In this document: piece by piece, positions 1 through 53,115 of the stretch
How positions within the stretch are numbered: the first letter of the stretch is position 1
Layout of the letters: the number at the start of each line of letters is the position of its first letter
Assembly (NCBI GenBank): GCA_045614365.1
Contig: JAZLCV010000050.1
Span: 1 to 53,115, forward strand
DNA: 53,115 nucleotides
From: Eubacteriales bacterium
GTDB lineage: Bacteria; Bacillota; Clostridia; Oscillospirales; JAAYXM01
Direction of reading: 5' to 3'
The notes under the pieces: model-generated
Databases searched by the model: none
What the model saw: the letters and a program-made list of their open reading frames with translations, nothing else
What the model was told of the DNA's origin: nothing
Program-made: the position numbers and the translations under genes

Positions 1-175
1 TTTCTTTTTCCGAAGACAGCTCGCATATTCTCTCATACGTCCGGTCAGATGAGCCGTCATCTACAAAAATAAACTCGCCTTCAATATTGTTTTCGGAAAG
101 TACGGAATGTATTTCGGAATATGCTTTCCTGATGCATTTTTCTTCATTGTATGCAGGAATAATCACAGATAGCAC
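1..175 (-). CDS. Glycosyltransferase family 2, N-terminal fragment (GtrB/DPM1-like polyprenyl-phosphate glycosyltransferase type); runs off the left edge
   Basis: Not in the ORF track. Reverse translation from GTG (173-175) gives MLSVIIPAYNEEKCIRKAYSEIHSVLSENNIEGEFIFVDDGSSDRTYERICELSSEKE. This is a canonical GT-A N-terminus (IIPAYNEE ... VDDGSSD). A GAGGTG SD lies at 181-186, 5 nt upstream of the start. Confidence 0.6.
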   Translation of the reverse strand, partial: MLSVIIPAYNEEKCIRKAYSEIHSVLSENNIEGEFIFVDDGSSDRTYERICELSSEKE

Positions 176-187
176 AAAATCACCTCG

Positions 188-1552
188 CTATTTTTCAAAT
201 AAAGTTTCAAATTTAGCAACCGGCATCGGACGCGAAAAATAATATCCCTGAAGCATATCACAACCGGCTTCAACGGCTGTCTTCCTATGCTCCTCGGTTT
301 CTATTCCTTCGCATAGTGCTTTACATCCCAGATCATGCGCGGTACGTATGATATTTTTCAGAATTAAAAATCCATTGGGGCTTGTTGCATTCTGCGTTAT
401 TGCCTTGTCAATTTTAACAATGCTGATATCAAAGTCCGACAAATCTCCAAAGCCGGTGTATCCCTTGCCGAAATCATCCAGAAGAATCAGAACACCTTTT
501 TCCTTCAGGCAAGCTAAATTCTTCACCATCATACTTTTTTCTTCATTATTAAGACTTTTATCCTCAAGGATTTCAACCGCAATGCACGAAGAATCGATGC
601 CGTATTTCTCAATGATTTTTATTATATTATCTGCAAATTGTTCATCACAAAGAGTGCTTCTTGAAAAGTTGATTGTATATACATATTTTGCGCGGCTTTC
701 TTTATCGCTGGATATCCATTTGCAATTTTTCTCAAAGATGTAATAATCGAATTTTCCATTCAGCCCTACGTTGCTTACTGCCGAAAGAAAAAAGTATGGT
801 GTAAGCACACCCTCGGTTGGAGAATTCAGACGCGACAGGACCTCCGCGCCTATAAGCTTATTGGTTCCTGCATCCATAATCGGCTGATATTCGAGAAAAA
901 ATCTGTTATTATCAATTTCATTCCGGATGCTGTTCTCAATTTTTATTTTTCTTTCAAACTCTTTTCCGTTTGAATTATCCCACTGACAATACAAAGTGCC
1001 TTTATCTTCAGCCATACTGCACGCCTGCTTTGCTCTTGCGAGTGCAGTCTTAAACGGTACATCGGTTGCGCTGGTGCAATGGTAACCGAAATTTGCACGT
1101 ACAACATTAACCGCACTGTGTTTTACGAAAGCTGCGTTGATTTCTTCAAAGCATCCTGCGATACACTTTTCCGTCGCTTCAGCTTCCCTGCTGCTTAGCA
1201 CAACAAAATTATCTTTACCGTAAATCGAAATTTCTCCGTCAGCAGCAATGCAGAAATGTTCAAATAAAATCCTTTTGATCTGCTCGTACATTCTTCCTGC
1301 TTTTGATTCGGAATACAGCCTCTTCACATTATCGAGTGATATTGAAATATATATAACACAACGATTTTTACGGTCACTTCCCGCTTTCTCAAAATCGCTT
1401 TCTATTTTACCTATACCGCAAAAGCTTTTTTCTGCCGTTCCCTTTGCCGTTTTTACGGATTTAACCGTAAAAAACAGACCTATCAGTCCCATCAGGAAAA
1501 AGATCATCACGAGAATAGTTATGATCACATATGGGTATTCAAAAATATGCAT
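188..1552 (-). CDS. Membrane-anchored c-di-GMP phosphodiesterase (TM, degenerate GGDEF, EAL)
   Basis: 454 aa with an N-terminal hydrophobic helix (VIITILVMIFFLMGLIGLFF). The full EAL signature set is present: YQPI..GAEVLSR (EVL variant), INFS, AVEILED, LDDFGKGYTG, VKIDK, CEGIETEE, LQGYYFSRP. Residues about 60-190 look GGDEF-like, but the motif is GKDNF. An AGGAG SD lies 9 nt before ATG 1552. Confidence 0.85.
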   Translation of the reverse strand: MHIFEYPYVIITILVMIFFLMGLIGLFFTVKSVKTAKGTAEKSFCGIGKIESDFEKAGSDRKNRCVIYISISLDNVKRLYSESKAGRMYEQIKRILFEHFCIAADGEISIYGKDNFVVLSSREAEATEKCIAGCFEEINAAFVKHSAVNVVRANFGYHCTSATDVPFKTALARAKQACSMAEDKGTLYCQWDNSNGKEFERKIKIENSIRNEIDNNRFFLEYQPIMDAGTNKLIGAEVLSRLNSPTEGVLTPYFFLSAVSNVGLNGKFDYYIFEKNCKWISSDKESRAKYVYTINFSRSTLCDEQFADNIIKIIEKYGIDSSCIAVEILEDKSLNNEEKSMMVKNLACLKEKGVLILLDDFGKGYTGFGDLSDFDISIVKIDKAITQNATSPNGFLILKNIIRTAHDLGCKALCEGIETEEHRKTAVEAGCDMLQGYYFSRPMPVAKFETLFEK

Positions 1553-1571
1553 TTTCTAAAACTCCTGTTGC

Positions 1572-2651
1572 CTATTTTTCAAAAATCGGAAATTCCCTTG
1601 TTCCGGCGGTCCGGCGAAGCCCTCTTTCCTTTGCAACCCGCATACATTTTTCAATATCTCTGCGTGCCGTTTTCTTTCGCCGTATGATTTCCTTTGCCAC
1701 AAAGAAAGGATTAAAAGTAAGCATTGCGCGAAAAACATCAGCCTTTGAAGCTCCGCATCTTTTATGCTCTGCCAGAATCTCAAAAAGGGCGTAGTTTATC
1801 GCATTCTTACCAAATTTTTTACCTGCCGCATTTTTAAGCCATCCGGCATAATTTATGAATTTATTTATATCCGCCTGCTCCTTAAAATAGATGCCTCTTA
1901 TATAAAATGCCTGCATCTCTTCATCCATCTTTTCACCAAGCTGTGACTCATAATATTTTTCCTGTATTCTGAGCACCTCTGTGTTCTGTCTATCACGCGT
2001 TGTGCTTGTAATTTGCTTATCATGAAGCCGGTATATCAGAAGACATTCGGGAAGAATTTTCATTTTCTGATTTGCCATCGCCATTCTCGTCCACAGCTCA
2101 AGGTCTTCCGTGCAGGTATGGGTCGGATCATAATTAAATTTTCTCATAACCTCAGACTTTGCAATAACGCCGGGATGCAGGATGGGATTGGCAACAAGAA
2201 GCATAGCGCGAAGTGCACCGAAATCGCACCGACCTCCGGCTCCTCCCGATGCATACACACCGTTCTTGACCGTCATAAACCGACAGGACGACAAAGAAAC
2301 GTCCGGGTTCTTCTCCATAAATTCATACTGTTTTTCAAGTCTTTCCGGAAGGCAGATATCATCTGCATCCATTCTTGCTATGTATTTGCCTTCGCACAGA
2401 GAAATTGCCTTATTAAGAGAAGACGGAAGCTTGAGATTCACCTCATTCGGATGGACCTTTATCCTGTCATCCTTTGCCGCTAAACCGGCAAGGATATCAC
2501 CTGTCGAATCGGTCGAGCAATCGTTTATAACAATAAGCTCCCAATTTTTGAAGGTCTGATTCCTTACGCTTTCTATTGCTTCCGCAAGATACTCTTCACC
2601 GTTATAAACACTCATAATTACTGATATATCCGGTTTCATAATCTGCGTCAC
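1572..2651 (-). CDS. Glycosyltransferase family 2
   Basis: Motifs: ISVIMSVYNGEEYL, VINDCSTDST, MDADD (DXD). The start is either GTG 2651 (GTGA overlap with the upstream stop) or ATG 2639. Confidence 0.85.
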   Translation of the reverse strand: MTQIMKPDISVIMSVYNGEEYLAEAIESVRNQTFKNWELIVINDCSTDSTGDILAGLAAKDDRIKVHPNEVNLKLPSSLNKAISLCEGKYIARMDADDICLPERLEKQYEFMEKNPDVSLSSCRFMTVKNGVYASGGAGGRCDFGALRAMLLVANPILHPGVIAKSEVMRKFNYDPTHTCTEDLELWTRMAMANQKMKILPECLLIYRLHDKQITSTTRDRQNTEVLRIQEKYYESQLGEKMDEEMQAFYIRGIYFKEQADINKFINYAGWLKNAAGKKFGKNAINYALFEILAEHKRCGASKADVFRAMLTFNPFFVAKEIIRRKKTARRDIEKCMRVAKERGLRRTAGTREFPIFEK

Positions 2652-3676
2652 CCTTTCCTGAGAACAGTTTTAATAATTTTGCACAGGTTTAGAAATCTGA
2701 ACGCCACTATGTATTGTTTTCTCTTCATAAGTGACACCGTTATCCTGCTTTTGGGCGAAATTTTTTCAAATTCTGCATTTGAAATCTTTTCACTGTGCAA
2801 AGAATTTATAATATTCGCTTTAAGCGTTTTTGCGCTTTTGAAATGATTTCCTTCGGCTGCCGCCGCAAGTATTGCAAAGCACATAAAGCACGAATACCTG
2901 CACATCTGTTCTTCAAAATCAACAACTTTCCTTATATCCGTCTTGTATATTTCATTTATGATATCTTCCACAAGATAAATCTGTCCTGCATTAAATCCCT
3001 TTGACATTGAACCTTCCCGCACAGTATACAAATACGCGGCTTTGCTGCTTATATATACGCTTTTTGCATCAAGGTAGCAAGGAACAACACAGCACAAATC
3101 TTCCCCCAGCGAGATTTTTTCATTCATATTAAGCTGATGCGGAACAATAATCTCCCGCTTTATTGCTTTGCCTGACAAATAATACGAAATATGGTTCATA
3201 TTTTTGTCCATCAGAAGTCTCGGATAAATATATTTTTCAATATCATTTTCCCCGTAGAAGCCTTCCTCAAGACCGTCGTTTGTGATGTTTACTGTTTTTC
3301 CGTTTTTCACCCATTTATACGAAAAAGATACGATTTCGCAATCCGTTTCTTTTATCCTGTTGTATGCATATTCAAGCGTGTCACGTTCAATAAGGTCATC
3401 AGAATCAAGGTTGAATATGTATTCTCCCTCTGCAATCTTTATACCGGAGCGCCTTGCAGCGGCAAGTCCGGCATTTTCTTTGTGAATAACCTTTATGCGG
3501 GAATCCTTTTTCTTGTAATCATCGCAAATCCCGGAGCAGACATCCTTTGAACCATCATCAACCAAAATAAGCTCGAAATCAGAAAAAGTCTGTCCGAGAA
3601 CACTCTCTACACAAGCGGGTAAATATTCCTCTACATTATAAACAGGCACTATTACAGAAAAAAACATATCCTTCAC
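2648..3676 (-). CDS. Glycosyltransferase family 2
   Basis: Motifs: FSVIVPVYNVEEYL, LVDDGSKD, LDSDD (DXD). The gene abuts its upstream neighbour with no gap. Confidence 0.85.
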   Translation of the reverse strand: MKDMFFSVIVPVYNVEEYLPACVESVLGQTFSDFELILVDDGSKDVCSGICDDYKKKDSRIKVIHKENAGLAAARRSGIKIAEGEYIFNLDSDDLIERDTLEYAYNRIKETDCEIVSFSYKWVKNGKTVNITNDGLEEGFYGENDIEKYIYPRLLMDKNMNHISYYLSGKAIKREIIVPHQLNMNEKISLGEDLCCVVPCYLDAKSVYISSKAAYLYTVREGSMSKGFNAGQIYLVEDIINEIYKTDIRKVVDFEEQMCRYSCFMCFAILAAAAEGNHFKSAKTLKANIINSLHSEKISNAEFEKISPKSRITVSLMKRKQYIVAFRFLNLCKIIKTVLRKG

Positions 3677-4792
3677 CTATCTGCTTTTTAATCCGACGAG
3701 CTTTTTTAGCCGGAAATACAGTCTGCTGCGCAGTCCCACAAGTATTTTTAACAGAAAATATAATCTGTATCTGATCCCGTAAGCGAATATTCTTTGCACA
3801 AAAGGTAATTTGCATATGGGATATGCCTTTAGAGCACTTACGGTAAGGCTGTGAGTGCACACTGTTTTGAGCCTCTTCCTTAACCGGCTGTACTTGATGC
3901 GGTTATCCTCTGCATACATTACCTCCTGCGAGCAGATAACCCTGCACATTGCCTGCCAGAATCTGTAGATATAAATCCTGTATTCTTCAGGCTTTGCCAT
4001 CCTGTCAAACCGTTCTTTGACCTTTTTTACAAACACAAGGCTTTTTTCAAATCTATCCTCTTTGTATCCTTTTGAAATAGACTCTCCGTTTCTACAGTAA
4101 TTGTAAAACGCATCGGCTGTTCCGGTAGCTTTTCGTATACAGGATATATAGTCTATCATAAACAGCGCATCTTCCGAAATTGTCTCTCTCTCGGACTCAA
4201 AAACAATATTGTTCTTTTTTATTATTTCGTGGCGGAACAAATTTTTCCAGATGCTCATCCCATATTTGCTGTCATCCTCATCCTCCGGCAATGCTCCGAC
4301 AATACCGAGCCCCAGCTCACGCAGTTCTTCTTCAGTCTCAAAATTAGTGTCCCCGGTAAAATATGTTTTGCGCTCACAGCCGCCGGCTTCACTGAACATA
4401 GTTCCGTCCACGGACAAAAATCCCGACATCACAAGATCTGAATTGTATTTTTCAGCTTTTTCATAAAGCGTTTTAAACATATCAGGTTCAACGAAATCGT
4501 CAGAATCAACAAATCCGATATATTCACCCGCGGCAATCTGCAGCCCTGCATTGCGCGCAAGTCCCGCGCCTTCATTCTGCTTGTGAATAACCTTTATGCG
4601 AAAATCCTCTGTTGCCATCCTATCGCACATCTGCGGAGATTCATCACGCGAGGAATCGTCCACAAGTATTATCTCAATATCGTCAAGAGTCTGGTTTTTA
4701 AGGGAATTCACGCATCTTTCAAGATACGCTTCTGCATTATATACAGGAACAATAACGCTTACCTTTGGCTGTGTCACGGTCTCACCTCGCAA
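3677..4792 (-). CDS. Glycosyltransferase family 2 with a duplicated basic amphipathic C-terminal tail
   Basis: Motifs: VSVIVPVYNAEAYL, LVDDSSRDES, VDSDD. The start is ambiguous: TTG 4792, or GTG 4777 preceded by AGGTGA. The C-terminus holds a tandem 14-aa repeat. Confidence 0.85.
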   Translation of the reverse strand: MRGETVTQPKVSVIVPVYNAEAYLERCVNSLKNQTLDDIEIILVDDSSRDESPQMCDRMATEDFRIKVIHKQNEGAGLARNAGLQIAAGEYIGFVDSDDFVEPDMFKTLYEKAEKYNSDLVMSGFLSVDGTMFSEAGGCERKTYFTGDTNFETEEELRELGLGIVGALPEDEDDSKYGMSIWKNLFRHEIIKKNNIVFESERETISEDALFMIDYISCIRKATGTADAFYNYCRNGESISKGYKEDRFEKSLVFVKKVKERFDRMAKPEEYRIYIYRFWQAMCRVICSQEVMYAEDNRIKYSRLRKRLKTVCTHSLTVSALKAYPICKLPFVQRIFAYGIRYRLYFLLKILVGLRSRLYFRLKKLVGLKSR

Positions 4793-5990
4793 CTAATTTC
4801 TCGTATTCCTTAATTAAAATATCACTGTACGCTTCAACGCTGAGAATGTTATCTTTTTCTTTTTTGCAATTTTCCCGAAGAGTTCCGTAGTACTCCCCGT
4901 TTTCAACGGTTTCCTTTATTTTTATCGCAATTGCTTCAGGAGTGGGAGTATTTACAAGCGTCCCCGTAACGCCGTCCTTTACAAGCTCTGCCATACCGCC
5001 GCTGTTCATCGTAATAACAGGAACACCCATACAATGCGCTTCAAGAATTGAAAGCGGGCAGTTTTCATAGCATACAGACGGCAAAATAAGAACTTTTGCG
5101 TTTTTCACAAGCTCCGTAAGCCTGTCACCCGTAAGAAATCCCGTAAGTTCAACATTCGGAATACCTTTCAGAACATCCTCGTCCGGGCCGTTTCCTGCGA
5201 CCTTGAAAATATATTCCGGCAAAAGGCGCGCCGTTTCTGCGATGTATCGGGTTCCTTTTTCTTCGGAAAGCCGCCCGACAAACACAATGTAGTTTTCTTC
5301 CTTCCGGTCTGATCCTTTAAAGCTTTCTTTGTTTATAAAGTTATGTACGGTTTTGGTTTTCCCTTTGTAATATTTTTTTGCCGCAAGAAGCTTTTTCTCA
5401 AGGAAATTGCTCGGACAAACAAACAAATCCACCTTTTTGTAAGTGCGCAACCATGAATAAAGCTTTGCCTCAACAACGCCCAAAACGCTTTTGACAACAG
5501 AACCGTGAATGCATTTGTTCTTGATACAGTTGATATGTGAGCCCCCAACGCACTTTTCACAAGGGCAATTTTTATCAAAGTTGTAAAGCAGGTGATTCGG
5601 GCAAATCATCTGATAGTCATGAACGGTCTGAACAAGCGGAACACCCTTTTTCTTAATTCCGTAAATTATAGATGGAGTAAGCTGAAAATTTATGTTGTTC
5701 ATATGAACTATATCCGGCTTGAAATCATCTATTACCTGCATAATTTTCTTTCTTGCCTCAAAGGAATATATTATTTTGAACGGATAGAGAAATCTTCCGA
5801 TTCCTTTCGAGTGAAAATCCATATTCTGCGTGTATTTTCCTGCAGAGTTTCCTACCGTGTTTTTCTCATCATACATTCCGAAATACTCAACATCATGTCC
5901 AATCTTCCGAAGATGTTCACCGAGGGACAGCATATAGCTTTCACTCCCCCCACGCGGGTACAGAAACTTATTTACCATCAGAATCCTCAT
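4782..5990 (-). CDS. Glycosyltransferase family 4 (GT-B)
   Basis: The N-terminus is MRILMVNKFLYPRGGSE. An E-x7-E motif (YENCPLSILEA) is followed by GVPVI. ATGA overlaps the upstream stop at 5987-5990. Confidence 0.85.
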   Translation of the reverse strand: MRILMVNKFLYPRGGSESYMLSLGEHLRKIGHDVEYFGMYDEKNTVGNSAGKYTQNMDFHSKGIGRFLYPFKIIYSFEARKKIMQVIDDFKPDIVHMNNINFQLTPSIIYGIKKKGVPLVQTVHDYQMICPNHLLYNFDKNCPCEKCVGGSHINCIKNKCIHGSVVKSVLGVVEAKLYSWLRTYKKVDLFVCPSNFLEKKLLAAKKYYKGKTKTVHNFINKESFKGSDRKEENYIVFVGRLSEEKGTRYIAETARLLPEYIFKVAGNGPDEDVLKGIPNVELTGFLTGDRLTELVKNAKVLILPSVCYENCPLSILEAHCMGVPVITMNSGGMAELVKDGVTGTLVNTPTPEAIAIKIKETVENGEYYGTLRENCKKEKDNILSVEAYSDILIKEYEKLVAR

Positions 5991-7291
5991 AACAACGAGT
6001 CACTTTCCTCTTCTCTGTTTTCTTCTGAAACATATCCAAACAACTTAAGCTCTTTGTTTCGCACATTTTCATCAAAGCTGTTTCCCATCATAAGCATTGC
6101 CAGAACGCCCGTAAGTAACGGATAGTTCATTGTATTGTCCGTTGAAGATACGATTATAAGGTATACGGTAAGCATAAACGTGATTATTGCATTTTCCACG
6201 TTACCGTGCCTTCCGAAATACCACACGCGAACCAGCGTCATCGAAACAAGCCATATAATATATCCCCAGAAGCCAAGATCAATGAAATGCTGGAGAAAAT
6301 CGTTATGAATCGAGGCAACGCCTATGTTCATAAATGTATTGAGCTGATATGTGAGAAACCCTATTCCGTTACCTGCAAAGCCCGGATCAAACTCATAAAA
6401 ATCATCTACGGCATTATAAATCCCGACACGGCCGCTCGTGTTTATTCCGGCTTTTTCCAGAAGCGCGAACGCATCTCCCTTTATAAGGGCAATATATCCT
6501 ATAAGAAGGAGAATTACGGCAACAGTAAACAGTGTAACAAGCCTGCTCGCTGTTTTTTTATTATAATGCGCAATGAATTTTAAAAGATATCCGAACATAA
6601 GCGCTATTACAATTGCGATAATTGCAATTCGTTTGAACGCCGACAGGAAACAGAAAACGCTTAAAATGAGCAAAATGAAATATACTGCATCCTTTCGTGG
6701 TTTAAAAAGCATATATATAAGATATGCACCAAGACAGAATGCAAGCTCGTGAATTTCTGCCTGAACAATAATATCTCCAGTTACATCTGCAAACGTAACT
6801 ACAAGAGTTACGAATTCCGAAAAGTAATTTCCTATGCCATTCTCTGCAATAACCGTAATAATCATAAGTATGTTGGCAATCAGAATGGCAAGAAGATTAT
6901 ACCATACACCGCGCTTGCCGAAGATATAAAGCATTGCTCCGGCTGCCAGCGCAAAGGACAGCATATTCATATATACAAATGAGCTTGAAAGTCCTCTTGA
7001 AATAACGCTGATATCCACCGTTTCCATAAACCATATAAACAGTGAAACCGCAGTGGTAACGGCAAGCGGAATACTGTAAATGCACGCCTCGCTAAAAGCC
7101 GTAAAACCTCTTGCAATATTAGGTTTGTACAAGAAAATCAGTGTTGCGGAAAAGAAGAGAACAAGGGCAAACGCGTGGCGGTATGTAACATGCAAGCCCA
7201 AATCAATGTATTCATTGAGAAAATAATACATCATCACCGCTATAACCATAAAGTAAAACGCTTTTGTTTTTTGGAGAAGCTTACCTTCCAC
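5987..7291 (-). CDS. Wzy-type polymerase / O-antigen-ligase-like polytopic membrane protein
   Basis: 434 aa, hydrophobic almost throughout with many predicted helices. It sits in a Wzx/PCP/GT context. GTG start with a GGGGGGA SD. The assignment rests on topology and context, not on a diagnostic motif. Confidence 0.6.
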   Translation of the reverse strand: MEGKLLQKTKAFYFMVIAVMMYYFLNEYIDLGLHVTYRHAFALVLFFSATLIFLYKPNIARGFTAFSEACIYSIPLAVTTAVSLFIWFMETVDISVISRGLSSSFVYMNMLSFALAAGAMLYIFGKRGVWYNLLAILIANILMIITVIAENGIGNYFSEFVTLVVTFADVTGDIIVQAEIHELAFCLGAYLIYMLFKPRKDAVYFILLILSVFCFLSAFKRIAIIAIVIALMFGYLLKFIAHYNKKTASRLVTLFTVAVILLLIGYIALIKGDAFALLEKAGINTSGRVGIYNAVDDFYEFDPGFAGNGIGFLTYQLNTFMNIGVASIHNDFLQHFIDLGFWGYIIWLVSMTLVRVWYFGRHGNVENAIITFMLTVYLIIVSSTDNTMNYPLLTGVLAMLMMGNSFDENVRNKELKLFGYVSEENREEESDSLL

Positions 7292-7324
7292 GCAACTGTC
7301 CCCCCTTTCTTCCGAAAACTATAA

Positions 7325-9190
7325 TTACAATAAGTCTTTTTCCTTCAAATCGGAAGTATAGCTTTTTTTGCTTCCGATTGCTTCGGAAAGCAGTTTTCTT
7401 GCCGTTTTATTCTCTTTGAAGGTCTCGGCAATACCGATCTTATACTCAATCACAACATCTCTGTGCTCTTCTCTTTCATCAAGACGAAGCCTGAAGAGTC
7501 TCATTATATCCTCAATCGTGATGTAATCCGATTCTTCCGTCAGCATAACAAAGCTGCCGTTGCCGTTATAAATATACTCGGTTTTTGATTTTCCGAAGGT
7601 TTCTTTTATGTAGGTTGTGAACATCTTTATAATTCCGTCGCCCACATCTCTTGAATACTCCGTGTTGATATGCACCAGATTGGATATATCAACCATGCAG
7701 TACACAACGCCGTCATCAAGAAGCTTTTTATCCTTAGCTTTTAAGTATTTATCAAGATATGCCCTGTTGCCATATCCGGTAAGATGATCTGTATAGAAAA
7801 TATAATTTATTATATCTCCCGCGCGACCTAACACAATTGCCCCTCCGCAGCAAACAACAACAAGGAAGAAAAATGCAATTGCCGTATACAAAGGCACATT
7901 AACACTTTCTCTTATAGAAGCCGAAGACAGTACCGAAATGTAGCTTGCACCCAAATACTTATTGTATTCGTCATTGGTTTCCATTGTTATACCGTAAAGT
8001 GAGGTCAGTTCCTCAAGAAGTGTGTTGATTTCACTCTCAACATTTTCTCTTATAGCGGCATATTGCGTGTTGCAAAGCTCTGTGCAGGTTTTTCCGGAAG
8101 CTTTACACTGCTCTCCGCAATTGCCGGTACAATTCGAGAAGGTATTTATAACATATGTGCAGTATGCGGAATCTATAATAGAGTGTTCACGGCTTTCTTT
8201 GTGGTCTCTCCAGCTGTAAATCAACTCATCATATGTTACGGTCTGATCACCTATGTACTCCTGCAGATTTCTTTCATGAAGATTATCAAGAATATACTCA
8301 TAAGAGATATTTGTATTTCCCGAATCTCTCATTTTTGTGACATACGCATCAATTACAGTTACAACATCCTCCACAATACTTGCATCCTTTGCATTGGAAA
8401 TGTTGTTATTGTCTATTCTTGTTGTATAATCTGAAATGAGAACTGATTTGTTTTTTGTTATCTGATACTTATAGATTTTTGAGAAAAGGGATGAAACCTT
8501 CACCTGCCTTAAATAGTTGAAATCATCGGCAAGCTCCGCAAACGACATTCCCGTCTCGGTTGATCTGTAATAATTGTTCTGCTCCATTCTTTGATACAAT
8601 GTATTGAGTGTATTCTCTATGCTTGCATCAATCAATTCCATCATCTCAATAAAATCGTAATCATTTTTATCAAGATTTTCAATAGTGTTGTTTGCGGGCG
8701 CAACATTTACATACTTTTGACTGAAGCGTTCAAAATAGACATCCAGTGTCTCATCGAGTATTGTTCTTGCAAAATCAGCGCCCTCTCCGCTTGTCGCTGC
8801 AAAAGAAACAATAAACGTGCTTGGTTCATATATATATTCTTCGCCCTCTTCAAGCTTTGCCTCTTTCTGCGCAACTTTGTCCTTATCCTCAATAGGAGTT
8901 ATATTTATTCTCGAAATAAGGCTGTCAACCGAATAGATTCCGGTAAGACCCATTTTGTCAACAACCTTCGACATTACTGCAGATGATTTTATTTCGTTTA
9001 CGTCAAGCTTATCACCCGTCGGCGCAAGACCTTTTTCCGCCTGTTCGTCATTGTAATGGATAACCTCTGACGCTATGTATGAATTCGATCTTGAAAGCTT
9101 GAAATAAACAGCATACGTAGCCACAAGACAAAAAACTATTATCAGCGGTAGAATTTTTTTTAAATATCTTAAAATCTGAAAACTTTTCAT
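7325..9190 (-). CDS. Polysaccharide co-polymerase (Wzz/PCP-like) fused to a C-terminal degenerate GGDEF domain
   Basis: 621 aa. There is a Wzz-like N-terminus (ILRYLKKILPLIIVFCLVATYAVYFKL..SYIASEVI; LDVNEIKSSAVMSKVVDKMGL). A coiled-coil-rich domain of about 400 aa follows, then a second TM (LYTAIAFFFLVVVCCGGAIVL). The cytoplasmic part shows DHLTGYGNRAYL ... VDISNLVHINTEYSRDVGDGI ... YNGNGSFVML. That is a GGDEF fold signature whose active-site motif is GNGSF. Confidence 0.7.
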   Translation of the reverse strand: MKSFQILRYLKKILPLIIVFCLVATYAVYFKLSRSNSYIASEVIHYNDEQAEKGLAPTGDKLDVNEIKSSAVMSKVVDKMGLTGIYSVDSLISRINITPIEDKDKVAQKEAKLEEGEEYIYEPSTFIVSFAATSGEGADFARTILDETLDVYFERFSQKYVNVAPANNTIENLDKNDYDFIEMMELIDASIENTLNTLYQRMEQNNYYRSTETGMSFAELADDFNYLRQVKVSSLFSKIYKYQITKNKSVLISDYTTRIDNNNISNAKDASIVEDVVTVIDAYVTKMRDSGNTNISYEYILDNLHERNLQEYIGDQTVTYDELIYSWRDHKESREHSIIDSAYCTYVINTFSNCTGNCGEQCKASGKTCTELCNTQYAAIRENVESEINTLLEELTSLYGITMETNDEYNKYLGASYISVLSSASIRESVNVPLYTAIAFFFLVVVCCGGAIVLGRAGDIINYIFYTDHLTGYGNRAYLDKYLKAKDKKLLDDGVVYCMVDISNLVHINTEYSRDVGDGIIKMFTTYIKETFGKSKTEYIYNGNGSFVMLTEESDYITIEDIMRLFRLRLDEREEHRDVVIEYKIGIAETFKENKTARKLLSEAIGSKKSYTSDLKEKDLL

Positions 9191-9211
9191 TTTTATCCTC
9201 CCTCAGATAAC

Positions 9212-10567
9212 CTACGCCTTTTTGGGGAATTTCTTCGAAATGTGGTGCAGAATAAACGATACGTACGCAAATGCTGCAAAAATAATAAGTGTTTTCAACT
9301 CATTCATAAACGAAATGCCGTAGATCGTTACTGCGATGCACTGGTTCATTTTGTGGCTTGAATATTCCCTGCCCGCATTTATTGCTTCTTTTTCAAAGCC
9401 TTTAATACTGCTGTATATGGATTCAACAAGCGAATCCGCCGCCTTATATACACCGGCATCGGGCGTCTTTGCGGTAATCTTGTTTATCACAAGATTGTTG
9501 TCCATAATTTCTTTTTCGTTTGAAGCCACATAATTGCTGAAGTTCGTTGCCATGACGGACAGCTCGTCAACACCGACCTTTGTTCTTCCCATATAGTATT
9601 TGCCGGACTGATCCCATGTCGGCACGAGAACTATGCGGGTCATTTCCTCGCTGTACATATCAATTGCCTGATTACAAAGGTTATAAGAAGCGTTATTTTT
9701 CTGACGGTCGAAATCAACGTTTCTGTTCTGATACGTCAGTCTGTCTATATAGCCGTTCTTATCCCTGACCACACCGTGCTGAAGGATAAGCGACTTTAAA
9801 TTCTGATTGATCTGAGTTTCCTGAAACTGATAGATTTTACCCGCAATAGAATTGAAGGTACTGTTATTTCCAGTCACAAAGCTCGGGTTTTTCTCAGCCA
9901 TACCGTACAAGTAATTGGTAACTGCCTTCGCCTCTTTGTCAAGGAATGCCACTATATCCATATATTCCATTTTTGCAAAATCCGTTTTTTCTTGGGATAA
10001 ACTGAAATTATCCGTATATTTTTCTATGTAATACTCCTTGTATGCGGCAGTTATCAGCTTGATAACATTTTCCGAATCAAGATGGTCAGTCTCTTTCGAT
10101 GCATGATATTCCACCGCAAACTCCGTGGAAATATGGTACTCAGACTCATCTTCCACACTTCCCTGAACACACGGGTAAACGACAAGGCACTTTTTAAGTT
10201 CTTTCACCGTTACATCTTCAAGAGCACCTTTTCTGATAGCTCTGTCAACAACCTCATCACAGATGATTTCTGCCATATTGTATCTTGTTCCGTTGGAATT
10301 AAGAGCCTGCGATGCTTCGGAATAGTTAAGCGAAATAATTGCGTGAACAGACTTTTTAAGCTCAAAATGATTGAAAATCCCGTACACCATCGTCGTAACA
10401 AAACAAATGAGAATTATCCATGCATTGAAATACTCTGCCGTCTTGAATATCTGCGTTCTTTCTGCGTGATTTACATTTTTGGAACGAAAATATATCAGTA
10501 CTGCCGATACCAAAAACAATACACCGACAATTAAAATGATTAATTTTTGAAGTATTGCTGTAATCAT
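9212..10567 (-). CDS. PCP-like membrane protein of unknown function (two N-terminal helices and one C-terminal helix around a large soluble domain)
   Basis: 451 aa. Hydrophobic helices lie at the N-terminus (LIILIVGVLFLVSAVLIYF; WIILICFVTTMVYGIF) and at the extreme C-terminus (LIIFAAFAYVSFILHHI). The central domain loosely parallels that of the neighbouring PCP (HAIISLNY..., MAEIICDEVVDRAI). This is a by-eye similarity only. Confidence 0.4.
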   Translation of the reverse strand: MITAILQKLIILIVGVLFLVSAVLIYFRSKNVNHAERTQIFKTAEYFNAWIILICFVTTMVYGIFNHFELKKSVHAIISLNYSEASQALNSNGTRYNMAEIICDEVVDRAIRKGALEDVTVKELKKCLVVYPCVQGSVEDESEYHISTEFAVEYHASKETDHLDSENVIKLITAAYKEYYIEKYTDNFSLSQEKTDFAKMEYMDIVAFLDKEAKAVTNYLYGMAEKNPSFVTGNNSTFNSIAGKIYQFQETQINQNLKSLILQHGVVRDKNGYIDRLTYQNRNVDFDRQKNNASYNLCNQAIDMYSEEMTRIVLVPTWDQSGKYYMGRTKVGVDELSVMATNFSNYVASNEKEIMDNNLVINKITAKTPDAGVYKAADSLVESIYSSIKGFEKEAINAGREYSSHKMNQCIAVTIYGISFMNELKTLIIFAAFAYVSFILHHISKKFPKKA

Positions 10568-10587
10568 TTTTCATATCCCTCACAAAA

Positions 10588-11820
10588 TCAGAATTTATTA
10601 ATATCGATTATGACCAGCTCCGGCTGATTATTTATACGAAGAACATTCAGGTTTTCAAGTCCTCCGCTTACAATCAAAGGTCTGCCTGCAACATCATATC
10701 TTCCGTAAACAAAGCTTCCTTTTCTTTCCGGTAGAATTCCGCCCTCATGCGTAAACAGAGGTCCGATCACCGGAATACGCATAAGCCCACCGTGAGTATG
10801 TCCGCAAACCATCAGATCCCCCCAGAACTCAGGTTCAAACTCCTCAAAAATAAACGGTTCGTGCACTGCAGTTATTTTAAGATTATCTGTATTTTCATAA
10901 AGATAATCCGTAAAAGCTTTTTCGGAATATGACCAGAAGGATGACGGATTTGAATTTAAAACACCATAAACATCAACCGTCATAGTTTTTACCGTTATCG
11001 TGTCCTTTTCATTTTTGAGAACTTTCATACCGGTTTCTTCAAGCTTTTTCTCAAAAGAATCGTTAATCTTCAAAAGTGCGGATTCATCGCGGTTATTTTC
11101 TTCAAATCCGAATTTCTTATCAAGATCTTTTTCAACAAACGAGAAACCATAGATACTGTCAACTTCATTGTTTCCATACACATAATATGACGGAGCAATT
11201 CCCGCAAGAGTTCTGCCTAAGTCTATCGCATACTCAGCATCATCCTTGGTTGAATCCACAATATCGCCCGTACAGATTATTACGTCGGGAGCCAAAGCTG
11301 CAACACGGGCGAGAAGCTTTTCGTTGTTTTTCCCGTAAGAAGTTCCGTGTAAATCAGATATCTGAACAACACGTACTGTGCTGTCAACCTTAAGGCTGCT
11401 CACGTTATAAAAAGTTTCCCGGAAATTCCGGTTACCGATATAATTACACATTACAACGATAACAGCTGTTGCAAAACAGACAAATATCATCCCGATAACA
11501 AAAAAATTTGCCGCCTTAACATTCTTTTTTAATTCCGGAGGCTGAGCTTTGCCCGTTTTCTTTTTTTCTATTCTTATGCTCTTTTTATATCCCAATATTG
11601 AATAAATACAAAGCGACAGCGGCTCTTTACATTCTTTTTTGAATTTTTTAATATTATCGGAGCCGTGATAAGTAACCAATACCCGATTTTCATCGGCATA
11701 CTCAATCTCAAACGTATCCGCCCATGTATTATAAAATTCAGCCGATACCAACTGCCTGAAAAACTCTTTAACTCTTTCTGAGCACATTTCCATCTCTTCG
11801 ATATTTGTCCTGTTCTCCAT
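10588..11820 (-). CDS. DnaA-domain-I-like N-terminal domain, TM, calcineurin-like metallophosphoesterase
   Basis: MPE motifs are present: VVQISDLHG, CTGDIVD, YGNNE, VCGHTHGG. One TM (FFVIGMIFVCFATAVIVVMC) is preceded by a Lys-rich stretch. The N-terminal 90 aa (VSAEFYNTW...RVLVTYHGSDNIKKFKKECKEPLSLCIYSILGYKKSIRI) resemble DnaA domain I. The start is set at ATG 11820 (TAAAGG SD); the ORF track extends to 11877. Confidence 0.75.
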   Translation of the reverse strand: MENRTNIEEMEMCSERVKEFFRQLVSAEFYNTWADTFEIEYADENRVLVTYHGSDNIKKFKKECKEPLSLCIYSILGYKKSIRIEKKKTGKAQPPELKKNVKAANFFVIGMIFVCFATAVIVVMCNYIGNRNFRETFYNVSSLKVDSTVRVVQISDLHGTSYGKNNEKLLARVAALAPDVIICTGDIVDSTKDDAEYAIDLGRTLAGIAPSYYVYGNNEVDSIYGFSFVEKDLDKKFGFEENNRDESALLKINDSFEKKLEETGMKVLKNEKDTITVKTMTVDVYGVLNSNPSSFWSYSEKAFTDYLYENTDNLKITAVHEPFIFEEFEPEFWGDLMVCGHTHGGLMRIPVIGPLFTHEGGILPERKGSFVYGRYDVAGRPLIVSGGLENLNVLRINNQPELVIIDINKF

Positions 11821-11839
11821 ATTAAATAAACCTTTACTT

Positions 11840-12958
11840 TTATTTTTCATAAAGCCGGCGCGTTGCCGCTGCAACATCCTGCCAGCTGTATTTGTTTAAA
11901 ATAAACTCATCCGCACCGTTCCTCAGTGCTTCTACCGCAGAGCGGTCATTACACAAAACCTGAAGCTTCTCTGCCAGGTCTTCAATGTTCCCTTTTTTAA
12001 AATACATTGCCTTATGCTCTGCCACCGACGTATTTTCGGGAATATCCGAGCACAAAAGCGCATTTCTGTATGCGAGCGATTCCAAAAGACAAAGGGACAT
12101 GCCTTCAAGGTCTGACGGAAGTACCGTTATATAAGCATTTGAATATATCTCATCCAAAGCTTTTCCCGATATGAAACCCGTAAAAATGATATCGGGGTTA
12201 TCACCGGCTTTTTCTTTAAGCATTCTCACGTAATCATCGGTATCACTTGTATCTCCTGCAATAACAAGCTTTTTATCTGTTTTGATTTTGCTGTATGCAT
12301 CAATGAGGTAGTGAACTCCCTTTTCGGCAGTCAGCCTTGATACAAGACATATATACTCATCTTTCCTAAGGCCGTATTTTTCCGTAATAATTTCCGCGTT
12401 GCGGTTTTCCGGGCGGCTTATTCCGTTGTGGATAATCACAGTTTCGCGATTGTACGTTTCCTTGAAATAATCATGTGCCGCCTGACTTAATACAATGACT
12501 TCATCTGCATATTTTGCAAGAACTTTTTCGCCGAATTTTATATATTTTGACGCAAAGCCCTTTCCCCATTTTTCTCTCTGCCAATCAAGGCCGTGAACCG
12601 TAGCCACACATTTCTTGCCGAAAAGCTTCGGAATCCACAAAGCCGCACACGGCCCCTCTGCATGAAAATGGATAACATCATAATCTTTAAACGATGCCGC
12701 TATCGCCGCGGTGAAGGATGCTATCATTGCGGCAAATCCACGGATATTAAGCGTCCATGCGTTTTTGATTTTTACGCCCTTGTACATCCCGTTCTTCACG
12801 GTTCCCACATATTCGTTTTCAACCTTATCCGAAGAACGGTTATAACACGTGACATCAAGCCCCATTTCAACCAATATCGGGCATAGCGTTGTGAGAACAT
12901 TTTCTATCCCGCCGCGGCGCGAGGGAACAACCTTGTGCCCAATCATAGCAACTTTCAT
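11840..12958 (-). CDS. Glycosyltransferase family 4 with a DUF1972-type N-terminus (WchF/RgpA-like second-sugar transferase type)
   Basis: N-terminus MKVAMIGHKVVPSRRGGIENVL. E-x7-E motif (LEGMSLCLLES). The start is set at ATG 12958, 8 nt after GGAG. The track start at 12967 is a GTG overlapping the SD. Confidence 0.8.
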   Translation of the reverse strand: MKVAMIGHKVVPSRRGGIENVLTTLCPILVEMGLDVTCYNRSSDKVENEYVGTVKNGMYKGVKIKNAWTLNIRGFAAMIASFTAAIAASFKDYDVIHFHAEGPCAALWIPKLFGKKCVATVHGLDWQREKWGKGFASKYIKFGEKVLAKYADEVIVLSQAAHDYFKETYNRETVIIHNGISRPENRNAEIITEKYGLRKDEYICLVSRLTAEKGVHYLIDAYSKIKTDKKLVIAGDTSDTDDYVRMLKEKAGDNPDIIFTGFISGKALDEIYSNAYITVLPSDLEGMSLCLLESLAYRNALLCSDIPENTSVAEHKAMYFKKGNIEDLAEKLQVLCNDRSAVEALRNGADEFILNKYSWQDVAAATRRLYEK

Positions 12959-12978
12959 TTTATTCACTCCAAATCCGA

Positions 12979-13659
12979 TTACCTGCCGGTAGCCGTAAGC
13001 ATAACTATCGGCGTTTTAAGCATTATCTTCAAGTCATTGCGATATGTTCTTGTCTGTATGTATTCTATATCCATTTCTACCCACTGTTCAAACGGAATAT
13101 CATTCCTGTTTTTTGAAATCTGCCACGTGCAAGTTATGCCGGGCGTAACAAGAAGCCTCAGTTTCTGATAATCCGTATAGAACTCTACCTCTCTCGGAAG
13201 AGGCGGTCTCGGCCCGACAAGTGTCATATCTCCCTTTAGAACATTGAAAAACTGCATAAGCTCGTCAAGAGAAACTTTTCTTAAAAATTTCCCGACTCTC
13301 GTTATACGTGGGTCCTCCTTCATTTTGAACACCGGACCGTCCATTTCATTCTGCTTTGCCAGCTGCTCAATCATCTTATCTGCATTGGCACGCATAGTAC
13401 GGAATTTATACATATAAAATTCTTTTCCGTGCCGCCCCACTCTTATCTGTTTGTAAAACGGTCCTGCACTCCTGTCGTCAATCACTATTACAATAGAAAT
13501 CAAAATCATAAGCGGCAGGAAAAACAACAAAATCAATGTTGCAAAAAAGATGTCGAAAAGCCTTTTCTTTTTCCAGTATGAAGCATATGATTTTTCGATG
13601 ATTGCTTCCAGCTTTTCTCTTGTTTTCGCGTCTACCTTTTCTTGCTCGATGTATGGCAT
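12979..13659 (-). CDS. Small (monotopic-type) undecaprenyl-phosphate sugar phosphotransferase, the priming enzyme
   Basis: Bacterial sugar transferase signature: KRLFDIFFATLILLFFLPLMILISIVIVI, YKFRTM, LVGPRPPLPRE. Confidence 0.9.
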   Translation of the reverse strand: MPYIEQEKVDAKTREKLEAIIEKSYASYWKKKRLFDIFFATLILLFFLPLMILISIVIVIDDRSAGPFYKQIRVGRHGKEFYMYKFRTMRANADKMIEQLAKQNEMDGPVFKMKEDPRITRVGKFLRKVSLDELMQFFNVLKGDMTLVGPRPPLPREVEFYTDYQKLRLLVTPGITCTWQISKNRNDIPFEQWVEMDIEYIQTRTYRNDLKIMLKTPIVMLTATGR

Positions 13660-14525
13660 TACAGCACACTTCTTTCTGACATTTTCATTACAGAATCAAA
13701 TTCTGTTTTTCTGTTTTCTGATATATAAAATTTTTTGAACACTACATTTTTATCTTTAAGCCCGGAGCCGTTTTTATCTGTATACCCCGGATGGAACAAC
13801 ACTTCTATATCTCTCTTTTTCTTTTCCGCCGCTCTGATATACCCGGGCAGAATTTTGCTTACCCTTTTTTCATCCATTTTTCCCGAAAAAAGAATTCCGA
13901 AAAATTGCGCTGTTGGTATTTTTCGTTTCTTTGCCTGCTTTTTGTTGAACAGCCATAAGAAATTTAAAAGCCATTGTTTGATAACATTTACCGTACTGTA
14001 TGTAAAATAAAGCGACGGCATTTTTATGTAAGGGAAAATCGGCTCTGCCGGAATTCTTACGTATTCGGGATTGATTTTTTCATCATCCATAACCTTAATC
14101 AACACCCTGAACACAGCGGGAATCATATGTGTATGCTGATGGCTGTCAATGCAAAACGGAGCATCACCGGAAAGCTTTTCTTTCCAGAATGAAATCTGCG
14201 CTTTGATTTCTTTATAAACCTGCTCTTCAAATTTTTTTCTGCGGAAGAAGCTTTGCATCATCAGCCCGGTAAAAGTATGCCTCAGTTTTCCTGTCTTATC
14301 TGCAATAAGCGGAATTTTCTGTGCATTTGCCATACACTTTCCTTCAACAAGGTTGAGATGCAAAGAAACGCGGATATCCTTCCCGTTACGTATTTTCTGC
14401 AGATCCACCTCATCAAAATTCGGAAATACGCTGACCTTATTCAGCGCACCTTTATCAATGCACTGCTGTATATGACCGGAAATTTCTTCACACAGCCCGT
14501 AATCATCTGCACAAAAATATATCAC
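13659..14525 (-). CDS. YdjC/ChbG/HpnK-family carbohydrate deacetylase
   Basis: Motifs: FCADDYGL, HLNLVEG, DSHQHTHM, FHPGY. Its stop overlaps the start of the priming transferase by 1 nt (TAATG). Confidence 0.75.
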   Translation of the reverse strand: MIYFCADDYGLCEEISGHIQQCIDKGALNKVSVFPNFDEVDLQKIRNGKDIRVSLHLNLVEGKCMANAQKIPLIADKTGKLRHTFTGLMMQSFFRRKKFEEQVYKEIKAQISFWKEKLSGDAPFCIDSHQHTHMIPAVFRVLIKVMDDEKINPEYVRIPAEPIFPYIKMPSLYFTYSTVNVIKQWLLNFLWLFNKKQAKKRKIPTAQFFGILFSGKMDEKRVSKILPGYIRAAEKKKRDIEVLFHPGYTDKNGSGLKDKNVVFKKFYISENRKTEFDSVMKMSERSVL

Positions 14526-16093
14526 CTGTACTCACCTTCCGGTCCAAGCTTTATGACTATTGTACCGTCCACTGCCGCCACGCTGTCCTTCGCCGGCCAT
14601 TCCCCCATAGACTGAACCTTCTCGTTTTGCGCAAGCATTCTTTTTTCTTCTCCTGCCAAAAACTCGTAATCCATTTCGCAATAGTCGTGCAATGCACTGC
14701 TAAGCACACTCTGGGCTACCTTTTCATCGTCTGCCCGAAGTATATATCCATCCGTTACTCCGGTAATGTCCGGCGGCAAGTTGGAGCTATAGCGCTCGCT
14801 GTTTTCAAGAGCACCAAGCACAAGAATTTTTTTGCAATCCTCTGCGCCGTCGGTCTGTTCTATACGGTCTGCTATACGCACCAGAACGCCGTAGGATTTT
14901 TCGTATGCAATTTGCGCCTTATGGTAGCTTACATTCGATATAACAATCTGATTTGCTATTATTAACAGTGCTGCCGTAAGCACTGCCCAGCGTTTTATAC
15001 ATATATGCTTTTCGTTTTCGTCCGTTCCTCGTTCATAAAGCACGAGGAAAAAAATATAAAAAACAGAGTATCCCATCAACATAAGATTGTGATAGTCAGC
15101 CGACGGATTTATAAAAGCCAGTGCACCCGCACCAAATACAAGTGCGACGCCTGTTGCAATAACGGCAAAAAGCTCAATGGGTTTTCTGTAAATCTTATTC
15201 TTTACTATATACTTAATATAATAGAAAAACGTAAACAACAAAACAAAAACATTCAGAATAACATATATGCTTATTCCCTTTGAAAAATCAAAAAAGCAAC
15301 TGATAAATGTTTCCTTGATTACATAAAGAGAACTGACTAAATCTACGTTTGACAACGATACCGTCGAATTGATTCCCTGATAATCAAGCAGCTCTGCGGA
15401 AGAAACAGCGAGAATTGCTTTGAGTATGATGCTGTAAAGTATCATACCCGAGATCCCCGCAAGAAGCATACACACGCTTTTTTTCAGAAGGATAAAAAAT
15501 TCTGTGCGCCGGTAAATTATCTGATCGATCAACCAAAGAAGAATCAGCATGATCGTAACGGTTATGTACGCCTGATAAACGCCCACCGACAGCGCGATAA
15601 GCACCACGGAAATAATATATCCGCCTTTTCCTTTGATCATATACAGCGCCGCAAGCGTTGAAAGAAAGAATGCGATACTATAACCGTCTGCCACATAGTT
15701 ATACATCATAACAGATGTAACCGTAGGGAAAGAAACAATTATTGCACCTATTAAAAACGCAGTAATTTTTTCACGGATATTAAGTATCCTGCAGATACAC
15801 ACAGCCCCAAGTGCATGGAACAGAACCGCTATGATTCCGTTTAAAAACGGCAGATCGTAAAAAGAGCTGATGGAACACACAACGGGCAAAAACCATCGTC
15901 CGAGACCAACCATATTCTGCGGATCGTATCTGAACACCAGCGAATCCCAATTCGGAAGCCAGTTTGTTATCTTATACAGATGTGCAATCATCCCAACCGC
16001 AATAGCTGCAAAAAAGCAAACCTTCCATTCCGGCAAAATATATGCATTAAGTTTTTTCAATACCTTTTCAGGCAATATTACCACTCCAACCAT
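14522..16093 (-). CDS. GtrII-like polytopic glycosyltransferase (putative GT-C fold) with a C-terminal extracytoplasmic domain
   Basis: 523 aa with about 10 N-terminal helices and a soluble C-terminal third. The N-terminal pattern AHLYKITNWLPNWDSLVFRYDPQNMVGLGRWFLP recalls the Glucos_trans_II family. It co-occurs in the operon with GtrA and a GtrB-like GT2. Confidence 0.55.
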   Translation of the reverse strand: MVGVVILPEKVLKKLNAYILPEWKVCFFAAIAVGMIAHLYKITNWLPNWDSLVFRYDPQNMVGLGRWFLPVVCSISSFYDLPFLNGIIAVLFHALGAVCICRILNIREKITAFLIGAIIVSFPTVTSVMMYNYVADGYSIAFFLSTLAALYMIKGKGGYIISVVLIALSVGVYQAYITVTIMLILLWLIDQIIYRRTEFFILLKKSVCMLLAGISGMILYSIILKAILAVSSAELLDYQGINSTVSLSNVDLVSSLYVIKETFISCFFDFSKGISIYVILNVFVLLFTFFYYIKYIVKNKIYRKPIELFAVIATGVALVFGAGALAFINPSADYHNLMLMGYSVFYIFFLVLYERGTDENEKHICIKRWAVLTAALLIIANQIVISNVSYHKAQIAYEKSYGVLVRIADRIEQTDGAEDCKKILVLGALENSERYSSNLPPDITGVTDGYILRADDEKVAQSVLSSALHDYCEMDYEFLAGEEKRMLAQNEKVQSMGEWPAKDSVAAVDGTIVIKLGPEGEYR

Positions 16094-16812
16094 TTGAATT
16101 TATGCAAAAATTTTCCGTACAGCTTATTATATAGCTTCACGCCGATAATCCGTTTTATGAACAGCGTTCGTTTTGCAACCGAAGATATCCATGATGCGCA
16201 AAAATGATGTATTGAATAAGTGTTATCGGTTATTTCTTTTCTTCCGGTATAATATTTCATCGGACACAGATAATCTTCAGGCAACATCTGTATTCCCATA
16301 AAGACCTGTTTTTTGTTATCTATGTCCATACCGAGCTTCACCACAACTTTTGTGTTTCTGTCAGGACACGGAGTGAGGTCGTATGTGCCGTCAGGAAGGA
16401 CAAAAGATATTCCGGCATAATCCTCAAGAATCGCCCCGACCAGCTCATTTCCTTTTTCACACGCAAAGCCGAGCCCGGTTGAAATGACTCCATTATCGTC
16501 AAAACCCATATATCCCGATTCAGCGATAAGCTTATCAATAGGTTTTATGAGTTCAACGTCTGTATCAAAATAAATCCCGCCATTGTCATAAAGTATCTTA
16601 AGCCTTGCATAATCACTTACAAAAGCCCATTTCCCGGCTTCATATGCCTCTGCTGCATATCTGTTCTGACTTACATCGAAGTTTTCTTCATTTATACAGA
16701 CTATTTCATAATCAGGACAATGCTTTTTCCAGCTGTTTATGCATTTCTGCGCGAGCTTTGGAAGCTCGTTTTTTCCAAACCAACAATAATAAATCACTTT
16801 AGGAATGCTCAT
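16078..16812 (-). CDS. Glycosyltransferase family 32-like (Gly_transf_sug / OCH1-type DXD enzyme)
   Basis: Motifs: IPKVIYYCWFGKNELP, SDYARLKILYDNGGIYFDTDVEL (DXD). Confidence 0.8.
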   Translation of the reverse strand: MSIPKVIYYCWFGKNELPKLAQKCINSWKKHCPDYEIVCINEENFDVSQNRYAAEAYEAGKWAFVSDYARLKILYDNGGIYFDTDVELIKPIDKLIAESGYMGFDDNGVISTGLGFACEKGNELVGAILEDYAGISFVLPDGTYDLTPCPDRNTKVVVKLGMDIDNKKQVFMGIQMLPEDYLCPMKYYTGRKEITDNTYSIHHFCASWISSVAKRTLFIKRIIGVKLYNKLYGKFLHKFKWLEW

Positions 16813-18314
16813 GTATTTTTCTTCCCCTTATACAATTCAAAAACAGTTTTGAAAGCATCTCTGTTAAACACAAAATTCACAATAAGGAATAACCCTGCAA
16901 TCCATACCGAATGAATAACACCGTTGAGCAACAGCCTTAAAAAGGAAATATTGCTGAATGTATCGACGAAAAACACAACCATAATTACGGCAAAAACCGC
17001 CCAGTTGGAAAACAGAATTTTATATGTACACAGCTGACTTCTTTTCAGTATTTTTCTGTTTGAATAGTAAATTGTAACTATGCTTCGATACACAAGCGCT
17101 GCAATTGTTCCGAGGATTGCTCCGCATATCCCGATATGCATAATTGCCACAACCGATGCCGTTATATTTATCAGCATTTCCCATATTGCGTGAGAACGGG
17201 TTTTTTCAAAATGCCCGGAATACTCAATAATACCGGTTGCGGGGAGCTTTCCGCACGCAAGCAAATTCATTATTACAAACAGTAGCACGAGAAATGCATT
17301 CGTATACTCCGCATCGTTTATTCCGTTTGTGTATATCTGTATCAGCGGCAACAAGAAAACTGCCATAAGCGTATAAATAAGGCAGGTGATCATCACATAA
17401 AACGCTTCATATGCATTGAACAGCTTATCAAATCTTTCTCTGTCTGTATGAAACATCTGTCCCAACGCAAAGGTGAAGGAAGAAACTACGCTTGTTATAA
17501 AATTCTGCACCTGTGAAAAGAATATGTTATATATTGCATAAATACTTACTGCCTTAAAATCACAAAGAACGGAAATAAGTATTATATCGGTATTGTTGAA
17601 CACCATTCCGGAAATCTGATGCACCAGAACTGAATTTTTCTGCGAAATAGCTTTAAAATCCGGCTTTGCCTTTAAATTGAGCCATGTATATCTGCGTTTC
17701 GCGTAAACATATAAAAAAACAAGCTGAACAAGAGCAATTATACAATAAACAAGCTGGATGAGAATAAGGCTGTCTGTAAGCAGAAGAACAAGTATTTTCC
17801 CTGCATTTGAGAGAATCTGAAGCGCGGTTTCCGCGTTATTCAGCACATATTTTCTGCCATCGACCTCCATAAGTATTCTATATTTTGCCTGAACAAAATA
17901 ACTGAACAGCGCCGGAATTGCATTCAATATAATTATAAAAAACAGAACACCGCTGTCTATTGATGTCGGTATCGCAAAAGAATATACGGTTGCAATCACA
18001 AGAACGAGAATAAGGTAAACTATTCCTGTTTTGATATAATACGAATTGGTTGCCGAAAGAACCGAGCTTGCGCCCGCATAATCCTTCTCTCCTATTCTTT
18101 TATACAGAGCCTGCGTTGTGGCAAGACCTACTCCCGCCTCAAGAAGACACATGTAAGTAAAAATCTGCTTTATCGTAGAAAGAACTCCATTTACCTCAGA
18201 ACCGAAATTCTCAAGATACAATCTCGGCAAAAGAAAGCTGAGCGATATAAGTACAACCTGATATACAAGCGACGACACCAAGTTATTCTTAATTCTCGAA
18301 TCTTTACTTTCCAC
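16809..18314 (-). CDS. Wzx-type oligosaccharide flippase (MOP superfamily)
   Basis: Polytopic throughout, about 12-14 helices, with a typical Wzx N-terminus (NLVSSLVYQVVLISLSFLLPRLYL). The start is set at GTG 18314, 7 nt after GGAGG. The track start at 18413 would overlap gtrA by 59 nt. Confidence 0.8.
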   Translation of the reverse strand: MESKDSRIKNNLVSSLVYQVVLISLSFLLPRLYLENFGSEVNGVLSTIKQIFTYMCLLEAGVGLATTQALYKRIGEKDYAGASSVLSATNSYYIKTGIVYLILVLVIATVYSFAIPTSIDSGVLFFIIILNAIPALFSYFVQAKYRILMEVDGRKYVLNNAETALQILSNAGKILVLLLTDSLILIQLVYCIIALVQLVFLYVYAKRRYTWLNLKAKPDFKAISQKNSVLVHQISGMVFNNTDIILISVLCDFKAVSIYAIYNIFFSQVQNFITSVVSSFTFALGQMFHTDRERFDKLFNAYEAFYVMITCLIYTLMAVFLLPLIQIYTNGINDAEYTNAFLVLLFVIMNLLACGKLPATGIIEYSGHFEKTRSHAIWEMLINITASVVAIMHIGICGAILGTIAALVYRSIVTIYYSNRKILKRSQLCTYKILFSNWAVFAVIMVVFFVDTFSNISFLRLLLNGVIHSVWIAGLFLIVNFVFNRDAFKTVFELYKGKKNT

Positions 18315-18354
18315 CTTGCCACCTCCCGCTCTGAAGTAAATAAAGTCTGTCACC

Positions 18355-18786
18355 TTATTTTTCTTTTGACTCAAGAAAAATTTTCCTTGTTGTGAAGTTA
18401 TAAACCGGCACAATTACCATTGCGAAGATTTTCACTATCAGGTAATATACCGACGTAAACTTAACCCCAAGCCATAAAATCAGCTGATTTAAACCCAAAC
18501 CACCAATGCTTAGCAATACAAAAATTATAAATTCGTAAACCTTGCTTTGCTTTTTGCTTTTAAAAACAAATGCCATACTTAAGAGATAGTTCACCGTGAC
18601 GGAAGCACAAAAGGAAATTGCGGATGAAAGAAGAATCTCCATATGCAAAAGCTCTTTTAATACAACAAGAACTCCCACATCCACAACGGCGGCTATAACG
18701 CCAACTATTGCAAACTTAATCAGTTGCATTGTCAATTTGTGATTTCCCCCGTTCACCGTAAACTTTATTCCTTGGCAAAAACCCAA
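18355..18786 (-). CDS. GtrA-family small membrane protein
   Basis: About 140 aa with 4 helices and the signature LIKFAIVGVIAAVVDVGVLVVL. The start is TTG 18786 (AGGAGA SD, overlapping the DGC 3' end) or ATG 18729. Confidence 0.8.
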   Translation of the reverse strand: MGFCQGIKFTVNGGNHKLTMQLIKFAIVGVIAAVVDVGVLVVLKELLHMEILLSSAISFCASVTVNYLLSMAFVFKSKKQSKVYEFIIFVLLSIGGLGLNQLILWLGVKFTSVYYLIVKIFAMVIVPVYNFTTRKIFLESKEK

Positions 18787-21077
18787 AGAGTCTCTCCTGC
18801 ATCGTCTTTATTATCAGTTAAATTGTGCACGCTTAGCTTTACAATTTCGCCATGCGTTTTCTTATATGTAATTGACGGAGTTTTCCCCTCTGCTATTTGT
18901 CTTTTTATCGCATCATAGTTCAAGAAGCTCACAACGGCTCTGTTGAAATCCGGATGCACCATATCGTGAATGTATTTTGAGAACAGCTTTGAGAAGTTTT
19001 CTTCATCTTCTTTATATCCGAGATATGATGGCATAAGAATACGGTGGGCACTGTCGTTTTCCAGCGATACTCTGTAAATACCGTTATAATGCTCTTTCAT
19101 AACCGATATCATCGCATCAATTTCCCTGATGCCGGTTTTCGTGAAAACGTAGCTTTCCTCTTTCTCTTTCGAAAGGCTTGTATGCTCTTTATTCTGATAA
19201 TAACGCGCTTTCTCCTCATACATCCGTATCTCGGCTTCTCTTACCATTTCCTCACAGTTTGTGTTCTGCGTTCTGTAAGAAGTGCCTATAGCTACATTAT
19301 ATCCCCTCGGTTTTAATTCTTCGATAAATGTTTCTATGCTGTCCTTAATGCTTTCCTGAGAGACCTTTTCCGCGAACACCAAAAATTCATCTCCGCCCAT
19401 ACGATAAACGCGGTGTCCGAAAAACACCTCTTTCAGCGTATTGGCAATGTAGATAAGCATTTCATCACCGGCGGCATGTCCGAACTTATTATTTATGGTA
19501 TGAAGCTCGTTTACATCAACGTAAATGCATGAAAAATCCTCCGGCTTTTCGCTGTCAAACACCGGAATGTCTTTTTTATACGATACACGATTCAACGCTC
19601 CGGTAAGAGAATCCGTCATCGCCGCAAGTTCTGTTTTATTGAGGTGCTTTTTGTTGTACATTGCAATCGAGAAACAAACAGCAACATCTTCAAAAATCTT
19701 TCTTGCAACAGAGCTTTTCTTCGGGTTGATGGTTCCGAGAATGCTTACATGGTTGTTCTTATCTGCTATGATTGCAAACGACACGTCTTTTATCTCATGC
19801 TTTATCAGGAATGAATACAGCTCTGTGTTTGTTCCCATAAGATGCTTGTTCGGTATAATCTGCATAACTCCGATAGAGGACTTGCTTGCACTGTGAATAT
19901 TTGCGGCGTATCGGAAAATCTCGCTCTGAAAATACGTTCTGTCTTCTCCCATCAAAAGCTTTTCCGCCAAAGACGGGTTGATATAGCAATAATCTTCGCC
20001 ATCAGTGTTCGCAAAAAAAGCAGAGCGCGAACCACAAAAATGCTTTATTCTTTTCATTGCTTCGGTTACGTTGGTGTACTGCTCGTTTGTTTCCAGAAGA
20101 AGCTTTCTTATAGCCGAAGATTCTGCATTCAAACGGCTTCTGCTTCTTTCGCTTTTCATTATCAATTGCAGATAGAATGCTATAATCAGAATAATCACAG
20201 CAAAAGTCATAAGCAAATTACGCGAAATCCTGTGCGATTCAGCAAACACCTGACTTTCATAACGAGCAAGCATAATGCCCCAGTTGAAATCCTCAAGCGT
20301 AGAGTAATGAACATACAAATTCTCGCCCGTGCGTATTGACTTGAAAGAGGAATATCCCTTATCCGTAGTTGCCAGTTCTTCATAAGAATAGTTGTCGTTA
20401 TATTCTCTGGTTTTGAGATCCAAAAGCTCTCCCGGTTCTTCGCTGATTGTATCTATAACAAACTTTCCGGTTTCTTTGTCATATACAAAGAGCTGTGCAT
20501 CAAGCTCCTTTGCCATCCCATTATACTTCTTGCCGATGGTTTCAAGCCGGATAACGCCGTACATAATACCGACGGTTTCGCCATTCACCTGAATCGGAAC
20601 TCCGCTTCGGATTACCTCTTCACCGGGAATTGAGTAGCTTACGGTTCTACCGGTAATATGCTCTCCTTTTAAGGCTTCTTTTTCAAAAGAAAGCTTTCCG
20701 CTGAGATTAAAGTTCCCGTCTTTAGTGATAAAAATGTCGTTCGGAGTTAAGATTCCGATTCTTGCAAACAAGCCGATGGGCTTGAACGAATCAAACATTC
20801 TGTCGTAGTTCTCGCCATCGGCATAAAGCTTTGCCGCAAAGTTTGCCATAGTGATAAGGTTTTCCCTATCGGACTTCAGCTGTAAAGTAAGGTCATCCTT
20901 GATTTGCTTTGTCTGGATATGCAACATTTCGTAAGCTTCATTCTCTGCTTTAAAAAAGAAGGAAGCAACCAAATTCAAAAACACCGCACATATTAAGACC
21001 GCAGCAATGACAGTGTATAAAATATTGTTTTCTCTCTGCTTCTTTCTTTCGTAAGTTATTGCCATTTCCACCTTCAT
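18765..21077 (-). CDS. Sensor diguanylate cyclase (TM, dCache-like, TM, GAF-like, GGDEF, extra C-terminal PAS-like domain)
   Basis: 770 aa with two TMs flanking a periplasmic-type domain of about 240 aa. The GGDEF domain is intact: DSLTGALNR, VDVNELHTINNKFGHAAGDEML, YRMGGDEFLVFA (GGDEF at 19383-19397). About 130 aa follow the cyclase domain. Confidence 0.85.
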   Translation of the reverse strand: MKVEMAITYERKKQRENNILYTVIAAVLICAVFLNLVASFFFKAENEAYEMLHIQTKQIKDDLTLQLKSDRENLITMANFAAKLYADGENYDRMFDSFKPIGLFARIGILTPNDIFITKDGNFNLSGKLSFEKEALKGEHITGRTVSYSIPGEEVIRSGVPIQVNGETVGIMYGVIRLETIGKKYNGMAKELDAQLFVYDKETGKFVIDTISEEPGELLDLKTREYNDNYSYEELATTDKGYSSFKSIRTGENLYVHYSTLEDFNWGIMLARYESQVFAESHRISRNLLMTFAVIILIIAFYLQLIMKSERSRSRLNAESSAIRKLLLETNEQYTNVTEAMKRIKHFCGSRSAFFANTDGEDYCYINPSLAEKLLMGEDRTYFQSEIFRYAANIHSASKSSIGVMQIIPNKHLMGTNTELYSFLIKHEIKDVSFAIIADKNNHVSILGTINPKKSSVARKIFEDVAVCFSIAMYNKKHLNKTELAAMTDSLTGALNRVSYKKDIPVFDSEKPEDFSCIYVDVNELHTINNKFGHAAGDEMLIYIANTLKEVFFGHRVYRMGGDEFLVFAEKVSQESIKDSIETFIEELKPRGYNVAIGTSYRTQNTNCEEMVREAEIRMYEEKARYYQNKEHTSLSKEKEESYVFTKTGIREIDAMISVMKEHYNGIYRVSLENDSAHRILMPSYLGYKEDEENFSKLFSKYIHDMVHPDFNRAVVSFLNYDAIKRQIAEGKTPSITYKKTHGEIVKLSVHNLTDNKDDAGETLWVFAKE

Positions 21078-21171
21078 CTTCTTTCTACCAATCGATTATA
21101 TCCCGCCAAAATATTCGCCGGATATTTACCTGTAATATACAACTATGGCATTGTATTATATATTCTGTTTA

Positions 21172-21200
21172 ATTATATCACATGCTTCATAGAAAATCAA
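21172..21200 (-). promoter_or_regulatory. Sigma-A-type promoter of the glycan operon
   Basis: On the minus strand: TTGATT (21195-21200), a 17-nt spacer, then TGaTATAAT (extended -10; TATAAT at 21172-21177). This leaves a leader of about 90 nt before ATG 21077. Confidence 0.5.
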
Positions 21201-21219
21201 CATTCCAGAGTACTAATAC

Positions 21220-21248
21220 TTGAATTTTTTACTTTTTTCAGTTATAAT
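21220..21248 (+). promoter_or_regulatory. Sigma-A-type promoter of the lipid kinase gene
   Basis: TTGAAT (21220-21225), 17 nt, TATAAT (21243-21248). Confidence 0.5.
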
Positions 21249-21279
21249 AGACACAGTTCGACATAAGGGTGATGGGAAT

Positions 21280-22143
21280 ATGAAAAAATACATTCTGTAC
21301 AATCCGCACGCAGGTGATGAATTCGGTGCGGAAAATGCAAAAAAACTCTATCCTCTGTATATCGGTCATGAGCTTTTTTACCATGATCTGACTCAGATTG
21401 ACGATTGGAGCCATTTTTTTGCTTCACTCGATTCCGAGGACGAGGTCATAATTTGCGGCGGTGACGGTACGCTCAGCCGATTTGTCAACTCCATCGACGG
21501 AATTGACATAAAAAATTCTATCCTATATTACGCCATAGGAAGCGGGAACGATTTTCTTCACGACCTTGACAAACCAAACGGTTCAGAGCCATTCCGTATA
21601 AATGAATACATCAGCGATCTTCCATATATATATCTGAATGGTGAGCGCCGCAAGTTTATCAATGGTATTGGTTACGGTCTTGACGGCTTTGTGTGCGAAC
21701 TCGGCAACGAAAGAAGAAAGAAGACCGGTAAGAGAATAAACTATACCTCCCTCGCGATAGAGGCAATTCTTTTTATGTTCAAGCCTGTAAACGCAACCGT
21801 CATACTCGATGGTGTTGAACACCGTTTCGAGCGAGTCTGGCTCACGCCGACAATGAAGGGAAGATATTTCGGCGGCGGTATGATGATTGCTCCAAACCGC
21901 CGGCGCGAGGATGAAGAACTTTCCGTTCTTGTTGCCCATGATTGCAGCAAGCTCCGCCTTCTCACCATCCTTCCGACCATTTTCAAAGGCGAGCATATAA
22001 AATTCAAAAAATATGTAAAGCAATACACGGCAAAGGAAGTAACAATTATCTACGACAAACCATGCGCCATGCAAATAGACGGGGAAACCGTCACGGGCGT
22101 TCGGGAATATTCCGCAGGCGTTTCCACCGCAGTAACAATATAG
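21280..22143 (+). CDS. Diacylglycerol-kinase-family lipid kinase (YegS/BmrU type)
   Basis: Motifs: MKKYILYNPHAG, ICGGDGTLSRFVN, AIGSGNDF. The start is set at ATG 21280. The track start at 21220 lies inside the promoter. Confidence 0.85.
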   Translation: MKKYILYNPHAGDEFGAENAKKLYPLYIGHELFYHDLTQIDDWSHFFASLDSEDEVIICGGDGTLSRFVNSIDGIDIKNSILYYAIGSGNDFLHDLDKPNGSEPFRINEYISDLPYIYLNGERRKFINGIGYGLDGFVCELGNERRKKTGKRINYTSLAIEAILFMFKPVNATVILDGVEHRFERVWLTPTMKGRYFGGGMMIAPNRRREDEELSVLVAHDCSKLRLLTILPTIFKGEHIKFKKYVKQYTAKEVTIIYDKPCAMQIDGETVTGVREYSAGVSTAVTI

Positions 22144-22145
22144 TA

Positions 22146-22168
22146 AAAGCCGCCCAATGGGCGGCTTT
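22146..22168. terminator. Bidirectional intrinsic terminator between convergent genes
   Basis: AAAGCCGCCC-aat-GGGCGGCTTT hairpin, with T-runs available on both strands. Confidence 0.75.
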
Positions 22169-22175
22169 CAGCTTT

Positions 22176-23543
22176 TTAACCTTCTTTTTCTACGCGCTTT
22201 ATTTTCTTTATAACGTAAATCATTATCGGCACAGCGAGCAAAAGCGTAAGGACATCTGCCGCTGCCTGCGCAGCTGCAACTCCCACCGCGCCCAGAAAGT
22301 GTGCCATTGGATACAAAATCGGGATAAAACAGCTTCCCTGGCGCGAGGTTGCAAGCAAGAAAGCTCCCCCTGCGTTTCCGAGGCTGTTACACAACATATT
22401 GACAACTGCAACCCAGGCGTGTATCGGAAGTGAAATGCACTGCAAACGTATGCACAGTGCGCCGATTCTTCGCATTTCCATATCCGTTCCTGCAAACTTC
22501 ACAATAAGCCAGTCTGCAAAAACAGCAAGGATAATTCCCATGGTAATAGAACCGATAAGCGCAACGGCAGAAGAAAATCCATAGCTTTTGCGTACCCTGT
22601 CATACCTCTTTGCACCCCAGTTAAAGCCTGCAACCGGTTGGAATCCGCTTCCAAATCCGAGAATTATGCTGAACGGGAACATCATTATCTTCGTACAAAC
22701 ACCAATTCCTGCCAGTACGGAATCCGAAATATTCCCGGCAAGGTCATTTAGCATAATGCTTGCCACCACAGCCAGCCCGCTTCTGAACATGGATGACGAA
22801 CCGACAGTGACAACCTCATACACAATATCCTTTGACGGGCGGAAATTCCGTAGCGACAAATGCAGCATACTGCGACGGGTTATATACGGAAAAATGAGAA
22901 TTACAAAGCTGACAAGCTTTGAAATTGCAGTTGCAAGCGATGCGCCCGCAACGCCCATATCAAGACCAAAAATGAAAATCGGGTCAAGAATACAGTTGAG
23001 AACTCCGCCAAATCCCATTCCTATCATAGAAAGCGTTGCGCTCCCCTCCGAGCGCAGGCATTGGTTCATAACAAAGCTTGATGCCATAAACGGAGCCGCA
23101 AGCAGAACGTATGCAGCGTATTCCACCGAATATTTTTCACATGTAGGCGTTGCTCCCAACAGCCGCACCATCGGCGTTATAAAGATACTGCCGAAAACCG
23201 TAAGAAGCAGACCTATCCCGAGCGCCGTAAAAAACGATGTAGACAAAACGCGGCTTGCTTTTTTGTCATCACCCTCGCCGAGAAGGCGCGCAATATAGCT
23301 ATTTGCGCCAAGCGCAAGCATCGATCCGCACATCATTATGAGCTGGTCAAGCGATGAGTTAACACTTACTGCCGCCGTGGCATTTGTTCCAAGCGAGCTT
23401 ACAAAATAAGTATCGGCAAGCGAATAAACCGAGTTTATCAGAAACGCGACAATCGTCGGTATCGCCATTTTCGGAATGATTTTATGTATCGGCTCGGACA
23501 GCATCATTGTACGCCGCGCCACTTGTCTTTTTTCGTCTTTCAC
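22176..23543 (-). CDS. MATE-family efflux transporter
   Basis: 455 aa with 12 TMs. The N-terminus IIPKMAIPTIVAFLINSVYSLADTYFVSSLG is typical of the family. GTG start after GAGGAAG. Confidence 0.9.
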   Translation of the reverse strand: MKDEKRQVARRTMMLSEPIHKIIPKMAIPTIVAFLINSVYSLADTYFVSSLGTNATAAVSVNSSLDQLIMMCGSMLALGANSYIARLLGEGDDKKASRVLSTSFFTALGIGLLLTVFGSIFITPMVRLLGATPTCEKYSVEYAAYVLLAAPFMASSFVMNQCLRSEGSATLSMIGMGFGGVLNCILDPIFIFGLDMGVAGASLATAISKLVSFVILIFPYITRRSMLHLSLRNFRPSKDIVYEVVTVGSSSMFRSGLAVVASIMLNDLAGNISDSVLAGIGVCTKIMMFPFSIILGFGSGFQPVAGFNWGAKRYDRVRKSYGFSSAVALIGSITMGIILAVFADWLIVKFAGTDMEMRRIGALCIRLQCISLPIHAWVAVVNMLCNSLGNAGGAFLLATSRQGSCFIPILYPMAHFLGAVGVAAAQAAADVLTLLLAVPIMIYVIKKIKRVEKEG

Positions 23544-24945
23544 CGAACTTCCTCTTTTCTCTTTTGTGCACTGACTTTATTATACCCCTTTTGCGGTTTT
23601 CAGTCAATAAAAAGGTTTTCGTTTCTTTTAGAACAATTCCCGAAAGGGAGATCACTGCGATAAGGTTCGGTACCATCATCATTCCGTTGAACACATCCGC
23701 AAGCTCCCACACTGTATTGACTTTCATAACCGCGCCAAGAAAAACAGACGCTGCGAACAGTATTCTGTATGCTTTTGCGACACTTTGTCTGTTTCCGCAA
23801 AGGTAACCCACACAGCGCTCGCCGTAATACGACCATCCGAGAATGGTTGAAAGCGCAAACATCACCGTCGCAACGGCGACAAATACCCCGCCGGAGCTTC
23901 CGAAATATTTTTCAAATGCCAGTGTTACCATTCCCGCACCTGAAGTTTCTCCGAGATGCGCTCCCGAACCGATGATAACCACCGACGTTACGGTGCAGAC
24001 AACTATCGTATCCACAAACACCTCAAATACGCCCCACAGTCCTTGCTGCACCGGACTTTTTGCATCTGCCGCGGCGTGCACTATGGGAGATGTTCCAAGT
24101 CCTGCCTCGTTAGAAAAAACACCCCTTGCAACCCCGTAACGCATGGCACTTCGCACTGCTGTTCCTGCTGCACCTCCGTATATTGCGCATGGCGCGATCG
24201 CTGAGGTTATTATCTCAAAAAAAGCATTATATGTATCCCGCGGCGAAATACATGCAACAGCCACGCCGCCAAGAATATACATTCCCGCCATTATCGGCAC
24301 AAGCAATGATGTCACATTTGATATCCCAGCAATTCCGCCGCTTGTTGCAAGCAACGCAATTACCGCAAGAACCACACCCCAGAAAAGATCAGGTATCTGC
24401 GTATACGGTTGCACCACCGTTGCAATTGAGCTTGACTGGTTCATTGCCCCCATTCCAAGGCACGCAAGCGCTCCTGAAAAAGCAAACATTACCGCAAGCC
24501 ATTTGTATTCTTTTCCGAGACCTTCTTCAATGTAATACATCGGTCCGCCACAGTATCCTTTTTTATCTTTACGTCGGAATTTCACGGCAAGAAAAATCTC
24601 TGCATATTTTACTGCCATTCCCAGAAGAGCCGACACCCACATCCAGAAAACAGCACCCGCTCCGCCCGCGGCAATGGCAGTTGCAACTCCCACAATATTT
24701 CCAGTTCCTATTGACGATGCAAGTGCAGAGCTGACGGCACGGTATGGCGAAATTCCGCCACCATTCCCTCTCTTTTTTCCGAGCAGTGTCCCAAAGGTTT
24801 CTTTTATCCATATATGCGAACGGAAAATCTGAAATCCGCGCAGAGAAACGGTAAGATACGCTCCGCATCCCATAAGTAAAATAAGCATCGGCGCGCCCCA
24901 CAGGGTTCCGTTCACCGCCTGTATTATCCTTGAAACAGTTTCCAT
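23482..24945 (-). CDS. Alanine/glycine:cation symporter (AGCS family)
   Basis: Motifs: GISPYRAVSSALASSIGTGNIVGVATAIAAGGAGAVFWMW, FSNEAGLGTSPIVHAAA. Confidence 0.9.
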   Translation of the reverse strand: METVSRIIQAVNGTLWGAPMLILLMGCGAYLTVSLRGFQIFRSHIWIKETFGTLLGKKRGNGGGISPYRAVSSALASSIGTGNIVGVATAIAAGGAGAVFWMWVSALLGMAVKYAEIFLAVKFRRKDKKGYCGGPMYYIEEGLGKEYKWLAVMFAFSGALACLGMGAMNQSSSIATVVQPYTQIPDLFWGVVLAVIALLATSGGIAGISNVTSLLVPIMAGMYILGGVAVACISPRDTYNAFFEIITSAIAPCAIYGGAAGTAVRSAMRYGVARGVFSNEAGLGTSPIVHAAADAKSPVQQGLWGVFEVFVDTIVVCTVTSVVIIGSGAHLGETSGAGMVTLAFEKYFGSSGGVFVAVATVMFALSTILGWSYYGERCVGYLCGNRQSVAKAYRILFAASVFLGAVMKVNTVWELADVFNGMMMVPNLIAVISLSGIVLKETKTFLLTENRKRGIIKSVHKREKRKFGERRKKTSGAAYNDAVRADT

Positions 24946-25025
24946 ACTCTCACTCCCGTTCTATGTGAGAATATGAAAACTGAGCAAAAAGTATTACAAC
25001 ATTTCTTTTTTCTTTCTACGCAATG

Positions 25026-25059
25026 GGGCTTGTAGCAAAATGCGTTTTGCTACAAGCCC
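25026..25059 (-). terminator. Strong hairpin downstream of tex
   Basis: A perfect 15-bp stem: GGGCTTGTAGCAAAA-tgcg-TTTTGCTACAAGCCC. The U-tract lies on the plus-strand side (TTTGTTATTTT), not the tex side. Confidence 0.6.
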
Positions 25060-25075
25060 TTTGTTATTTTAATTC

Positions 25076-27223
25076 TTAAACACCTTTCATAGTAAGGCCT
25101 ATTCTCTTTTTATCAACATCAACGGAAATAACCTTTACATTGACGATATCTCCGACTGAAAGTACCTCAGACGGATGCTTTATAAACTTATTGCTTATCT
25201 GCGAAATATGAACAAGGCCGTCCTGATGCACACCGATATCAACAAATGCACCGAAATCTATAACATTTCGGACAGTTCCGGTAAGCGTCATTCCCTCTTT
25301 CAAATCCTTGATATCGAGAATATCCTCGCGAAGAGCCGCCTCAGGAAGTTCACCGCGCGGGTCACGTCCCGGCTTTGCAAGTTCACGGATAATATCGTGA
25401 AGAGTAGGAACACCGATGCCAAGCTCTTCCGCAAGAGAGGAAAGATCTGCCCCCGCAGCTTTTTCGGTAAGCTTCTCTCCCTGCTCCGCTATGTCTTTTT
25501 CATCAATTCCGAAATGGGCAAGGAGTGCCTTTGCCGCTTTGTATGATTCAGGGTGAACGGCAGTGTTGTCAAGAACATTCTTACTTCCGGGAACACGCAA
25601 AAATCCCGCACACTGTTCAAAAGCTTTTGCGCCGAGCTTCGGCACTTTCTTAAGCTCCGCACGCGAAGTAAAGCTTCCATTCTCTTCGCGGTAAGCCACT
25701 ATATTCTTACACACAGCCGAGGTGAGACCGGAAATATGCCCGAGCAATGCCGCAGATGCCGTATTCAGGTCTGCGCCAACGCTGTTTACGCAATCCTCAA
25801 CAACGCCGTCAAGCGCACCCTCAAGCCGCTTTTGTGGCATATCGTGCTGATACTGACCTACGCCTATCGCCTTCGGCTCAATCTTTACAAGCTCAGCCAA
25901 TGGATCCTGCAGTCTTCTTGCAATTGATACGGCAGAACGAAGTGTCAGGTCAAACTCCGGCATTTCCTCTGCGGCAAGCTTTGATGCCGAATATACTGAT
26001 GCACCCGCCTCAGAAACCACCATATACGAAACCTTTTCGGGAATTGATTTCAAGACCTTCGAACAGAACATCTCCGTTTCCTTTGAAGCCGTACCGTTTC
26101 CTATTGCGACAATCTCAACTCCCCAGCGCGAAATTTTTTCTTTGAGAATTTCAGCAGAACGCGCTTCCTGACCTGCGCCGTGCGTGGGATAGATAACAGC
26201 AGTGTCAAGCACCTTGCCGGTTTTATCAACAACGGCAAGCTTGCATCCGGTACGGTAACCGGGATCAAGCCCGATAGCTGTTTTCCCCTTAACCGGCGGT
26301 GCAAGGAGAAGCTGGCGCAGATTCATACCGAAAAGCTTTATCGCATCCTCAGCCGCGGCATCTGTAAGCTCCGAGCGTATTTCACGCTCAATCGACGGAT
26401 AGATAAGGCGGGAATATGCATCCTCACATGCAGTGCGCACAACGCCCGCACATGCGCTTGTGCCCTGAACGTAGAGAGAACAAATGCTGGCAAGCGGTCT
26501 CTGTGGGTCAGTCTCAACAGACACCTTCAGAAAGCCTTCCTTTTCGCCGCGGTTAAGCGCAAGCACGCGGTGCCCCGCAAGTTTCTCCACCGGCTGACGG
26601 AATTCATAATATGTGGCGTATACGCTGTCCTCTCCCTCTTTTGCCGCCTCTGCAATAACAATTCCGTGGAATCGGACAAGATTTCTCACGCGCTTGCGAA
26701 CCTCAGCATCATCCGATACATTTTCCGCGATGATATCAGACGCACCGGCAAGTGCTGCATCCTCATCCTCAACGCCTTTTTCTGCATCTACATACTGCTT
26801 CGCCATCTCAAACGGGTCTGCGGATGTAGTCTGTGATGCCATAATTTCTTCTGCAAGCGGCTCAAGCCCCTTCTCACGTGCAACGGAAGCCCGCGTTTTT
26901 CTTTTCGGACGGAACGGACGGTAGATGTCATCAATTTCCGAGAGAGTTTCCGCCTTATCAAGTGCGGCAGATATCTCCTCGGTAAGATTTCCCTGCGCAT
27001 CAATAAGACCTCTTACCTCTTCACGTCGCGCGTCAAGGTTGCGAAGATATTCAAGCCTGTCCGCAATCTGACGTATAGTCTGATCATCCATCGTACCGTG
27101 CATTTCTTTGCGATAACGTGCAATAAAAGGGATGGTATTCCCCTCATCAAGCAATGAAATAATATTTTCAACATAATCCTCGCGGACAGAAAAAGCCTCT
27201 GCGATAATCTGAGCATATGACAT
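25076..27223 (-). CDS. tex: Tex-like RNA-binding transcription accessory protein (C-terminal S1 domain)
   Basis: N-terminus NTIPFIARYRKE. YqgF-like and HhH regions are present. The C-terminal S1 domain reads GTVRNVIDFGAFVDIGVHQDGLVHISQIS. ATG 27223 is preceded by AGGAGA. Confidence 0.9.
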   Translation of the reverse strand: MSYAQIIAEAFSVREDYVENIISLLDEGNTIPFIARYRKEMHGTMDDQTIRQIADRLEYLRNLDARREEVRGLIDAQGNLTEEISAALDKAETLSEIDDIYRPFRPKRKTRASVAREKGLEPLAEEIMASQTTSADPFEMAKQYVDAEKGVEDEDAALAGASDIIAENVSDDAEVRKRVRNLVRFHGIVIAEAAKEGEDSVYATYYEFRQPVEKLAGHRVLALNRGEKEGFLKVSVETDPQRPLASICSLYVQGTSACAGVVRTACEDAYSRLIYPSIEREIRSELTDAAAEDAIKLFGMNLRQLLLAPPVKGKTAIGLDPGYRTGCKLAVVDKTGKVLDTAVIYPTHGAGQEARSAEILKEKISRWGVEIVAIGNGTASKETEMFCSKVLKSIPEKVSYMVVSEAGASVYSASKLAAEEMPEFDLTLRSAVSIARRLQDPLAELVKIEPKAIGVGQYQHDMPQKRLEGALDGVVEDCVNSVGADLNTASAALLGHISGLTSAVCKNIVAYREENGSFTSRAELKKVPKLGAKAFEQCAGFLRVPGSKNVLDNTAVHPESYKAAKALLAHFGIDEKDIAEQGEKLTEKAAGADLSSLAEELGIGVPTLHDIIRELAKPGRDPRGELPEAALREDILDIKDLKEGMTLTGTVRNVIDFGAFVDIGVHQDGLVHISQISNKFIKHPSEVLSVGDIVNVKVISVDVDKKRIGLTMKGV

Positions 27224-27303
27224 TTTCGTTTTTCTCCTTTGCAACAAAAGAAGGGCGCCCCGTCAGGTCATCAGCCTGATCAGAACAACCCTCCCTGTAT
27301 TTT

Positions 27304-28470
27304 TTAGCCTCTGTTTCTGAATATCTTCTCAATCATTTCAAACGGATCGTCTTCCTTTTCATCGGAAAGCGTGACCTGTTCAGGCTCAGTCTCCTTAACG
27401 TCTGTATCAAACTCGGCGTAAGAGCTTGTGAACTTCGAGAAAAGATTGCCGCTGTCCTCAACGCTCGGAGCCGGAGCTTCTTTCTTTTCTTCCTTTGCCG
27501 GAAGCGGAGTGGACTTACCCTCAAATCCTGTTGCGATAACCGTAACGCGGATTTCGTCCTCAAGAGACGGGTCAAACGCTGCACCGAAGATAATATTTGC
27601 ATCCTCGTGAGCTGCCTCTCTTACCATCTCAGCCGCGATTTCAACCTCATCAAGACCGATATCAAGAGAGCCTGTGATGTTGATGATAACACCGTGAGCG
27701 CCATTGATTGAGGTTTCAAGAAGCGGGCTCTGAATTGCGATGCGTGCAGCCTCTGCCGCTTTATCCTTACCCGATGCACGGCCAACACCCATATGAGCAT
27801 AGCCTGCATCCTTCATAATCTTCTTGACGTCGGCAAAGTCAAGGTTAACAAGACCGCCGCCGGAAATAAGCTCTGAAATGCTCTGTATTGCCTGACGAAG
27901 AACATCGTCTGCGATTTCAAATGCATTGAGGAAGGTTATCTTCTGCTCTGAAACACATTTTAGGCGCTCGTTCGGGATAACAACGAGAGAGTCAACCTTT
28001 GCACGAAGAGTTTCAATTCCCTCTTCCGCCTGAACCATACGGCGCTTACCTTCAAAGCCGAACGGCTTTGTAACAACACCGATGGTGAGGATCTCCATTT
28101 CCCTCGCAATTTCAGCAACGATAGGTGCCGCACCCGTTCCGGTGCCTCCGCCCATACCTGCTGTGATAAACACCATATCGGTGCCCTCAAGCATTTTCTT
28201 GATTGCTTCGCGGCTTTCCTCTGCCGCCTTCTTTCCGACTTCGGGATCGGAGCCTGCACCAAGTCCCTTTGTCAGCTTTTCACCAAGCTGAACTCTGTAT
28301 GTTGCGCAGGATTTCTGGAGTGCCTGGCGGTCTGTGTTCATAACAATGAACTCAACTCCGCGAACACCCGAATTGATCATCTGGTTAACGGCGTTACCCC
28401 CGCCGCCGCCTGCTCCTATAACTTTAATAGGTACAATAACATCTGTGCCGGTATCCAACTCGAAAGGCAT
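27304..28470 (-). CDS. ftsZ: Cell division GTPase FtsZ
   Basis: Motifs: [33 protein letters not shown]. The C-terminal peptide is [14 protein letters not shown] 28470 follows AGGAGG by 8 nt. Confidence 0.97.
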
Positions 28471-28514
28471 ATGTAAATCCTCCTTGAGATTATCTTTTGT
28501 CATTACTATAACAT

Positions 28515-28542
28515 ATTATATATTTTATATGTTTTTTGTCAA
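28515..28542 (-). promoter_or_regulatory. Sigma-A-type promoter immediately upstream of ftsZ
   Basis: On the minus strand: TTGACA (28537-28542), 16 nt, TATAAT (28515-28520). It lies inside a very AT-rich 136-nt spacer. Confidence 0.5.
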
Positions 28543-28606
28543 AAGGTCAATAGTAATTAATCAAAATATTATAATTTTTTTTATTTTTTTACCGTTTTTA
28601 AAATTC

Positions 28607-29518
28607 TTATTCTCCTGCAGCCTGTATTTCCGGCTCAGCCTCTTCGCTTTCCGTGCCGGCATCCTGCTCGGCTTCGCCTGTTTCTTCCGACGAATTTTCT
28701 TCTCCGGTAACACTTTCTGCGGAATCAGTTTCTTCAGCAACCGGTGTTTCTTTCTTCTCGGAAAGGTCTATTCCTGAATCCGGACGAAAACGTGCCTCTT
28801 TTACTGCGCTTACATTTATCGTCCCTTTATCAAAATCATTCAGCTGCCCGATTACCGCACGCAACATCTCAATCTTTTCCCCAAGCTCGGATGCATCTCC
28901 GAGAACAACAAGGAAACGGTCACTGTAAACAAGGTTTATATCATACAACTTATCAATATCTACACGTGAAACGCTCTCCGTCATTTCTGTATAACGAAGC
29001 GACGTAAGCACCTCACGCAGAACCGGAAGCTGATCTTCGTTCTTCAGAACAAGCGGTGATCCGGCAAACGGCGTCATAACCTCGCATCCCGATATTTTCG
29101 GAACCTTTACATCTGCATCGGGAGCAATGCGCTCGAGAATATGAGCATTGTTATCTATCAGCCAGCGATTGCCGTCAGAAACAACATATGCCGCCGCAAT
29201 GCGCTCGGTGATTTCAAACAAAAAGGTATCCGGAAGGCGTCTCCGTATTTTTATCTGCTCGATATACGGATACTCGGAAAGAATCTTCTCGGCAACCTCA
29301 AACTTATTTATGAGAAACATATTATCGCCCGTTTTTATACCCGAGCTTTCAATAATGTCCGCCTCCGGATAGCGAACACTTCCGTTCACCTGCACCTCGG
29401 CAACCTTGAGAAACACCGTCACTGATGCAACAATCGCCCCTATAACAATTAAAAACGTAAGCAACGACAGCACAAAACTGCCGTTTTTCTTTTTTCTTCT
29501 GCGCCGTCTTTTAGCCAT
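28607..29518 (-). CDS. ftsQ: FtsQ/DivIB-type cell division protein with an acidic C-terminal tail
   Basis: A basic N-terminus (KRRRRRKKK), one TM, then a POTRA-like region (VQVNGSVRYPEADIIESSGIKTGDNMFLI). The position is between the mur genes and ftsZ. ATG 29518 follows GGGGA. Confidence 0.8.
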   Translation of the reverse strand: MAKRRRRRKKKNGSFVLSLLTFLIVIGAIVASVTVFLKVAEVQVNGSVRYPEADIIESSGIKTGDNMFLINKFEVAEKILSEYPYIEQIKIRRRLPDTFLFEITERIAAAYVVSDGNRWLIDNNAHILERIAPDADVKVPKISGCEVMTPFAGSPLVLKNEDQLPVLREVLTSLRYTEMTESVSRVDIDKLYDINLVYSDRFLVVLGDASELGEKIEMLRAVIGQLNDFDKGTINVSAVKEARFRPDSGIDLSEKKETPVAEETDSAESVTGEENSSEETGEAEQDAGTESEEAEPEIQAAGE

Positions 29519-29549
29519 TTTCCGTTCCCCTTTTCTTTTGTGCATTTTC

Positions 29550-30800
29550 TTATCTTCGCTTTATATCCGCACCAATATAAGACATACTTTCTTCTATCTT
29601 TTCATATCCGCGGTCAATATGATGGATTTCGCTGATTTCACTCTGCCCCTCAGCCGCCATGGCAGCAATGACAAGTGCCGCACCTCCGCGCAGATCCGTA
29701 GCTTCAACAGAACAACCGCAAAGCTTCGGAACACCATATACAAGAGCGACCTTGCCCTCTGTCTTTATATCCGCACCGAGACGGCAAAGTCCGCCTATAT
29801 GCCGGTAACGTCCGTCAAAAATAGTTTCCACAAACATACTGGTTCCCATACATTTTGTTGCAAGCGCCATAAGCGGCGGCTGTGCATCCGTAGGAAATCC
29901 CGGGTATGGCATTGTTCTGACGCATCTGAAAGCAGAAAGCCTTCCCGAGCGGCTTATATCCACAAAATCCCGTCCTACGGTGACATCGCATCCGACAGCA
30001 TCAAGAACTGATGTAACGGTAGAAACATGCTCCGGCACAACGTTTTCCACGTGCACGCGCCCTCCGCACAATGCTGCAGCGCACATAAACGTTGCCGCGC
30101 AGATTCTGTCCGGTATCACGCTGTGTGACACACTGCCGAGCTTTTTCTTACCGTTTATCACAACTGTAGAGCTTCCCGCTCCGGAAACATCGGCACCCAT
30201 TTTTACAAGAAAATTTTGCAGGTCTTCAATCTCAGGCTCACGCGCAGCATTAAAAATACGCGTTCTTCCCTCACACGCAGTGGCGGCAAGCATTGTATTC
30301 TCCGTTGCACCTACACTCGGAAACGAAAGAACAATATCCCTACCGCGCATTCTACGTGCCTCACAGCTTATCGCACCGCCGTTTTCACGGATATGTGCAC
30401 CAAGCGCTTTCAGTGCAGAAATATGCAGATCAATAGGACGCGCACCAAGCTCGCAACCGCCCGGAGTAAACAGTGAAACTCTTCCGAGTCTTGCAAGCAT
30501 TGCGCCCATAAATATCACGGATGACCGCATTTCCCGCATAAGCTCATCCGGTATTGCGTGATTTTGCGCATCTGCCGAATCAACAACGACGGTATTCCCT
30601 TCAAATGTCACCTTGCAACCGATGCATTTTAAAATTTCAATAGCCGCATCAACATCACGCAATCTCGGGCAGTTATGTATTTCGCTTATACCCGAATTGA
30701 GAATCGTTGCGGCAAGAACGGGAAGAACACTGTTTTTTGAACCGTGGACGGATACTTTTCCGTCAAGCATTCTTCCTCCGTTTACAATCAATGTGCTCAT
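29550..30800 (-). CDS. murA: UDP-N-acetylglucosamine 1-carboxyvinyltransferase
   Basis: Motifs: VSVHGSKNSVLPVLAATIL, PGGCELGARPIDLHI (catalytic Cys loop), YPGFPTDAQ. Confidence 0.93.
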   Translation of the reverse strand: MSTLIVNGGRMLDGKVSVHGSKNSVLPVLAATILNSGISEIHNCPRLRDVDAAIEILKCIGCKVTFEGNTVVVDSADAQNHAIPDELMREMRSSVIFMGAMLARLGRVSLFTPGGCELGARPIDLHISALKALGAHIRENGGAISCEARRMRGRDIVLSFPSVGATENTMLAATACEGRTRIFNAAREPEIEDLQNFLVKMGADVSGAGSSTVVINGKKKLGSVSHSVIPDRICAATFMCAAALCGGRVHVENVVPEHVSTVTSVLDAVGCDVTVGRDFVDISRSGRLSAFRCVRTMPYPGFPTDAQPPLMALATKCMGTSMFVETIFDGRYRHIGGLCRLGADIKTEGKVALVYGVPKLCGCSVEATDLRGGAALVIAAMAAEGQSEISEIHHIDRGYEKIEESMSYIGADIKRR

Positions 30801-30893
30801 AACAAGAAAGCACCCTCCCACTTGTTTTCAACGTCGGCCGAACATTGTTTTCACAGTATTCTATGCTACGCTGTGCAAATGGGTTACTTTTTG

Positions 30894-32015
30894 TTATTTT
30901 GCCATAATACTCATCATTTCATCATAAATGCGCTCTGTCCCGTCAAGTATGGCATTTTTTATGAGTTTTTCAGACATTCCCGTCCGTTTTTTCTCATCAT
31001 CCAAAAGCCTTTTGGCAGTATCATACAGCAAGCGCGGAGTTGCATTTTTCTCCTCAATCACGATCGCACCGCCTAAATTCCTAAGCTCTGATGCATTCTT
31101 AAACTGATGGTTATCGGTTACATTCGGAGACGGAACAATTATCGCCGGGACACCGCGTGCACTTATTTCCGCAAGAGTTCCCGCGCCACCGCGGCACATA
31201 ACTACATCTGCCGCCGCAAGCACGCGCGGCATATCATCAATGTATTCACGCAGAGTTATGAAGCTCTGCTTTCCAAGGTCAACGCCCTTTTCTTTCACAG
31301 CATCGGGCATCCACTCATAACCGAATTTCCCTGTTGCGTGAATATGGAAAAACTGACCGGGATTTTCATTTTCAAGGCGGATCACTTCCGCAATCGCCTT
31401 ATTCATCTCTCGCGCACCGAGAGATCCCCAGAAGCTTACAAGAAGAGGCTTTGTAACCCCAAGCTCCCGCCGCGCCGTTTCTCTGTCATACATAAGAATA
31501 TCCCCTCGCAAGGGATTTCCAACAACCGTGCAGGATGCTTTTTCCGGAAGTTTTTTTAGGCTTGCCTCAAAATTGAGAAGCACACGCGTAACACGCTTTG
31601 CAAGCCTGCGCGTTGCAAGCCCCGGAAATGCATTCGATTCGTGCAGCACCGTCGGTATTCCAAGGCGCGCGGCTACCGAAAGCACGGGATAACATGCATA
31701 TCCGCCCGTACCGAGAACTATATCGGGGCAGAATTCCTCTATAAGCTTTCTTGCGGCGCATTCAGCTGCAAAAACATGCTTTACGGCATCTATATTGGCA
31801 ACAATTCCCGACAGTCCCTTTTTACGGGATATCGGTCTTGATTCTATCGTTTTTATATCAAAACCAGCCGCCGGTACAAGGCGTCCCTCCATACCTCCGT
31901 GTGCACCGACGAAAAGAATTTCTGCACCTTTTTTCTTTTCCTTTACAAGCTTTGCAACGGCAAGCGCAGGGTTAATGTGCCCACCCGTTCCTCCGCACGC
32001 AAACATAAAGCGCAT
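30894..32015 (-). CDS. murG: Undecaprenyldiphospho-muramoylpentapeptide beta-N-acetylglucosaminyltransferase
   Basis: Motifs: FACGGTGGHINPALAVA, CRGGAGTLAEI. Confidence 0.93.
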   Translation of the reverse strand: MRFMFACGGTGGHINPALAVAKLVKEKKKGAEILFVGAHGGMEGRLVPAAGFDIKTIESRPISRKKGLSGIVANIDAVKHVFAAECAARKLIEEFCPDIVLGTGGYACYPVLSVAARLGIPTVLHESNAFPGLATRRLAKRVTRVLLNFEASLKKLPEKASCTVVGNPLRGDILMYDRETARRELGVTKPLLVSFWGSLGAREMNKAIAEVIRLENENPGQFFHIHATGKFGYEWMPDAVKEKGVDLGKQSFITLREYIDDMPRVLAAADVVMCRGGAGTLAEISARGVPAIIVPSPNVTDNHQFKNASELRNLGGAIVIEEKNATPRLLYDTAKRLLDDEKKRTGMSEKLIKNAILDGTERIYDEMMSIMAK

Positions 32016-32027
32016 AACTCAAACCTC

Positions 32028-33176
32028 CTATCCGGCCTTCTTTGCCGGAATATACCTTGAAACAGAAAGAACAACGCCCATCTCCGCAAGCAAGATCAGA
32101 AGTGCCGTACCTCCGTACGAGAAGAACGGAAGTGCCGCACCCGTAACGGGAAGAACACCTGTTACAACACCGATGTTCAGAACCGTCTGAAGTGCAACCA
32201 TAGTTGTCACTCCTCCGGCAAGAAGAGATCCGAACTTATCACGTGCATGAAGCGCAATCCAGTAGCCGCGGATTATAAGAAGTGCAAAAAGCGTAAGAAT
32301 CAGTATCGCGCCGATGAAACCAAGTTCTTCACAAACTATTGCAAAAATAAAGTCGTTATGAGCCTCGGGAAGATACAAATATTTCTGACGGCTGTTACCA
32401 AATCCAAGACCAAGCGCACCGCCTGAACCTATTGCATAAAGCGACTGGATAATCTGGTATCCGTCACCGCGCGGGTCAAGAAACGGATTAAGCCACGTTT
32501 CAACGCGCTTTCGCGCATAGTCAAGAAAGCTTATGGCAGCAGCCCCCGCAACTCCGGCTGTTGCTATCGCGCCGGCAAACCATCCCCAATGCGTTCCGCC
32601 CATAAACATAAGTGCAGCACCTACACCTACGATAAGCACGGCACCGGAGAGGTGCGGCTCCAAGAACATAAGTCCCGCAAGCACCGCAAGAATTGCGACA
32701 TACGGGAGCACACCGTAGCGGAAGGTGTGCATTTTCTCAGGATTTACGGAAATCATACTGGAAAAAAGGAAAATTACCGCGACCTTTGCAATTTCCGACG
32801 GCTGAAACTGTATAAATCCAAGGCTTATCCAGCGCTTTTCTCCGAAGTTTCCCTTTCCTATAAAAAGGACAAGAACGAGAAGCATCACCGCCACAAGCAT
32901 AAGGAGCGGTGAAAGCACACGGAATCTGCGATAATCCATAAAGCTGACAATAAACATTATTGCAATTCCTGCCGCGGCAAAAACCGCCTGTCGTGTAAAA
33001 TAATATGTAGAAGAAAGGCCTTCATAGTACGCTGTGGCATAGCTTGCCGAAAACAGCATAAGAAGACCTATTCCCATAAGCACAATTACAAGAATAAGAA
33101 AAGGATAATCCATCGTTCCCCGCACAGCACGGGTCTTACCGCTTTGTGACACACTCGTTTTTCTTGCCATAAACAC
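32028..33176 (-). CDS. ftsW: SEDS-family peptidoglycan polymerase FtsW/SpoVE
   Basis: Motifs: QPSEIAKV, HNDFIFAIVCEELGFIG, GVLPVTGAALPFFSYGG. Confidence 0.9.
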   Translation of the reverse strand: MFMARKTSVSQSGKTRAVRGTMDYPFLILVIVLMGIGLLMLFSASYATAYYEGLSSTYYFTRQAVFAAAGIAIMFIVSFMDYRRFRVLSPLLMLVAVMLLVLVLFIGKGNFGEKRWISLGFIQFQPSEIAKVAVIFLFSSMISVNPEKMHTFRYGVLPYVAILAVLAGLMFLEPHLSGAVLIVGVGAALMFMGGTHWGWFAGAIATAGVAGAAAISFLDYARKRVETWLNPFLDPRGDGYQIIQSLYAIGSGGALGLGFGNSRQKYLYLPEAHNDFIFAIVCEELGFIGAILILTLFALLIIRGYWIALHARDKFGSLLAGGVTTMVALQTVLNIGVVTGVLPVTGAALPFFSYGGTALLILLAEMGVVLSVSRYIPAKKAG

Positions 33177-33188
33177 CGTCCCCCCGGC

Positions 33189-34178
33189 TTAAAATAATTT
33201 TCCCATAATACCTGCAAATCCTGCAAGTGCACCTATTGCCGAAACTGTCATAAAAACAGCACAAATTTTCTTTTCGTTCCATCCGCTCATTTCAAAATGA
33301 TGATGTATGGGTGACATTTTGAACAGACGTTTTCCGTGAGTAAGCTTGAAATAAGAAACCTGAAGGATAACAGAAAGCGCTTCTGCAATATAAATAATAC
33401 CCATAAGCAGCAGAACAAGCGGCATATCGTACGCGAATGCCATTCCGCACACCGCGCCGCCAAGAAACAGCGAGCCTGTATCTCCCATAAAAACCTTTGC
33501 AGGGTTAAAATTGTAAATAAGGAATGCCGCAAGCGCACCAAAAAGTGCGGAAGCAAAGATGCCGACCGTTGAATACATCATATATGCACCGATTATTGCA
33601 TAAACCAAAGCAACCGGCATCGTAACGCTTGTCGCAAGCCCATCAACACCATCAGTGAGATTAACTGCATTTACCGTCCCCACAATAGCAAGAAGCATTA
33701 TTATAAGATACGGAATCCACGGAACACTTACCGTAATATCAAAAAACGGAATATAAAAAGCAGGGGTAAGATCCCCGAGAACTCTCAGCAGAGAAAGAAA
33801 CACTGCCGCAGATGTAAGCTGAAGAAGAAGCTTCTGCATCGCGGTAAGCCCCTGGTTTTTCTTTTTCATTATCTTTGCATAATCATCCACAAAGCCGATA
33901 AAGCCAAACACAGCCGCAAACAAAAATACAATAATATGGCGCAGGTCCCCCTGCATCATATGCGGAACACCGACAAGAACTGCCGCTGATCCACTTCCGA
34001 TAATGAACATTATCCCGCCCATCGTCGGAGTTCCCTGCTTGCCCATATGCCATTTCGGTCCTATTTCGAGAATTTTCTGTCCGAACTTCAGCTTGCGGAG
34101 ATACGGAATAAGCACCTTTCCGAAAAGATATGTAATCACAAACCCAAGACCTGCCGCCGCAAGATATTCCGTTATCAT
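33189..34178 (-). CDS. mraY: Phospho-N-acetylmuramoyl-pentapeptide transferase
   Basis: Motifs: GTPTMGG, NAVNLTDGVDGLA, MGDTGSLFLGG, PIHHHFE. Confidence 0.95.
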   Translation of the reverse strand: MITEYLAAAGLGFVITYLFGKVLIPYLRKLKFGQKILEIGPKWHMGKQGTPTMGGIMFIIGSGSAAVLVGVPHMMQGDLRHIIVFLFAAVFGFIGFVDDYAKIMKKKNQGLTAMQKLLLQLTSAAVFLSLLRVLGDLTPAFYIPFFDITVSVPWIPYLIIMLLAIVGTVNAVNLTDGVDGLATSVTMPVALVYAIIGAYMMYSTVGIFASALFGALAAFLIYNFNPAKVFMGDTGSLFLGGAVCGMAFAYDMPLVLLLMGIIYIAEALSVILQVSYFKLTHGKRLFKMSPIHHHFEMSGWNEKKICAVFMTVSAIGALAGFAGIMGKLF

Positions 34179-34183
34179 TTTTT

Positions 34184-35533
34184 CTACTCCCTTTCACCCT
34201 GCAGATACTCAAGCACCTGCCACATTTTCGTTCCGTAGCTACCCTTTACAAGCAATGTGTCGCCCGGCTTAATATACTTTGAAAGCTCATCGGCAAGACG
34301 TTTCTTATTCTCGCAGATTACGCATTTTTCGCCCGCACCGTCAAAATAGCTTTCCGCATATTCGCCTGTAACGAATATTATATCGGCACATGCAGCGGCA
34401 AACTCGCCGACCTGCCGATGAAGCTCTGCTGCATTTTCACCAAGTTCGCGCATATCTCCCAGTGCACAAATACGTTTTCCCGCTACATCAAAATCGCGAA
34501 GCAACGAGAGAGACGCGCGCATCGAATCAGGATTTGCGTTATAGCAGTCACGGATTATTGTTGCGCCGTTGTATTCATATATATCCTGGCGCATTCCGGT
34601 ATTTTTAAATCGGGATAAGCCTTCCGCAATTGCGGCATCATCCATACCGAGCGTTCTGCCCACCGCAACAGCCGACAGCGCATCACGCACATTGTGCTCA
34701 CCGCCGCAGGCTATGACAAACTTTTCGGTACTTCCGCGCACGGTAAACGTTGATTCATATGCACCATTTGATATTATTTCACCGAATATATCACATTCCG
34801 GGTTTTTAAGTCCGAACCAGACGACACGGTGAGATATTTTTTCTTTCATTCCCCAAAGCAACGCATCATCACCGTTTAAAACAGCAACTCCGTTATCCGT
34901 AAGTCCTCTGAAAATCTCAGTCTTTTCGCGAAGAACACCTTCCTTTGTCCCGAACGCTTCGAGGTGACTTTCTCCGATTGTCGTTATCACTGCGACCTCG
35001 GGTGCGGCAATCATCGTAAGAGGAAGAATCTCTCCGAAATGGTTTGTTCCGATTTCAAATACGGCAGCTTCATGGCTTTTGTCAAGCCCGAAAACAGTTA
35101 GCGGAAGCCCTATATTGTTGTTGTAATTTCCCTGTGTCTTGTGTGTCTTAAATGCTGCCGAAAGAGTTGCGGCACACATTTCCTTTGTCGTTGTTTTACC
35201 AACACTTCCGGTTATGCACACACGGCGCAAAGAGAGCGTTTCAAGATATCCCTTTGCGATTTTTCCAAGCGCAGTAACGGTATCCGGAACTATAATCTGC
35301 GGAATCCGAAGTCCGCTTATCTCACGTGAAACAAGAACGGCCGATGCCCCTTTTTCTTCCGCGTCCCGCACAAAATCGTGTCCGTCAAACTTTTCGCCGC
35401 AAATGGCTGCAAACATTTCCCCGCCACGTATTTCGCGGTTATCGCGTACTATTCCCGTAACAGATACATCTGTGCCGAGCAGCCTTCCTCCGCAAAACTG
35501 TGAAATCTGTACCGCGCTTAATCTATCCATCAC
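34184..35533 (-). CDS. murF: UDP-N-acetylmuramoyl-tripeptide--D-alanyl-D-alanine ligase
   Basis: P-loop ITGSVGKTTTKE, then NNNIGLP and DCYNANPDSM. Confidence 0.9.
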   Translation of the reverse strand: MMDRLSAVQISQFCGGRLLGTDVSVTGIVRDNREIRGGEMFAAICGEKFDGHDFVRDAEEKGASAVLVSREISGLRIPQIIVPDTVTALGKIAKGYLETLSLRRVCITGSVGKTTTKEMCAATLSAAFKTHKTQGNYNNNIGLPLTVFGLDKSHEAAVFEIGTNHFGEILPLTMIAAPEVAVITTIGESHLEAFGTKEGVLREKTEIFRGLTDNGVAVLNGDDALLWGMKEKISHRVVWFGLKNPECDIFGEIISNGAYESTFTVRGSTEKFVIACGGEHNVRDALSAVAVGRTLGMDDAAIAEGLSRFKNTGMRQDIYEYNGATIIRDCYNANPDSMRASLSLLRDFDVAGKRICALGDMRELGENAAELHRQVGEFAAACADIIFVTGEYAESYFDGAGEKCVICENKKRLADELSKYIKPGDTLLVKGSYGTKMWQVLEYLQGERE

Positions 35534-35534
35534 T

Positions 35535-36974
35535 CTATCTCCCGAAAAATTCGTTTACTATCTCACGCTCATCCATATGATGCTTTACGTGGTCTATTTC
35601 CTGATATGTTTCATGACCTTTTCCTGCAAGCACAACTATATCGCCCTTCTGTGCTATGGAAAGCGCACGGAAAATCGCTTCACGTCTGTCCGTAACGCGT
35701 TCGTAATCCGATGTAACTTCTTCTATTCCCGGAATTATGTCGTCAATAATGGAATCCGGATTTTCCGTTCGGGGATTATCGGATGTAACAATAACGAGAT
35801 CTGCATACTCCGCGGCAATTCTCCCCATCTTCGGGCGCTTTGTTGCATCACGGTCACCGCCGCATCCAAACACGGCAATAACGCGTCCCTGCGCTATCTC
35901 ACGCACAGTTTTTAAAATATTCTCAAGACCGTCCGGTGAATGAGCATAGTCTATCATAACGGTGTAATCAGTATCCGTCGGTACAACCTCCGCACGCCCC
36001 TTAACACCTTCTATCCCGCGAAGGGCCGCACTTATCTGCGGAAGCGAAAGTCCGAGTGCAAGCAGAACGCTTGATGCACACAGAGCATTATAAACCGAGA
36101 ACTTCCCCGGGATGTTCATCTCTATTCTTCCGATGGTATCAATCCCCACCAGCTCAAACTCGACAGATGCCGTCTTCGTGCGTATGTTTTTTGCAACATA
36201 ATCCGCGCTGTTGTCCTTTGCAGAAAATGTCACAGCGCGGCACGGCACGTTTTTCGCCATACGCTGCCCGGCTTCGTCGTCATAGTTGATTACGGCAACC
36301 TTACTCTGCTCAAAAAGCTTTTTCTTTGCCGCTTCGTATTTTTCCATCGTCTTGTGAAAATCAAGGTGATCTTGGGTAAGATTGGTAAAAGCACCAACAT
36401 CATACTCTATGCCGAAAACACGTGAAAGCTCCAGTGAATGAGAAGAAACCTCCATTATAACGTGAGTACACCCGGCATCACGCATCTGAGCAAAAAGTGC
36501 CCACAGCTCGTGCGACTCCGGAGTTGTTCTCTCTGTCGGAAGCACGGTGTTCCCGATCATATTCTGATTGGTGCCGATAAGTCCGCACACCGCACCGTTT
36601 TCTTCAAGCACGCGCTTTATGAGGTATGTCACCGTAGTTTTTCCGTTGGTTCCGGTAATTCCTATCATCTTCATATCGCGCGCAGGATTTCCGTAGAAAT
36701 TCTTGGCCGTCACGGCAAGTGCACGTCTTGCATCCTTCACAAGAATCATATTTTCGCCCGGTGCATCCTTTTTATCTGTAATAAACGCACACGCGCCTTT
36801 TTCAAACGCAGATTTTATATATTTATTCCCGTCCGTCTCAAAGCCGCGTATGGCAACAAAGACGGTGTCTTTCCCCACTTTGCGCGAATCACACTCAACA
36901 CCGCTCACTTCGGTGTCGAAATCCACATCAGATGACAGCACTTCAATGCCGTTTAGTATGTCGCGAAGTTTCAT
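35535..36974 (-). CDS. murE: UDP-N-acetylmuramoyl-L-alanyl-D-glutamate--2,6-diaminopimelate (or L-Lys) ligase
   Basis: Motifs: GITGTNGKTT, EVSSHSL, DYAHSPD, and GGDRDATKRPKMG (DNPR-type region SDNPRTE). Confidence 0.93.
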   Translation of the reverse strand: MKLRDILNGIEVLSSDVDFDTEVSGVECDSRKVGKDTVFVAIRGFETDGNKYIKSAFEKGACAFITDKKDAPGENMILVKDARRALAVTAKNFYGNPARDMKMIGITGTNGKTTVTYLIKRVLEENGAVCGLIGTNQNMIGNTVLPTERTTPESHELWALFAQMRDAGCTHVIMEVSSHSLELSRVFGIEYDVGAFTNLTQDHLDFHKTMEKYEAAKKKLFEQSKVAVINYDDEAGQRMAKNVPCRAVTFSAKDNSADYVAKNIRTKTASVEFELVGIDTIGRIEMNIPGKFSVYNALCASSVLLALGLSLPQISAALRGIEGVKGRAEVVPTDTDYTVMIDYAHSPDGLENILKTVREIAQGRVIAVFGCGGDRDATKRPKMGRIAAEYADLVIVTSDNPRTENPDSIIDDIIPGIEEVTSDYERVTDRREAIFRALSIAQKGDIVVLAGKGHETYQEIDHVKHHMDEREIVNEFFGR

Positions 36975-37001
36975 AAGACTTACTCTGCCTTTCTTTTAAT
37001 T

Positions 37002-39263
37002 TTACCGTGAGATTCCCTCGGATACACCGGCGATATCATAAAACTCTACCGATACCACGGTGCCTTTCTTGAGTTTTGTTCCTTCGGGATATTGCTGTTT
37101 TGTTGCGCCTACGGCAGACGAACGCTCGGAAACCGCGCCGTTTGCCTTCATATACAATCCGGCATTTGTCAGCACCTTGTTTGCAGATTCCGGAGTCATA
37201 CCGATGACATTCGGCATTTCCACCTGCTCACTTTCCGCTTTGCCGCCCATATATACAACAATTGTTGAGTTTTTAGGAATCTTCGAGCCTTCTGCCGGAA
37301 GCTGGTCCGTACAGACGCTGCCATCCCCCACCGTTTTTATGGTAAACGATGAATAATTGCGATTTGTGCTGAGAAGCTTATTCACACCCTCACTCGTTCC
37401 ACCGATAAGGTTTGGCATTGTTACCTCTGCACCAACAAGCTCATCTGCCGTGTATGTCGGTTCAAAACCGAGATACGGAAGAATTTCACCGAAAACCTTA
37501 CCCGCTACCGGAGCCGCAAGCTGGCTTCCTTCAAGATATATACCGCGCGGAGTATCAAGCATTACGAGAATTGCAATTTCCGGATCTTCCATCGGTGCAA
37601 CACCGAAGAAGGAAGCAATGTACTTTTTCCCCTCTTCCGCCGTATATTCGTCAACCTTTTCGGAAGTACCTGTTTTTCCGCCTATTCTGTAACCGGAAAC
37701 CCGGGCATTCTTACCGGTTCCCGTTGCAACAGTCTCTTCAATTGATGCATTTATAAAATCGGAGGTCTTTTCAGATATTATCTGGCGTACGATCTCTGCC
37801 TCGTTCTTTTTGATGACAATACCGTTATCATCCACTATTTCCTTTACTATATGCGGCTTCATAAGCTTTCCGTCATTTACCACCGCACCTACGGCACACA
37901 CGATCTGCATCGGTGTTACCTTAAACGTCTGTCCGAACGAAGCAACCGCAAGGCTTACTTTATTCTTGGGATTTTTGAAATCCTTCTCGTTAAAGAAGTA
38001 ACCGCCGGCTTCACCGATAAGGTCGACACCTGTTTTATCAAGAAGTCCGAAGCCCTCACAGTAGTTATAGAACTTTTCATTGCCTATCCTTGCCGCAATG
38101 TTCATAAGCGCACAGTTACAGGACTTTTCAAGCGCCTGTGAAAGCGAGACATTTCCGTGTCCTTCGCGCTTCCAGCAGTGAATTGTTCTGTCGGCAACAC
38201 GAAGTCCGCCCGGACAGCTGAAGGAGGAATTTTCATTTACAACGCCTTCCTCATATCCCATCGCTACCGTAAGTATCTTGAAAACAGAGCCCGGCTCATA
38301 TGCATCGGAAATAAACTTATTTCTCCACGAAGCCTGAAGCTCATTCGATCGCACGGTCTTTTTCTCATCCTCGGTCGCTTCTTCGATTCTTTTAAGCGCC
38401 TCGGGGTCTGTTATTTCAAAAGGTGCATTCAGGTCAAAATCCCCGTAGGTTGCCATAGCAAGAATTTCACCTGTTTTTATGTTATAAACTATTCCGGCGC
38501 CGCGGTTTTCAATTTTCCCGTCAACAACTGCCGTGCGAAGGTGATTTTCAAGCACCTGCTGAATTGTTTCATCAATCGTAAGAACGATATTCTGCCCATT
38601 CTGAGCATCGTGATATTCCTCATACTGGAACGACATATCCGTTCCGCGTGCATTTTTTGCCGCGATAACTCTTCCGGGCATACCTTTAAGGACATTTTCA
38701 TATTTCATTTCAATGCCGAAAAGTCCCGTGTTGTCATCGCCGCAAAAGCCGATAACCTGCGAAGCGAAGCTTCCGTAAGGATAATAACGCTTTGTATCCT
38801 CGGCAAGGTGAATCCCCTTCACACCGTGCTCTTTTATCTGTTCACGGAGCTTTGTTGCAGCTTCAATGTCTATCTTCTTTTTTATTACCTGATAATAGCT
38901 CTTTTTATTCTCCGTTTTCTTCAAAACGTCGTCATATTCAAGTTCAAGCGTTTCTGAGAGGATTTTTGCAACAGTGCGTGCATCCTCCTCAGTCTCCATT
39001 TCCGCCGGAGATATGAATACCGTTTCCGCAGTTGCGCTGACAGCAACCTCTTTCATATTACGGTCATAGATAACTCCGCGTTTCGGAGTGATAACCGTAT
39101 CACGGGTCTGCTGTTCTATCGCCATTGACTGATACTTCTTGTATTCAAAAAGCTGAATTTTTACAAGTGCCGCCGCAAGAGGCAGAAAGCCTACCGTAAG
39201 GCACAAAATCATACATATTATTATTCTTCCGAGTATTTTGTTTGACGGTCCTTTTCTCGCCAC
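37002..39263 (-). CDS. Class B penicillin-binding protein (FtsI/PBP2B/SpoVD type) with two C-terminal PASTA domains
   Basis: An N-terminal TM and a dimerisation domain. Transpeptidase motifs are SVFK (SxxK), SCN (SxN) and KTGT. There are two PASTA-like repeats (VTMPNLIGGTSEGV...; VEMPNVIGMTPESA...). Confidence 0.9.
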   Translation of the reverse strand: MARKGPSNKILGRIIICMILCLTVGFLPLAAALVKIQLFEYKKYQSMAIEQQTRDTVITPKRGVIYDRNMKEVAVSATAETVFISPAEMETEEDARTVAKILSETLELEYDDVLKKTENKKSYYQVIKKKIDIEAATKLREQIKEHGVKGIHLAEDTKRYYPYGSFASQVIGFCGDDNTGLFGIEMKYENVLKGMPGRVIAAKNARGTDMSFQYEEYHDAQNGQNIVLTIDETIQQVLENHLRTAVVDGKIENRGAGIVYNIKTGEILAMATYGDFDLNAPFEITDPEALKRIEEATEDEKKTVRSNELQASWRNKFISDAYEPGSVFKILTVAMGYEEGVVNENSSFSCPGGLRVADRTIHCWKREGHGNVSLSQALEKSCNCALMNIAARIGNEKFYNYCEGFGLLDKTGVDLIGEAGGYFFNEKDFKNPKNKVSLAVASFGQTFKVTPMQIVCAVGAVVNDGKLMKPHIVKEIVDDNGIVIKKNEAEIVRQIISEKTSDFINASIEETVATGTGKNARVSGYRIGGKTGTSEKVDEYTAEEGKKYIASFFGVAPMEDPEIAILVMLDTPRGIYLEGSQLAAPVAGKVFGEILPYLGFEPTYTADELVGAEVTMPNLIGGTSEGVNKLLSTNRNYSSFTIKTVGDGSVCTDQLPAEGSKIPKNSTIVVYMGGKAESEQVEMPNVIGMTPESANKVLTNAGLYMKANGAVSERSSAVGATKQQYPEGTKLKKGTVVSVEFYDIAGVSEGISR

Positions 39264-39355
39264 TATGTATCACCCCGACTATATAAAGATGCGGAGAATG
39301 CAAAATTACAAACTCCGCTGATAATCCTTGCCTATAATTTATATTGTGGACACCG

Positions 39356-39853
39356 TCAATTTATGTATTCAATAACCGTTGAAAAGCCTTTTGCGAGTCC
39401 TGCGACAAGCTTTGATGTGTTCTCCTGCTTTTCCTCGCCTATCTCAAAGCGGTCTCCTCCGGATGTAGAGACATAGGTTATCTGTGACTTGTCAATTTTG
39501 CTCATACCAAGCTTTGTAACTGCCCAATCGCGCACCTGAAGCGCACCCATACGCTGATTGCGGCTTACCTCAAGCATCTGCACCTGCTCGCGCAGATCCT
39601 CAAGCTCTGCCTCACGGCGGCGGTTGATATCAGATGCTTCCGTAAGGTGAACGTATGAATAAAGAAGGGCGATAAGCATTACAAAAACAACCACTCCGCA
39701 AAAAACGGAAAATCCGCTGATTTGCGGTCTTGCTTTTGCACGAGCTGCGCTTTTTGCAGCTGTACGCGCCTTTGCCCCCTTTTCTTTTACATTTTCTCTG
39801 CGGTCAAATCTTGAAAGGTCGTATACGGGTTTACTTTTAGCTACTGCCTGCAT
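39356..39853 (-). CDS. ftsL: FtsL-like bitopic division protein
   Basis: It lies between rsmH and the pbp gene. It has one TM (FSVFCGVVVFVMLIALLY) followed by a coiled coil. The start is set at ATG 39853; the track start at 39970 overlaps rsmH. Confidence 0.6.
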   Translation of the reverse strand: MQAVAKSKPVYDLSRFDRRENVKEKGAKARTAAKSAARAKARPQISGFSVFCGVVVFVMLIALLYSYVHLTEASDINRRREAELEDLREQVQMLEVSRNQRMGALQVRDWAVTKLGMSKIDKSQITYVSTSGGDRFEIGEEKQENTSKLVAGLAKGFSTVIEYIN

Positions 39854-39873
39854 ATCCTTTTGCCTTTCCTTTC

Positions 39874-40791
39874 TTACAAGCGCTGTGCAACCCGGACCTT
39901 TGCCGAGCGTGAGCGCGGATTTTTTTCTACTTCTTCTTCGCTTGGGAGAATCGGTTTGTTCGATACGCACTTAAGCGTAGGAACCTTACCGCAGACACAA
40001 ACCGGAAGCGACGGTGGACATGTACACGGCTTTTCCGCTTTCCGGAAAGCGTGCTTAACAAGCCTGTCTTCCAGAGAATGGAACGTGATTATCACCGCAC
40101 GTCCGTTTCTATTCAGCATATCGGGAAGAGAATCAAGAAATTTTTCAATTTCTCCGAGTTCATCATTCACTGCAATTCTCAGTCCCTGAAAGCTTCGCTT
40201 TGCAGGATGCTGCTTTTCGCGAAGCGCTGCAGCCGGCATTGCCGATCTGATAATTTCAACAAGCTGTGACGTTGTTGTAATCTCACATTTTTCCCTCTCG
40301 CGAACAATTGCCGATGCAATTTTTCCGGCATATCTTTCCTCTCCATATTCCGAAAGTATGCGCCGAAGCTCTTCAAAGCTCCTTCCATTGACAATATCGC
40401 GAGCGGTAAGCGAACTTTCTCTATCCATTCTCATATCAAGAGGACCGTCCGCCATATATGAAAAGCCACGTTCGGCTTCATCAAGCTGAGGCGACGAAAC
40501 ACCGAGGTCAAGAAGTATTCCGTCCGCCTTTTCCAATACCAGTGACGGTATATCGCAAAAATCGCCTTTTATAAATTCCACATTTTCAAACTCGGCAAAT
40601 TCTCTTTTGCCGTATTCTATCGCCGTGCTGTCGCGGTCTATGCAGATAAGTCTGCCCGTGGTGAGCCGTTTTGCTATTTCCCTTGAATGGCCGCCGCGCC
40701 CGAATGTTCCGTCAATATAAAGTCCATCCGGTCTTATATCCAGCATATCAAGACATTCATTAAGCATAACGGGAAAATGAAGCTCGTACAT
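39874..40791 (-). CDS. rsmH: 16S rRNA (cytosine1402-N4)-methyltransferase
   Basis: Motifs: HFPVMLNE, YIDGTFGRGGHS, LLDLGVSSPQLD, ITFHSLEDR. Confidence 0.95.
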   Translation of the reverse strand: MYELHFPVMLNECLDMLDIRPDGLYIDGTFGRGGHSREIAKRLTTGRLICIDRDSTAIEYGKREFAEFENVEFIKGDFCDIPSLVLEKADGILLDLGVSSPQLDEAERGFSYMADGPLDMRMDRESSLTARDIVNGRSFEELRRILSEYGEERYAGKIASAIVREREKCEITTTSQLVEIIRSAMPAAALREKQHPAKRSFQGLRIAVNDELGEIEKFLDSLPDMLNRNGRAVIITFHSLEDRLVKHAFRKAEKPCTCPPSLPVCVCGKVPTLKCVSNKPILPSEEEVEKNPRSRSAKVRVAQRL

Positions 40792-40793
40792 CG

Positions 40794-41204
40794 TTATATC
40801 CCCGCTTCATCCATCACATCCATAATATAATCAGATGTGAGATTCTGAGCATTCCATTCTTCCTCTGACCAGATTTCAAGATGGTCAATCATACCAACGA
40901 TAACAAGATTCTTATCAAGAGCCGCATACGCGCGAAGCTTTGCAGGAACAAGAATACGCCCTTGCCCGTCAAGCTCCATATCCTGAGACGGAGCGACGAA
41001 GAAGAGCTGGAGCTCACGCGATTTGCGGGTGGGGAGCGACTTTATCTTTTCTTCAAAAAGAGCCCACTCCGAAAGGGGATATGCCGCAAGGCACTTCCCG
41101 AGGCCCTTTGTAAGGACGAAGCTGCAACCAAGCTCCGTGCGGAATTTTGACGGAATAAAAAGCCTTCCCTTATCGTCTATTACGTGTGCATATTCGCCTC
41201 TCAC
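40794..41204 (-). CDS. mraZ: Transcriptional regulator MraZ
   Basis: Two SpoVT/AbrB-like halves are present: DDKGRLFIPSKFR and DGQGRILVPAKLR. GTG 41204 follows GGAGGTG by 5 nt. Confidence 0.93.
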   Translation of the reverse strand: MRGEYAHVIDDKGRLFIPSKFRTELGCSFVLTKGLGKCLAAYPLSEWALFEEKIKSLPTRKSRELQLFFVAPSQDMELDGQGRILVPAKLRAYAALDKNLVIVGMIDHLEIWSEEEWNAQNLTSDYIMDVMDEAGI

Positions 41205-41212
41205 AGCTTCAC

Positions 41213-41238
41213 CTCCATTTTAAACCACTTCACACCAC
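41213..41238 (-). promoter_or_regulatory. Candidate MraZ operator: direct GTGGT/TGGAG repeats in the mraZ leader
   Basis: The minus strand reads cTGTGGTgtgaaGTGGTttaaaaTGGAGgtg. GTGGT lies at 41234-41238 and 41224-41228, exactly 10 nt apart. TGGAG lies at 41213-41217, 11 nt further on, overlapping the SD. All three sit between the -10 and the start codon. Confidence 0.55.
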
Positions 41239-41249
41239 AGTGTATTTAT

Positions 41250-41278
41250 ATTATAAACGCATTCTTTCAAAAATGCAA
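41250..41278 (-). promoter_or_regulatory. Sigma-A-type promoter of the dcw operon (P-mraZ)
   Basis: On the minus strand: TTGCAT (41273-41278), 17 nt, TATAAT (41250-41255). Confidence 0.6.
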
Positions 41279-41344
41279 TAGTTTTTTTAAAATTTCATTA
41301 CACTTTTTTCGATTTTTTTGTAACCAAACTGAAACATTAGAGAG

Positions 41345-41400
41345 TTTTCCACATTTTCCAAAGATTTTTCCACAGATTTGCCGTGGTGGAAAGTGGTGGA
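41345..41400. promoter_or_regulatory. Second cluster of GTGG-type repeats between the mraZ and alarmone-synthetase promoters
   Basis: Plus strand: TTTTCCAC (41345-52), TTTTCCAA (41354-61), TTTTCCAC (41366-73). These are GTGGAAAA boxes on the minus strand. They are followed by GTGGTGGA-aa-GTGGTGGA (41383-90 and 41393-400, 10-nt period). TTTCCAC-N12-GTGGAAA forms a dyad. Confidence 0.45.
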
Positions 41401-41457
41401 TAAAAACACCAAATCACTCTTCCCGTCGTTTTTTATCGAAAATTTACACAGCGTTCA

Positions 41458-41491
41458 TTGACTTTTCCATTGTACAGTGCTAATGTATAAT
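41458..41491 (+). promoter_or_regulatory. Possible promoter of the alarmone synthetase gene
   Basis: TTGACT (41458-63), 17 nt, TAATGT (41481-86), overlapping a TATAAT at 41486-91 whose spacing is poor (22 nt). The -35 is overlapped by another TTTTCCA box (41464-70). Confidence 0.35.
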
Positions 41492-41521
41492 ATATAATAA
41501 AACATTCTAACGGAGGAATAT

Positions 41522-42211
41522 ATGCCAACTTTAACGCCGGTTTTAAACGAAAATGACAAAAAACTTTTGCACAGTTTTCTGGATACCCCCGAAAAAGCAA
41601 GCGAAGTCAGACATACAATGGAATCATTCTCAAAACTTATGGCTTACTATAAATGCGCAATGATGGAAATCGAAACAAAATTCAACGTACTCAACGAAGA
41701 GTTTTCCCTGCGCTATGACCGTACACCTATAAGCAGTATAAAAACGCGCCTCAAGCGCCTTGACAGTATCATCGAGAAACTACGACGTGCAGGTACACCT
41801 ATTTCTCTCACTTCAATGGAAGAAAACCTCAACGACATCGCCGGAGTCCGCATAACCTGTTCTTTTGTCGACGACGTGTATATGCTTGCCGACGCTCTCA
41901 CCTCGCAAGATGATATCACACTCATAAAAACGAAGGACTACATAAAGAACCCAAAGCCAAACGGATACAGAAGCCTGCACCTCATCATCTCCGTGCCAAT
42001 ATTTTTGTTGCACGAAAAAAAGCAGATGAAGGTGGAAATTCAGTTCCGTACAATAGCAATGGATTCATGGGCAGCATTAGAGCATCAGCTCAAATACAAA
42101 AAAGATACAGAATTCACCGATGAAATGGCAAAAGATCTGTACCTTTGTTCACAACTCAGCGCAGAGCTTGATTCAAGGATGAATAACCTGCGACAAAAAG
42201 TTAATATATAA
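41522..42211 (+). CDS. Small alarmone synthetase (RelQ/RelP/YjbM-YwaC family GTP pyrophosphokinase)
   Basis: 229 aa, a single RelA_SpoT synthetase domain: SIKTRLKRLDSIIEKL, DIAGVRITC, KPNGYRSLHLII, EIQFRTIAMDSWA. GGAGG lies 5 nt before the ATG. Confidence 0.9.
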   Translation: MPTLTPVLNENDKKLLHSFLDTPEKASEVRHTMESFSKLMAYYKCAMMEIETKFNVLNEEFSLRYDRTPISSIKTRLKRLDSIIEKLRRAGTPISLTSMEENLNDIAGVRITCSFVDDVYMLADALTSQDDITLIKTKDYIKNPKPNGYRSLHLIISVPIFLLHEKKQMKVEIQFRTIAMDSWAALEHQLKYKKDTEFTDEMAKDLYLCSQLSAELDSRMNNLRQKVNI

Positions 42212-42222
42212 AAGTACATAAA

Positions 42223-42255
42223 ACAACCGCAAAAGCTACCTGCTTTTGCGGTTGT
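42223..42255. terminator. Bidirectional intrinsic terminator (alarmone synthetase / nagB convergent pair)
   Basis: ACAACCGCAAAAGC-tacct-GCTTTTGCGGTTGT, a 14-bp stem. Confidence 0.8.
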
Positions 42256-42275
42256 CGAACTTTTCAAATATTTAA

Positions 42276-43043
42276 TTACTTAACAAGCTTAGCGCTGTCC
42301 GGCTCGATGTAGAGCGTTGCAGCATCGTGTGTACGAAGGATAGTTGCCGGGCACTTCTCATTGATCTCAGTGTTGTAGATGGTGTCATGAACAGCCTGAG
42401 CCTTTGTAGCAGCCGGAACCATGCAGAATACGTACTTCGGACGCATAAGTGCCGGAACAGTAAGAGAAAGAGCATGTGTCGGGACATCATCAAGCTTTTC
42501 AAAGCAACCGTCGTTAACCTGCTGCTGACGGCAGACGAGGTCAAGCTGAACAACCTTAACAAGCTTCGGGTCGTTAAAGTCAGCTACTGGCGGCTCATTG
42601 AATGCGATGTGACCGTCCTCCCCGATACCCATGCAAACGATGTCTGTCGGGTTCTCTTCGAGGAGCTTGGAGTAACGTGCGCACTCTGCCTCAGGATCCT
42701 TTGCGGAGCAATCGAGGTAGTTGACGGACTTGAACGGAACCTGACCGAAAAGTCTGTCACGGAGGAAGTTACCAAAGCCCTGCGGTGCATCAGCAGAAAG
42801 GCCTATGTACTCATCCATATGGAATGCGTTGATGCGGGAGAAGTCGATGCTCTTGTCGTTCTTAAGAGTTTCAAGGAACTCATTCTGAGACGGAGCAGCA
42901 GCGAAAATCATATTGATTTCGTCCTTCTCTGCGAGAAGTTTCTTTATTGCAGCAACAGTATCAGCTGCAGCAACAGCACCGAGTTCCGAGCGGGACTCGC
43001 AAAGCTTGATATTAAGCTTATCAGCTTTCATTTCTTTAATCAT
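42276..43043 (-). CDS. nagB: Glucosamine-6-phosphate deaminase/isomerase
   Basis: Motifs: FHMDEYIGL, MGIGEDGHIAFNEP. Confidence 0.8.
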   Translation of the reverse strand: MIKEMKADKLNIKLCESRSELGAVAAADTVAAIKKLLAEKDEINMIFAAAPSQNEFLETLKNDKSIDFSRINAFHMDEYIGLSADAPQGFGNFLRDRLFGQVPFKSVNYLDCSAKDPEAECARYSKLLEENPTDIVCMGIGEDGHIAFNEPPVADFNDPKLVKVVQLDLVCRQQQVNDGCFEKLDDVPTHALSLTVPALMRPKYVFCMVPAATKAQAVHDTIYNTEINEKCPATILRTHDAATLYIEPDSAKLVK

Positions 43044-43090
43044 TTTTATTCAACTCCTAAATTTTTAGTCAGTATAAGTCGCTATTTATT

Positions 43091-43119
43091 ATTTTATATG
43101 TAAATTGCTGCAATGTCAA
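43091..43119 (-). promoter_or_regulatory. Possible nagB promoter
   Basis: On the minus strand: TTGACA (43114-19), 17 nt, TAAAAT (43091-96). Confidence 0.4.
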
Positions 43120-43183
43120 GAAGAAAGTAGCTGTTTTAGTTTTTATTTATATCTGTTTCTTATGGTTATAAAAAAGCTATATC

Positions 43184-44077
43184 TCAAGGTATCAGCGTGC
43201 AACTCCGAACATTTCCGGAGCACACCGGTTGTGCAACAAATACGTCTGCATACCGCCTGACGAGCCTTCTTCTTACCCTTTCCGCTTCTTCGCGGTTTGT
43301 GAACATTCCGAACACAGCACTGCCGCTGCCCGTCATCGCCGCACAGAGCGCACCGTTTTGGAGAAGGGTTTCTTTTATACGTGAAATATCCCTTACGTCA
43401 GCAGACACAACCGGTTCAAAAACGTTGTACACATTCGCCGCAACTGATATAATATCTCCTCTTTCTATCGCAGAAAGCATTGCCGCAGTATCAGGATGCT
43501 TTTCTATCGGATGATTGTCAATTTCCGTGAAAACCGCTTTGGTTGACATTCCGCGAGCAGGCTTCGCTATAACGAAAAAGCAATCAGGAAGCGCCGGTAA
43601 ATCCGTCATAGCCTCTCCTTTGGCACACGCAAGCACCGTACCACCCATAAGACAGAATGGAACATCGGCGCCCACCGTAAGTCCGACTTCACACAACACT
43701 TCATCCGAAAGCGGGAAATCACATAGCTCATTGAGCAGCCTCAGCACTGCTGCACCGTCAGCACTGCCGCCCGCCATTCCGGCACTTGACGGTATCCGTT
43801 TTTCCACGGCAATTGCTATCCCGCCGCAGTCAATTCCGGTCGCAGTGAGAAACGCGCGCGCTGCCTTCACGGCAATATTGCGCTCATCATTCGGGATATA
43901 CGGTATATTGGATATGCACGATATGTCCCCGCCACAGCCTATTCTTACGGCAACGGAATCATAAAGTGATACACTTTGCATCACCATCTCAAGATCGTGG
44001 TAACCGTCATCAAGCAGTCCCAGAACATCAAGTGTTAAATTAAGCTTTGCATAAGCCTTTGCAAAACCGTATCTCAC
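43184..44077 (-). CDS. ispE: 4-(cytidine 5'-diphospho)-2-C-methyl-D-erythritol kinase
   Basis: N-terminus AKLNLTLDVLG..DGYHDLEMVMQSV. GHMP motif IPSSAGMAGGSADGAA. Confidence 0.9.
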   Translation of the reverse strand: MRYGFAKAYAKLNLTLDVLGLLDDGYHDLEMVMQSVSLYDSVAVRIGCGGDISCISNIPYIPNDERNIAVKAARAFLTATGIDCGGIAIAVEKRIPSSAGMAGGSADGAAVLRLLNELCDFPLSDEVLCEVGLTVGADVPFCLMGGTVLACAKGEAMTDLPALPDCFFVIAKPARGMSTKAVFTEIDNHPIEKHPDTAAMLSAIERGDIISVAANVYNVFEPVVSADVRDISRIKETLLQNGALCAAMTGSGSAVFGMFTNREEAERVRRRLVRRYADVFVAQPVCSGNVRSCTLIP

Positions 44078-44094
44078 AGTATCACACCCTCACA

Positions 44095-45255
44095 CTAAAG
44101 CGACTGTACAAATTCCTCTATCCTGGACAGCGCTTTGGCAATATTCTTCATCGAAGCCGCATAACAGCATCTTACAAAGCCTTCACCGCTCTCACCAAAT
44201 GCATTACCCGGAATTACCGCAACGTGTTTTTCCTGAAGAAGTCTCATACAGAACTCATCAGAGGTAAGCCCCGTCGATTTTATGCACGGGAACATATAAA
44301 ATGCCCCCTGCGGCATAGCACACGTAAGACCTATCGCATTGAACCGGTCACACATAAAGCGGCGGCGCTGGTTGTATTCTTCACGCATTTCTTCAATATC
44401 ACGATCGCCGTTGTTGAGCGCTTCAACCGCAGCAAACTGAGCCATCGTCGGCGCAGACATAATTCCGTACTGGTGAATGCGCGTCATAACCGCGGCAATC
44501 TCACGCGGACAACAGGCATATCCGAGACGCCACCCTGTCATAGCGTATGACTTTGAAAAACCGTTTACAACAATAGTACGCTCTCGCATACCGTCAATTG
44601 ACGCAACTGAAACGTGCTTTGCGCCGTATGTAAGCTCAGAGTATATTTCATCGGAAATAACCATAAGGTCATGCTTTATAATAATTTTCGCAAGAGCTTC
44701 AAGCTCATTTTTTTCAAGAATTGCACCCGTCGGGTTATTCGGATACGGAAGAACAAGCAGCTTGCTCTTCGGAGTTATCACAGCTTCAAGCTTTTCCGGA
44801 GTGAGCTTGAAATCATCTTCCGCAACCGTTGCAACGTGAACCGGAACACCGCTTGCAAGTGACGCAATAGGCCCGTAGCATACAAACGACGGTTCCGGCA
44901 CAATAACCTCATCGCCCGGATTTATAAGCGCACGCATTGCAAGGTCAATAGCCTCACTTCCTCCGACCGTAACAACAACCTCGTCCTTCGGATCATAAGA
45001 AAGAGAAAACGAACGCTTCATATAATCGGTTACAGCCCGGCGAAGCTCCATTGTTCCTGCATTCGGAGTATAGTATGTATATCCCTTTTCGAGAGATGCG
45101 ATACCCGCATCGCGGATATGCCACGGTGTGACGAAGTCCGGCTCACCTATTCCGAGTGAGATAACATCGCTTCCTGATATAAGATCAAAATATTTTCTTA
45201 TTCCCGATGGCTTTATACTGCTTGCACGGGATGACAGTTTTGAATTGTAGTCCAT
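44095..45255 (-). CDS. Class I/II PLP-dependent aminotransferase (aspartate/alanine type)
   Basis: GIGEPDF and NPNNPTG-like (YPNNPTG) motifs. PLP-lysine motif SKSYAMTGWRLGY. Confidence 0.88.
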   Translation of the reverse strand: MDYNSKLSSRASSIKPSGIRKYFDLISGSDVISLGIGEPDFVTPWHIRDAGIASLEKGYTYYTPNAGTMELRRAVTDYMKRSFSLSYDPKDEVVVTVGGSEAIDLAMRALINPGDEVIVPEPSFVCYGPIASLASGVPVHVATVAEDDFKLTPEKLEAVITPKSKLLVLPYPNNPTGAILEKNELEALAKIIIKHDLMVISDEIYSELTYGAKHVSVASIDGMRERTIVVNGFSKSYAMTGWRLGYACCPREIAAVMTRIHQYGIMSAPTMAQFAAVEALNNGDRDIEEMREEYNQRRRFMCDRFNAIGLTCAMPQGAFYMFPCIKSTGLTSDEFCMRLLQEKHVAVIPGNAFGESGEGFVRCCYAASMKNIAKALSRIEEFVQSL

Positions 45256-45276
45256 AATATATTTCCTCCGGGATGA

Positions 45277-45759
45277 CTAAAACGCATATCCGCGTTCCTG
45301 ATTTTTTTCTGTGTTCGTATACATAACGCCCTTGTCCTTGAACTTTTTCAACACAAAATGCGTTGCTGTGCTTGTAACGTATTCAAGCGGTGCAATCTTG
45401 TCGGAAACAAAGCCTGCAACCTCACGCAAGCTTTTTCCGTGGATCGTAACGGCAATATCATATGCTCCCGACATAAGATACACGCTTTCAACCTCTTCAT
45501 ACTGGCTCATACGCTCTGCTATGCGTTCAAAACCCTGTCCGCGCTGAGGAACAACCTTTATCTCGATAAGTGCCGTAACGCCCTCATCACCAACCTTATC
45601 CCAGTCGATAAGAGTCTTGTATCCTGCGATAATGTCCTTTTCCTCATATTCTTCTATGGCGGCGGCAACGTCCTCTACCTTCATTTCAAGCGATGACGCA
45701 ATCTGCTCTGCAGACATTTTCGCATCTTTTTCAAGCAATTCCAAAATAGCGTTTTTCAA
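45277..45759 (-). CDS. Lrp/AsnC-family transcriptional regulator
   Basis: 160 aa with an N-terminal wHTH (ILELLEKDAKMSAEQIASSL) and a C-terminal RAM/AsnC_trans_reg-like domain. TTG start, 8 nt after AGGAGA. Only 21 nt separate it from the aminotransferase. Confidence 0.88.
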   Translation of the reverse strand: MKNAILELLEKDAKMSAEQIASSLEMKVEDVAAAIEEYEEKDIIAGYKTLIDWDKVGDEGVTALIEIKVVPQRGQGFERIAERMSQYEEVESVYLMSGAYDIAVTIHGKSLREVAGFVSDKIAPLEYVTSTATHFVLKKFKDKGVMYTNTEKNQERGYAF

Positions 45760-45792
45760 AGCACTTTCTCTCCTTTTTACTATAATATGTCT

Positions 45793-45821
45793 ATTATACT
45801 AAATTTAACTTTTCGATGCAA
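45793..45821 (-). promoter_or_regulatory. Sigma-A-type promoter of the lrp-aminotransferase-ispE unit
   Basis: On the minus strand: TTGCAT (45816-21), 17 nt, TATAAT (45793-98). Confidence 0.55.
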
Positions 45822-45845
45822 TAGATTTTTTATTTTTTCCAAGCC

Positions 45846-45874
45846 TTGCAAAATATACAATTTTGGTATACAAT
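45846..45874 (+). promoter_or_regulatory. Possible wecB promoter
   Basis: TTGCAA (45846-51), 17 nt, TACAAT (45869-74). TATACAA occurs twice as a direct repeat in and around the spacer. Confidence 0.45.
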
Positions 45875-45907
45875 AAAGATACAACTTTTTCGGAGGTTTT
45901 ATGACAA

Positions 45908-47053
45908 ATGAAAAAATTAACCGTTATGTCCGTTTTCGGCACTCGTCCCGAGGCTGTTAAAATGGCTCCGCTCGTTATCGAGCTCTCAAAAAGACCTGAA
46001 ATAAATTCCATCTGCTGTGTCACTGCACAGCACCGCGAAATGCTCGACTCTGTTCTTGATATATTCAAAGTCAAGCCGGACTATGATCTCAACATTATGA
46101 CACCTAACCAGACACTTGCCACGATAACCACCAAGGCGCTTAGCGGTCTTGACGGTGTTCTGTCGGAAGCAAAGCCTGATATCGTTCTTGTTCACGGCGA
46201 TACGTCAACGGCGTTTGTTTCCGCACTGGCGGCATTTTACCACAGAATTCCCGTCGGCCACGTAGAGGCAGGACTTCGCTCATTTGATAAGTATTCTCCG
46301 TTCCCCGAGGAGATGAACAGAAAGCTTATCGGAAGCATTGCTGAGCTCAACTTCTGCCCCACCGACAACAACGCAGAAAATCTCCGCCGCGAAAACTTGA
46401 ACAACGGAATTTTCATCACAGGCAACACTGTTATTGATGCACTTAAGTACACTGTTTCCGACAACTACAAATTCCACAATGAGGATATAACAAAGATTGA
46501 TTTTGATTCTTACCGCACAATTCTTATGACGGCTCACCGCCGCGAGAATTACGGTGAACCGATGCGCAACATTATGCACGCTGTGCGCGATATTGTCGAG
46601 TCCCACCCGGATGTACAGATAATCTATCCCGTTCACATGAGTCCTATCGTCCGCGAGACCGTATACGAAATTTTAGGTGATGCTCCGCGCGTGCATCTTC
46701 TCGACCCGATTGACGTTGACGATATGCACAACCTTATGGCACGCGCCCACTTTATCCTCACGGATTCCGGCGGACTTCAGGAGGAGGCTCCGTCTCTTGG
46801 AAAGCCGGTTCTCGTTATGCGCTGTGAAACCGAGCGTCCGGAGGCTGTTGCAGCCGGAACGGTAAAAATCGCAGGTGTCGAGCGCGAGGTCATCCGTGAT
46901 ATGGCTTATGAGCTTCTTGACAATGAAGAGGCATACAAAAAAATGGCGCATGCCGTCAACCCCTACGGAGACGGAAATGCTTCAAAGAGAATCGCAGATG
47001 CAATTCTCTGGAAGCTCGCCGGAATCGGTGATAAACCGGAAGATTTCCGATGA
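45908..47053 (+). CDS. wecB: UDP-N-acetylglucosamine 2-epimerase (non-hydrolysing)
   Basis: Motifs: MKKLTVMSVFGTRPEAVKMAPLV, VHGDTSTAF, HVEAGLRS, TDSGGLQEEAPSLGKPVLVMR. Confidence 0.93.
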   Translation: MKKLTVMSVFGTRPEAVKMAPLVIELSKRPEINSICCVTAQHREMLDSVLDIFKVKPDYDLNIMTPNQTLATITTKALSGLDGVLSEAKPDIVLVHGDTSTAFVSALAAFYHRIPVGHVEAGLRSFDKYSPFPEEMNRKLIGSIAELNFCPTDNNAENLRRENLNNGIFITGNTVIDALKYTVSDNYKFHNEDITKIDFDSYRTILMTAHRRENYGEPMRNIMHAVRDIVESHPDVQIIYPVHMSPIVRETVYEILGDAPRVHLLDPIDVDDMHNLMARAHFILTDSGGLQEEAPSLGKPVLVMRCETERPEAVAAGTVKIAGVEREVIRDMAYELLDNEEAYKKMAHAVNPYGDGNASKRIADAILWKLAGIGDKPEDFR

Positions 47054-47820
47054 GAAAAAAGGAGCGTTCCGGCATGAAGCACCGCACAATGTTCTTCGTT
47101 TTCATCGCGCTCTTCATCCTTCTCGTTTCCGTTGTTGCTATTCTTTTTCTCCCGAATATGTCAGCAACGCTTATAAACACCGTTCCCGAATATCCGCCCG
47201 AGTTTCATTCCTTCGATCCCGTGCAAACCGTCGGAGCAGAAGCCGTTACAGTTAACAAAACAAATGTAAAAGCAATTGTTGCCGCGATAAAACGTCCGGA
47301 GGAATACTTTTCAAAAACTCAAAGCACCATCTCCCACGATTCGGGAAGCGCTTCCTTTGCACGGCAAAAATGGGTTAAAGGAGAGCTCTCCCGCGTTGAT
47401 GTTTTTCCTTCCCTTTCAGCACAAACTCCGTCAGCACACTATGTATACACGGCTGACTCGGTTTTCGTATGGCGGTCAGGAGAGCGCACAGCTCATAAGG
47501 CCTCACGCGGAAGCTTCCAGCCTGAAGACGAGCAGATGATGATGACATATGAAGATATAACTTCCGCAAAGGATGAAGATATCATCACTGCACAGCTTAC
47601 CGTATATGACGGCACATCCTGTGTTTATGCTGAGGTCAGAAATCCGTCAAGCAACTATACGAACCGATATTGGGTTTCATACTCAACAGGGCTTCTTGTT
47701 TTCGGACAAAGCTTAAACCGCGACGGGAAGGTTGTTTATTCCGTAACCTCAACGCAAACGGATATATCTCCGCAGGATATAGAAACCTTCCGTTTGCCGG
47801 ATGGGAAATTACCTTCGTAA
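47050..47820 (+). CDS. Membrane-anchored protein of unknown function
   Basis: The start is ATG 47050 (ATGA overlap with the wecB stop) or ATG 47074 (GGAG, 9 nt). There is a single N-terminal TM (MFFVFIALFILLVSVVAILF) and a beta-rich soluble domain of about 220 aa. I recognise no motif. Confidence 0.5.
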   Translation: MRKKERSGMKHRTMFFVFIALFILLVSVVAILFLPNMSATLINTVPEYPPEFHSFDPVQTVGAEAVTVNKTNVKAIVAAIKRPEEYFSKTQSTISHDSGSASFARQKWVKGELSRVDVFPSLSAQTPSAHYVYTADSVFVWRSGERTAHKASRGSFQPEDEQMMMTYEDITSAKDEDIITAQLTVYDGTSCVYAEVRNPSSNYTNRYWVSYSTGLLVFGQSLNRDGKVVYSVTSTQTDISPQDIETFRLPDGKLPS

Positions 47821-47860
47821 CGAATAAGGCAGATTGTACAGTATCAAAAACTAATACACA

Positions 47861-47886
47861 ACACCGCCGGAAAATACCGGCGGTGT
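47861..47886. terminator. Bidirectional intrinsic terminator (unknown gene / obg convergent pair)
   Basis: ACACCGCCGG-aaaata-CCGGCGGTGT followed by TTTCA. Confidence 0.8.
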
Positions 47887-47891
47887 TTCAC

Positions 47892-49163
47892 TTACTTTAC
47901 ATATTCAAATTCCATGGAGTAAATTATTATAGTGTCTCCTTCTTGTGCGCCGCGCTCTTCAAGCGCATCGTATACACCGTATTTACGGAGCAGGCGTTCA
48001 AAATAGATGCGGGATTCATAATCCTCAAAGTTCACAGAACCCATAGCTCGCTTTATCCAGTTTGCCTCAACCGAATAAACATCGCCGTCGAGACGGAAAA
48101 TCTCAAAATCGTGGCTTGTGGTATCTTCTTCTACACGAACGAAGTTCGGTGTGTATGTCTCTATCGGCGGGAGCTTTGAAAGCACTTCTGCAACCTTTTT
48201 CATAAGCTCTGAAACACCTACATTCGTTGCAGCCGAAATTTCAAAATAATCAAGACCGAGATTTTTGATATATGCACGGAACTTATCTGCCGCTTCACGG
48301 TCATAAATCAAATCGCTTTTGTTTGCCGCAACGATTTGCGGACGCTTGGCAAGCTCCGGATTATATCTTGAAAGCTCATCGTTTATCGCTTCAAAATCCG
48401 CAATAGGGTCTCTCCCCTCGCTGCCGGAAACGTCCACCATATGAACAATCAGACGACAACGGTCAATATGCCTCAGGAAACGGTGACCGAGCCCCGCTCC
48501 CTCGCTTGCACCTTCGATAATACCGGGGATATCCGCCATAACGTAAGAAAAGCTTTCGTCCACGCGTACAACACCGAGATTCGGCGTTATGGTTGTAAAA
48601 TGATAATTTGCAATTTTCGGACGCGCCGCACTCACAACAGACAAAAGCGTGGATTTTCCGACATTCGGAAATCCCGCAAGTCCGACATCCGCAAGAAGCT
48701 TAAGCTCAAGCCGTACTTCAAGCTCCTCACCATCAAGGCCGGGACGCGCAAAACGCGGAGCCTGGCGCGTTGGTGTCGCAAAATGCTGATTCCCCCAGCC
48801 ACCGCGACCGCCTTTGCATATGATAAACGGCTCATCATCCGACATATCCTTCACGAGCGCACCGCTTGCAACATCATAGACAAGAGTCCCGCGCGGAACC
48901 TTTACCACAATATCTTTACCACGCTTACCGGAGCAACGCTTGCCACTTCCGTTTGCGCCGTTTTCTGCCTTGTATTTCGTTTTATAGCGGAACTCAACGA
49001 GCGTGGACATATTATCGTCGACTTTGAGAACGACATTGCCGCCGTCTCCGCCGTCTCCGCCATCCGGTCCGCCGGATGCTATATATTTTTCACGGTGGAA
49101 TGCAACGGCACCGTCACCGCCGCGACCTGCAATAAATCTCGCGCTTGCAACATCAACAAACAT
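47892..49163 (-). CDS. obg: GTPase Obg/CgtA
   Basis: N-terminus MFVDVASARFIAGRGGDGAVAFHREKY, with a glycine-rich Obg fold. GTPase motifs: GFPNVGKST, DIPG, NKSD. An OCT-type C-terminal domain is present. ATG 49163 follows GGAGGTG by 6 nt. Confidence 0.95.
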   Translation of the reverse strand: MFVDVASARFIAGRGGDGAVAFHREKYIASGGPDGGDGGDGGNVVLKVDDNMSTLVEFRYKTKYKAENGANGSGKRCSGKRGKDIVVKVPRGTLVYDVASGALVKDMSDDEPFIICKGGRGGWGNQHFATPTRQAPRFARPGLDGEELEVRLELKLLADVGLAGFPNVGKSTLLSVVSAARPKIANYHFTTITPNLGVVRVDESFSYVMADIPGIIEGASEGAGLGHRFLRHIDRCRLIVHMVDVSGSEGRDPIADFEAINDELSRYNPELAKRPQIVAANKSDLIYDREAADKFRAYIKNLGLDYFEISAATNVGVSELMKKVAEVLSKLPPIETYTPNFVRVEEDTTSHDFEIFRLDGDVYSVEANWIKRAMGSVNFEDYESRIYFERLLRKYGVYDALEERGAQEGDTIIIYSMEFEYVK

Positions 49164-49322
49164 TTTGTGCACCTCCAGATTCAAGGTAATAAGTAATACA
49201 GAAGAGTTAATAACAGGTAATGTGAAATTGCTACGCAATTTCAATTTAAATATGATTTTCGCAATGTGAAAATCACTTCACTTATTCACTCTTCACTATT
49301 ACCTATTTCTTAATTAAAAATA

Positions 49323-49348
49323 CGGGCAGGTCAGATAAGACCTGCCCG
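49323..49348 (-). terminator. Intrinsic terminator after rpmA
   Basis: On the minus strand: CGGGCAGGTC-ttatct-GACCTGCCCG followed by TATTTTT. Confidence 0.8.
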
Positions 49349-49360
49349 AACATTTGTTTT

Positions 49361-49645
49361 TTACTGAGCAACCGGGTAGATGGAAACCTTCTTGCGGTCC
49401 TTACCGAAACGCTCGAAGCGTACTACGCCGTCCATAGTTGCAAACAAGGTATCATCAGAGCCCTTGCTTACGTTTGTGCCCGGGTGGATCTTTGTGCCGC
49501 GCTGACGAACGAGAATGTTTCCGGAGAGAACAAACTGACCGTCTGCACGCTTTACACCGAGGCGCTTGGACTCGGAGTCACGGCCGTTCTTTGTGGAACC
49601 AACACCCTTTTTATGTGCAAAAAACTGAATTCCGATTTTAAGCAT
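49361..49645 (-). CDS. rpmA: 50S ribosomal protein L27, with the Firmicute N-terminal propeptide
   Basis: [32 protein letters not shown]... ATG 49645 follows GGAGGTG by 7 nt. The track start at 49750 is an artefactual extension. Confidence 0.95.
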
Positions 49646-49964
49646 TAGACTGCACCTCCATAATTTCAATATACTCTGGATACTCAAAAGCAACCGCGCG
49701 CATATGGCGCTCAAATGCTTCAAGTACCTTTTGGCAAGCCTTGTCCTCATTTGAAAGAATGAGCCTTATTCTTGCCGTTTCGGGTTCAACCAGAACATCT
49801 GCATCCGCGTGAAAAGAATCATTTATGATTGTTTCCGAAAGTCCGACTGCACTTGAGATGGCAGCGCATATAATGTCGCTTCCACTCTCTGCATAGCCGG
49901 AATGGCCGGATACGTCAAACCCGATGGCGTTATCGCCTTTTTTAATCAATCTGACAGTAGTCAT
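49638..49964 (-). CDS. prp: Ribosomal-processing cysteine protease Prp (YsxB/DUF464)
   Basis: 108 aa lying between rplU and rpmA. Motif: [21 protein letters not shown] (His/Cys dyad). Confidence 0.85.
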
Positions 49965-49967
49965 AAC

Positions 49968-50273
49968 TTAGCCGATCTTCTCGATCTGAAGCTTTGTGTA
50001 CGGCTGTCTGTGACCCTGACGGCGGCGGTAGTTCTTCTTTGCCTTGAACTTGAAGACCATGATCTTCTTGCCCTTGCCGTTCTTCAGGACCTTAGCGGTA
50101 ACCTTAGCGCCCTCAACATTCGGAGCTCCGACAGTTACGTTATCGCCGTCGATTGTCATAAGTACGTTGTCAAACTCTACTGTTTCGCTCTCAGTGTTGA
50201 GAAGCTCAACATAGATAACATCGCCCTCAGAAACCTTGTACTGCTTTCCGCCTGTAACGAAAATTGCCTGCAT
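49968..50273 (-). CDS. rplU: 50S ribosomal protein L21
   Basis: [23 protein letters not shown]...[28 protein letters not shown]. The start is set at ATG 50273. Confidence 0.95.
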
Positions 50274-50355
50274 TCTTCTTGCACCTCTCTTCAAATTTAG
50301 AGTCTCGCTCTTGTAGGCACTGCCGAAACAGTTTAACAAACCCACTCAATGCGGC
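50274..50355 (-). promoter_or_regulatory. 5' leader of rplU-prp-rpmA (possible L21-type ribosomal leader)
   Basis: An untranslated leader of about 80 nt between a consensus promoter and the rplU ATG. Firmicutes are known to carry a structured L21 leader here. I can see only weak pairings (GCCG...CGGC, GAGT...ACTC) by eye. Confidence 0.3.
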
Positions 50356-50361
50356 TTAGAT

Positions 50362-50390
50362 ATTATATCATCATAAAATGCAAATGTCAA
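50362..50390 (-). promoter_or_regulatory. Consensus sigma-A promoter of rplU-prp-rpmA
   Basis: On the minus strand: TTGACA (50385-90), exactly 17 nt, TATAAT (50362-67). It starts 7 nt after the stop of the upstream gene. Confidence 0.75.
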
Positions 50391-50396
50391 GCTTTT

Positions 50397-51056
50397 TTAA
50401 CGGAATTCGTGCATTTTTTCGTCATAAACATTTATCCTTGTAAATTCCGCGAAATCCGGAGCACACTCCGGAAGATATTTCACTATCGCTTTTATGATAT
50501 ATTCGGGGTTAAGCGATGTATTTCCGGCAGCGAGCGTAGCTTTTATCCGCACATTGCCTCCCTCTGCACTCACGGATACGGATTTTATAAGCGGAGCAAT
50601 GTTTGTTTCCGTTTCTCCACGCTTACTTTTCTTCATAAGTACAATTTCTTCGCGTCCGAAAAGCTCTGTAAGCTTTTTCACTACGCTGAGAGGAACGCCG
50701 TTGTCATATTCAAGCGAGATATCAAATTCCGAATAGGAAATCTCACGCACGGGACGGTAGTTCTCGTAAACGCGAGAAACCTCTATTCCTTCCGGCATAG
50801 TCGCATTCATTCTTGATACTAGCTCTTCGTTTTTCATATCATCGAGGATTACCATATCAAGGAATTCGCATTCGCCTGTATAACCAAGTGACAGCGGAAG
50901 CGCAATAGATATATACGGATGCGGATTAAATCCCTCGGTATGCTTTACCGCGATACCCGCACGTGTCAGCACACGCTGGAACGTTCTCATAATATCAAGG
51001 TGGGAAATGTAAATTGCCCTGCCCTTCTTCTCATACATAACTCTTACTTTACGCAT
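50397..51056 (-). CDS. Radical-SAM-associated protein, DUF2344 / TIGR03936 type
   Basis: MRKVRVMYEKKGRAIYISHLDIMRTFQRVLTRAGIAVKHTEGFNPHPYISIALPLSLG. ATG 51056 overlaps the upstream stop by 8 nt. Confidence 0.8.
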   Translation of the reverse strand: MRKVRVMYEKKGRAIYISHLDIMRTFQRVLTRAGIAVKHTEGFNPHPYISIALPLSLGYTGECEFLDMVILDDMKNEELVSRMNATMPEGIEVSRVYENYRPVREISYSEFDISLEYDNGVPLSVVKKLTELFGREEIVLMKKSKRGETETNIAPLIKSVSVSAEGGNVRIKATLAAGNTSLNPEYIIKAIVKYLPECAPDFAEFTRINVYDEKMHEFR

Positions 51057-52884
51057 CACACTTACCTCCGCAAAGAAGATTTGACGCACCGCAACCGAGA
51101 CACTTTTCGCGGCAATTCGGTGATGCCTCCGAGCGATATGCTTTTTCACACTCACATCGGAGGAAACGCTTTGTCACACCGGTTGAAATATGATCCCACG
51201 GGAGAATTTCATCTGCACCCCTCTCTCGGTTTGCATAAAACTCAGGATCTATGCCGCATTCTTCAAATGCCGAAAGCCACGTATCTAAGCTAAAATGCTC
51301 TTCCCAACCGTCAAGCTTCATTCCCTTTTTCCACGCCGCTTCAATAACGCGCCCGACCTTGCGGTCGCCTCGTGCAAACACGGCTTCAAGGAAGCTTACA
51401 TCCGGCTCGTGCCAGTTGTATGTTATTGCCTTTGCGGTTATTGCCTCACGCAGAAGAAGTGCTTTTCGCTTGAATTCCTCGCGCGTGTTCTGTGCTTCCC
51501 ACTGGAACGGAGTCTGCGGCTTCGGAACAAAGCACGCCGCGCTGACCGTTATCTTAACACCGCGTTTTTTATTCGTTGCGTACGTTTTCCAGAGATAAAG
51601 TATCTTCTGCGAAAGCTCTGCAATTCCTTTTATATCCTCATCCGTTTCCGTCGGAAGACCTATCATAAAATAAAGCTTAACAGAGCTTCTGCCGTTTTCA
51701 AAAGCGATGCGGCAGGCGTTCATTATTTCTTCTTCAGTAAGATTTTTATTTATCGCATCACGAAGCCTTGCACTTCCCGCCTCAGGCGCAAATGTGAGTC
51801 CGCCACTGCGAACCTTCTGTATTCTCTGCATAAGCTCAACGGAGAAATTGTCCGCACGGAGCGACGGGAGCTGAAGGCTTATGTTTCGCGGCTCGCACCA
51901 GTCAAGAAGTCCGTCAGCAAGCTCGGGAAGCTCTTTATAGTCGCTTGTCGAGAGTGATGCAAGAGAAATTTCCTCGTATCCCGTAACCTCACACATCTCC
52001 TTGCCGTGCTCAATAAGCGTTTTTGCTTTCTTTGCACGCACGGGGCGATATGCGTATCCCGCCTGACAGAAACGGCACCCGCGGATGCATCCACGGAAAA
52101 CCTCGAGCGATACACGGTCGTGAACTATTTCCGTTGACGGAACGATAACCTTCTTCGGAACGTAAACCGAATCAAAATCTTCGATAATGCGTTTTACCAC
52201 AACCTCAGGCGCACCGTCACGCGGAGTTATCGCCGAGATTGTCCCGTCATCATTATAGCTTATATCATAAAGTGACGGAACATATGTTCCCTTTATCTCT
52301 GCGGCAAGGCGCAGAAATTCCTTTTTACTCTTTCCCTCCGCCTTGCATTTTTTATAAAGGTCGCAAAGCTCAATCATCTGCTCTTCGCCCTCACCGATGT
52401 TGAATATATCGACAAAGTCGCACAGCGGTTCGGGGTTGTATGCACACGGCCCTCCCGCAACGACAATAGGCTCATCCTCTCCACGCTCGTCTGCGCGGAT
52501 GGTTATTCCGCCGAGGTCGAGCATATTAAGCACCGCAGTATAGCACATTTCATACTGAAGTGTAAATCCCACTATGTCAAAATCGCAGAGCGCATCACGG
52601 CTTTCTAATGCATAAAGCTTCATATCGTTTTTGCGAAGCGCCTCTTCCATATCCGGCCACGGCGCAAAGCATCGCTCACACCAGACATCCGGCTGTTCGT
52701 TCATCACACCGTAAAGGATGCGAAGCCCCATATGCGACATTCCTATCTCATATATATCGGGAAAGCAGAATGCAAAGCGAAGCGCAACATCCTTTTTATC
52801 CTTTATTACAGCGTTGTACTCTCCACCCGTATATCTTGCCGGTTTCTGCACAGACGCAAGTATTCTTTTTAATTTACTGTCCAT
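51049..52884 (-). CDS. B12-binding-domain radical SAM protein, TIGR03960 type
   Basis: 611 aa. Cluster motif FRGCIRGCRFCQAGY (Cx3Cx2C). There is an N-terminal B12-like region and a Cys-rich C-terminus (CREKCLGCGASNLLCGGKC). Confidence 0.85.
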   Translation of the reverse strand: MDSKLKRILASVQKPARYTGGEYNAVIKDKKDVALRFAFCFPDIYEIGMSHMGLRILYGVMNEQPDVWCERCFAPWPDMEEALRKNDMKLYALESRDALCDFDIVGFTLQYEMCYTAVLNMLDLGGITIRADERGEDEPIVVAGGPCAYNPEPLCDFVDIFNIGEGEEQMIELCDLYKKCKAEGKSKKEFLRLAAEIKGTYVPSLYDISYNDDGTISAITPRDGAPEVVVKRIIEDFDSVYVPKKVIVPSTEIVHDRVSLEVFRGCIRGCRFCQAGYAYRPVRAKKAKTLIEHGKEMCEVTGYEEISLASLSTSDYKELPELADGLLDWCEPRNISLQLPSLRADNFSVELMQRIQKVRSGGLTFAPEAGSARLRDAINKNLTEEEIMNACRIAFENGRSSVKLYFMIGLPTETDEDIKGIAELSQKILYLWKTYATNKKRGVKITVSAACFVPKPQTPFQWEAQNTREEFKRKALLLREAITAKAITYNWHEPDVSFLEAVFARGDRKVGRVIEAAWKKGMKLDGWEEHFSLDTWLSAFEECGIDPEFYANRERGADEILPWDHISTGVTKRFLRCECEKAYRSEASPNCREKCLGCGASNLLCGGKCDA

Positions 52885-52910
52885 ACTCTCGTTCCTTTCA
52901 GGAATTACTT

Positions 52911-52939
52911 ATTATAAGTATAACACAGATAAAACACAA
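52911..52939 (-). promoter_or_regulatory. Possible promoter of the radical SAM pair
   Basis: On the minus strand: TTGTGT (52934-39), 17 nt, TATAAT (52911-16). Confidence 0.45.
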
Positions 52940-52961
52940 AAAGCAACAAATCTGAGCAAAA

Positions 52962-52992
52962 AAAGACCTTCACGAAAAACGTGAAGGTCTTT
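52962..52992 (-). terminator. Intrinsic terminator after the right-edge gene
   Basis: AAAGACCTTCACG-aaaaa-CGTGAAGGTCTTT, flanked by an A-run and a T-run, so it could act in both directions. Confidence 0.8.
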
Positions 52993-53006
52993 TTTTAAGA
53001 CGTTAA

Positions 53007-53115
53007 TTACTGATTGTCTTCCTGGCGCATCTTTGCAAAGCAATCGCTGCAGTAAACAGGACGGTCAGTCTTCGGCTCGAACGGAACCTTTGCTTCGCCG
53101 CCGCATGCTGCGCAT
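53007..53115 (-). CDS. C-terminal fragment of a CxxC-x17-CxxC zinc-ribbon protein; runs off the right edge
   Basis: Not in the ORF track. Reverse translation gives CAACGGEAKVPFEPKTDRPVYCSDCFAKMRQEDNQ*, stopping at 53007-53009. Confidence 0.6.
   Translation of the reverse strand, partial: CAACGGEAKVPFEPKTDRPVYCSDCFAKMRQEDNQ

Follow-up and report, generated by a model that had tools for sequence, protein, structure and literature searches.

A conserved gene block of uncultured gut Clostridia that may couple c-di-GMP to Wzy-type polysaccharide assembly

The window, i.e. the whole analysed stretch of 53,115 nucleotides from a Eubacteriales bacterium, carries at its left end a block of minus-strand open reading frames (ORFs), 17 of which are complete (21077 to 188) and one of which is cut by the left edge, matching the 18 consecutive ORFs of the original prediction (here c01 to c18, in the direction of transcription; all gene coordinates below refer to the minus strand). 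The genes are packed as tightly as had been proposed, although the gaps, computed with the most plausible start codons, are ~43 nt or less and not 40 nt or less. Direct reading of the junctions recovered the GTGA overlap at 2648-2651, the ATGA overlaps at 5987-5990 and 16809-16812 and a TAATG overlap at 13657-13661; the overlap at 14522-14525 is GTGA and not ATGA, a minor slip. This tight, co-directional array lies behind one upstream σ70-like promoter (21172..21200, minus strand; TTGATT, a 17-nt spacer and a TG-extended TATAAT), which scores 10/12 in a promoter scan and is followed by a leader of ~90 nt without a match to any Rfam family. The site is present as predicted, but calling it the one good promoter was too strong, as two internal minus-strand sites (17959-17932 and 14149-14122) score 11/12 and promoter-like sites are not enriched overall (46 vs 52.9 ± 7.7 in shuffles). 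Conversely, the predicted lack of an internal hairpin terminator holds: the 24 terminator-like matches on the minus strand (15.9 ± 4.8 expected) are all weak and all located within coding sequence, and none lies in an intergenic gap. We infer a single transcript across the block. On sequence grounds, the block forms a conserved operon that spans at least 21 kb, comes from a lineage of uncultured gut Clostridia and continues beyond the left edge.

The best explanation of the block is that its products assemble a heteropolysaccharide on undecaprenyl phosphate. The repeat unit would be started by c07 (12979..13659), an initiating phosphoglycosyl transferase of the small Bac_transf type (Pfam Bac_transf, E = 6.6e-65; NCBIfam EPS_sugtrans), and extended by the glycosyltransferases c04 (16078..16812; GT32-type with a DXD motif, Pfam Gly_transf_sug and Caps_synth), c08 (11840..12967; GT4, DUF1972/Cps2T-like in Pfam and NCBIfam), c13 (4782..5990; GT4), c14 (3677..4792), c15 (2648..3676) and c16 (1572..2651), the last three being GT2 enzymes and c13 to c16 all being assigned by Pfam. 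Flipping over the membrane would presumably be achieved by c03 (16809..18413), a polytopic protein that is conserved in distant loci and matches no family in Pfam or NCBIfam; the sole basis for calling it a Wzx-type flippase is the prediction of 12 TM segments plus a weak pairwise BLASTP match (E = 0.003) to a Polysacc_synt protein of locus L088. The polymerase would be the Wzy-like c12 (5987..7291; Pfam Wzy_C, E = 1e-6), which with 29.1 bits stays under the cut-off of 31.7 bits, although its orthologs in distant loci carry Wzy_C. Extracellular sugar addition may involve the GtrA-like small membrane protein c02 (18355..18786; Pfam GtrA_DPMS_TM, E = 2.5e-25), the GtrB-like GT2 c18 (1..176; N-terminus VLSVIIPAYNEE...FVDDGSSDRT), which is cut by the window edge and whose full ortholog of 308 aa follows c17 in most related loci, and the GtrII-type membrane glucosyltransferase c05 (14522..16093; Pfam Glucos_trans_II, E = 6.2e-44), with deacetylation by the YdjC-like carbohydrate deacetylase c06 (13659..14525; Pfam YdjC, E = 9.5e-39). 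Finally, polymerisation would be controlled by a lineage-wide core adjoining Wzy, i.e. c09 and the paralogous polysaccharide co-polymerase (PCP)/Wzz-like proteins c10 and c11. c09 (10588..11877), the first gene of this core and syntenic in all distant loci, encodes a YaeI/LpxG-like metallophosphoesterase (Pfam Metallophos; NCBIfam YaeI, LpxG) with a single TM anchor and a catalytic domain predicted from its topology to be extracellular. Of the original proposal, the tight co-directional block with a Wzy-type glycan pathway is supported, whereas the Wzx assignment is weakened.

The operon is headed by c01 (18765..21077), a predicted sensor diguanylate cyclase (DGC; Pfam, TM prediction, alignment to the DGC structure 4URS), in which two TM helices surround a dCache-like outer domain (Pfam dCache_1, 26.9 bits, under the 45-bit cut-off), followed by a cytoplasmic linker, a GGDEF domain (Pfam E = 1.6e-18) and a conserved C-terminal domain of ~140 aa to which no family is assigned. 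Translation probably starts at M5 (21065), and the orthologs have 766 aa. The RMGGDEF motif is intact and, like D489, N496, R497, D503, D521 and K623, shows no variation among 21 orthologs (71-85% identity); c01 looks like an active cyclase. As RxxD is absent from its GGDEF domain, i.e. c01 has no I-site, its output would not be self-limited. The counterpart c17 (188..1552; Pfam EAL, E = 1.8e-57) is a predicted membrane-anchored c-di-GMP phosphodiesterase (PDE) composed of one TM helix, an N-terminally truncated, dead GGDEF domain (GKDNF) and an EAL domain in which no catalytic motif is missing. Its residues 60-452 align to the GGDEF-EAL structure of MorA (4RNH) with GKDNF opposite GGDEF, and EVLxR, N295, E327/E330, DDFG, K380/D382, EGxE and QG are kept in 67/67 sequences, so that c17 looks like an active phosphodiesterase. 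Both architectures agree with those read from the sequence originally.

c11 (7325..9190; Pfam, TM prediction, AF2 model) combines TM1, a Wzz-like helical outer domain of ~400 aa, TM2 and a cytoplasmic dead GGDEF domain (residues 466-604, Pfam E = 3.2e-11) with the sequence GNGSF, in accordance with the predicted fusion of a PCP to a degenerate GGDEF. In a fold search the best 50 matches of c11 (AF2 model, pLDDT 76.8) were all GGDEF structures, and GNGSF aligns with GGDEF of c01 and GGEEF of 6EIB. YTDHLT, N475, R476, D480, YNGNGSF and R598 are conserved in 78/78 orthologs, and among the relatives with 26-48% identity N475 is kept in 38/38 and D480 in 35/38. What the family retains is limited to the base-binding N and D plus an N-terminal D-x-LTG-x-x-NR motif; in our reading of the alignments, the residues at the phosphate-binding K/R positions of active cyclases are changed. 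Judged by these patterns, the GGDEF domain is catalytically dead but under selection. We rejected c11 as a PelD/PssE-type receptor because the RxxD I-site is missing throughout its family (0/78 orthologs, 0/38 distant relatives). The "candidate reader" of the original prediction is thereby weakened, and a reader role would draw only on genomic context and the guanine-pocket residues.

The neighbouring c10 (9212..10567) is a PCP-like membrane protein without GGDEF and without any Pfam match; it is distantly paralogous to the outer domain of c11 (BLASTP E = 3e-5 over 366 aa) and adjoins c11 in all loci compared. Besides GGDEF, Wzz is the only recurring Pfam family in the c11 family (23/38 members at E ≤ 1, always N-terminal), and P0337, a relative without the fusion, passes the Wzz gathering cut-off (29.4 vs 25.5 bits). 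This suggests that c11 is a PCP with a GGDEF domain where PCP-2 proteins have a kinase. As in the PCP-2a protein Wzc, the large helical outer domain of c11 lies between TM1 and TM2 and is followed by a cytoplasmic domain with a nucleotide-binding fold, c11 adjoins Wzy as do PCP-2 modules (Wzc; CpsC/CpsD, CapA/CapB), and c09 accompanies c10/c11 as CpsB accompanies CpsCD. The latter analogy is one of gene arrangement only: c09 is calcineurin-like and predicted to face outward, and does not belong to the PHP or LMW tyrosine phosphatases. Moreover, PCP-2 modules have a BY-kinase, whereas the proteins of this locus contain neither a BY-kinase nor Walker A/B motifs or a tyrosine-rich tail, and the cytoplasmic domain of c11 has the GGDEF fold. 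A 2025 review gives the C-terminal kinase as the sole type of cytoplasmic domain in PCPs and mentions c-di-GMP for synthase-dependent systems only (PMC12220298).

The Listeria monocytogenes pssA-E/PssE and the Gram-positive/Pseudomonas Pel/PelD systems resemble this locus in that they are from a Firmicute or have a Firmicute version, encode a dead GGDEF inside the polysaccharide operon and control the polymer by dedicated DGC/PDE pairs (PMC4125290; PMC7112168). However, both are synthase-dependent (processive GT2 or PelF) and not Wzy-type; only here are DGC and PDE encoded within the same operon, and only in c11 is the dead GGDEF joined to a Wzz-like co-polymerase domain. Furthermore, the characterised degenerate-GGDEF receptors of exopolysaccharide systems all bind c-di-GMP via RxxD (PssE, PMC4125290; PelD, PMC7112168), which the c11 family lacks. 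A cyclase dedicated to one polysaccharide machine is also found in E. coli NfrB/DgcJ (PMC8669469), but NfrB is a GT2 synthase with an MshEN domain, whereas this locus contains no MshEN or PilZ motif and no c-di-GMP riboswitch. In Myxococcus xanthus, c-di-GMP influences a Wzx/Wzy pathway via EpsI/Nla24 (PMC7484181); the known Wzx/Wzy cases act by transcription factors, whereas here the domain is fused to the co-polymerase-like c11.

Among close relatives, c02-c17 are syntenic at 70-95% identity in ~80 species-level MAG loci (the ~80 fetched of 172 matches). c17 is present in essentially every close locus with enough flank, and c01 stands at the head wherever the flank extends far enough, being located directly upstream in L081/L082 and the 13 loci concerned. 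In L023 c01 is found at the far end of the locus, and in L049, L068 and L070 it is not directly upstream, which points to a loose positional coupling. In the clade keeping c01 and c17 the whole c11 GGDEF domain is also strongly conserved. A second, stand-alone EAL is present in some relatives and absent from others.

Distant loci (32-55% identity) always keep the core of metallophosphoesterase, c10, c11 and Wzy, but signalling enzymes in some cases only: at the head of L086 stands a GGDEF protein of the 7TM type (motif RYGGDEF), in L100 and L104 c09 is preceded by a GGDEF protein that is multi-TM/PAS-like (motif RLGGDEF), and L099 has a c17-like EAL. As these DGCs are not orthologous to c01, the pattern argues for repeated recruitment of signalling genes beside the core in separate clades. 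Of the ~11 distant loci whose context extends over 8 kb or more, 6 lack a nearby DGC or EAL, and these still keep N475 and D480 of c11; therefore, the pocket may accommodate GTP or some other ligand, or have a structural role. With about half of the distant loci having the core without DGC/EAL within 10 kb, the hard-wiring of writer and eraser that was originally proposed is specific to the clade in which c01 and c17 are retained. The comparative-genomic check proposed originally comes out mostly in favour of that proposal.

We give an even chance to what we regard as the best explanation of the whole, namely that c01, c11 and c17 couple c-di-GMP to Wzy-type assembly. An external cue would activate c01, c-di-GMP would increase near the membrane complex, and the c11 GGDEF domain would sense guanine nucleotide via its remnant active-site pocket (N475/D480) and not via an I-site, which would alter how the c10/c11-Wzy assembly oligomerises or how active it is, until c17 resets the signal. 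That c01 and c17 are active enzymes, that c11 binds a ligand and that polymerisation is affected is what we infer. The overall interpretation made originally is retained in part, i.e. for an intact writer and eraser in a Wzy-type block, whereas the candidate reader and the hard-wiring are weakened. The operon suggests, without proving it, a new route coupling c-di-GMP to Wzy-type polysaccharide assembly.

A possible, though doubtful, alternative is that the c11 GGDEF domain does not read c-di-GMP, but is a sensor of GTP/guanine nucleotides via the remnant site or a structural/dimerisation module docking partners (e.g. the GGDEF domains of c01/c17), so that c-di-GMP from c01 would act on an effector whose gene lies elsewhere, or would leave this pathway untouched. 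The missing I-site, the few surviving residues and the distant cores without adjacent DGC/EAL are in line with this, and the degenerate GGDEF domain of Caulobacter PdeA, a GTP sensor via its remnant active site, provides a precedent. Nevertheless, non-orthologous DGCs and a c17-like EAL were apparently recruited repeatedly beside the core, the locus has no other recognisable c-di-GMP effector, and the entire domain is strongly conserved where c01 and c17 are also kept. We consider it unlikely that c01 and c17 are co-expressed passengers that set the global c-di-GMP pool (e.g. for motility vs adhesion) and do not regulate the polymer. The output of c01, not limited by an I-site, its loose positional coupling and the variable second EAL would fit such a role, but hardly any close locus with enough flank lacks c17, a core assembly protein itself carries a fused GGDEF-fold domain and distant clades seem to have acquired DGCs independently. 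Finally, it is quite improbable that c10 and c11 are not PCPs but another bitopic coiled-coil envelope protein (e.g. a sensor/scaffold) chancing in glycan loci: Wzz stays under the Pfam threshold in c10 and c11 themselves and reaches E ≤ 1e-3 in only 2/38 c11 relatives, a profile search of PDB sequences returned no Wzz or Wzc chain and hhalign gave no significant match to E. coli WzzB or Wzc, but the locus holds no other PCP candidate, Wzz is the sole recurring non-GGDEF signal, P0337 exceeds its cut-off, topology and order of elements (α/β base, long helices between two TMs) fit the PCP class, and the c10/c11 genes invariably adjoin Wzy.

The glycan operon forms a tight minus-strand block from 21077 to the left edge of the window, as the original prediction had it, with 17 complete open reading frames in the ORF list of the window (c01-c17, 21077 to 188) and a cut 18th, c18, which starts near 176, leaves the window at its left edge and has a GtrB-like GT2 N-terminus. 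Assuming plausible starts, the largest intergenic gap is ~43 nt. Direct reading of the junctions confirmed the start/stop overlaps at 2648-2651 (GTGA), 5987-5990 and 16809-16812 (both ATGA) as well as the TAATG at 13657-13661, but the junction at 14522-14525, listed as ATGA, is GTGA. The promoter scan recovered the promoter-like site at 21200-21172 (TTGATT, 17-nt spacer, TG-extended TATAAT), but this is not the only good one, as two internal minus-strand sites (17959-17932 and 14149-14122) each score 11/12. Neither promoter-like sites (46 observed, 52.9 +/- 7.7 in shuffles) nor terminator-like sites (24 observed, 15.9 +/- 4.8 in shuffles) depart clearly from shuffled sequence, and the minus-strand terminator-like matches are all weak and located within coding sequence. 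The remainder of the window is occupied by core genes, among them the dcw/ftsZ cluster, and contains neither GGDEF nor EAL genes. A small alarmone synthetase of 229 aa with a RelA_SpoT domain is encoded there (41522-42211, plus strand), just outside the dcw cluster on its mraW side and on the opposite strand.

A writer and an eraser of c-di-GMP had been assigned to cistrons 1 and 17, and motif and alignment evidence shows both descriptions to be correct. The sensor cyclase c01 combines a dCache-like region (26.9 bits, under the cut-off) with a GGDEF domain (Pfam E = 1.6e-18) that carries the intact signature RMGGDEF and aligns with active cyclases, e.g. the Thermotoga maritima DGC structure 4URS. 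None of the signature residues R559, G561, G562, D563, E564 and F565 varies among 21 orthologs (71-85% identity), and the same applies to the substrate-binding residues D489 (DxLTG), N496, R497, D503 and K623 and to D521. An RxxD I-site is absent from c01. We thus regard c01 as a predicted diguanylate cyclase with intact active-site and substrate-binding motifs. Its GGDEF domain is preceded by a ~170-aa cytoplasmic linker without a family match and followed by a strongly conserved C-terminal domain of ~140 aa (aa ~630-770, window 18768-19190) without a Pfam match. In c17 the EAL domain (Pfam E = 1.8e-57) contains every motif, i.e. E(A/V)LxR, N, ExxE, DDFG(T/K)GYS, KxD, EG(V/I)E and QG, and all are kept in 67/67 sequences (c17 and its orthologs). 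Residues 60-452 align with the GGDEF-EAL structure of MorA (4RNH), GKDNF facing GGDEF, and according to this alignment the dead GGDEF domain of c17 is devoid of its N-terminal part. The protein is a predicted c-di-GMP phosphodiesterase with complete catalytic and metal-binding motifs.

The third signalling protein is c11, in which two TM helices (~6-24 and 437-455) enclose a ~400-aa domain and are followed by a cytoplasmic GGDEF fold, the only Pfam family recognized in this protein (residues 466-604). The AF2 model, built on a 53-sequence alignment (pLDDT 76.8; a single-sequence prediction with a pLDDT of 36.9 was discarded), yields Foldseek TM-scores, normalised to target length, of ~0.7 to GGDEF domains. 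The signature position, aligned with GGDEF of c01 and GGEEF of 6EIB, reads GNGSF, so that c11 cannot be a cyclase. The I-site position, where an RxxD motif would precede the signature by five residues, reads KSKT in c11, and RxxD is found in 0/78 orthologs and 0/38 distant relatives (26-48% identity). Consequently, c11 is not a receptor of the PelD/PssE type; an I-site receptor as in PelD, PssE or PopA was rejected on these motif data. Strong constraint nevertheless acts on the domain, judged from the sequence alignments: YTDHLT, N475, R476, D480, YNGNGSF and R598 are kept in 78/78 orthologs, and in the distant family N475 shows no variation and D480 and R598 hardly any. In GGDEF structures this N and D (PleD N335 and D344) are the active-site contacts to the guanine base. 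The metal- and phosphate-binding residues of GGDEF domains are not kept. Still, c11 may bind a guanine nucleotide, with N475/D480 as candidate pocket.

Based on these features we propose that c01 would sense an external cue and produce c-di-GMP, that the dead GGDEF domain of c11 would sense it via the remnant active-site pocket, that this would alter the assembly of c11 and its GGDEF-less paralog c10 with the Wzy-like polymerase c12, and that c17 would reset the signal. We consider this route the most likely one and give it roughly an even chance of being right. In a possible but clearly less probable reading, c11 is a GTP sensor or has a structural role, and c-di-GMP acts elsewhere. As to such other targets, an Rfam search of the window had no match reaching the gathering score, and in the leader no relevant one was seen even at E <= 1; a c-di-GMP riboswitch (GEMM) was therefore rejected. 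Regex scans of the locus proteins for PilZ (RxxxR...D/NxSxxG) and for the 24-residue MshEN motif were negative, PilZ was not among their Pfam results, and PilZ, MshEN and Walker-A effectors in the other locus proteins were rejected on the negative motif scans. Hence, riboswitch, PilZ and MshEN offer no alternative effector within the locus.

Searching species-representative genomes with c11 gave 172 matches, exclusively in MAGs of uncultured gut Clostridia from ruminants and humans, variously labelled Oscillospiraceae, Acutalibacteraceae, Monoglobaceae, Congzhengia and Aphodoplasma. In the 80 loci fetched from these matches c02-c17 are syntenic at 50-96% identity, and c17 is present in the close clade wherever the flank suffices. 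c01 falls just outside the 10-kb flank in most fetched loci, and its C-terminus is visible in 13 loci; in L081 and L082 it immediately precedes GtrA, and c01 orthologs share many contigs with c11 orthologs. Variants exist in which c01 is located after c17 (L023) or not directly upstream (L049, L068, L070). In addition, ~24 related loci harbour a second, stand-alone EAL protein (260 aa, motifs intact) after the GtrB-like c18 (e.g. L004, 19905-20687; L006, L007, L009-L011, L018-L021 and others), and in L075 it precedes the locus (2-550). It is absent from the nearest relatives of the window, L001-L003, and the window itself ends before that position.

Beyond this clade the family is much broader. 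An exhaustive representative search returned 1020 clusters at E <= 1e-3, including ~600-aa fused and ~450-aa unfused forms, and the c10/c11 class is widespread in uncultured gut Clostridia, with 133 clusters (at 50% identity) at E <= 1e-30; a metagenome scan with the narrower alignment A5 gave 16 loci only. The order c09-like, c10-like, c11-like, Wzy, which in the window corresponds to 7325-11877 (c09-c11) and 5987-7291 (c12), is kept in 22 distant loci (32-55% identity) wherever the contig reaches, i.e. conservation of this core extends far beyond that of the DGC and EAL genes. Of the distant loci, ~11 offer at least 8 kb of context. Among these, a 7TM-GGDEF protein (RYGGDEF, 4213-5379) heads L086, multi-TM/PAS-like GGDEF proteins (RLGGDEF) are encoded directly before c09 in L100 (4650-6173) and L104 (4725-6242), a c17-like TM/dead GGDEF/EAL protein (17529-18941) occurs in L099, and in L083 a GGDEF protein is found 9 kb upstream, past the dnaK operon. 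These cyclases are not orthologs of c01, the match being confined to the GGDEF domain (E ~1e-10 to 1e-14). The co-occurrence of signalling genes with this type of locus, which had been put forward for comparison, applies to the close clade, but 6 of the ~11 distant loci (L084, L085, L087, L088, L093, L096) contain neither DGC nor EAL. As writers and erasers vary across the distant loci, the invariant feature is the PCP-GGDEF core, and the full three-part circuit of writer, c11 and eraser is clade-specific. The gene arrangement suggests that writers and erasers were added repeatedly and independently and became fixed in the clade of the window, and this repeated recruitment is the strongest available argument for a functional tie of the core to c-di-GMP. 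That c01 and c17 tune the global c-di-GMP pool only appears improbable to us.

As to the proposed fusion of a polysaccharide co-polymerase (PCP) to a degenerate GGDEF domain, the latter half stands, but the N-terminal part is best described as 'PCP-like', a reading that is very probably correct with formal membership being weakly shown. Neither c11 nor c10 itself matches Pfam Wzz (PF02706). Among 38 diverse c11 relatives, however, Wzz is the sole recurring Pfam family besides GGDEF, matching 23/38 at E <= 1 and only 2/38 at E <= 1e-3, always on TM1 and the segment after it, and P0337, an unfused relative of 470 aa, reaches 29.4 bits (gathering cut-off 25.5). In the AF2 model the region between TM1 and TM2 consists of beta/alpha elements, then long helices, and a last strand ahead of TM2. 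Searching the whole model against the PDB with Foldseek returned GGDEF structures as all of the best 50, swamping the N-terminal domain, and the profile of alignment A1 found only GGDEF chains and no Wzz chain among PDB sequences. Family alignments of c03, c10, c11 and c12 were also compared by hhalign with individual E. coli K-12 proteins (WzzB, Wzc, RfbX, WzxC, WbbH and WcaD, taken from L089), and no match was significant; A3 came closest, with residues 12-84 aligned to 31-111 of Wzc (E ~0.02). c10 is a distant GGDEF-less paralog of the c11 outer domain (E = 3e-5 over 366 residues). That c10 and c11 are not PCPs is quite unlikely in view of the recurring Wzz matches, even with both proteins lacking one themselves. 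Since the Walker A motif [AG]xxxxGK[ST] is absent from every locus protein and no kinase family is among their Pfam results, the locus is not a PCP-2 module. Separately, c11 contains an extracytoplasmic Cys-rich stretch (aa 344-375, window ~8065-8160; C344, C354, C358, C362, C369, C373), partly kept in the family consensus (CxGxC...TC) and located shortly after the low-confidence AF2 residues 291-332, which may form disulfides or a metal site.

Post-translational control by c-di-GMP is textbook knowledge for synthase-dependent polysaccharides, as in BcsA, Alg44, PelD, PssE and NfrB. To our knowledge, the degenerate-GGDEF receptors of Firmicute EPS systems act on synthase-dependent polymers only and via the I-site only, and we know of no c-di-GMP inputs to Wzx/Wzy pathways other than transcription factors. 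Degenerate-GGDEF receptors with dedicated DGC/PDE pairs have been described inside Firmicute EPS operons (PMC4125290; PMC7112168): PssE binds c-di-GMP with a Kd of 0.79 uM and has an RxxD motif (PMC4125290), and PelD operates with CdgF and CdgE (PMC7112168). In contrast to PssE and PelD, c11 has no I-site and belongs to a Wzy-type locus. NfrB/DgcJ exemplifies local c-di-GMP control of a glycan machine (PMC8669469); NfrB, however, is a synthase carrying a MshEN domain, whereas the locus proteins of the window have no MshEN or PilZ motif. EpsI/Nla24 provides a transcription-factor input of c-di-GMP to a Wzx/Wzy pathway (PMC7484181), and at the level of assembly, control of such pathways is ascribed to PCP-2 proteins and their tyrosine phosphorylation; a 2025 review singles out the BY-kinase (tyrosine kinase) PCP-2 proteins as the only PCPs with a cytoplasmic domain (PMC12220298). 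Whereas PCP-2 proteins have this kinase in the cytoplasm, c11 has a GGDEF-fold domain in that position. The literature searched, with incomplete coverage, held no description of a Wzz/PCP-GGDEF fusion or of c-di-GMP in this lineage.

Tentatively, c10 and c11 might represent an undescribed PCP class in which a dead GGDEF domain replaces the BY-kinase of PCP-2 and reads c-di-GMP or another guanine nucleotide via the remnant pocket rather than an I-site, although we have more doubt than confidence in this. If true, a second messenger would act directly and post-translationally on Wzy-dependent polymerisation or chain length, and a co-polymerase that has a GGDEF-fold domain where others have the kinase would represent another way of solving the same control problem. 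Moreover, c11 may offer a non-I-site mode of ligand binding for degenerate GGDEF domains. This PCP-GGDEF protein is flanked by its own cyclase and phosphodiesterase in one clade and by unrelated cyclases in others, and its family is abundant in otherwise uncharacterised ruminant and human gut Clostridia. Even though these organisms are uncultured, the key claim, i.e. ligand binding by a soluble domain of ~165 aa, is testable with recombinant protein.

The other cistrons, assigned with Pfam and NCBIfam and with TM segments predicted separately, identify the locus as one for a Wzy-type heteropolysaccharide, with a Gtr-type set for extracytoplasmic glycosylation. It comprises GtrA (c02), GT32 (c04), GtrII (c05), YdjC (c06), GT4 (c08 and c13) and GT2 (c14-c16) proteins as well as the initiating polyprenyl-phosphate phosphoglycosyl transferase (c07, Bac_transf, E = 6.6e-65); c10 has no family. 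The polymerase c12 scores slightly under the Wzy_C cut-off (29.1 bits, cut-off 31.7), and its orthologs in L084 and L086 have an unmarked Wzy_C match. For c03, which has no Pfam or NCBIfam match, 12 predicted TM segments and a BLASTP match to a Polysacc_synt protein (E = 0.003) point to a putative Wzx flippase; hhalign of its family against the E. coli flippases RfbX and WzxC gave nothing significant. c09, a TM-anchored YaeI/LpxG-like metallophosphoesterase, is predicted to face outward and could process an Und-PP-linked or phosphodiester-linked polymer. Its cytoplasmic N-terminal extension of ~110 aa (aa 1-~120, window 11500-11877), without a family match, is shared by the close clade and part of the distant loci (412-433-aa forms) but missing from others (281-340-aa forms). 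An LCP ligase is not encoded in the locus.

Overall, the locus seems to specify a housekeeping polymer of the envelope rather than a diversifying capsule. Its G+C content is 38-42% vs 44-50% in the remainder of the window, the glycan locus (1-21200) lying ~6-8% under the adjacent dcw/ftsZ region (21200-53115), and despite this its order and sequence are kept across >60 species-level genomes. Just beyond it, a strong bidirectional terminator hairpin with 12 pairs (7 G-C) is located at 22144-22170, between a DAGK/YegS-like gene (21220-22143, plus strand) and a convergent MATE gene (22176-23543, minus strand).

Follow-up and report, generated by a model that had tools for sequence, protein, structure and literature searches.

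Wzx/Wzy pathways are the source of most capsules and O-antigens and of many exopolysaccharides. Apart from tyrosine phosphorylation, their post-translational control is poorly understood, while synthase pathways are known to be controlled by c-di-GMP (PMC12802240). What might be the role of a 621-aa membrane protein, encoded in a 21-kb glycan locus within the window studied here (the whole stretch of DNA analysed, 53,115 nucleotides), whose outer part recalls the polysaccharide co-polymerases (PCPs) and whose cytoplasmic part is a degenerate GGDEF domain? The existing annotation of the family says only "diguanylate cyclase". The features discussed are collected in Table 1.

Table 1. Features of the 621-aa protein and of the surrounding locus, with positions in the window
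Feature	Position	Strand	Basis
PCP-GGDEF gene	7325..9190	-	ORF with ATG start, 621 aa; Pfam GGDEF; AlphaFold2 pLDDT 88.2
Residues 1-35: short positively charged cytoplasmic N-terminus and TM1	9086..9190	-	Hydropathy; helix 6-35
Residues 36-431: extracytoplasmic PCP domain	7898..9085	-	AlphaFold2 models; Foldseek
Residues 432-466: TM2 running on as a single helix into the GGDEF domain	7793..7897	-	AlphaFold2 helix; conservation
Residues 467-606: degenerate cytoplasmic GGDEF domain	7373..7792	-	Pfam; Foldseek; PleD residue mapping; pN/pS 0.128
Residues 542-547: NGNGSF, replacing the catalytic GG(D/E)EF hairpin	7550..7567	-	Alignments to DgcR and PleD
EAL phosphodiesterase, TM-anchored	188..1552	-	Pfam EAL, E=2e-57
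Four glycosyltransferases (three GT2, one GT4)	1572..5990	-	Pfam
Wzy-like polymerase, 434 aa, multi-TM	5987..7291	-	Pfam Wzy_C, E=1e-6, 29.1 bits
Short PCP paralogue, 451 aa	9212..10567	-	21% identity over 366 aa, E=3e-5; topology
Calcineurin-type metallophosphoesterase, membrane-anchored	10588..11877	-	Pfam Metallophos; TM 125-143
GT4 glycosyltransferase, DUF1972-type	11840..12967	-	Pfam
Priming phosphoglycosyl transferase (Bac_transf)	12979..13659	-	Pfam, E=7e-65
YdjC-like deacetylase, GtrII membrane glucosyltransferase, DXD sugar transferase	13659..16812	-	Pfam
Multi-TM protein, 534 aa as listed	16809..18413	-	About 12-14 hydrophobic segments
dCache-GGDEF diguanylate cyclase, intact motif RMGGDEF	18765..21077	-	Pfam; sequence

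Architecture of the protein and its degenerate GGDEF domain

The N-terminus of the protein, MKSFQILRYLKK, agrees with the family consensus MKxFxIxRYxKK, so the annotated ATG start is right. Hydropathy places TM helices at about residues 12-30 and 437-455, flanking an outer domain of about 400 aa and leaving the GGDEF domain in the cytoplasm, and in the AlphaFold2 model (pLDDT 88 for the full-length protein, and 86-88 across the full-length and N-module models) helices run from 6 to 35 and from 432 to 466. The PCP topology that a first-pass annotation, made from the sequence alone, had assigned to residues 1 to about 455 is thereby upheld. From hydropathy, the predicted structure, the charged N-terminus, and a relative (P0216) in which a third TM helix lies between the GGDEF domain and an outer phosphoesterase, we conclude that both termini are cytoplasmic and the large domain is outside. 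In the model the outer domain consists of an α/β base (about residues 36-135), long helical hairpins (138-417) and β-strands (418-428) that rejoin the base, and it is the base that is under the tightest constraint in the protein (pN/pS 0.046). F4 and Y9 are at least 90% conserved across the family, and G455-R456, Y463 and Y466 are conserved in the helix formed by TM2 and its continuation into the GGDEF domain.

Profile and structure searches agreed that the last 155 aa or so adopt a GGDEF fold, as had been surmised. Pfam GGDEF matched residues 466-604 (E=3.2e-11; 43.7 bits against a gathering score of 23.8), TIGR00254 scored 37.7 against a cut-off of 37.4, and the cyclases DgcR and PleD of the PDB aligned to the domain with E-values of 1e-6 to 7e-4, while in Foldseek comparisons the AlphaFold2 model fitted isolated GGDEF domains with target-normalised TM-scores of 0.70-0.76 and rmsd of 2.5-3.5 Å. 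The LapD structure 6PWK and the (p)ppGpp-bound PleD structures 9g85 and 9g86 were among the Foldseek matches listed. The active site is another matter. The first-pass annotation had noticed GNGSF (within NGNGSF) in the catalytic position, SR in place of the usual GH (here S513-R514) and KSKT where an RxxD I-site would sit, and all of this was confirmed, except that a one-residue shift in the alignment turns KSKT into GKSK; there is no R..D either way. In the family alignment, 46-51 of 68 members have gaps where RxxD would fall, five residues ahead of the GGDEF position, and neither a canonical I-site nor an alternative RxxD nearby was found in the target or the family, for which the consensus at the catalytic motif is YNGxGQF. 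When residues were mapped onto PleD, the second metal ligand and the catalytic acids proved to be lost, and the phosphate-binding K442 and R446 had T612 and K616 as their counterparts, in a tail of low conservation and low pLDDT; D501, N509 and D518 are the equivalents of PleD D327, N335 and D344. Judged from its sequence, the domain cannot make c-di-GMP, and since its catalytic motif is NGNGSF and the equivalents of K442 and R446 are T612 and K616, the public label "diguanylate cyclase" is wrong.

The inactive domain is nevertheless under purifying selection. In 70 species-level orthologues its pN/pS is 0.128, the same as that of the ectodomain, and YNGNGSF, D501, N509, R514, D518 and R598 are invariant. 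We also considered a decaying pseudo-domain, and rejected it on account of the low pN/pS and the fixed motif. In the wider family N542 (63/68), R598 (60/68) and R514 (54/68) are family-specific conserved residues, the guanine-contacting N509 and D518 are retained in 72-79% of diverse members (as well as in all orthologues), and D501 is not kept, its place being taken by R, Q, N or K.

What might selection be preserving? It is possible, though we think it unlikely, that the domain binds no nucleotide and is a sub-membrane module for oligomerisation or docking, which would keep a PCP ring assembled, in the manner of the kinase ring of Wzc, or would tether partners. Nucleotide-independent roles of degenerate GGDEF domains are established (LapD, CsrD, GdpS), and the absence of an I-site, the loss of the catalytic acids and of the phosphate-binding lysine and arginine, and the failure of the wider family to conserve the metal-binding D501 would all be in keeping with such a role. 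On the other hand, the retention of N509 and D518 is not what a nucleotide-free scaffold would lead one to expect, the family-specific arginines R514 and R598 suggest phosphate contacts (itself an inference), and scaffolding alone can hardly explain the exchange of GGDEF for EAL in a single gene slot that is described below. Alternatively, the remnant of the active site might sense GTP or another guanine nucleotide (pGpG or (p)ppGpp), in which case polymer synthesis would follow nucleotide or energy status instead of c-di-GMP. There are known cases of degenerate GGDEF domains that bind GTP, as in PdeA of Caulobacter, PleD structures with (p)ppGpp exist, and D501, N509 and D518 are all invariant in the target clade; but D501 varies across the family, both the second metal ligand and the lysine and arginine that hold the phosphates of GTP have been lost, and both the EAL variants and the cyclase and phosphodiesterase of the locus indicate c-di-GMP specifically, so that we regard this idea as improbable.

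Relationship of the outer module to co-polymerases

No model for Wzz, GNVR or CpsC in Pfam or NCBIfam matched the N-module of the target, even at E<=10. In the N-module family NCBIfam gave only single weak matches, to TIGR01005 and TIGR01006 (the latter weakly touched by one of 36 relatives), and a family profile run against all PDB sequences retrieved no solved Wzz or Wzc. Profile matches to PI3K p85 and keratin were rejected as spurious, being coiled-coil noise. It is among relatives that a connection appears: Pfam Wzz (PF02706) matched 29 of 113 at E<=0.01 (15 of the 68 bearing GGDEF and 14 of the 45 others), over a segment (about residues 3-64 of those relatives) that corresponds to residues 1-35 of the target. 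Only one of the 29, P0191, scored above threshold (29.4 bits, gathering score 25.5), and it is homologous to the target N-module across its full length (E=9e-43). As there is no Wzz match in the target itself, its membership of PF02706 rests on transitive homology; the Wzz-like N-terminal pattern perceived earlier is not picked up in this protein by Pfam or NCBIfam, and is supported only by way of its relatives and by structure.

The Foldseek list for the full-length model was swamped by GGDEF matches, and the N-module was therefore predicted and searched alone. Its ten best matches in the PDB were all Wzc (E-values of 1e-5 to 3e-3, those with a probability of 1.0 having 1e-5 to 4e-4), followed by WzzE (probability 0.98) and KpsE (0.95). 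The TM-scores to Wzc were low (0.24-0.28). The proline-rich motif before TM2 is absent, the single proline there (P433) not being part of the family consensus; instead, TM2 conserves a G-x-x-x-x-x-G-R pattern (GCxGAIxLGR). Might the protein then be no co-polymerase at all, but a decayed sensor cyclase with a helical outer domain that merely looks PCP-like and has no part in polymerisation? The lack of a direct Wzz match, the low TM-scores and the yield of nothing but coiled-coil noise from the PDB-sequence profile search could be read in this way. We nevertheless consider it very improbable indeed, given the Wzz matches in relatives (one of them above the gathering score), the succession of Wzc, WzzE and KpsE at the head of the structural matches, the invariable position beside Wzy within glycan clusters, and the strong purifying selection, which speaks against decay. 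The assignment of residues 1-455 to the PCPs is thus supported from several sides, and we conclude that the gene encodes a divergent co-polymerase of the Wzz/PCP superfamily, belonging to a Wzx/Wzy-type glycan pathway of an uncultured clostridium of the gut. This rests on homology through relatives, predicted fold and context; oligomer formation and an effect on chain length are inferred.

Comparison with Wzc (PCP-2a; E. coli K30, PDB 7NHR and 9R62), the closest structural match and likewise a partner of Wzy in a Wzx/Wzy pathway, shows the same succession of TM1, outer α/β base with helical hairpins, TM2 and C-terminal cytoplasmic regulatory domain. However, the regulatory domain of Wzc is a BY-kinase with a tyrosine cluster, HMMER detects no sequence similarity between Wzc and the present family, and the protein described here comes from a clostridium, is paired with a domain-less paralogue and a metallophosphoesterase, and has no gene for an outer-membrane Wza/OPX partner that could be seen in its locus. 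The kinase is missing from the cytoplasmic position, as had been noted at the outset, the locus contains no P-loop kinase, and no BY-kinase is encoded there or among the other window genes checked. That a GGDEF domain has "replaced" the kinase is said by analogy only; no such event in evolution has been demonstrated. In the PCP-2b proteins the outer domain is small (about 230 aa in total), and the kinase is encoded by a separate gene. Among them CpsC/CpsD and CapA/CapB resemble the present case in belonging to Wzy-dependent pathways of Firmicutes and in being bitopic co-polymerases under cytoplasmic control, but here the outer domain is of about 400 aa and there is no kinase gene.

Gene neighbourhood and distribution

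Wherever the contigs reach, all 16 genes remain collinear across 80 species-level loci, in which the orthologues of the PCP-GGDEF gene are 70-95% identical. Next downstream of the PCP-GGDEF gene is that for the Wzy-like polymerase, whose score is slightly below the Wzy_C gathering score of 31.7 bits, and a Wzy_C gene adjoins in every related locus. The short PCP paralogue has the TM-ectodomain-TM organisation of the long PCP without a cytoplasmic domain, and is present in 76 of the 80 orthologous loci; it is the gene directly upstream of the long one in each of the five distant loci that were tested, and in other distant loci the same position is occupied by a gene of about 430-550 aa without a Pfam match. 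It is probably a partner subunit of the long PCP. The metallophosphoesterase resembles YaeI and LpxG, is a conserved neighbour in distant loci, and in P0216 is fused to the PCP-GGDEF protein through the third TM helix; its catalytic domain is predicted to be probably extracellular. Neither the short paralogue nor the metallophosphoesterase partner figured in the first-pass annotation. Among the remaining genes, that for Bac_transf is the most conserved of the locus, and the multi-TM product, with no Pfam or NCBIfam match and only a weak (E=0.005) though in-register BLASTP match to a Polysacc_synt flippase, is probably a divergent Wzx-type flippase. No c-di-GMP riboswitch or any other Rfam family was found in the window, and a promoter scan was uninformative (46 matches, against 52.9 in shuffled sequence).

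Two enzymes of c-di-GMP metabolism, both membrane proteins, bracket the locus. The EAL phosphodiesterase, whose catalytic motifs (EVL, DDFGKGY, KID, EGIE and QGY) are intact, stands at the end of the locus in 66 of 80 loci, which is nearly all of those that reach so far. The dCache-GGDEF cyclase keeps its linkage with the locus in L059, L086 and L087, and in L023 has been relocated yet is still linked.

The family comprises 645 clusters at 50% identity, all from Clostridia, and occurs in at least 172 species of the human and ruminant gut. Wzy, the short PCP, the long PCP and the metallophosphoesterase form a core that is met again even in relatives that are only 25-40% identical, in clusters that also contain Polysacc_synt flippases (as in L089 and L095), glycosyltransferases, Bac_transf and pyruvyl transferases. 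In some distant loci, L082 among them, neither a cyclase nor a phosphodiesterase lies near the core. Some relatives have EAL instead of GGDEF, the PCP-EAL gene occupying the same slot, and one of these, P0261, retains nearly all the catalytic EAL motifs. In another sublineage a GT4 fused to an HD_5/HD domain (HD-GYP-type) heads the same core. The architecture is not rare, but it does seem to have remained uncharacterised, as we found no published description of a PCP/Wzz-GGDEF fusion or of c-di-GMP acting on a Wzy co-polymerase, the literature turning up only loci that encode the GGDEF protein and the PCP separately.

Possible coupling of polymerisation to c-di-GMP

The explanation that we favour, with some confidence but no more, is that the dead GGDEF domain mediates c-di-GMP-linked control of Wzx/Wzy polymerisation or chain length. 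Gating by the domain is inferred, its ligand is unproven, and there are no binding, interaction or polymer data. A connection with c-di-GMP is suggested on four independent lines: the locus is flanked by a cyclase and an EAL phosphodiesterase, both intact, which stay linked even when the cyclase moves; GGDEF and EAL, exchanged in the same gene slot, have c-di-GMP in common; one sublineage has the GT4-HD fusion at the head of the core; and the locus has no BY-kinase or c-di-GMP riboswitch that might exert control instead. The earlier supposition of a nucleotide second messenger has gained weight from the bracketing enzymes and the PCP-EAL variants, and local modules of cyclase, phosphodiesterase and effector are established (PMC8669469). 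In the scheme that we propose, the long PCP, its GGDEF-less paralogue, the Wzy polymerase and the extracellular metallophosphoesterase would form a fixed module in which the two PCPs probably make a mixed oligomer. The dead GGDEF domain, placed where Wzc has its BY-kinase, would be the cytoplasmic control element, and would make polymerisation or chain length depend on the pool of c-di-GMP that the dCache-GGDEF cyclase and the EAL phosphodiesterase of the locus maintain. For this it would either bind c-di-GMP, at a non-canonical site other than RxxD, or dock the two enzymes, and the signal would travel through the rigid TM2 helix. As RxxD is absent from target and family, direct binding would require a new site.

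Could the signal pass in the opposite direction? The PCP ectodomain might report the state of the polymer or of Wzy, and the dead GGDEF domain might modulate a neighbouring cyclase or phosphodiesterase (for example through unproductive GGDEF heterodimers), with feedback from assembly to c-di-GMP levels. A rigid helix from TM2 into GGDEF is typical of the signalling helices of sensor cyclases, the ectodomain may regulate an enzyme in the PCP-EAL protein P0261, with its nearly full set of catalytic motifs, and cyclase and phosphodiesterase are membrane proteins of the same locus; but many distant loci have the PCP-GGDEF core with neither enzyme nearby, and there is no direct evidence of any interaction. 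We attach only a low probability to this, and it is compatible with the control of polymerisation by c-di-GMP rather than exclusive of it.

How does such control compare with known systems? PelD of Pseudomonas aeruginosa is likewise an inner-membrane protein with a dead GGDEF domain exerting post-translational control on a polysaccharide machine, but it has four TM helices and a GAF domain, serves a synthase-dependent pathway and is not a PCP. It binds dimeric c-di-GMP at RxxD plus R402 (PMC8461298). That site is absent from the 621-aa protein, which differs in this from all the well-studied degenerate-GGDEF receptors compared (PelD and BcsE), as these use the RxxD I-site. LapD, an inside-out receptor, also carries a dead GGDEF domain on a TM signalling helix and transmits between cytoplasm and outer domain, but it is the EAL domain of LapD that binds c-di-GMP, and the target of its control is a protease rather than a glycan polymerase. 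PssE of Listeria and YdaK of Bacillus subtilis are I-site receptors with TM anchors only, which serve synthase-type systems and have neither a PCP ectodomain nor a Wzy. Both are Firmicute membrane proteins with degenerate GGDEF domains, located in EPS operons with c-di-GMP enzymes (PMC4125290; PMC5422440). A precedent in concept is Alg44, an alginate co-polymerase whose PilZ domain makes it a c-di-GMP sensor in its own right (PMC8461298); its folds (PilZ and an MFP-like domain) are unrelated, however, and its pathway is synthase-dependent and its host Gram-negative.

A stronger proposal, which in the absence of binding data is tentative and on the whole doubtful, is that this would be the first Wzx/Wzy co-polymerase itself to sense c-di-GMP. 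A ring of long and short PCPs would be switched by nucleotide bound not at an I-site but at the remodelled, metal-free former active site (N509, R514, D518, N542 and R598), supplied and removed locally by the cyclase and EAL phosphodiesterase of the locus, and tyrosine-kinase control would have been wholly replaced in a large group of gut Clostridia.

Direct control by c-di-GMP is textbook knowledge only for synthase-type systems (those for cellulose, alginate, Pel and PNAG), and the family described here points to an undescribed way of linking a Wzx/Wzy pathway to c-di-GMP. It sets a c-di-GMP-type domain exactly where the kinase of a co-polymerase sits, so that the question of control becomes testable with one soluble domain and a few point mutants, and the PCP-EAL variant of Acetivibrio sp. 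MSJd-27 (WP_216424180.1) offers a cultured entry point to the family. Further unknowns are exposed by the obligatory tandem PCP pair and by the tying of an extracellular LpxG/YaeI-like phosphoesterase to Wzy, in organisms of the gut, where surface glycans shape interactions with host and phage.

A co-polymerase with a cytoplasmic GGDEF domain

The 621-residue open reading frame is real, with an ATG start and an N-terminus that agrees with the consensus of its family, and hydropathy gives it two transmembrane (TM) segments (residues ~12-30 and ~437-455). Residues 466-604 match the Pfam GGDEF model (E=3.2e-11; 43.7 bits, gathering score 23.8), TIGR00254 is above its cut-off too, and the solved cyclases DgcR and PleD align at E 1e-6 to 7e-4. 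In an AlphaFold2 model built from 68 diverse relatives (mean pLDDT 88.2), the C-terminal domain can be overlaid on isolated GGDEF domains at target-normalised TM-scores of 0.70-0.76 (rmsd 2.5-3.5 Å). Pfam, TIGR00254 and superposition thus agree with the first-pass annotation, which had read a GGDEF fold here and placed NGNGSF exactly (residues 542-547).

The same annotation called the N-terminus Wzz-like. No Wzz model of Pfam or NCBIfam matches the protein itself, and the family profile found no Wzz among the sequences of solved structures, so this part of the claim stands only through relatives and a model. An exhaustive search with residues 1-460 (the N-module) matched 645 clusters at 50% identity. 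Pfam Wzz matches were found in 15 of 68 GGDEF-bearing family members and 14 of 45 others, covering the N-terminus and TM1 every time; P0191, which aligns end to end with the N-module (E=9e-43), exceeds the Wzz gathering score (29.4 vs 25.5 bits). Modelled apart (AF2, pLDDT 86), the N-module starts with TM1 and an α/β base, continues in long helical hairpins and closes with return strands and TM2. Wzc accounts for all ten of this model's top PDB matches (E 1e-5 to 3e-3), followed by WzzE (probability 0.98) and KpsE (0.95). TM-scores are low (0.24-0.28), as expected of long flexible helices, so the call of a polysaccharide co-polymerase (PCP) fold stands on ranking and probabilities. Taken together, these results support a divergent co-polymerase; that the protein is no PCP at all, as the missing Wzz match and low TM-scores might suggest, seems very unlikely.

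A Cys-rich loop, modelled with low confidence, lies at the far tip of the hairpin; C344, C354, C358, C362 and C369 are invariant among close orthologues, and more distant members of the family carry long inserts there, acidic or rich in Pro.

Loss of catalysis without decay

Public records name the protein a cyclase. Judged by residue-by-residue alignment with PleD, it cannot be one: the catalytic hairpin GGEEF reads NGNGS(F), the His of 'GH' (H340) is R514, GKSK / KSKT occupies the RxxD I-site (the first-pass annotation had all three, the last as KSKT), and phosphate-binding K442 / R446 have no conserved counterpart. Metal-binding D327 corresponds to D501, and the guanine contacts N335 and D344 to N509 and D518. 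Across 68 relatives (22-48% identity) the hairpin reads Y-N-G-x-G-Q-F in the consensus, and 63 have N542; R598 is conserved in 60, R514 and D518 in 54 each and N509 in 49, D501 is unconserved, and the I-site columns are for the most part gaps. In 70 species-level orthologues YNGNGSF, D501, N509, R514, D518 and R598 are fixed, and the pN/pS of the domain (0.128) is the same as that of the ectodomain. The fixed motif and this ratio rule out a decaying domain; on sequence evidence it is a working one with a new conserved surface. The guanine contacts speak for the sensing of GTP or another guanine nucleotide and the loss of phosphate-binding residues against it; we give this reading little weight.

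A fixed gene partnership

The gene lies in a single tight minus-strand cluster (table), in which no BY-kinase, LCP ligase or riboswitch was found.

Features of the cluster and of related loci
Feature	Position	Strand	Description
Gene 1		-	dCache-GGDEF cyclase, GGDEF motif intact
Residues 626-770 of gene 1	18768-19202	-	145-aa C-terminal extension, no Pfam match
Gene 2	16809-18413	-	534-aa multi-TM protein, probable divergent flippase
Genes 3-5		-	DXD transferase, GtrII, YdjC
Gene 6		-	Bac_transf priming enzyme
Gene 7		-	GT4
Gene 8	10588-11877	-	TM-anchored metallophosphoesterase
Gene 9	9212-10567	-	short PCP paralogue
Gene 10	7325-9190	-	PCP-GGDEF (long PCP)
Residues 344-373 of gene 10	8072-8161	-	Cys-rich loop
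Residues 542-547 of gene 10	7550-7567	-	NGNGSF
Gene 11		-	Wzy-like polymerase
Genes 12-15		-	GT4 and three GT2
Gene 16	188-1552	-	TM-anchored EAL phosphodiesterase, motifs intact
L023	19259-21550		relocated cyclase
L091	10001-12754		P0216, PCP-GGDEF-phosphoesterase
L094	10001-12295		PCP-EAL
L089	4960-7179		PCP-EAL
L095	3822-6080		GT4-HD_5/HD

What remains of the window is taken up by an unremarkable dcw cell-division cluster (PBP, MurE, MurF, MraY, FtsW, MurG, MurA, FtsQ and FtsZ at 27-39 kb); G+C is 0.38-0.42 in the glycan locus (~1-22000) vs 0.44-0.49 in the rest (22000-53115). The 534-aa protein (~12-14 TM segments) lacks a Pfam or NCBIfam match and has a weak in-register match to Polysacc_synt flippase (E=0.005); judged by sequence, a very divergent Wzx is its probable identity, and translation probably starts downstream of the listed TTG. 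From residue ~53 the EAL protein aligns with the GGDEF part of NCBIfam GGDEF-EAL models, Pfam finding no GGDEF there; the locus thus probably holds another GGDEF remnant, eroded further than the first.

Orthologues occur in at least 172 species-level genomes, all of uncultured Clostridia, whose hosts are goats, sheep, buffalo, deer and humans (gut). Throughout 80 fetched loci the flippase-to-EAL genes are collinear as far as the contigs extend, and the protein is the second most conserved, behind the priming enzyme. The flanks end just short of the cyclase, which is linked in L059, L086 and L087; in one species (L023) it has left its place upstream of the flippase and now lies downstream of the EAL gene, still attached to the locus.

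Four core genes (Wzy, short PCP, long PCP, metallophosphoesterase) are retained even in relatives of only 25-40% identity, where their neighbours are those usual in a Wzx/Wzy cluster (Polysacc_synt, pyruvyl transferase, glycosyltransferases, Bac_transf). In five of five distant loci the gene just upstream of the long PCP is a short PCP by HMM; in loci not so tested, a ~430-550-aa gene without Pfam match occupies its position. This suggests an obligatory two-subunit co-polymerase. The metallophosphoesterase, their constant companion, is calcineurin-type and similar to YaeI and to the pyrophosphatase LpxG, with a catalytic domain predicted to be extracellular. Since the locus lacks an LCP ligase gene, it might, speculatively, release or process Und-PP-linked polymer. 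In P0216 it is joined to PCP-GGDEF by a third TM, predicted to leave GGDEF inside the cell and phosphoesterase outside. In P0255 and P0261, EAL replaces GGDEF in the same gene slot; the P0261 cluster contains a protein of cultured Acetivibrio sp. MSJd-27 (WP_216424180.1), named merely 'EAL domain-containing protein'. The L095 cluster opens with a GT4 joined to an HD_5/HD domain (HD-GYP-type c-di-GMP phosphodiesterase); the core of phosphoesterase, short PCP, PCP-GGDEF, Wzy and Wzx comes directly downstream.

A possible link to c-di-GMP

These data demonstrate how the protein is built, that it has lost catalysis, that it is under purifying selection and that its gene partners are fixed. Beyond this, we infer that the dead GGDEF domain is the cytoplasmic control element of the PCP-Wzy module. 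We also infer that it ties that module to c-di-GMP, on the grounds that a cyclase and a phosphodiesterase bracket the locus, that EAL takes the place of GGDEF in relatives, and that one related cluster has the HD_5/HD fusion. What speaks most against simple PelD-like binding is the missing RxxD; the domain might bind c-di-GMP at a pocket other than the I-site, or dock c-di-GMP enzymes, although there are no binding data. A nucleotide-free scaffold, for which the missing RxxD speaks, is a less likely reading, and the GGDEF-to-EAL swap is hard to square with it. The signal would pass via the unbroken TM2 helix; the reverse course, outside-in feedback to the bracketing enzymes, could use the same helix and appears improbable.

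According to a 2025 paper, how Wzx/Wzy pathways are controlled after translation is not fully understood, c-di-GMP control being known for synthase pathways (PMC12802240). Our literature searches turned up neither a fusion of PCP or Wzz with GGDEF or EAL nor a case in which c-di-GMP acts on a Wzy co-polymerase. Both building blocks are already known; PCP-GGDEF is a new and abundant architecture, for which a new regulatory logic is plausible, its function being as yet unproven.
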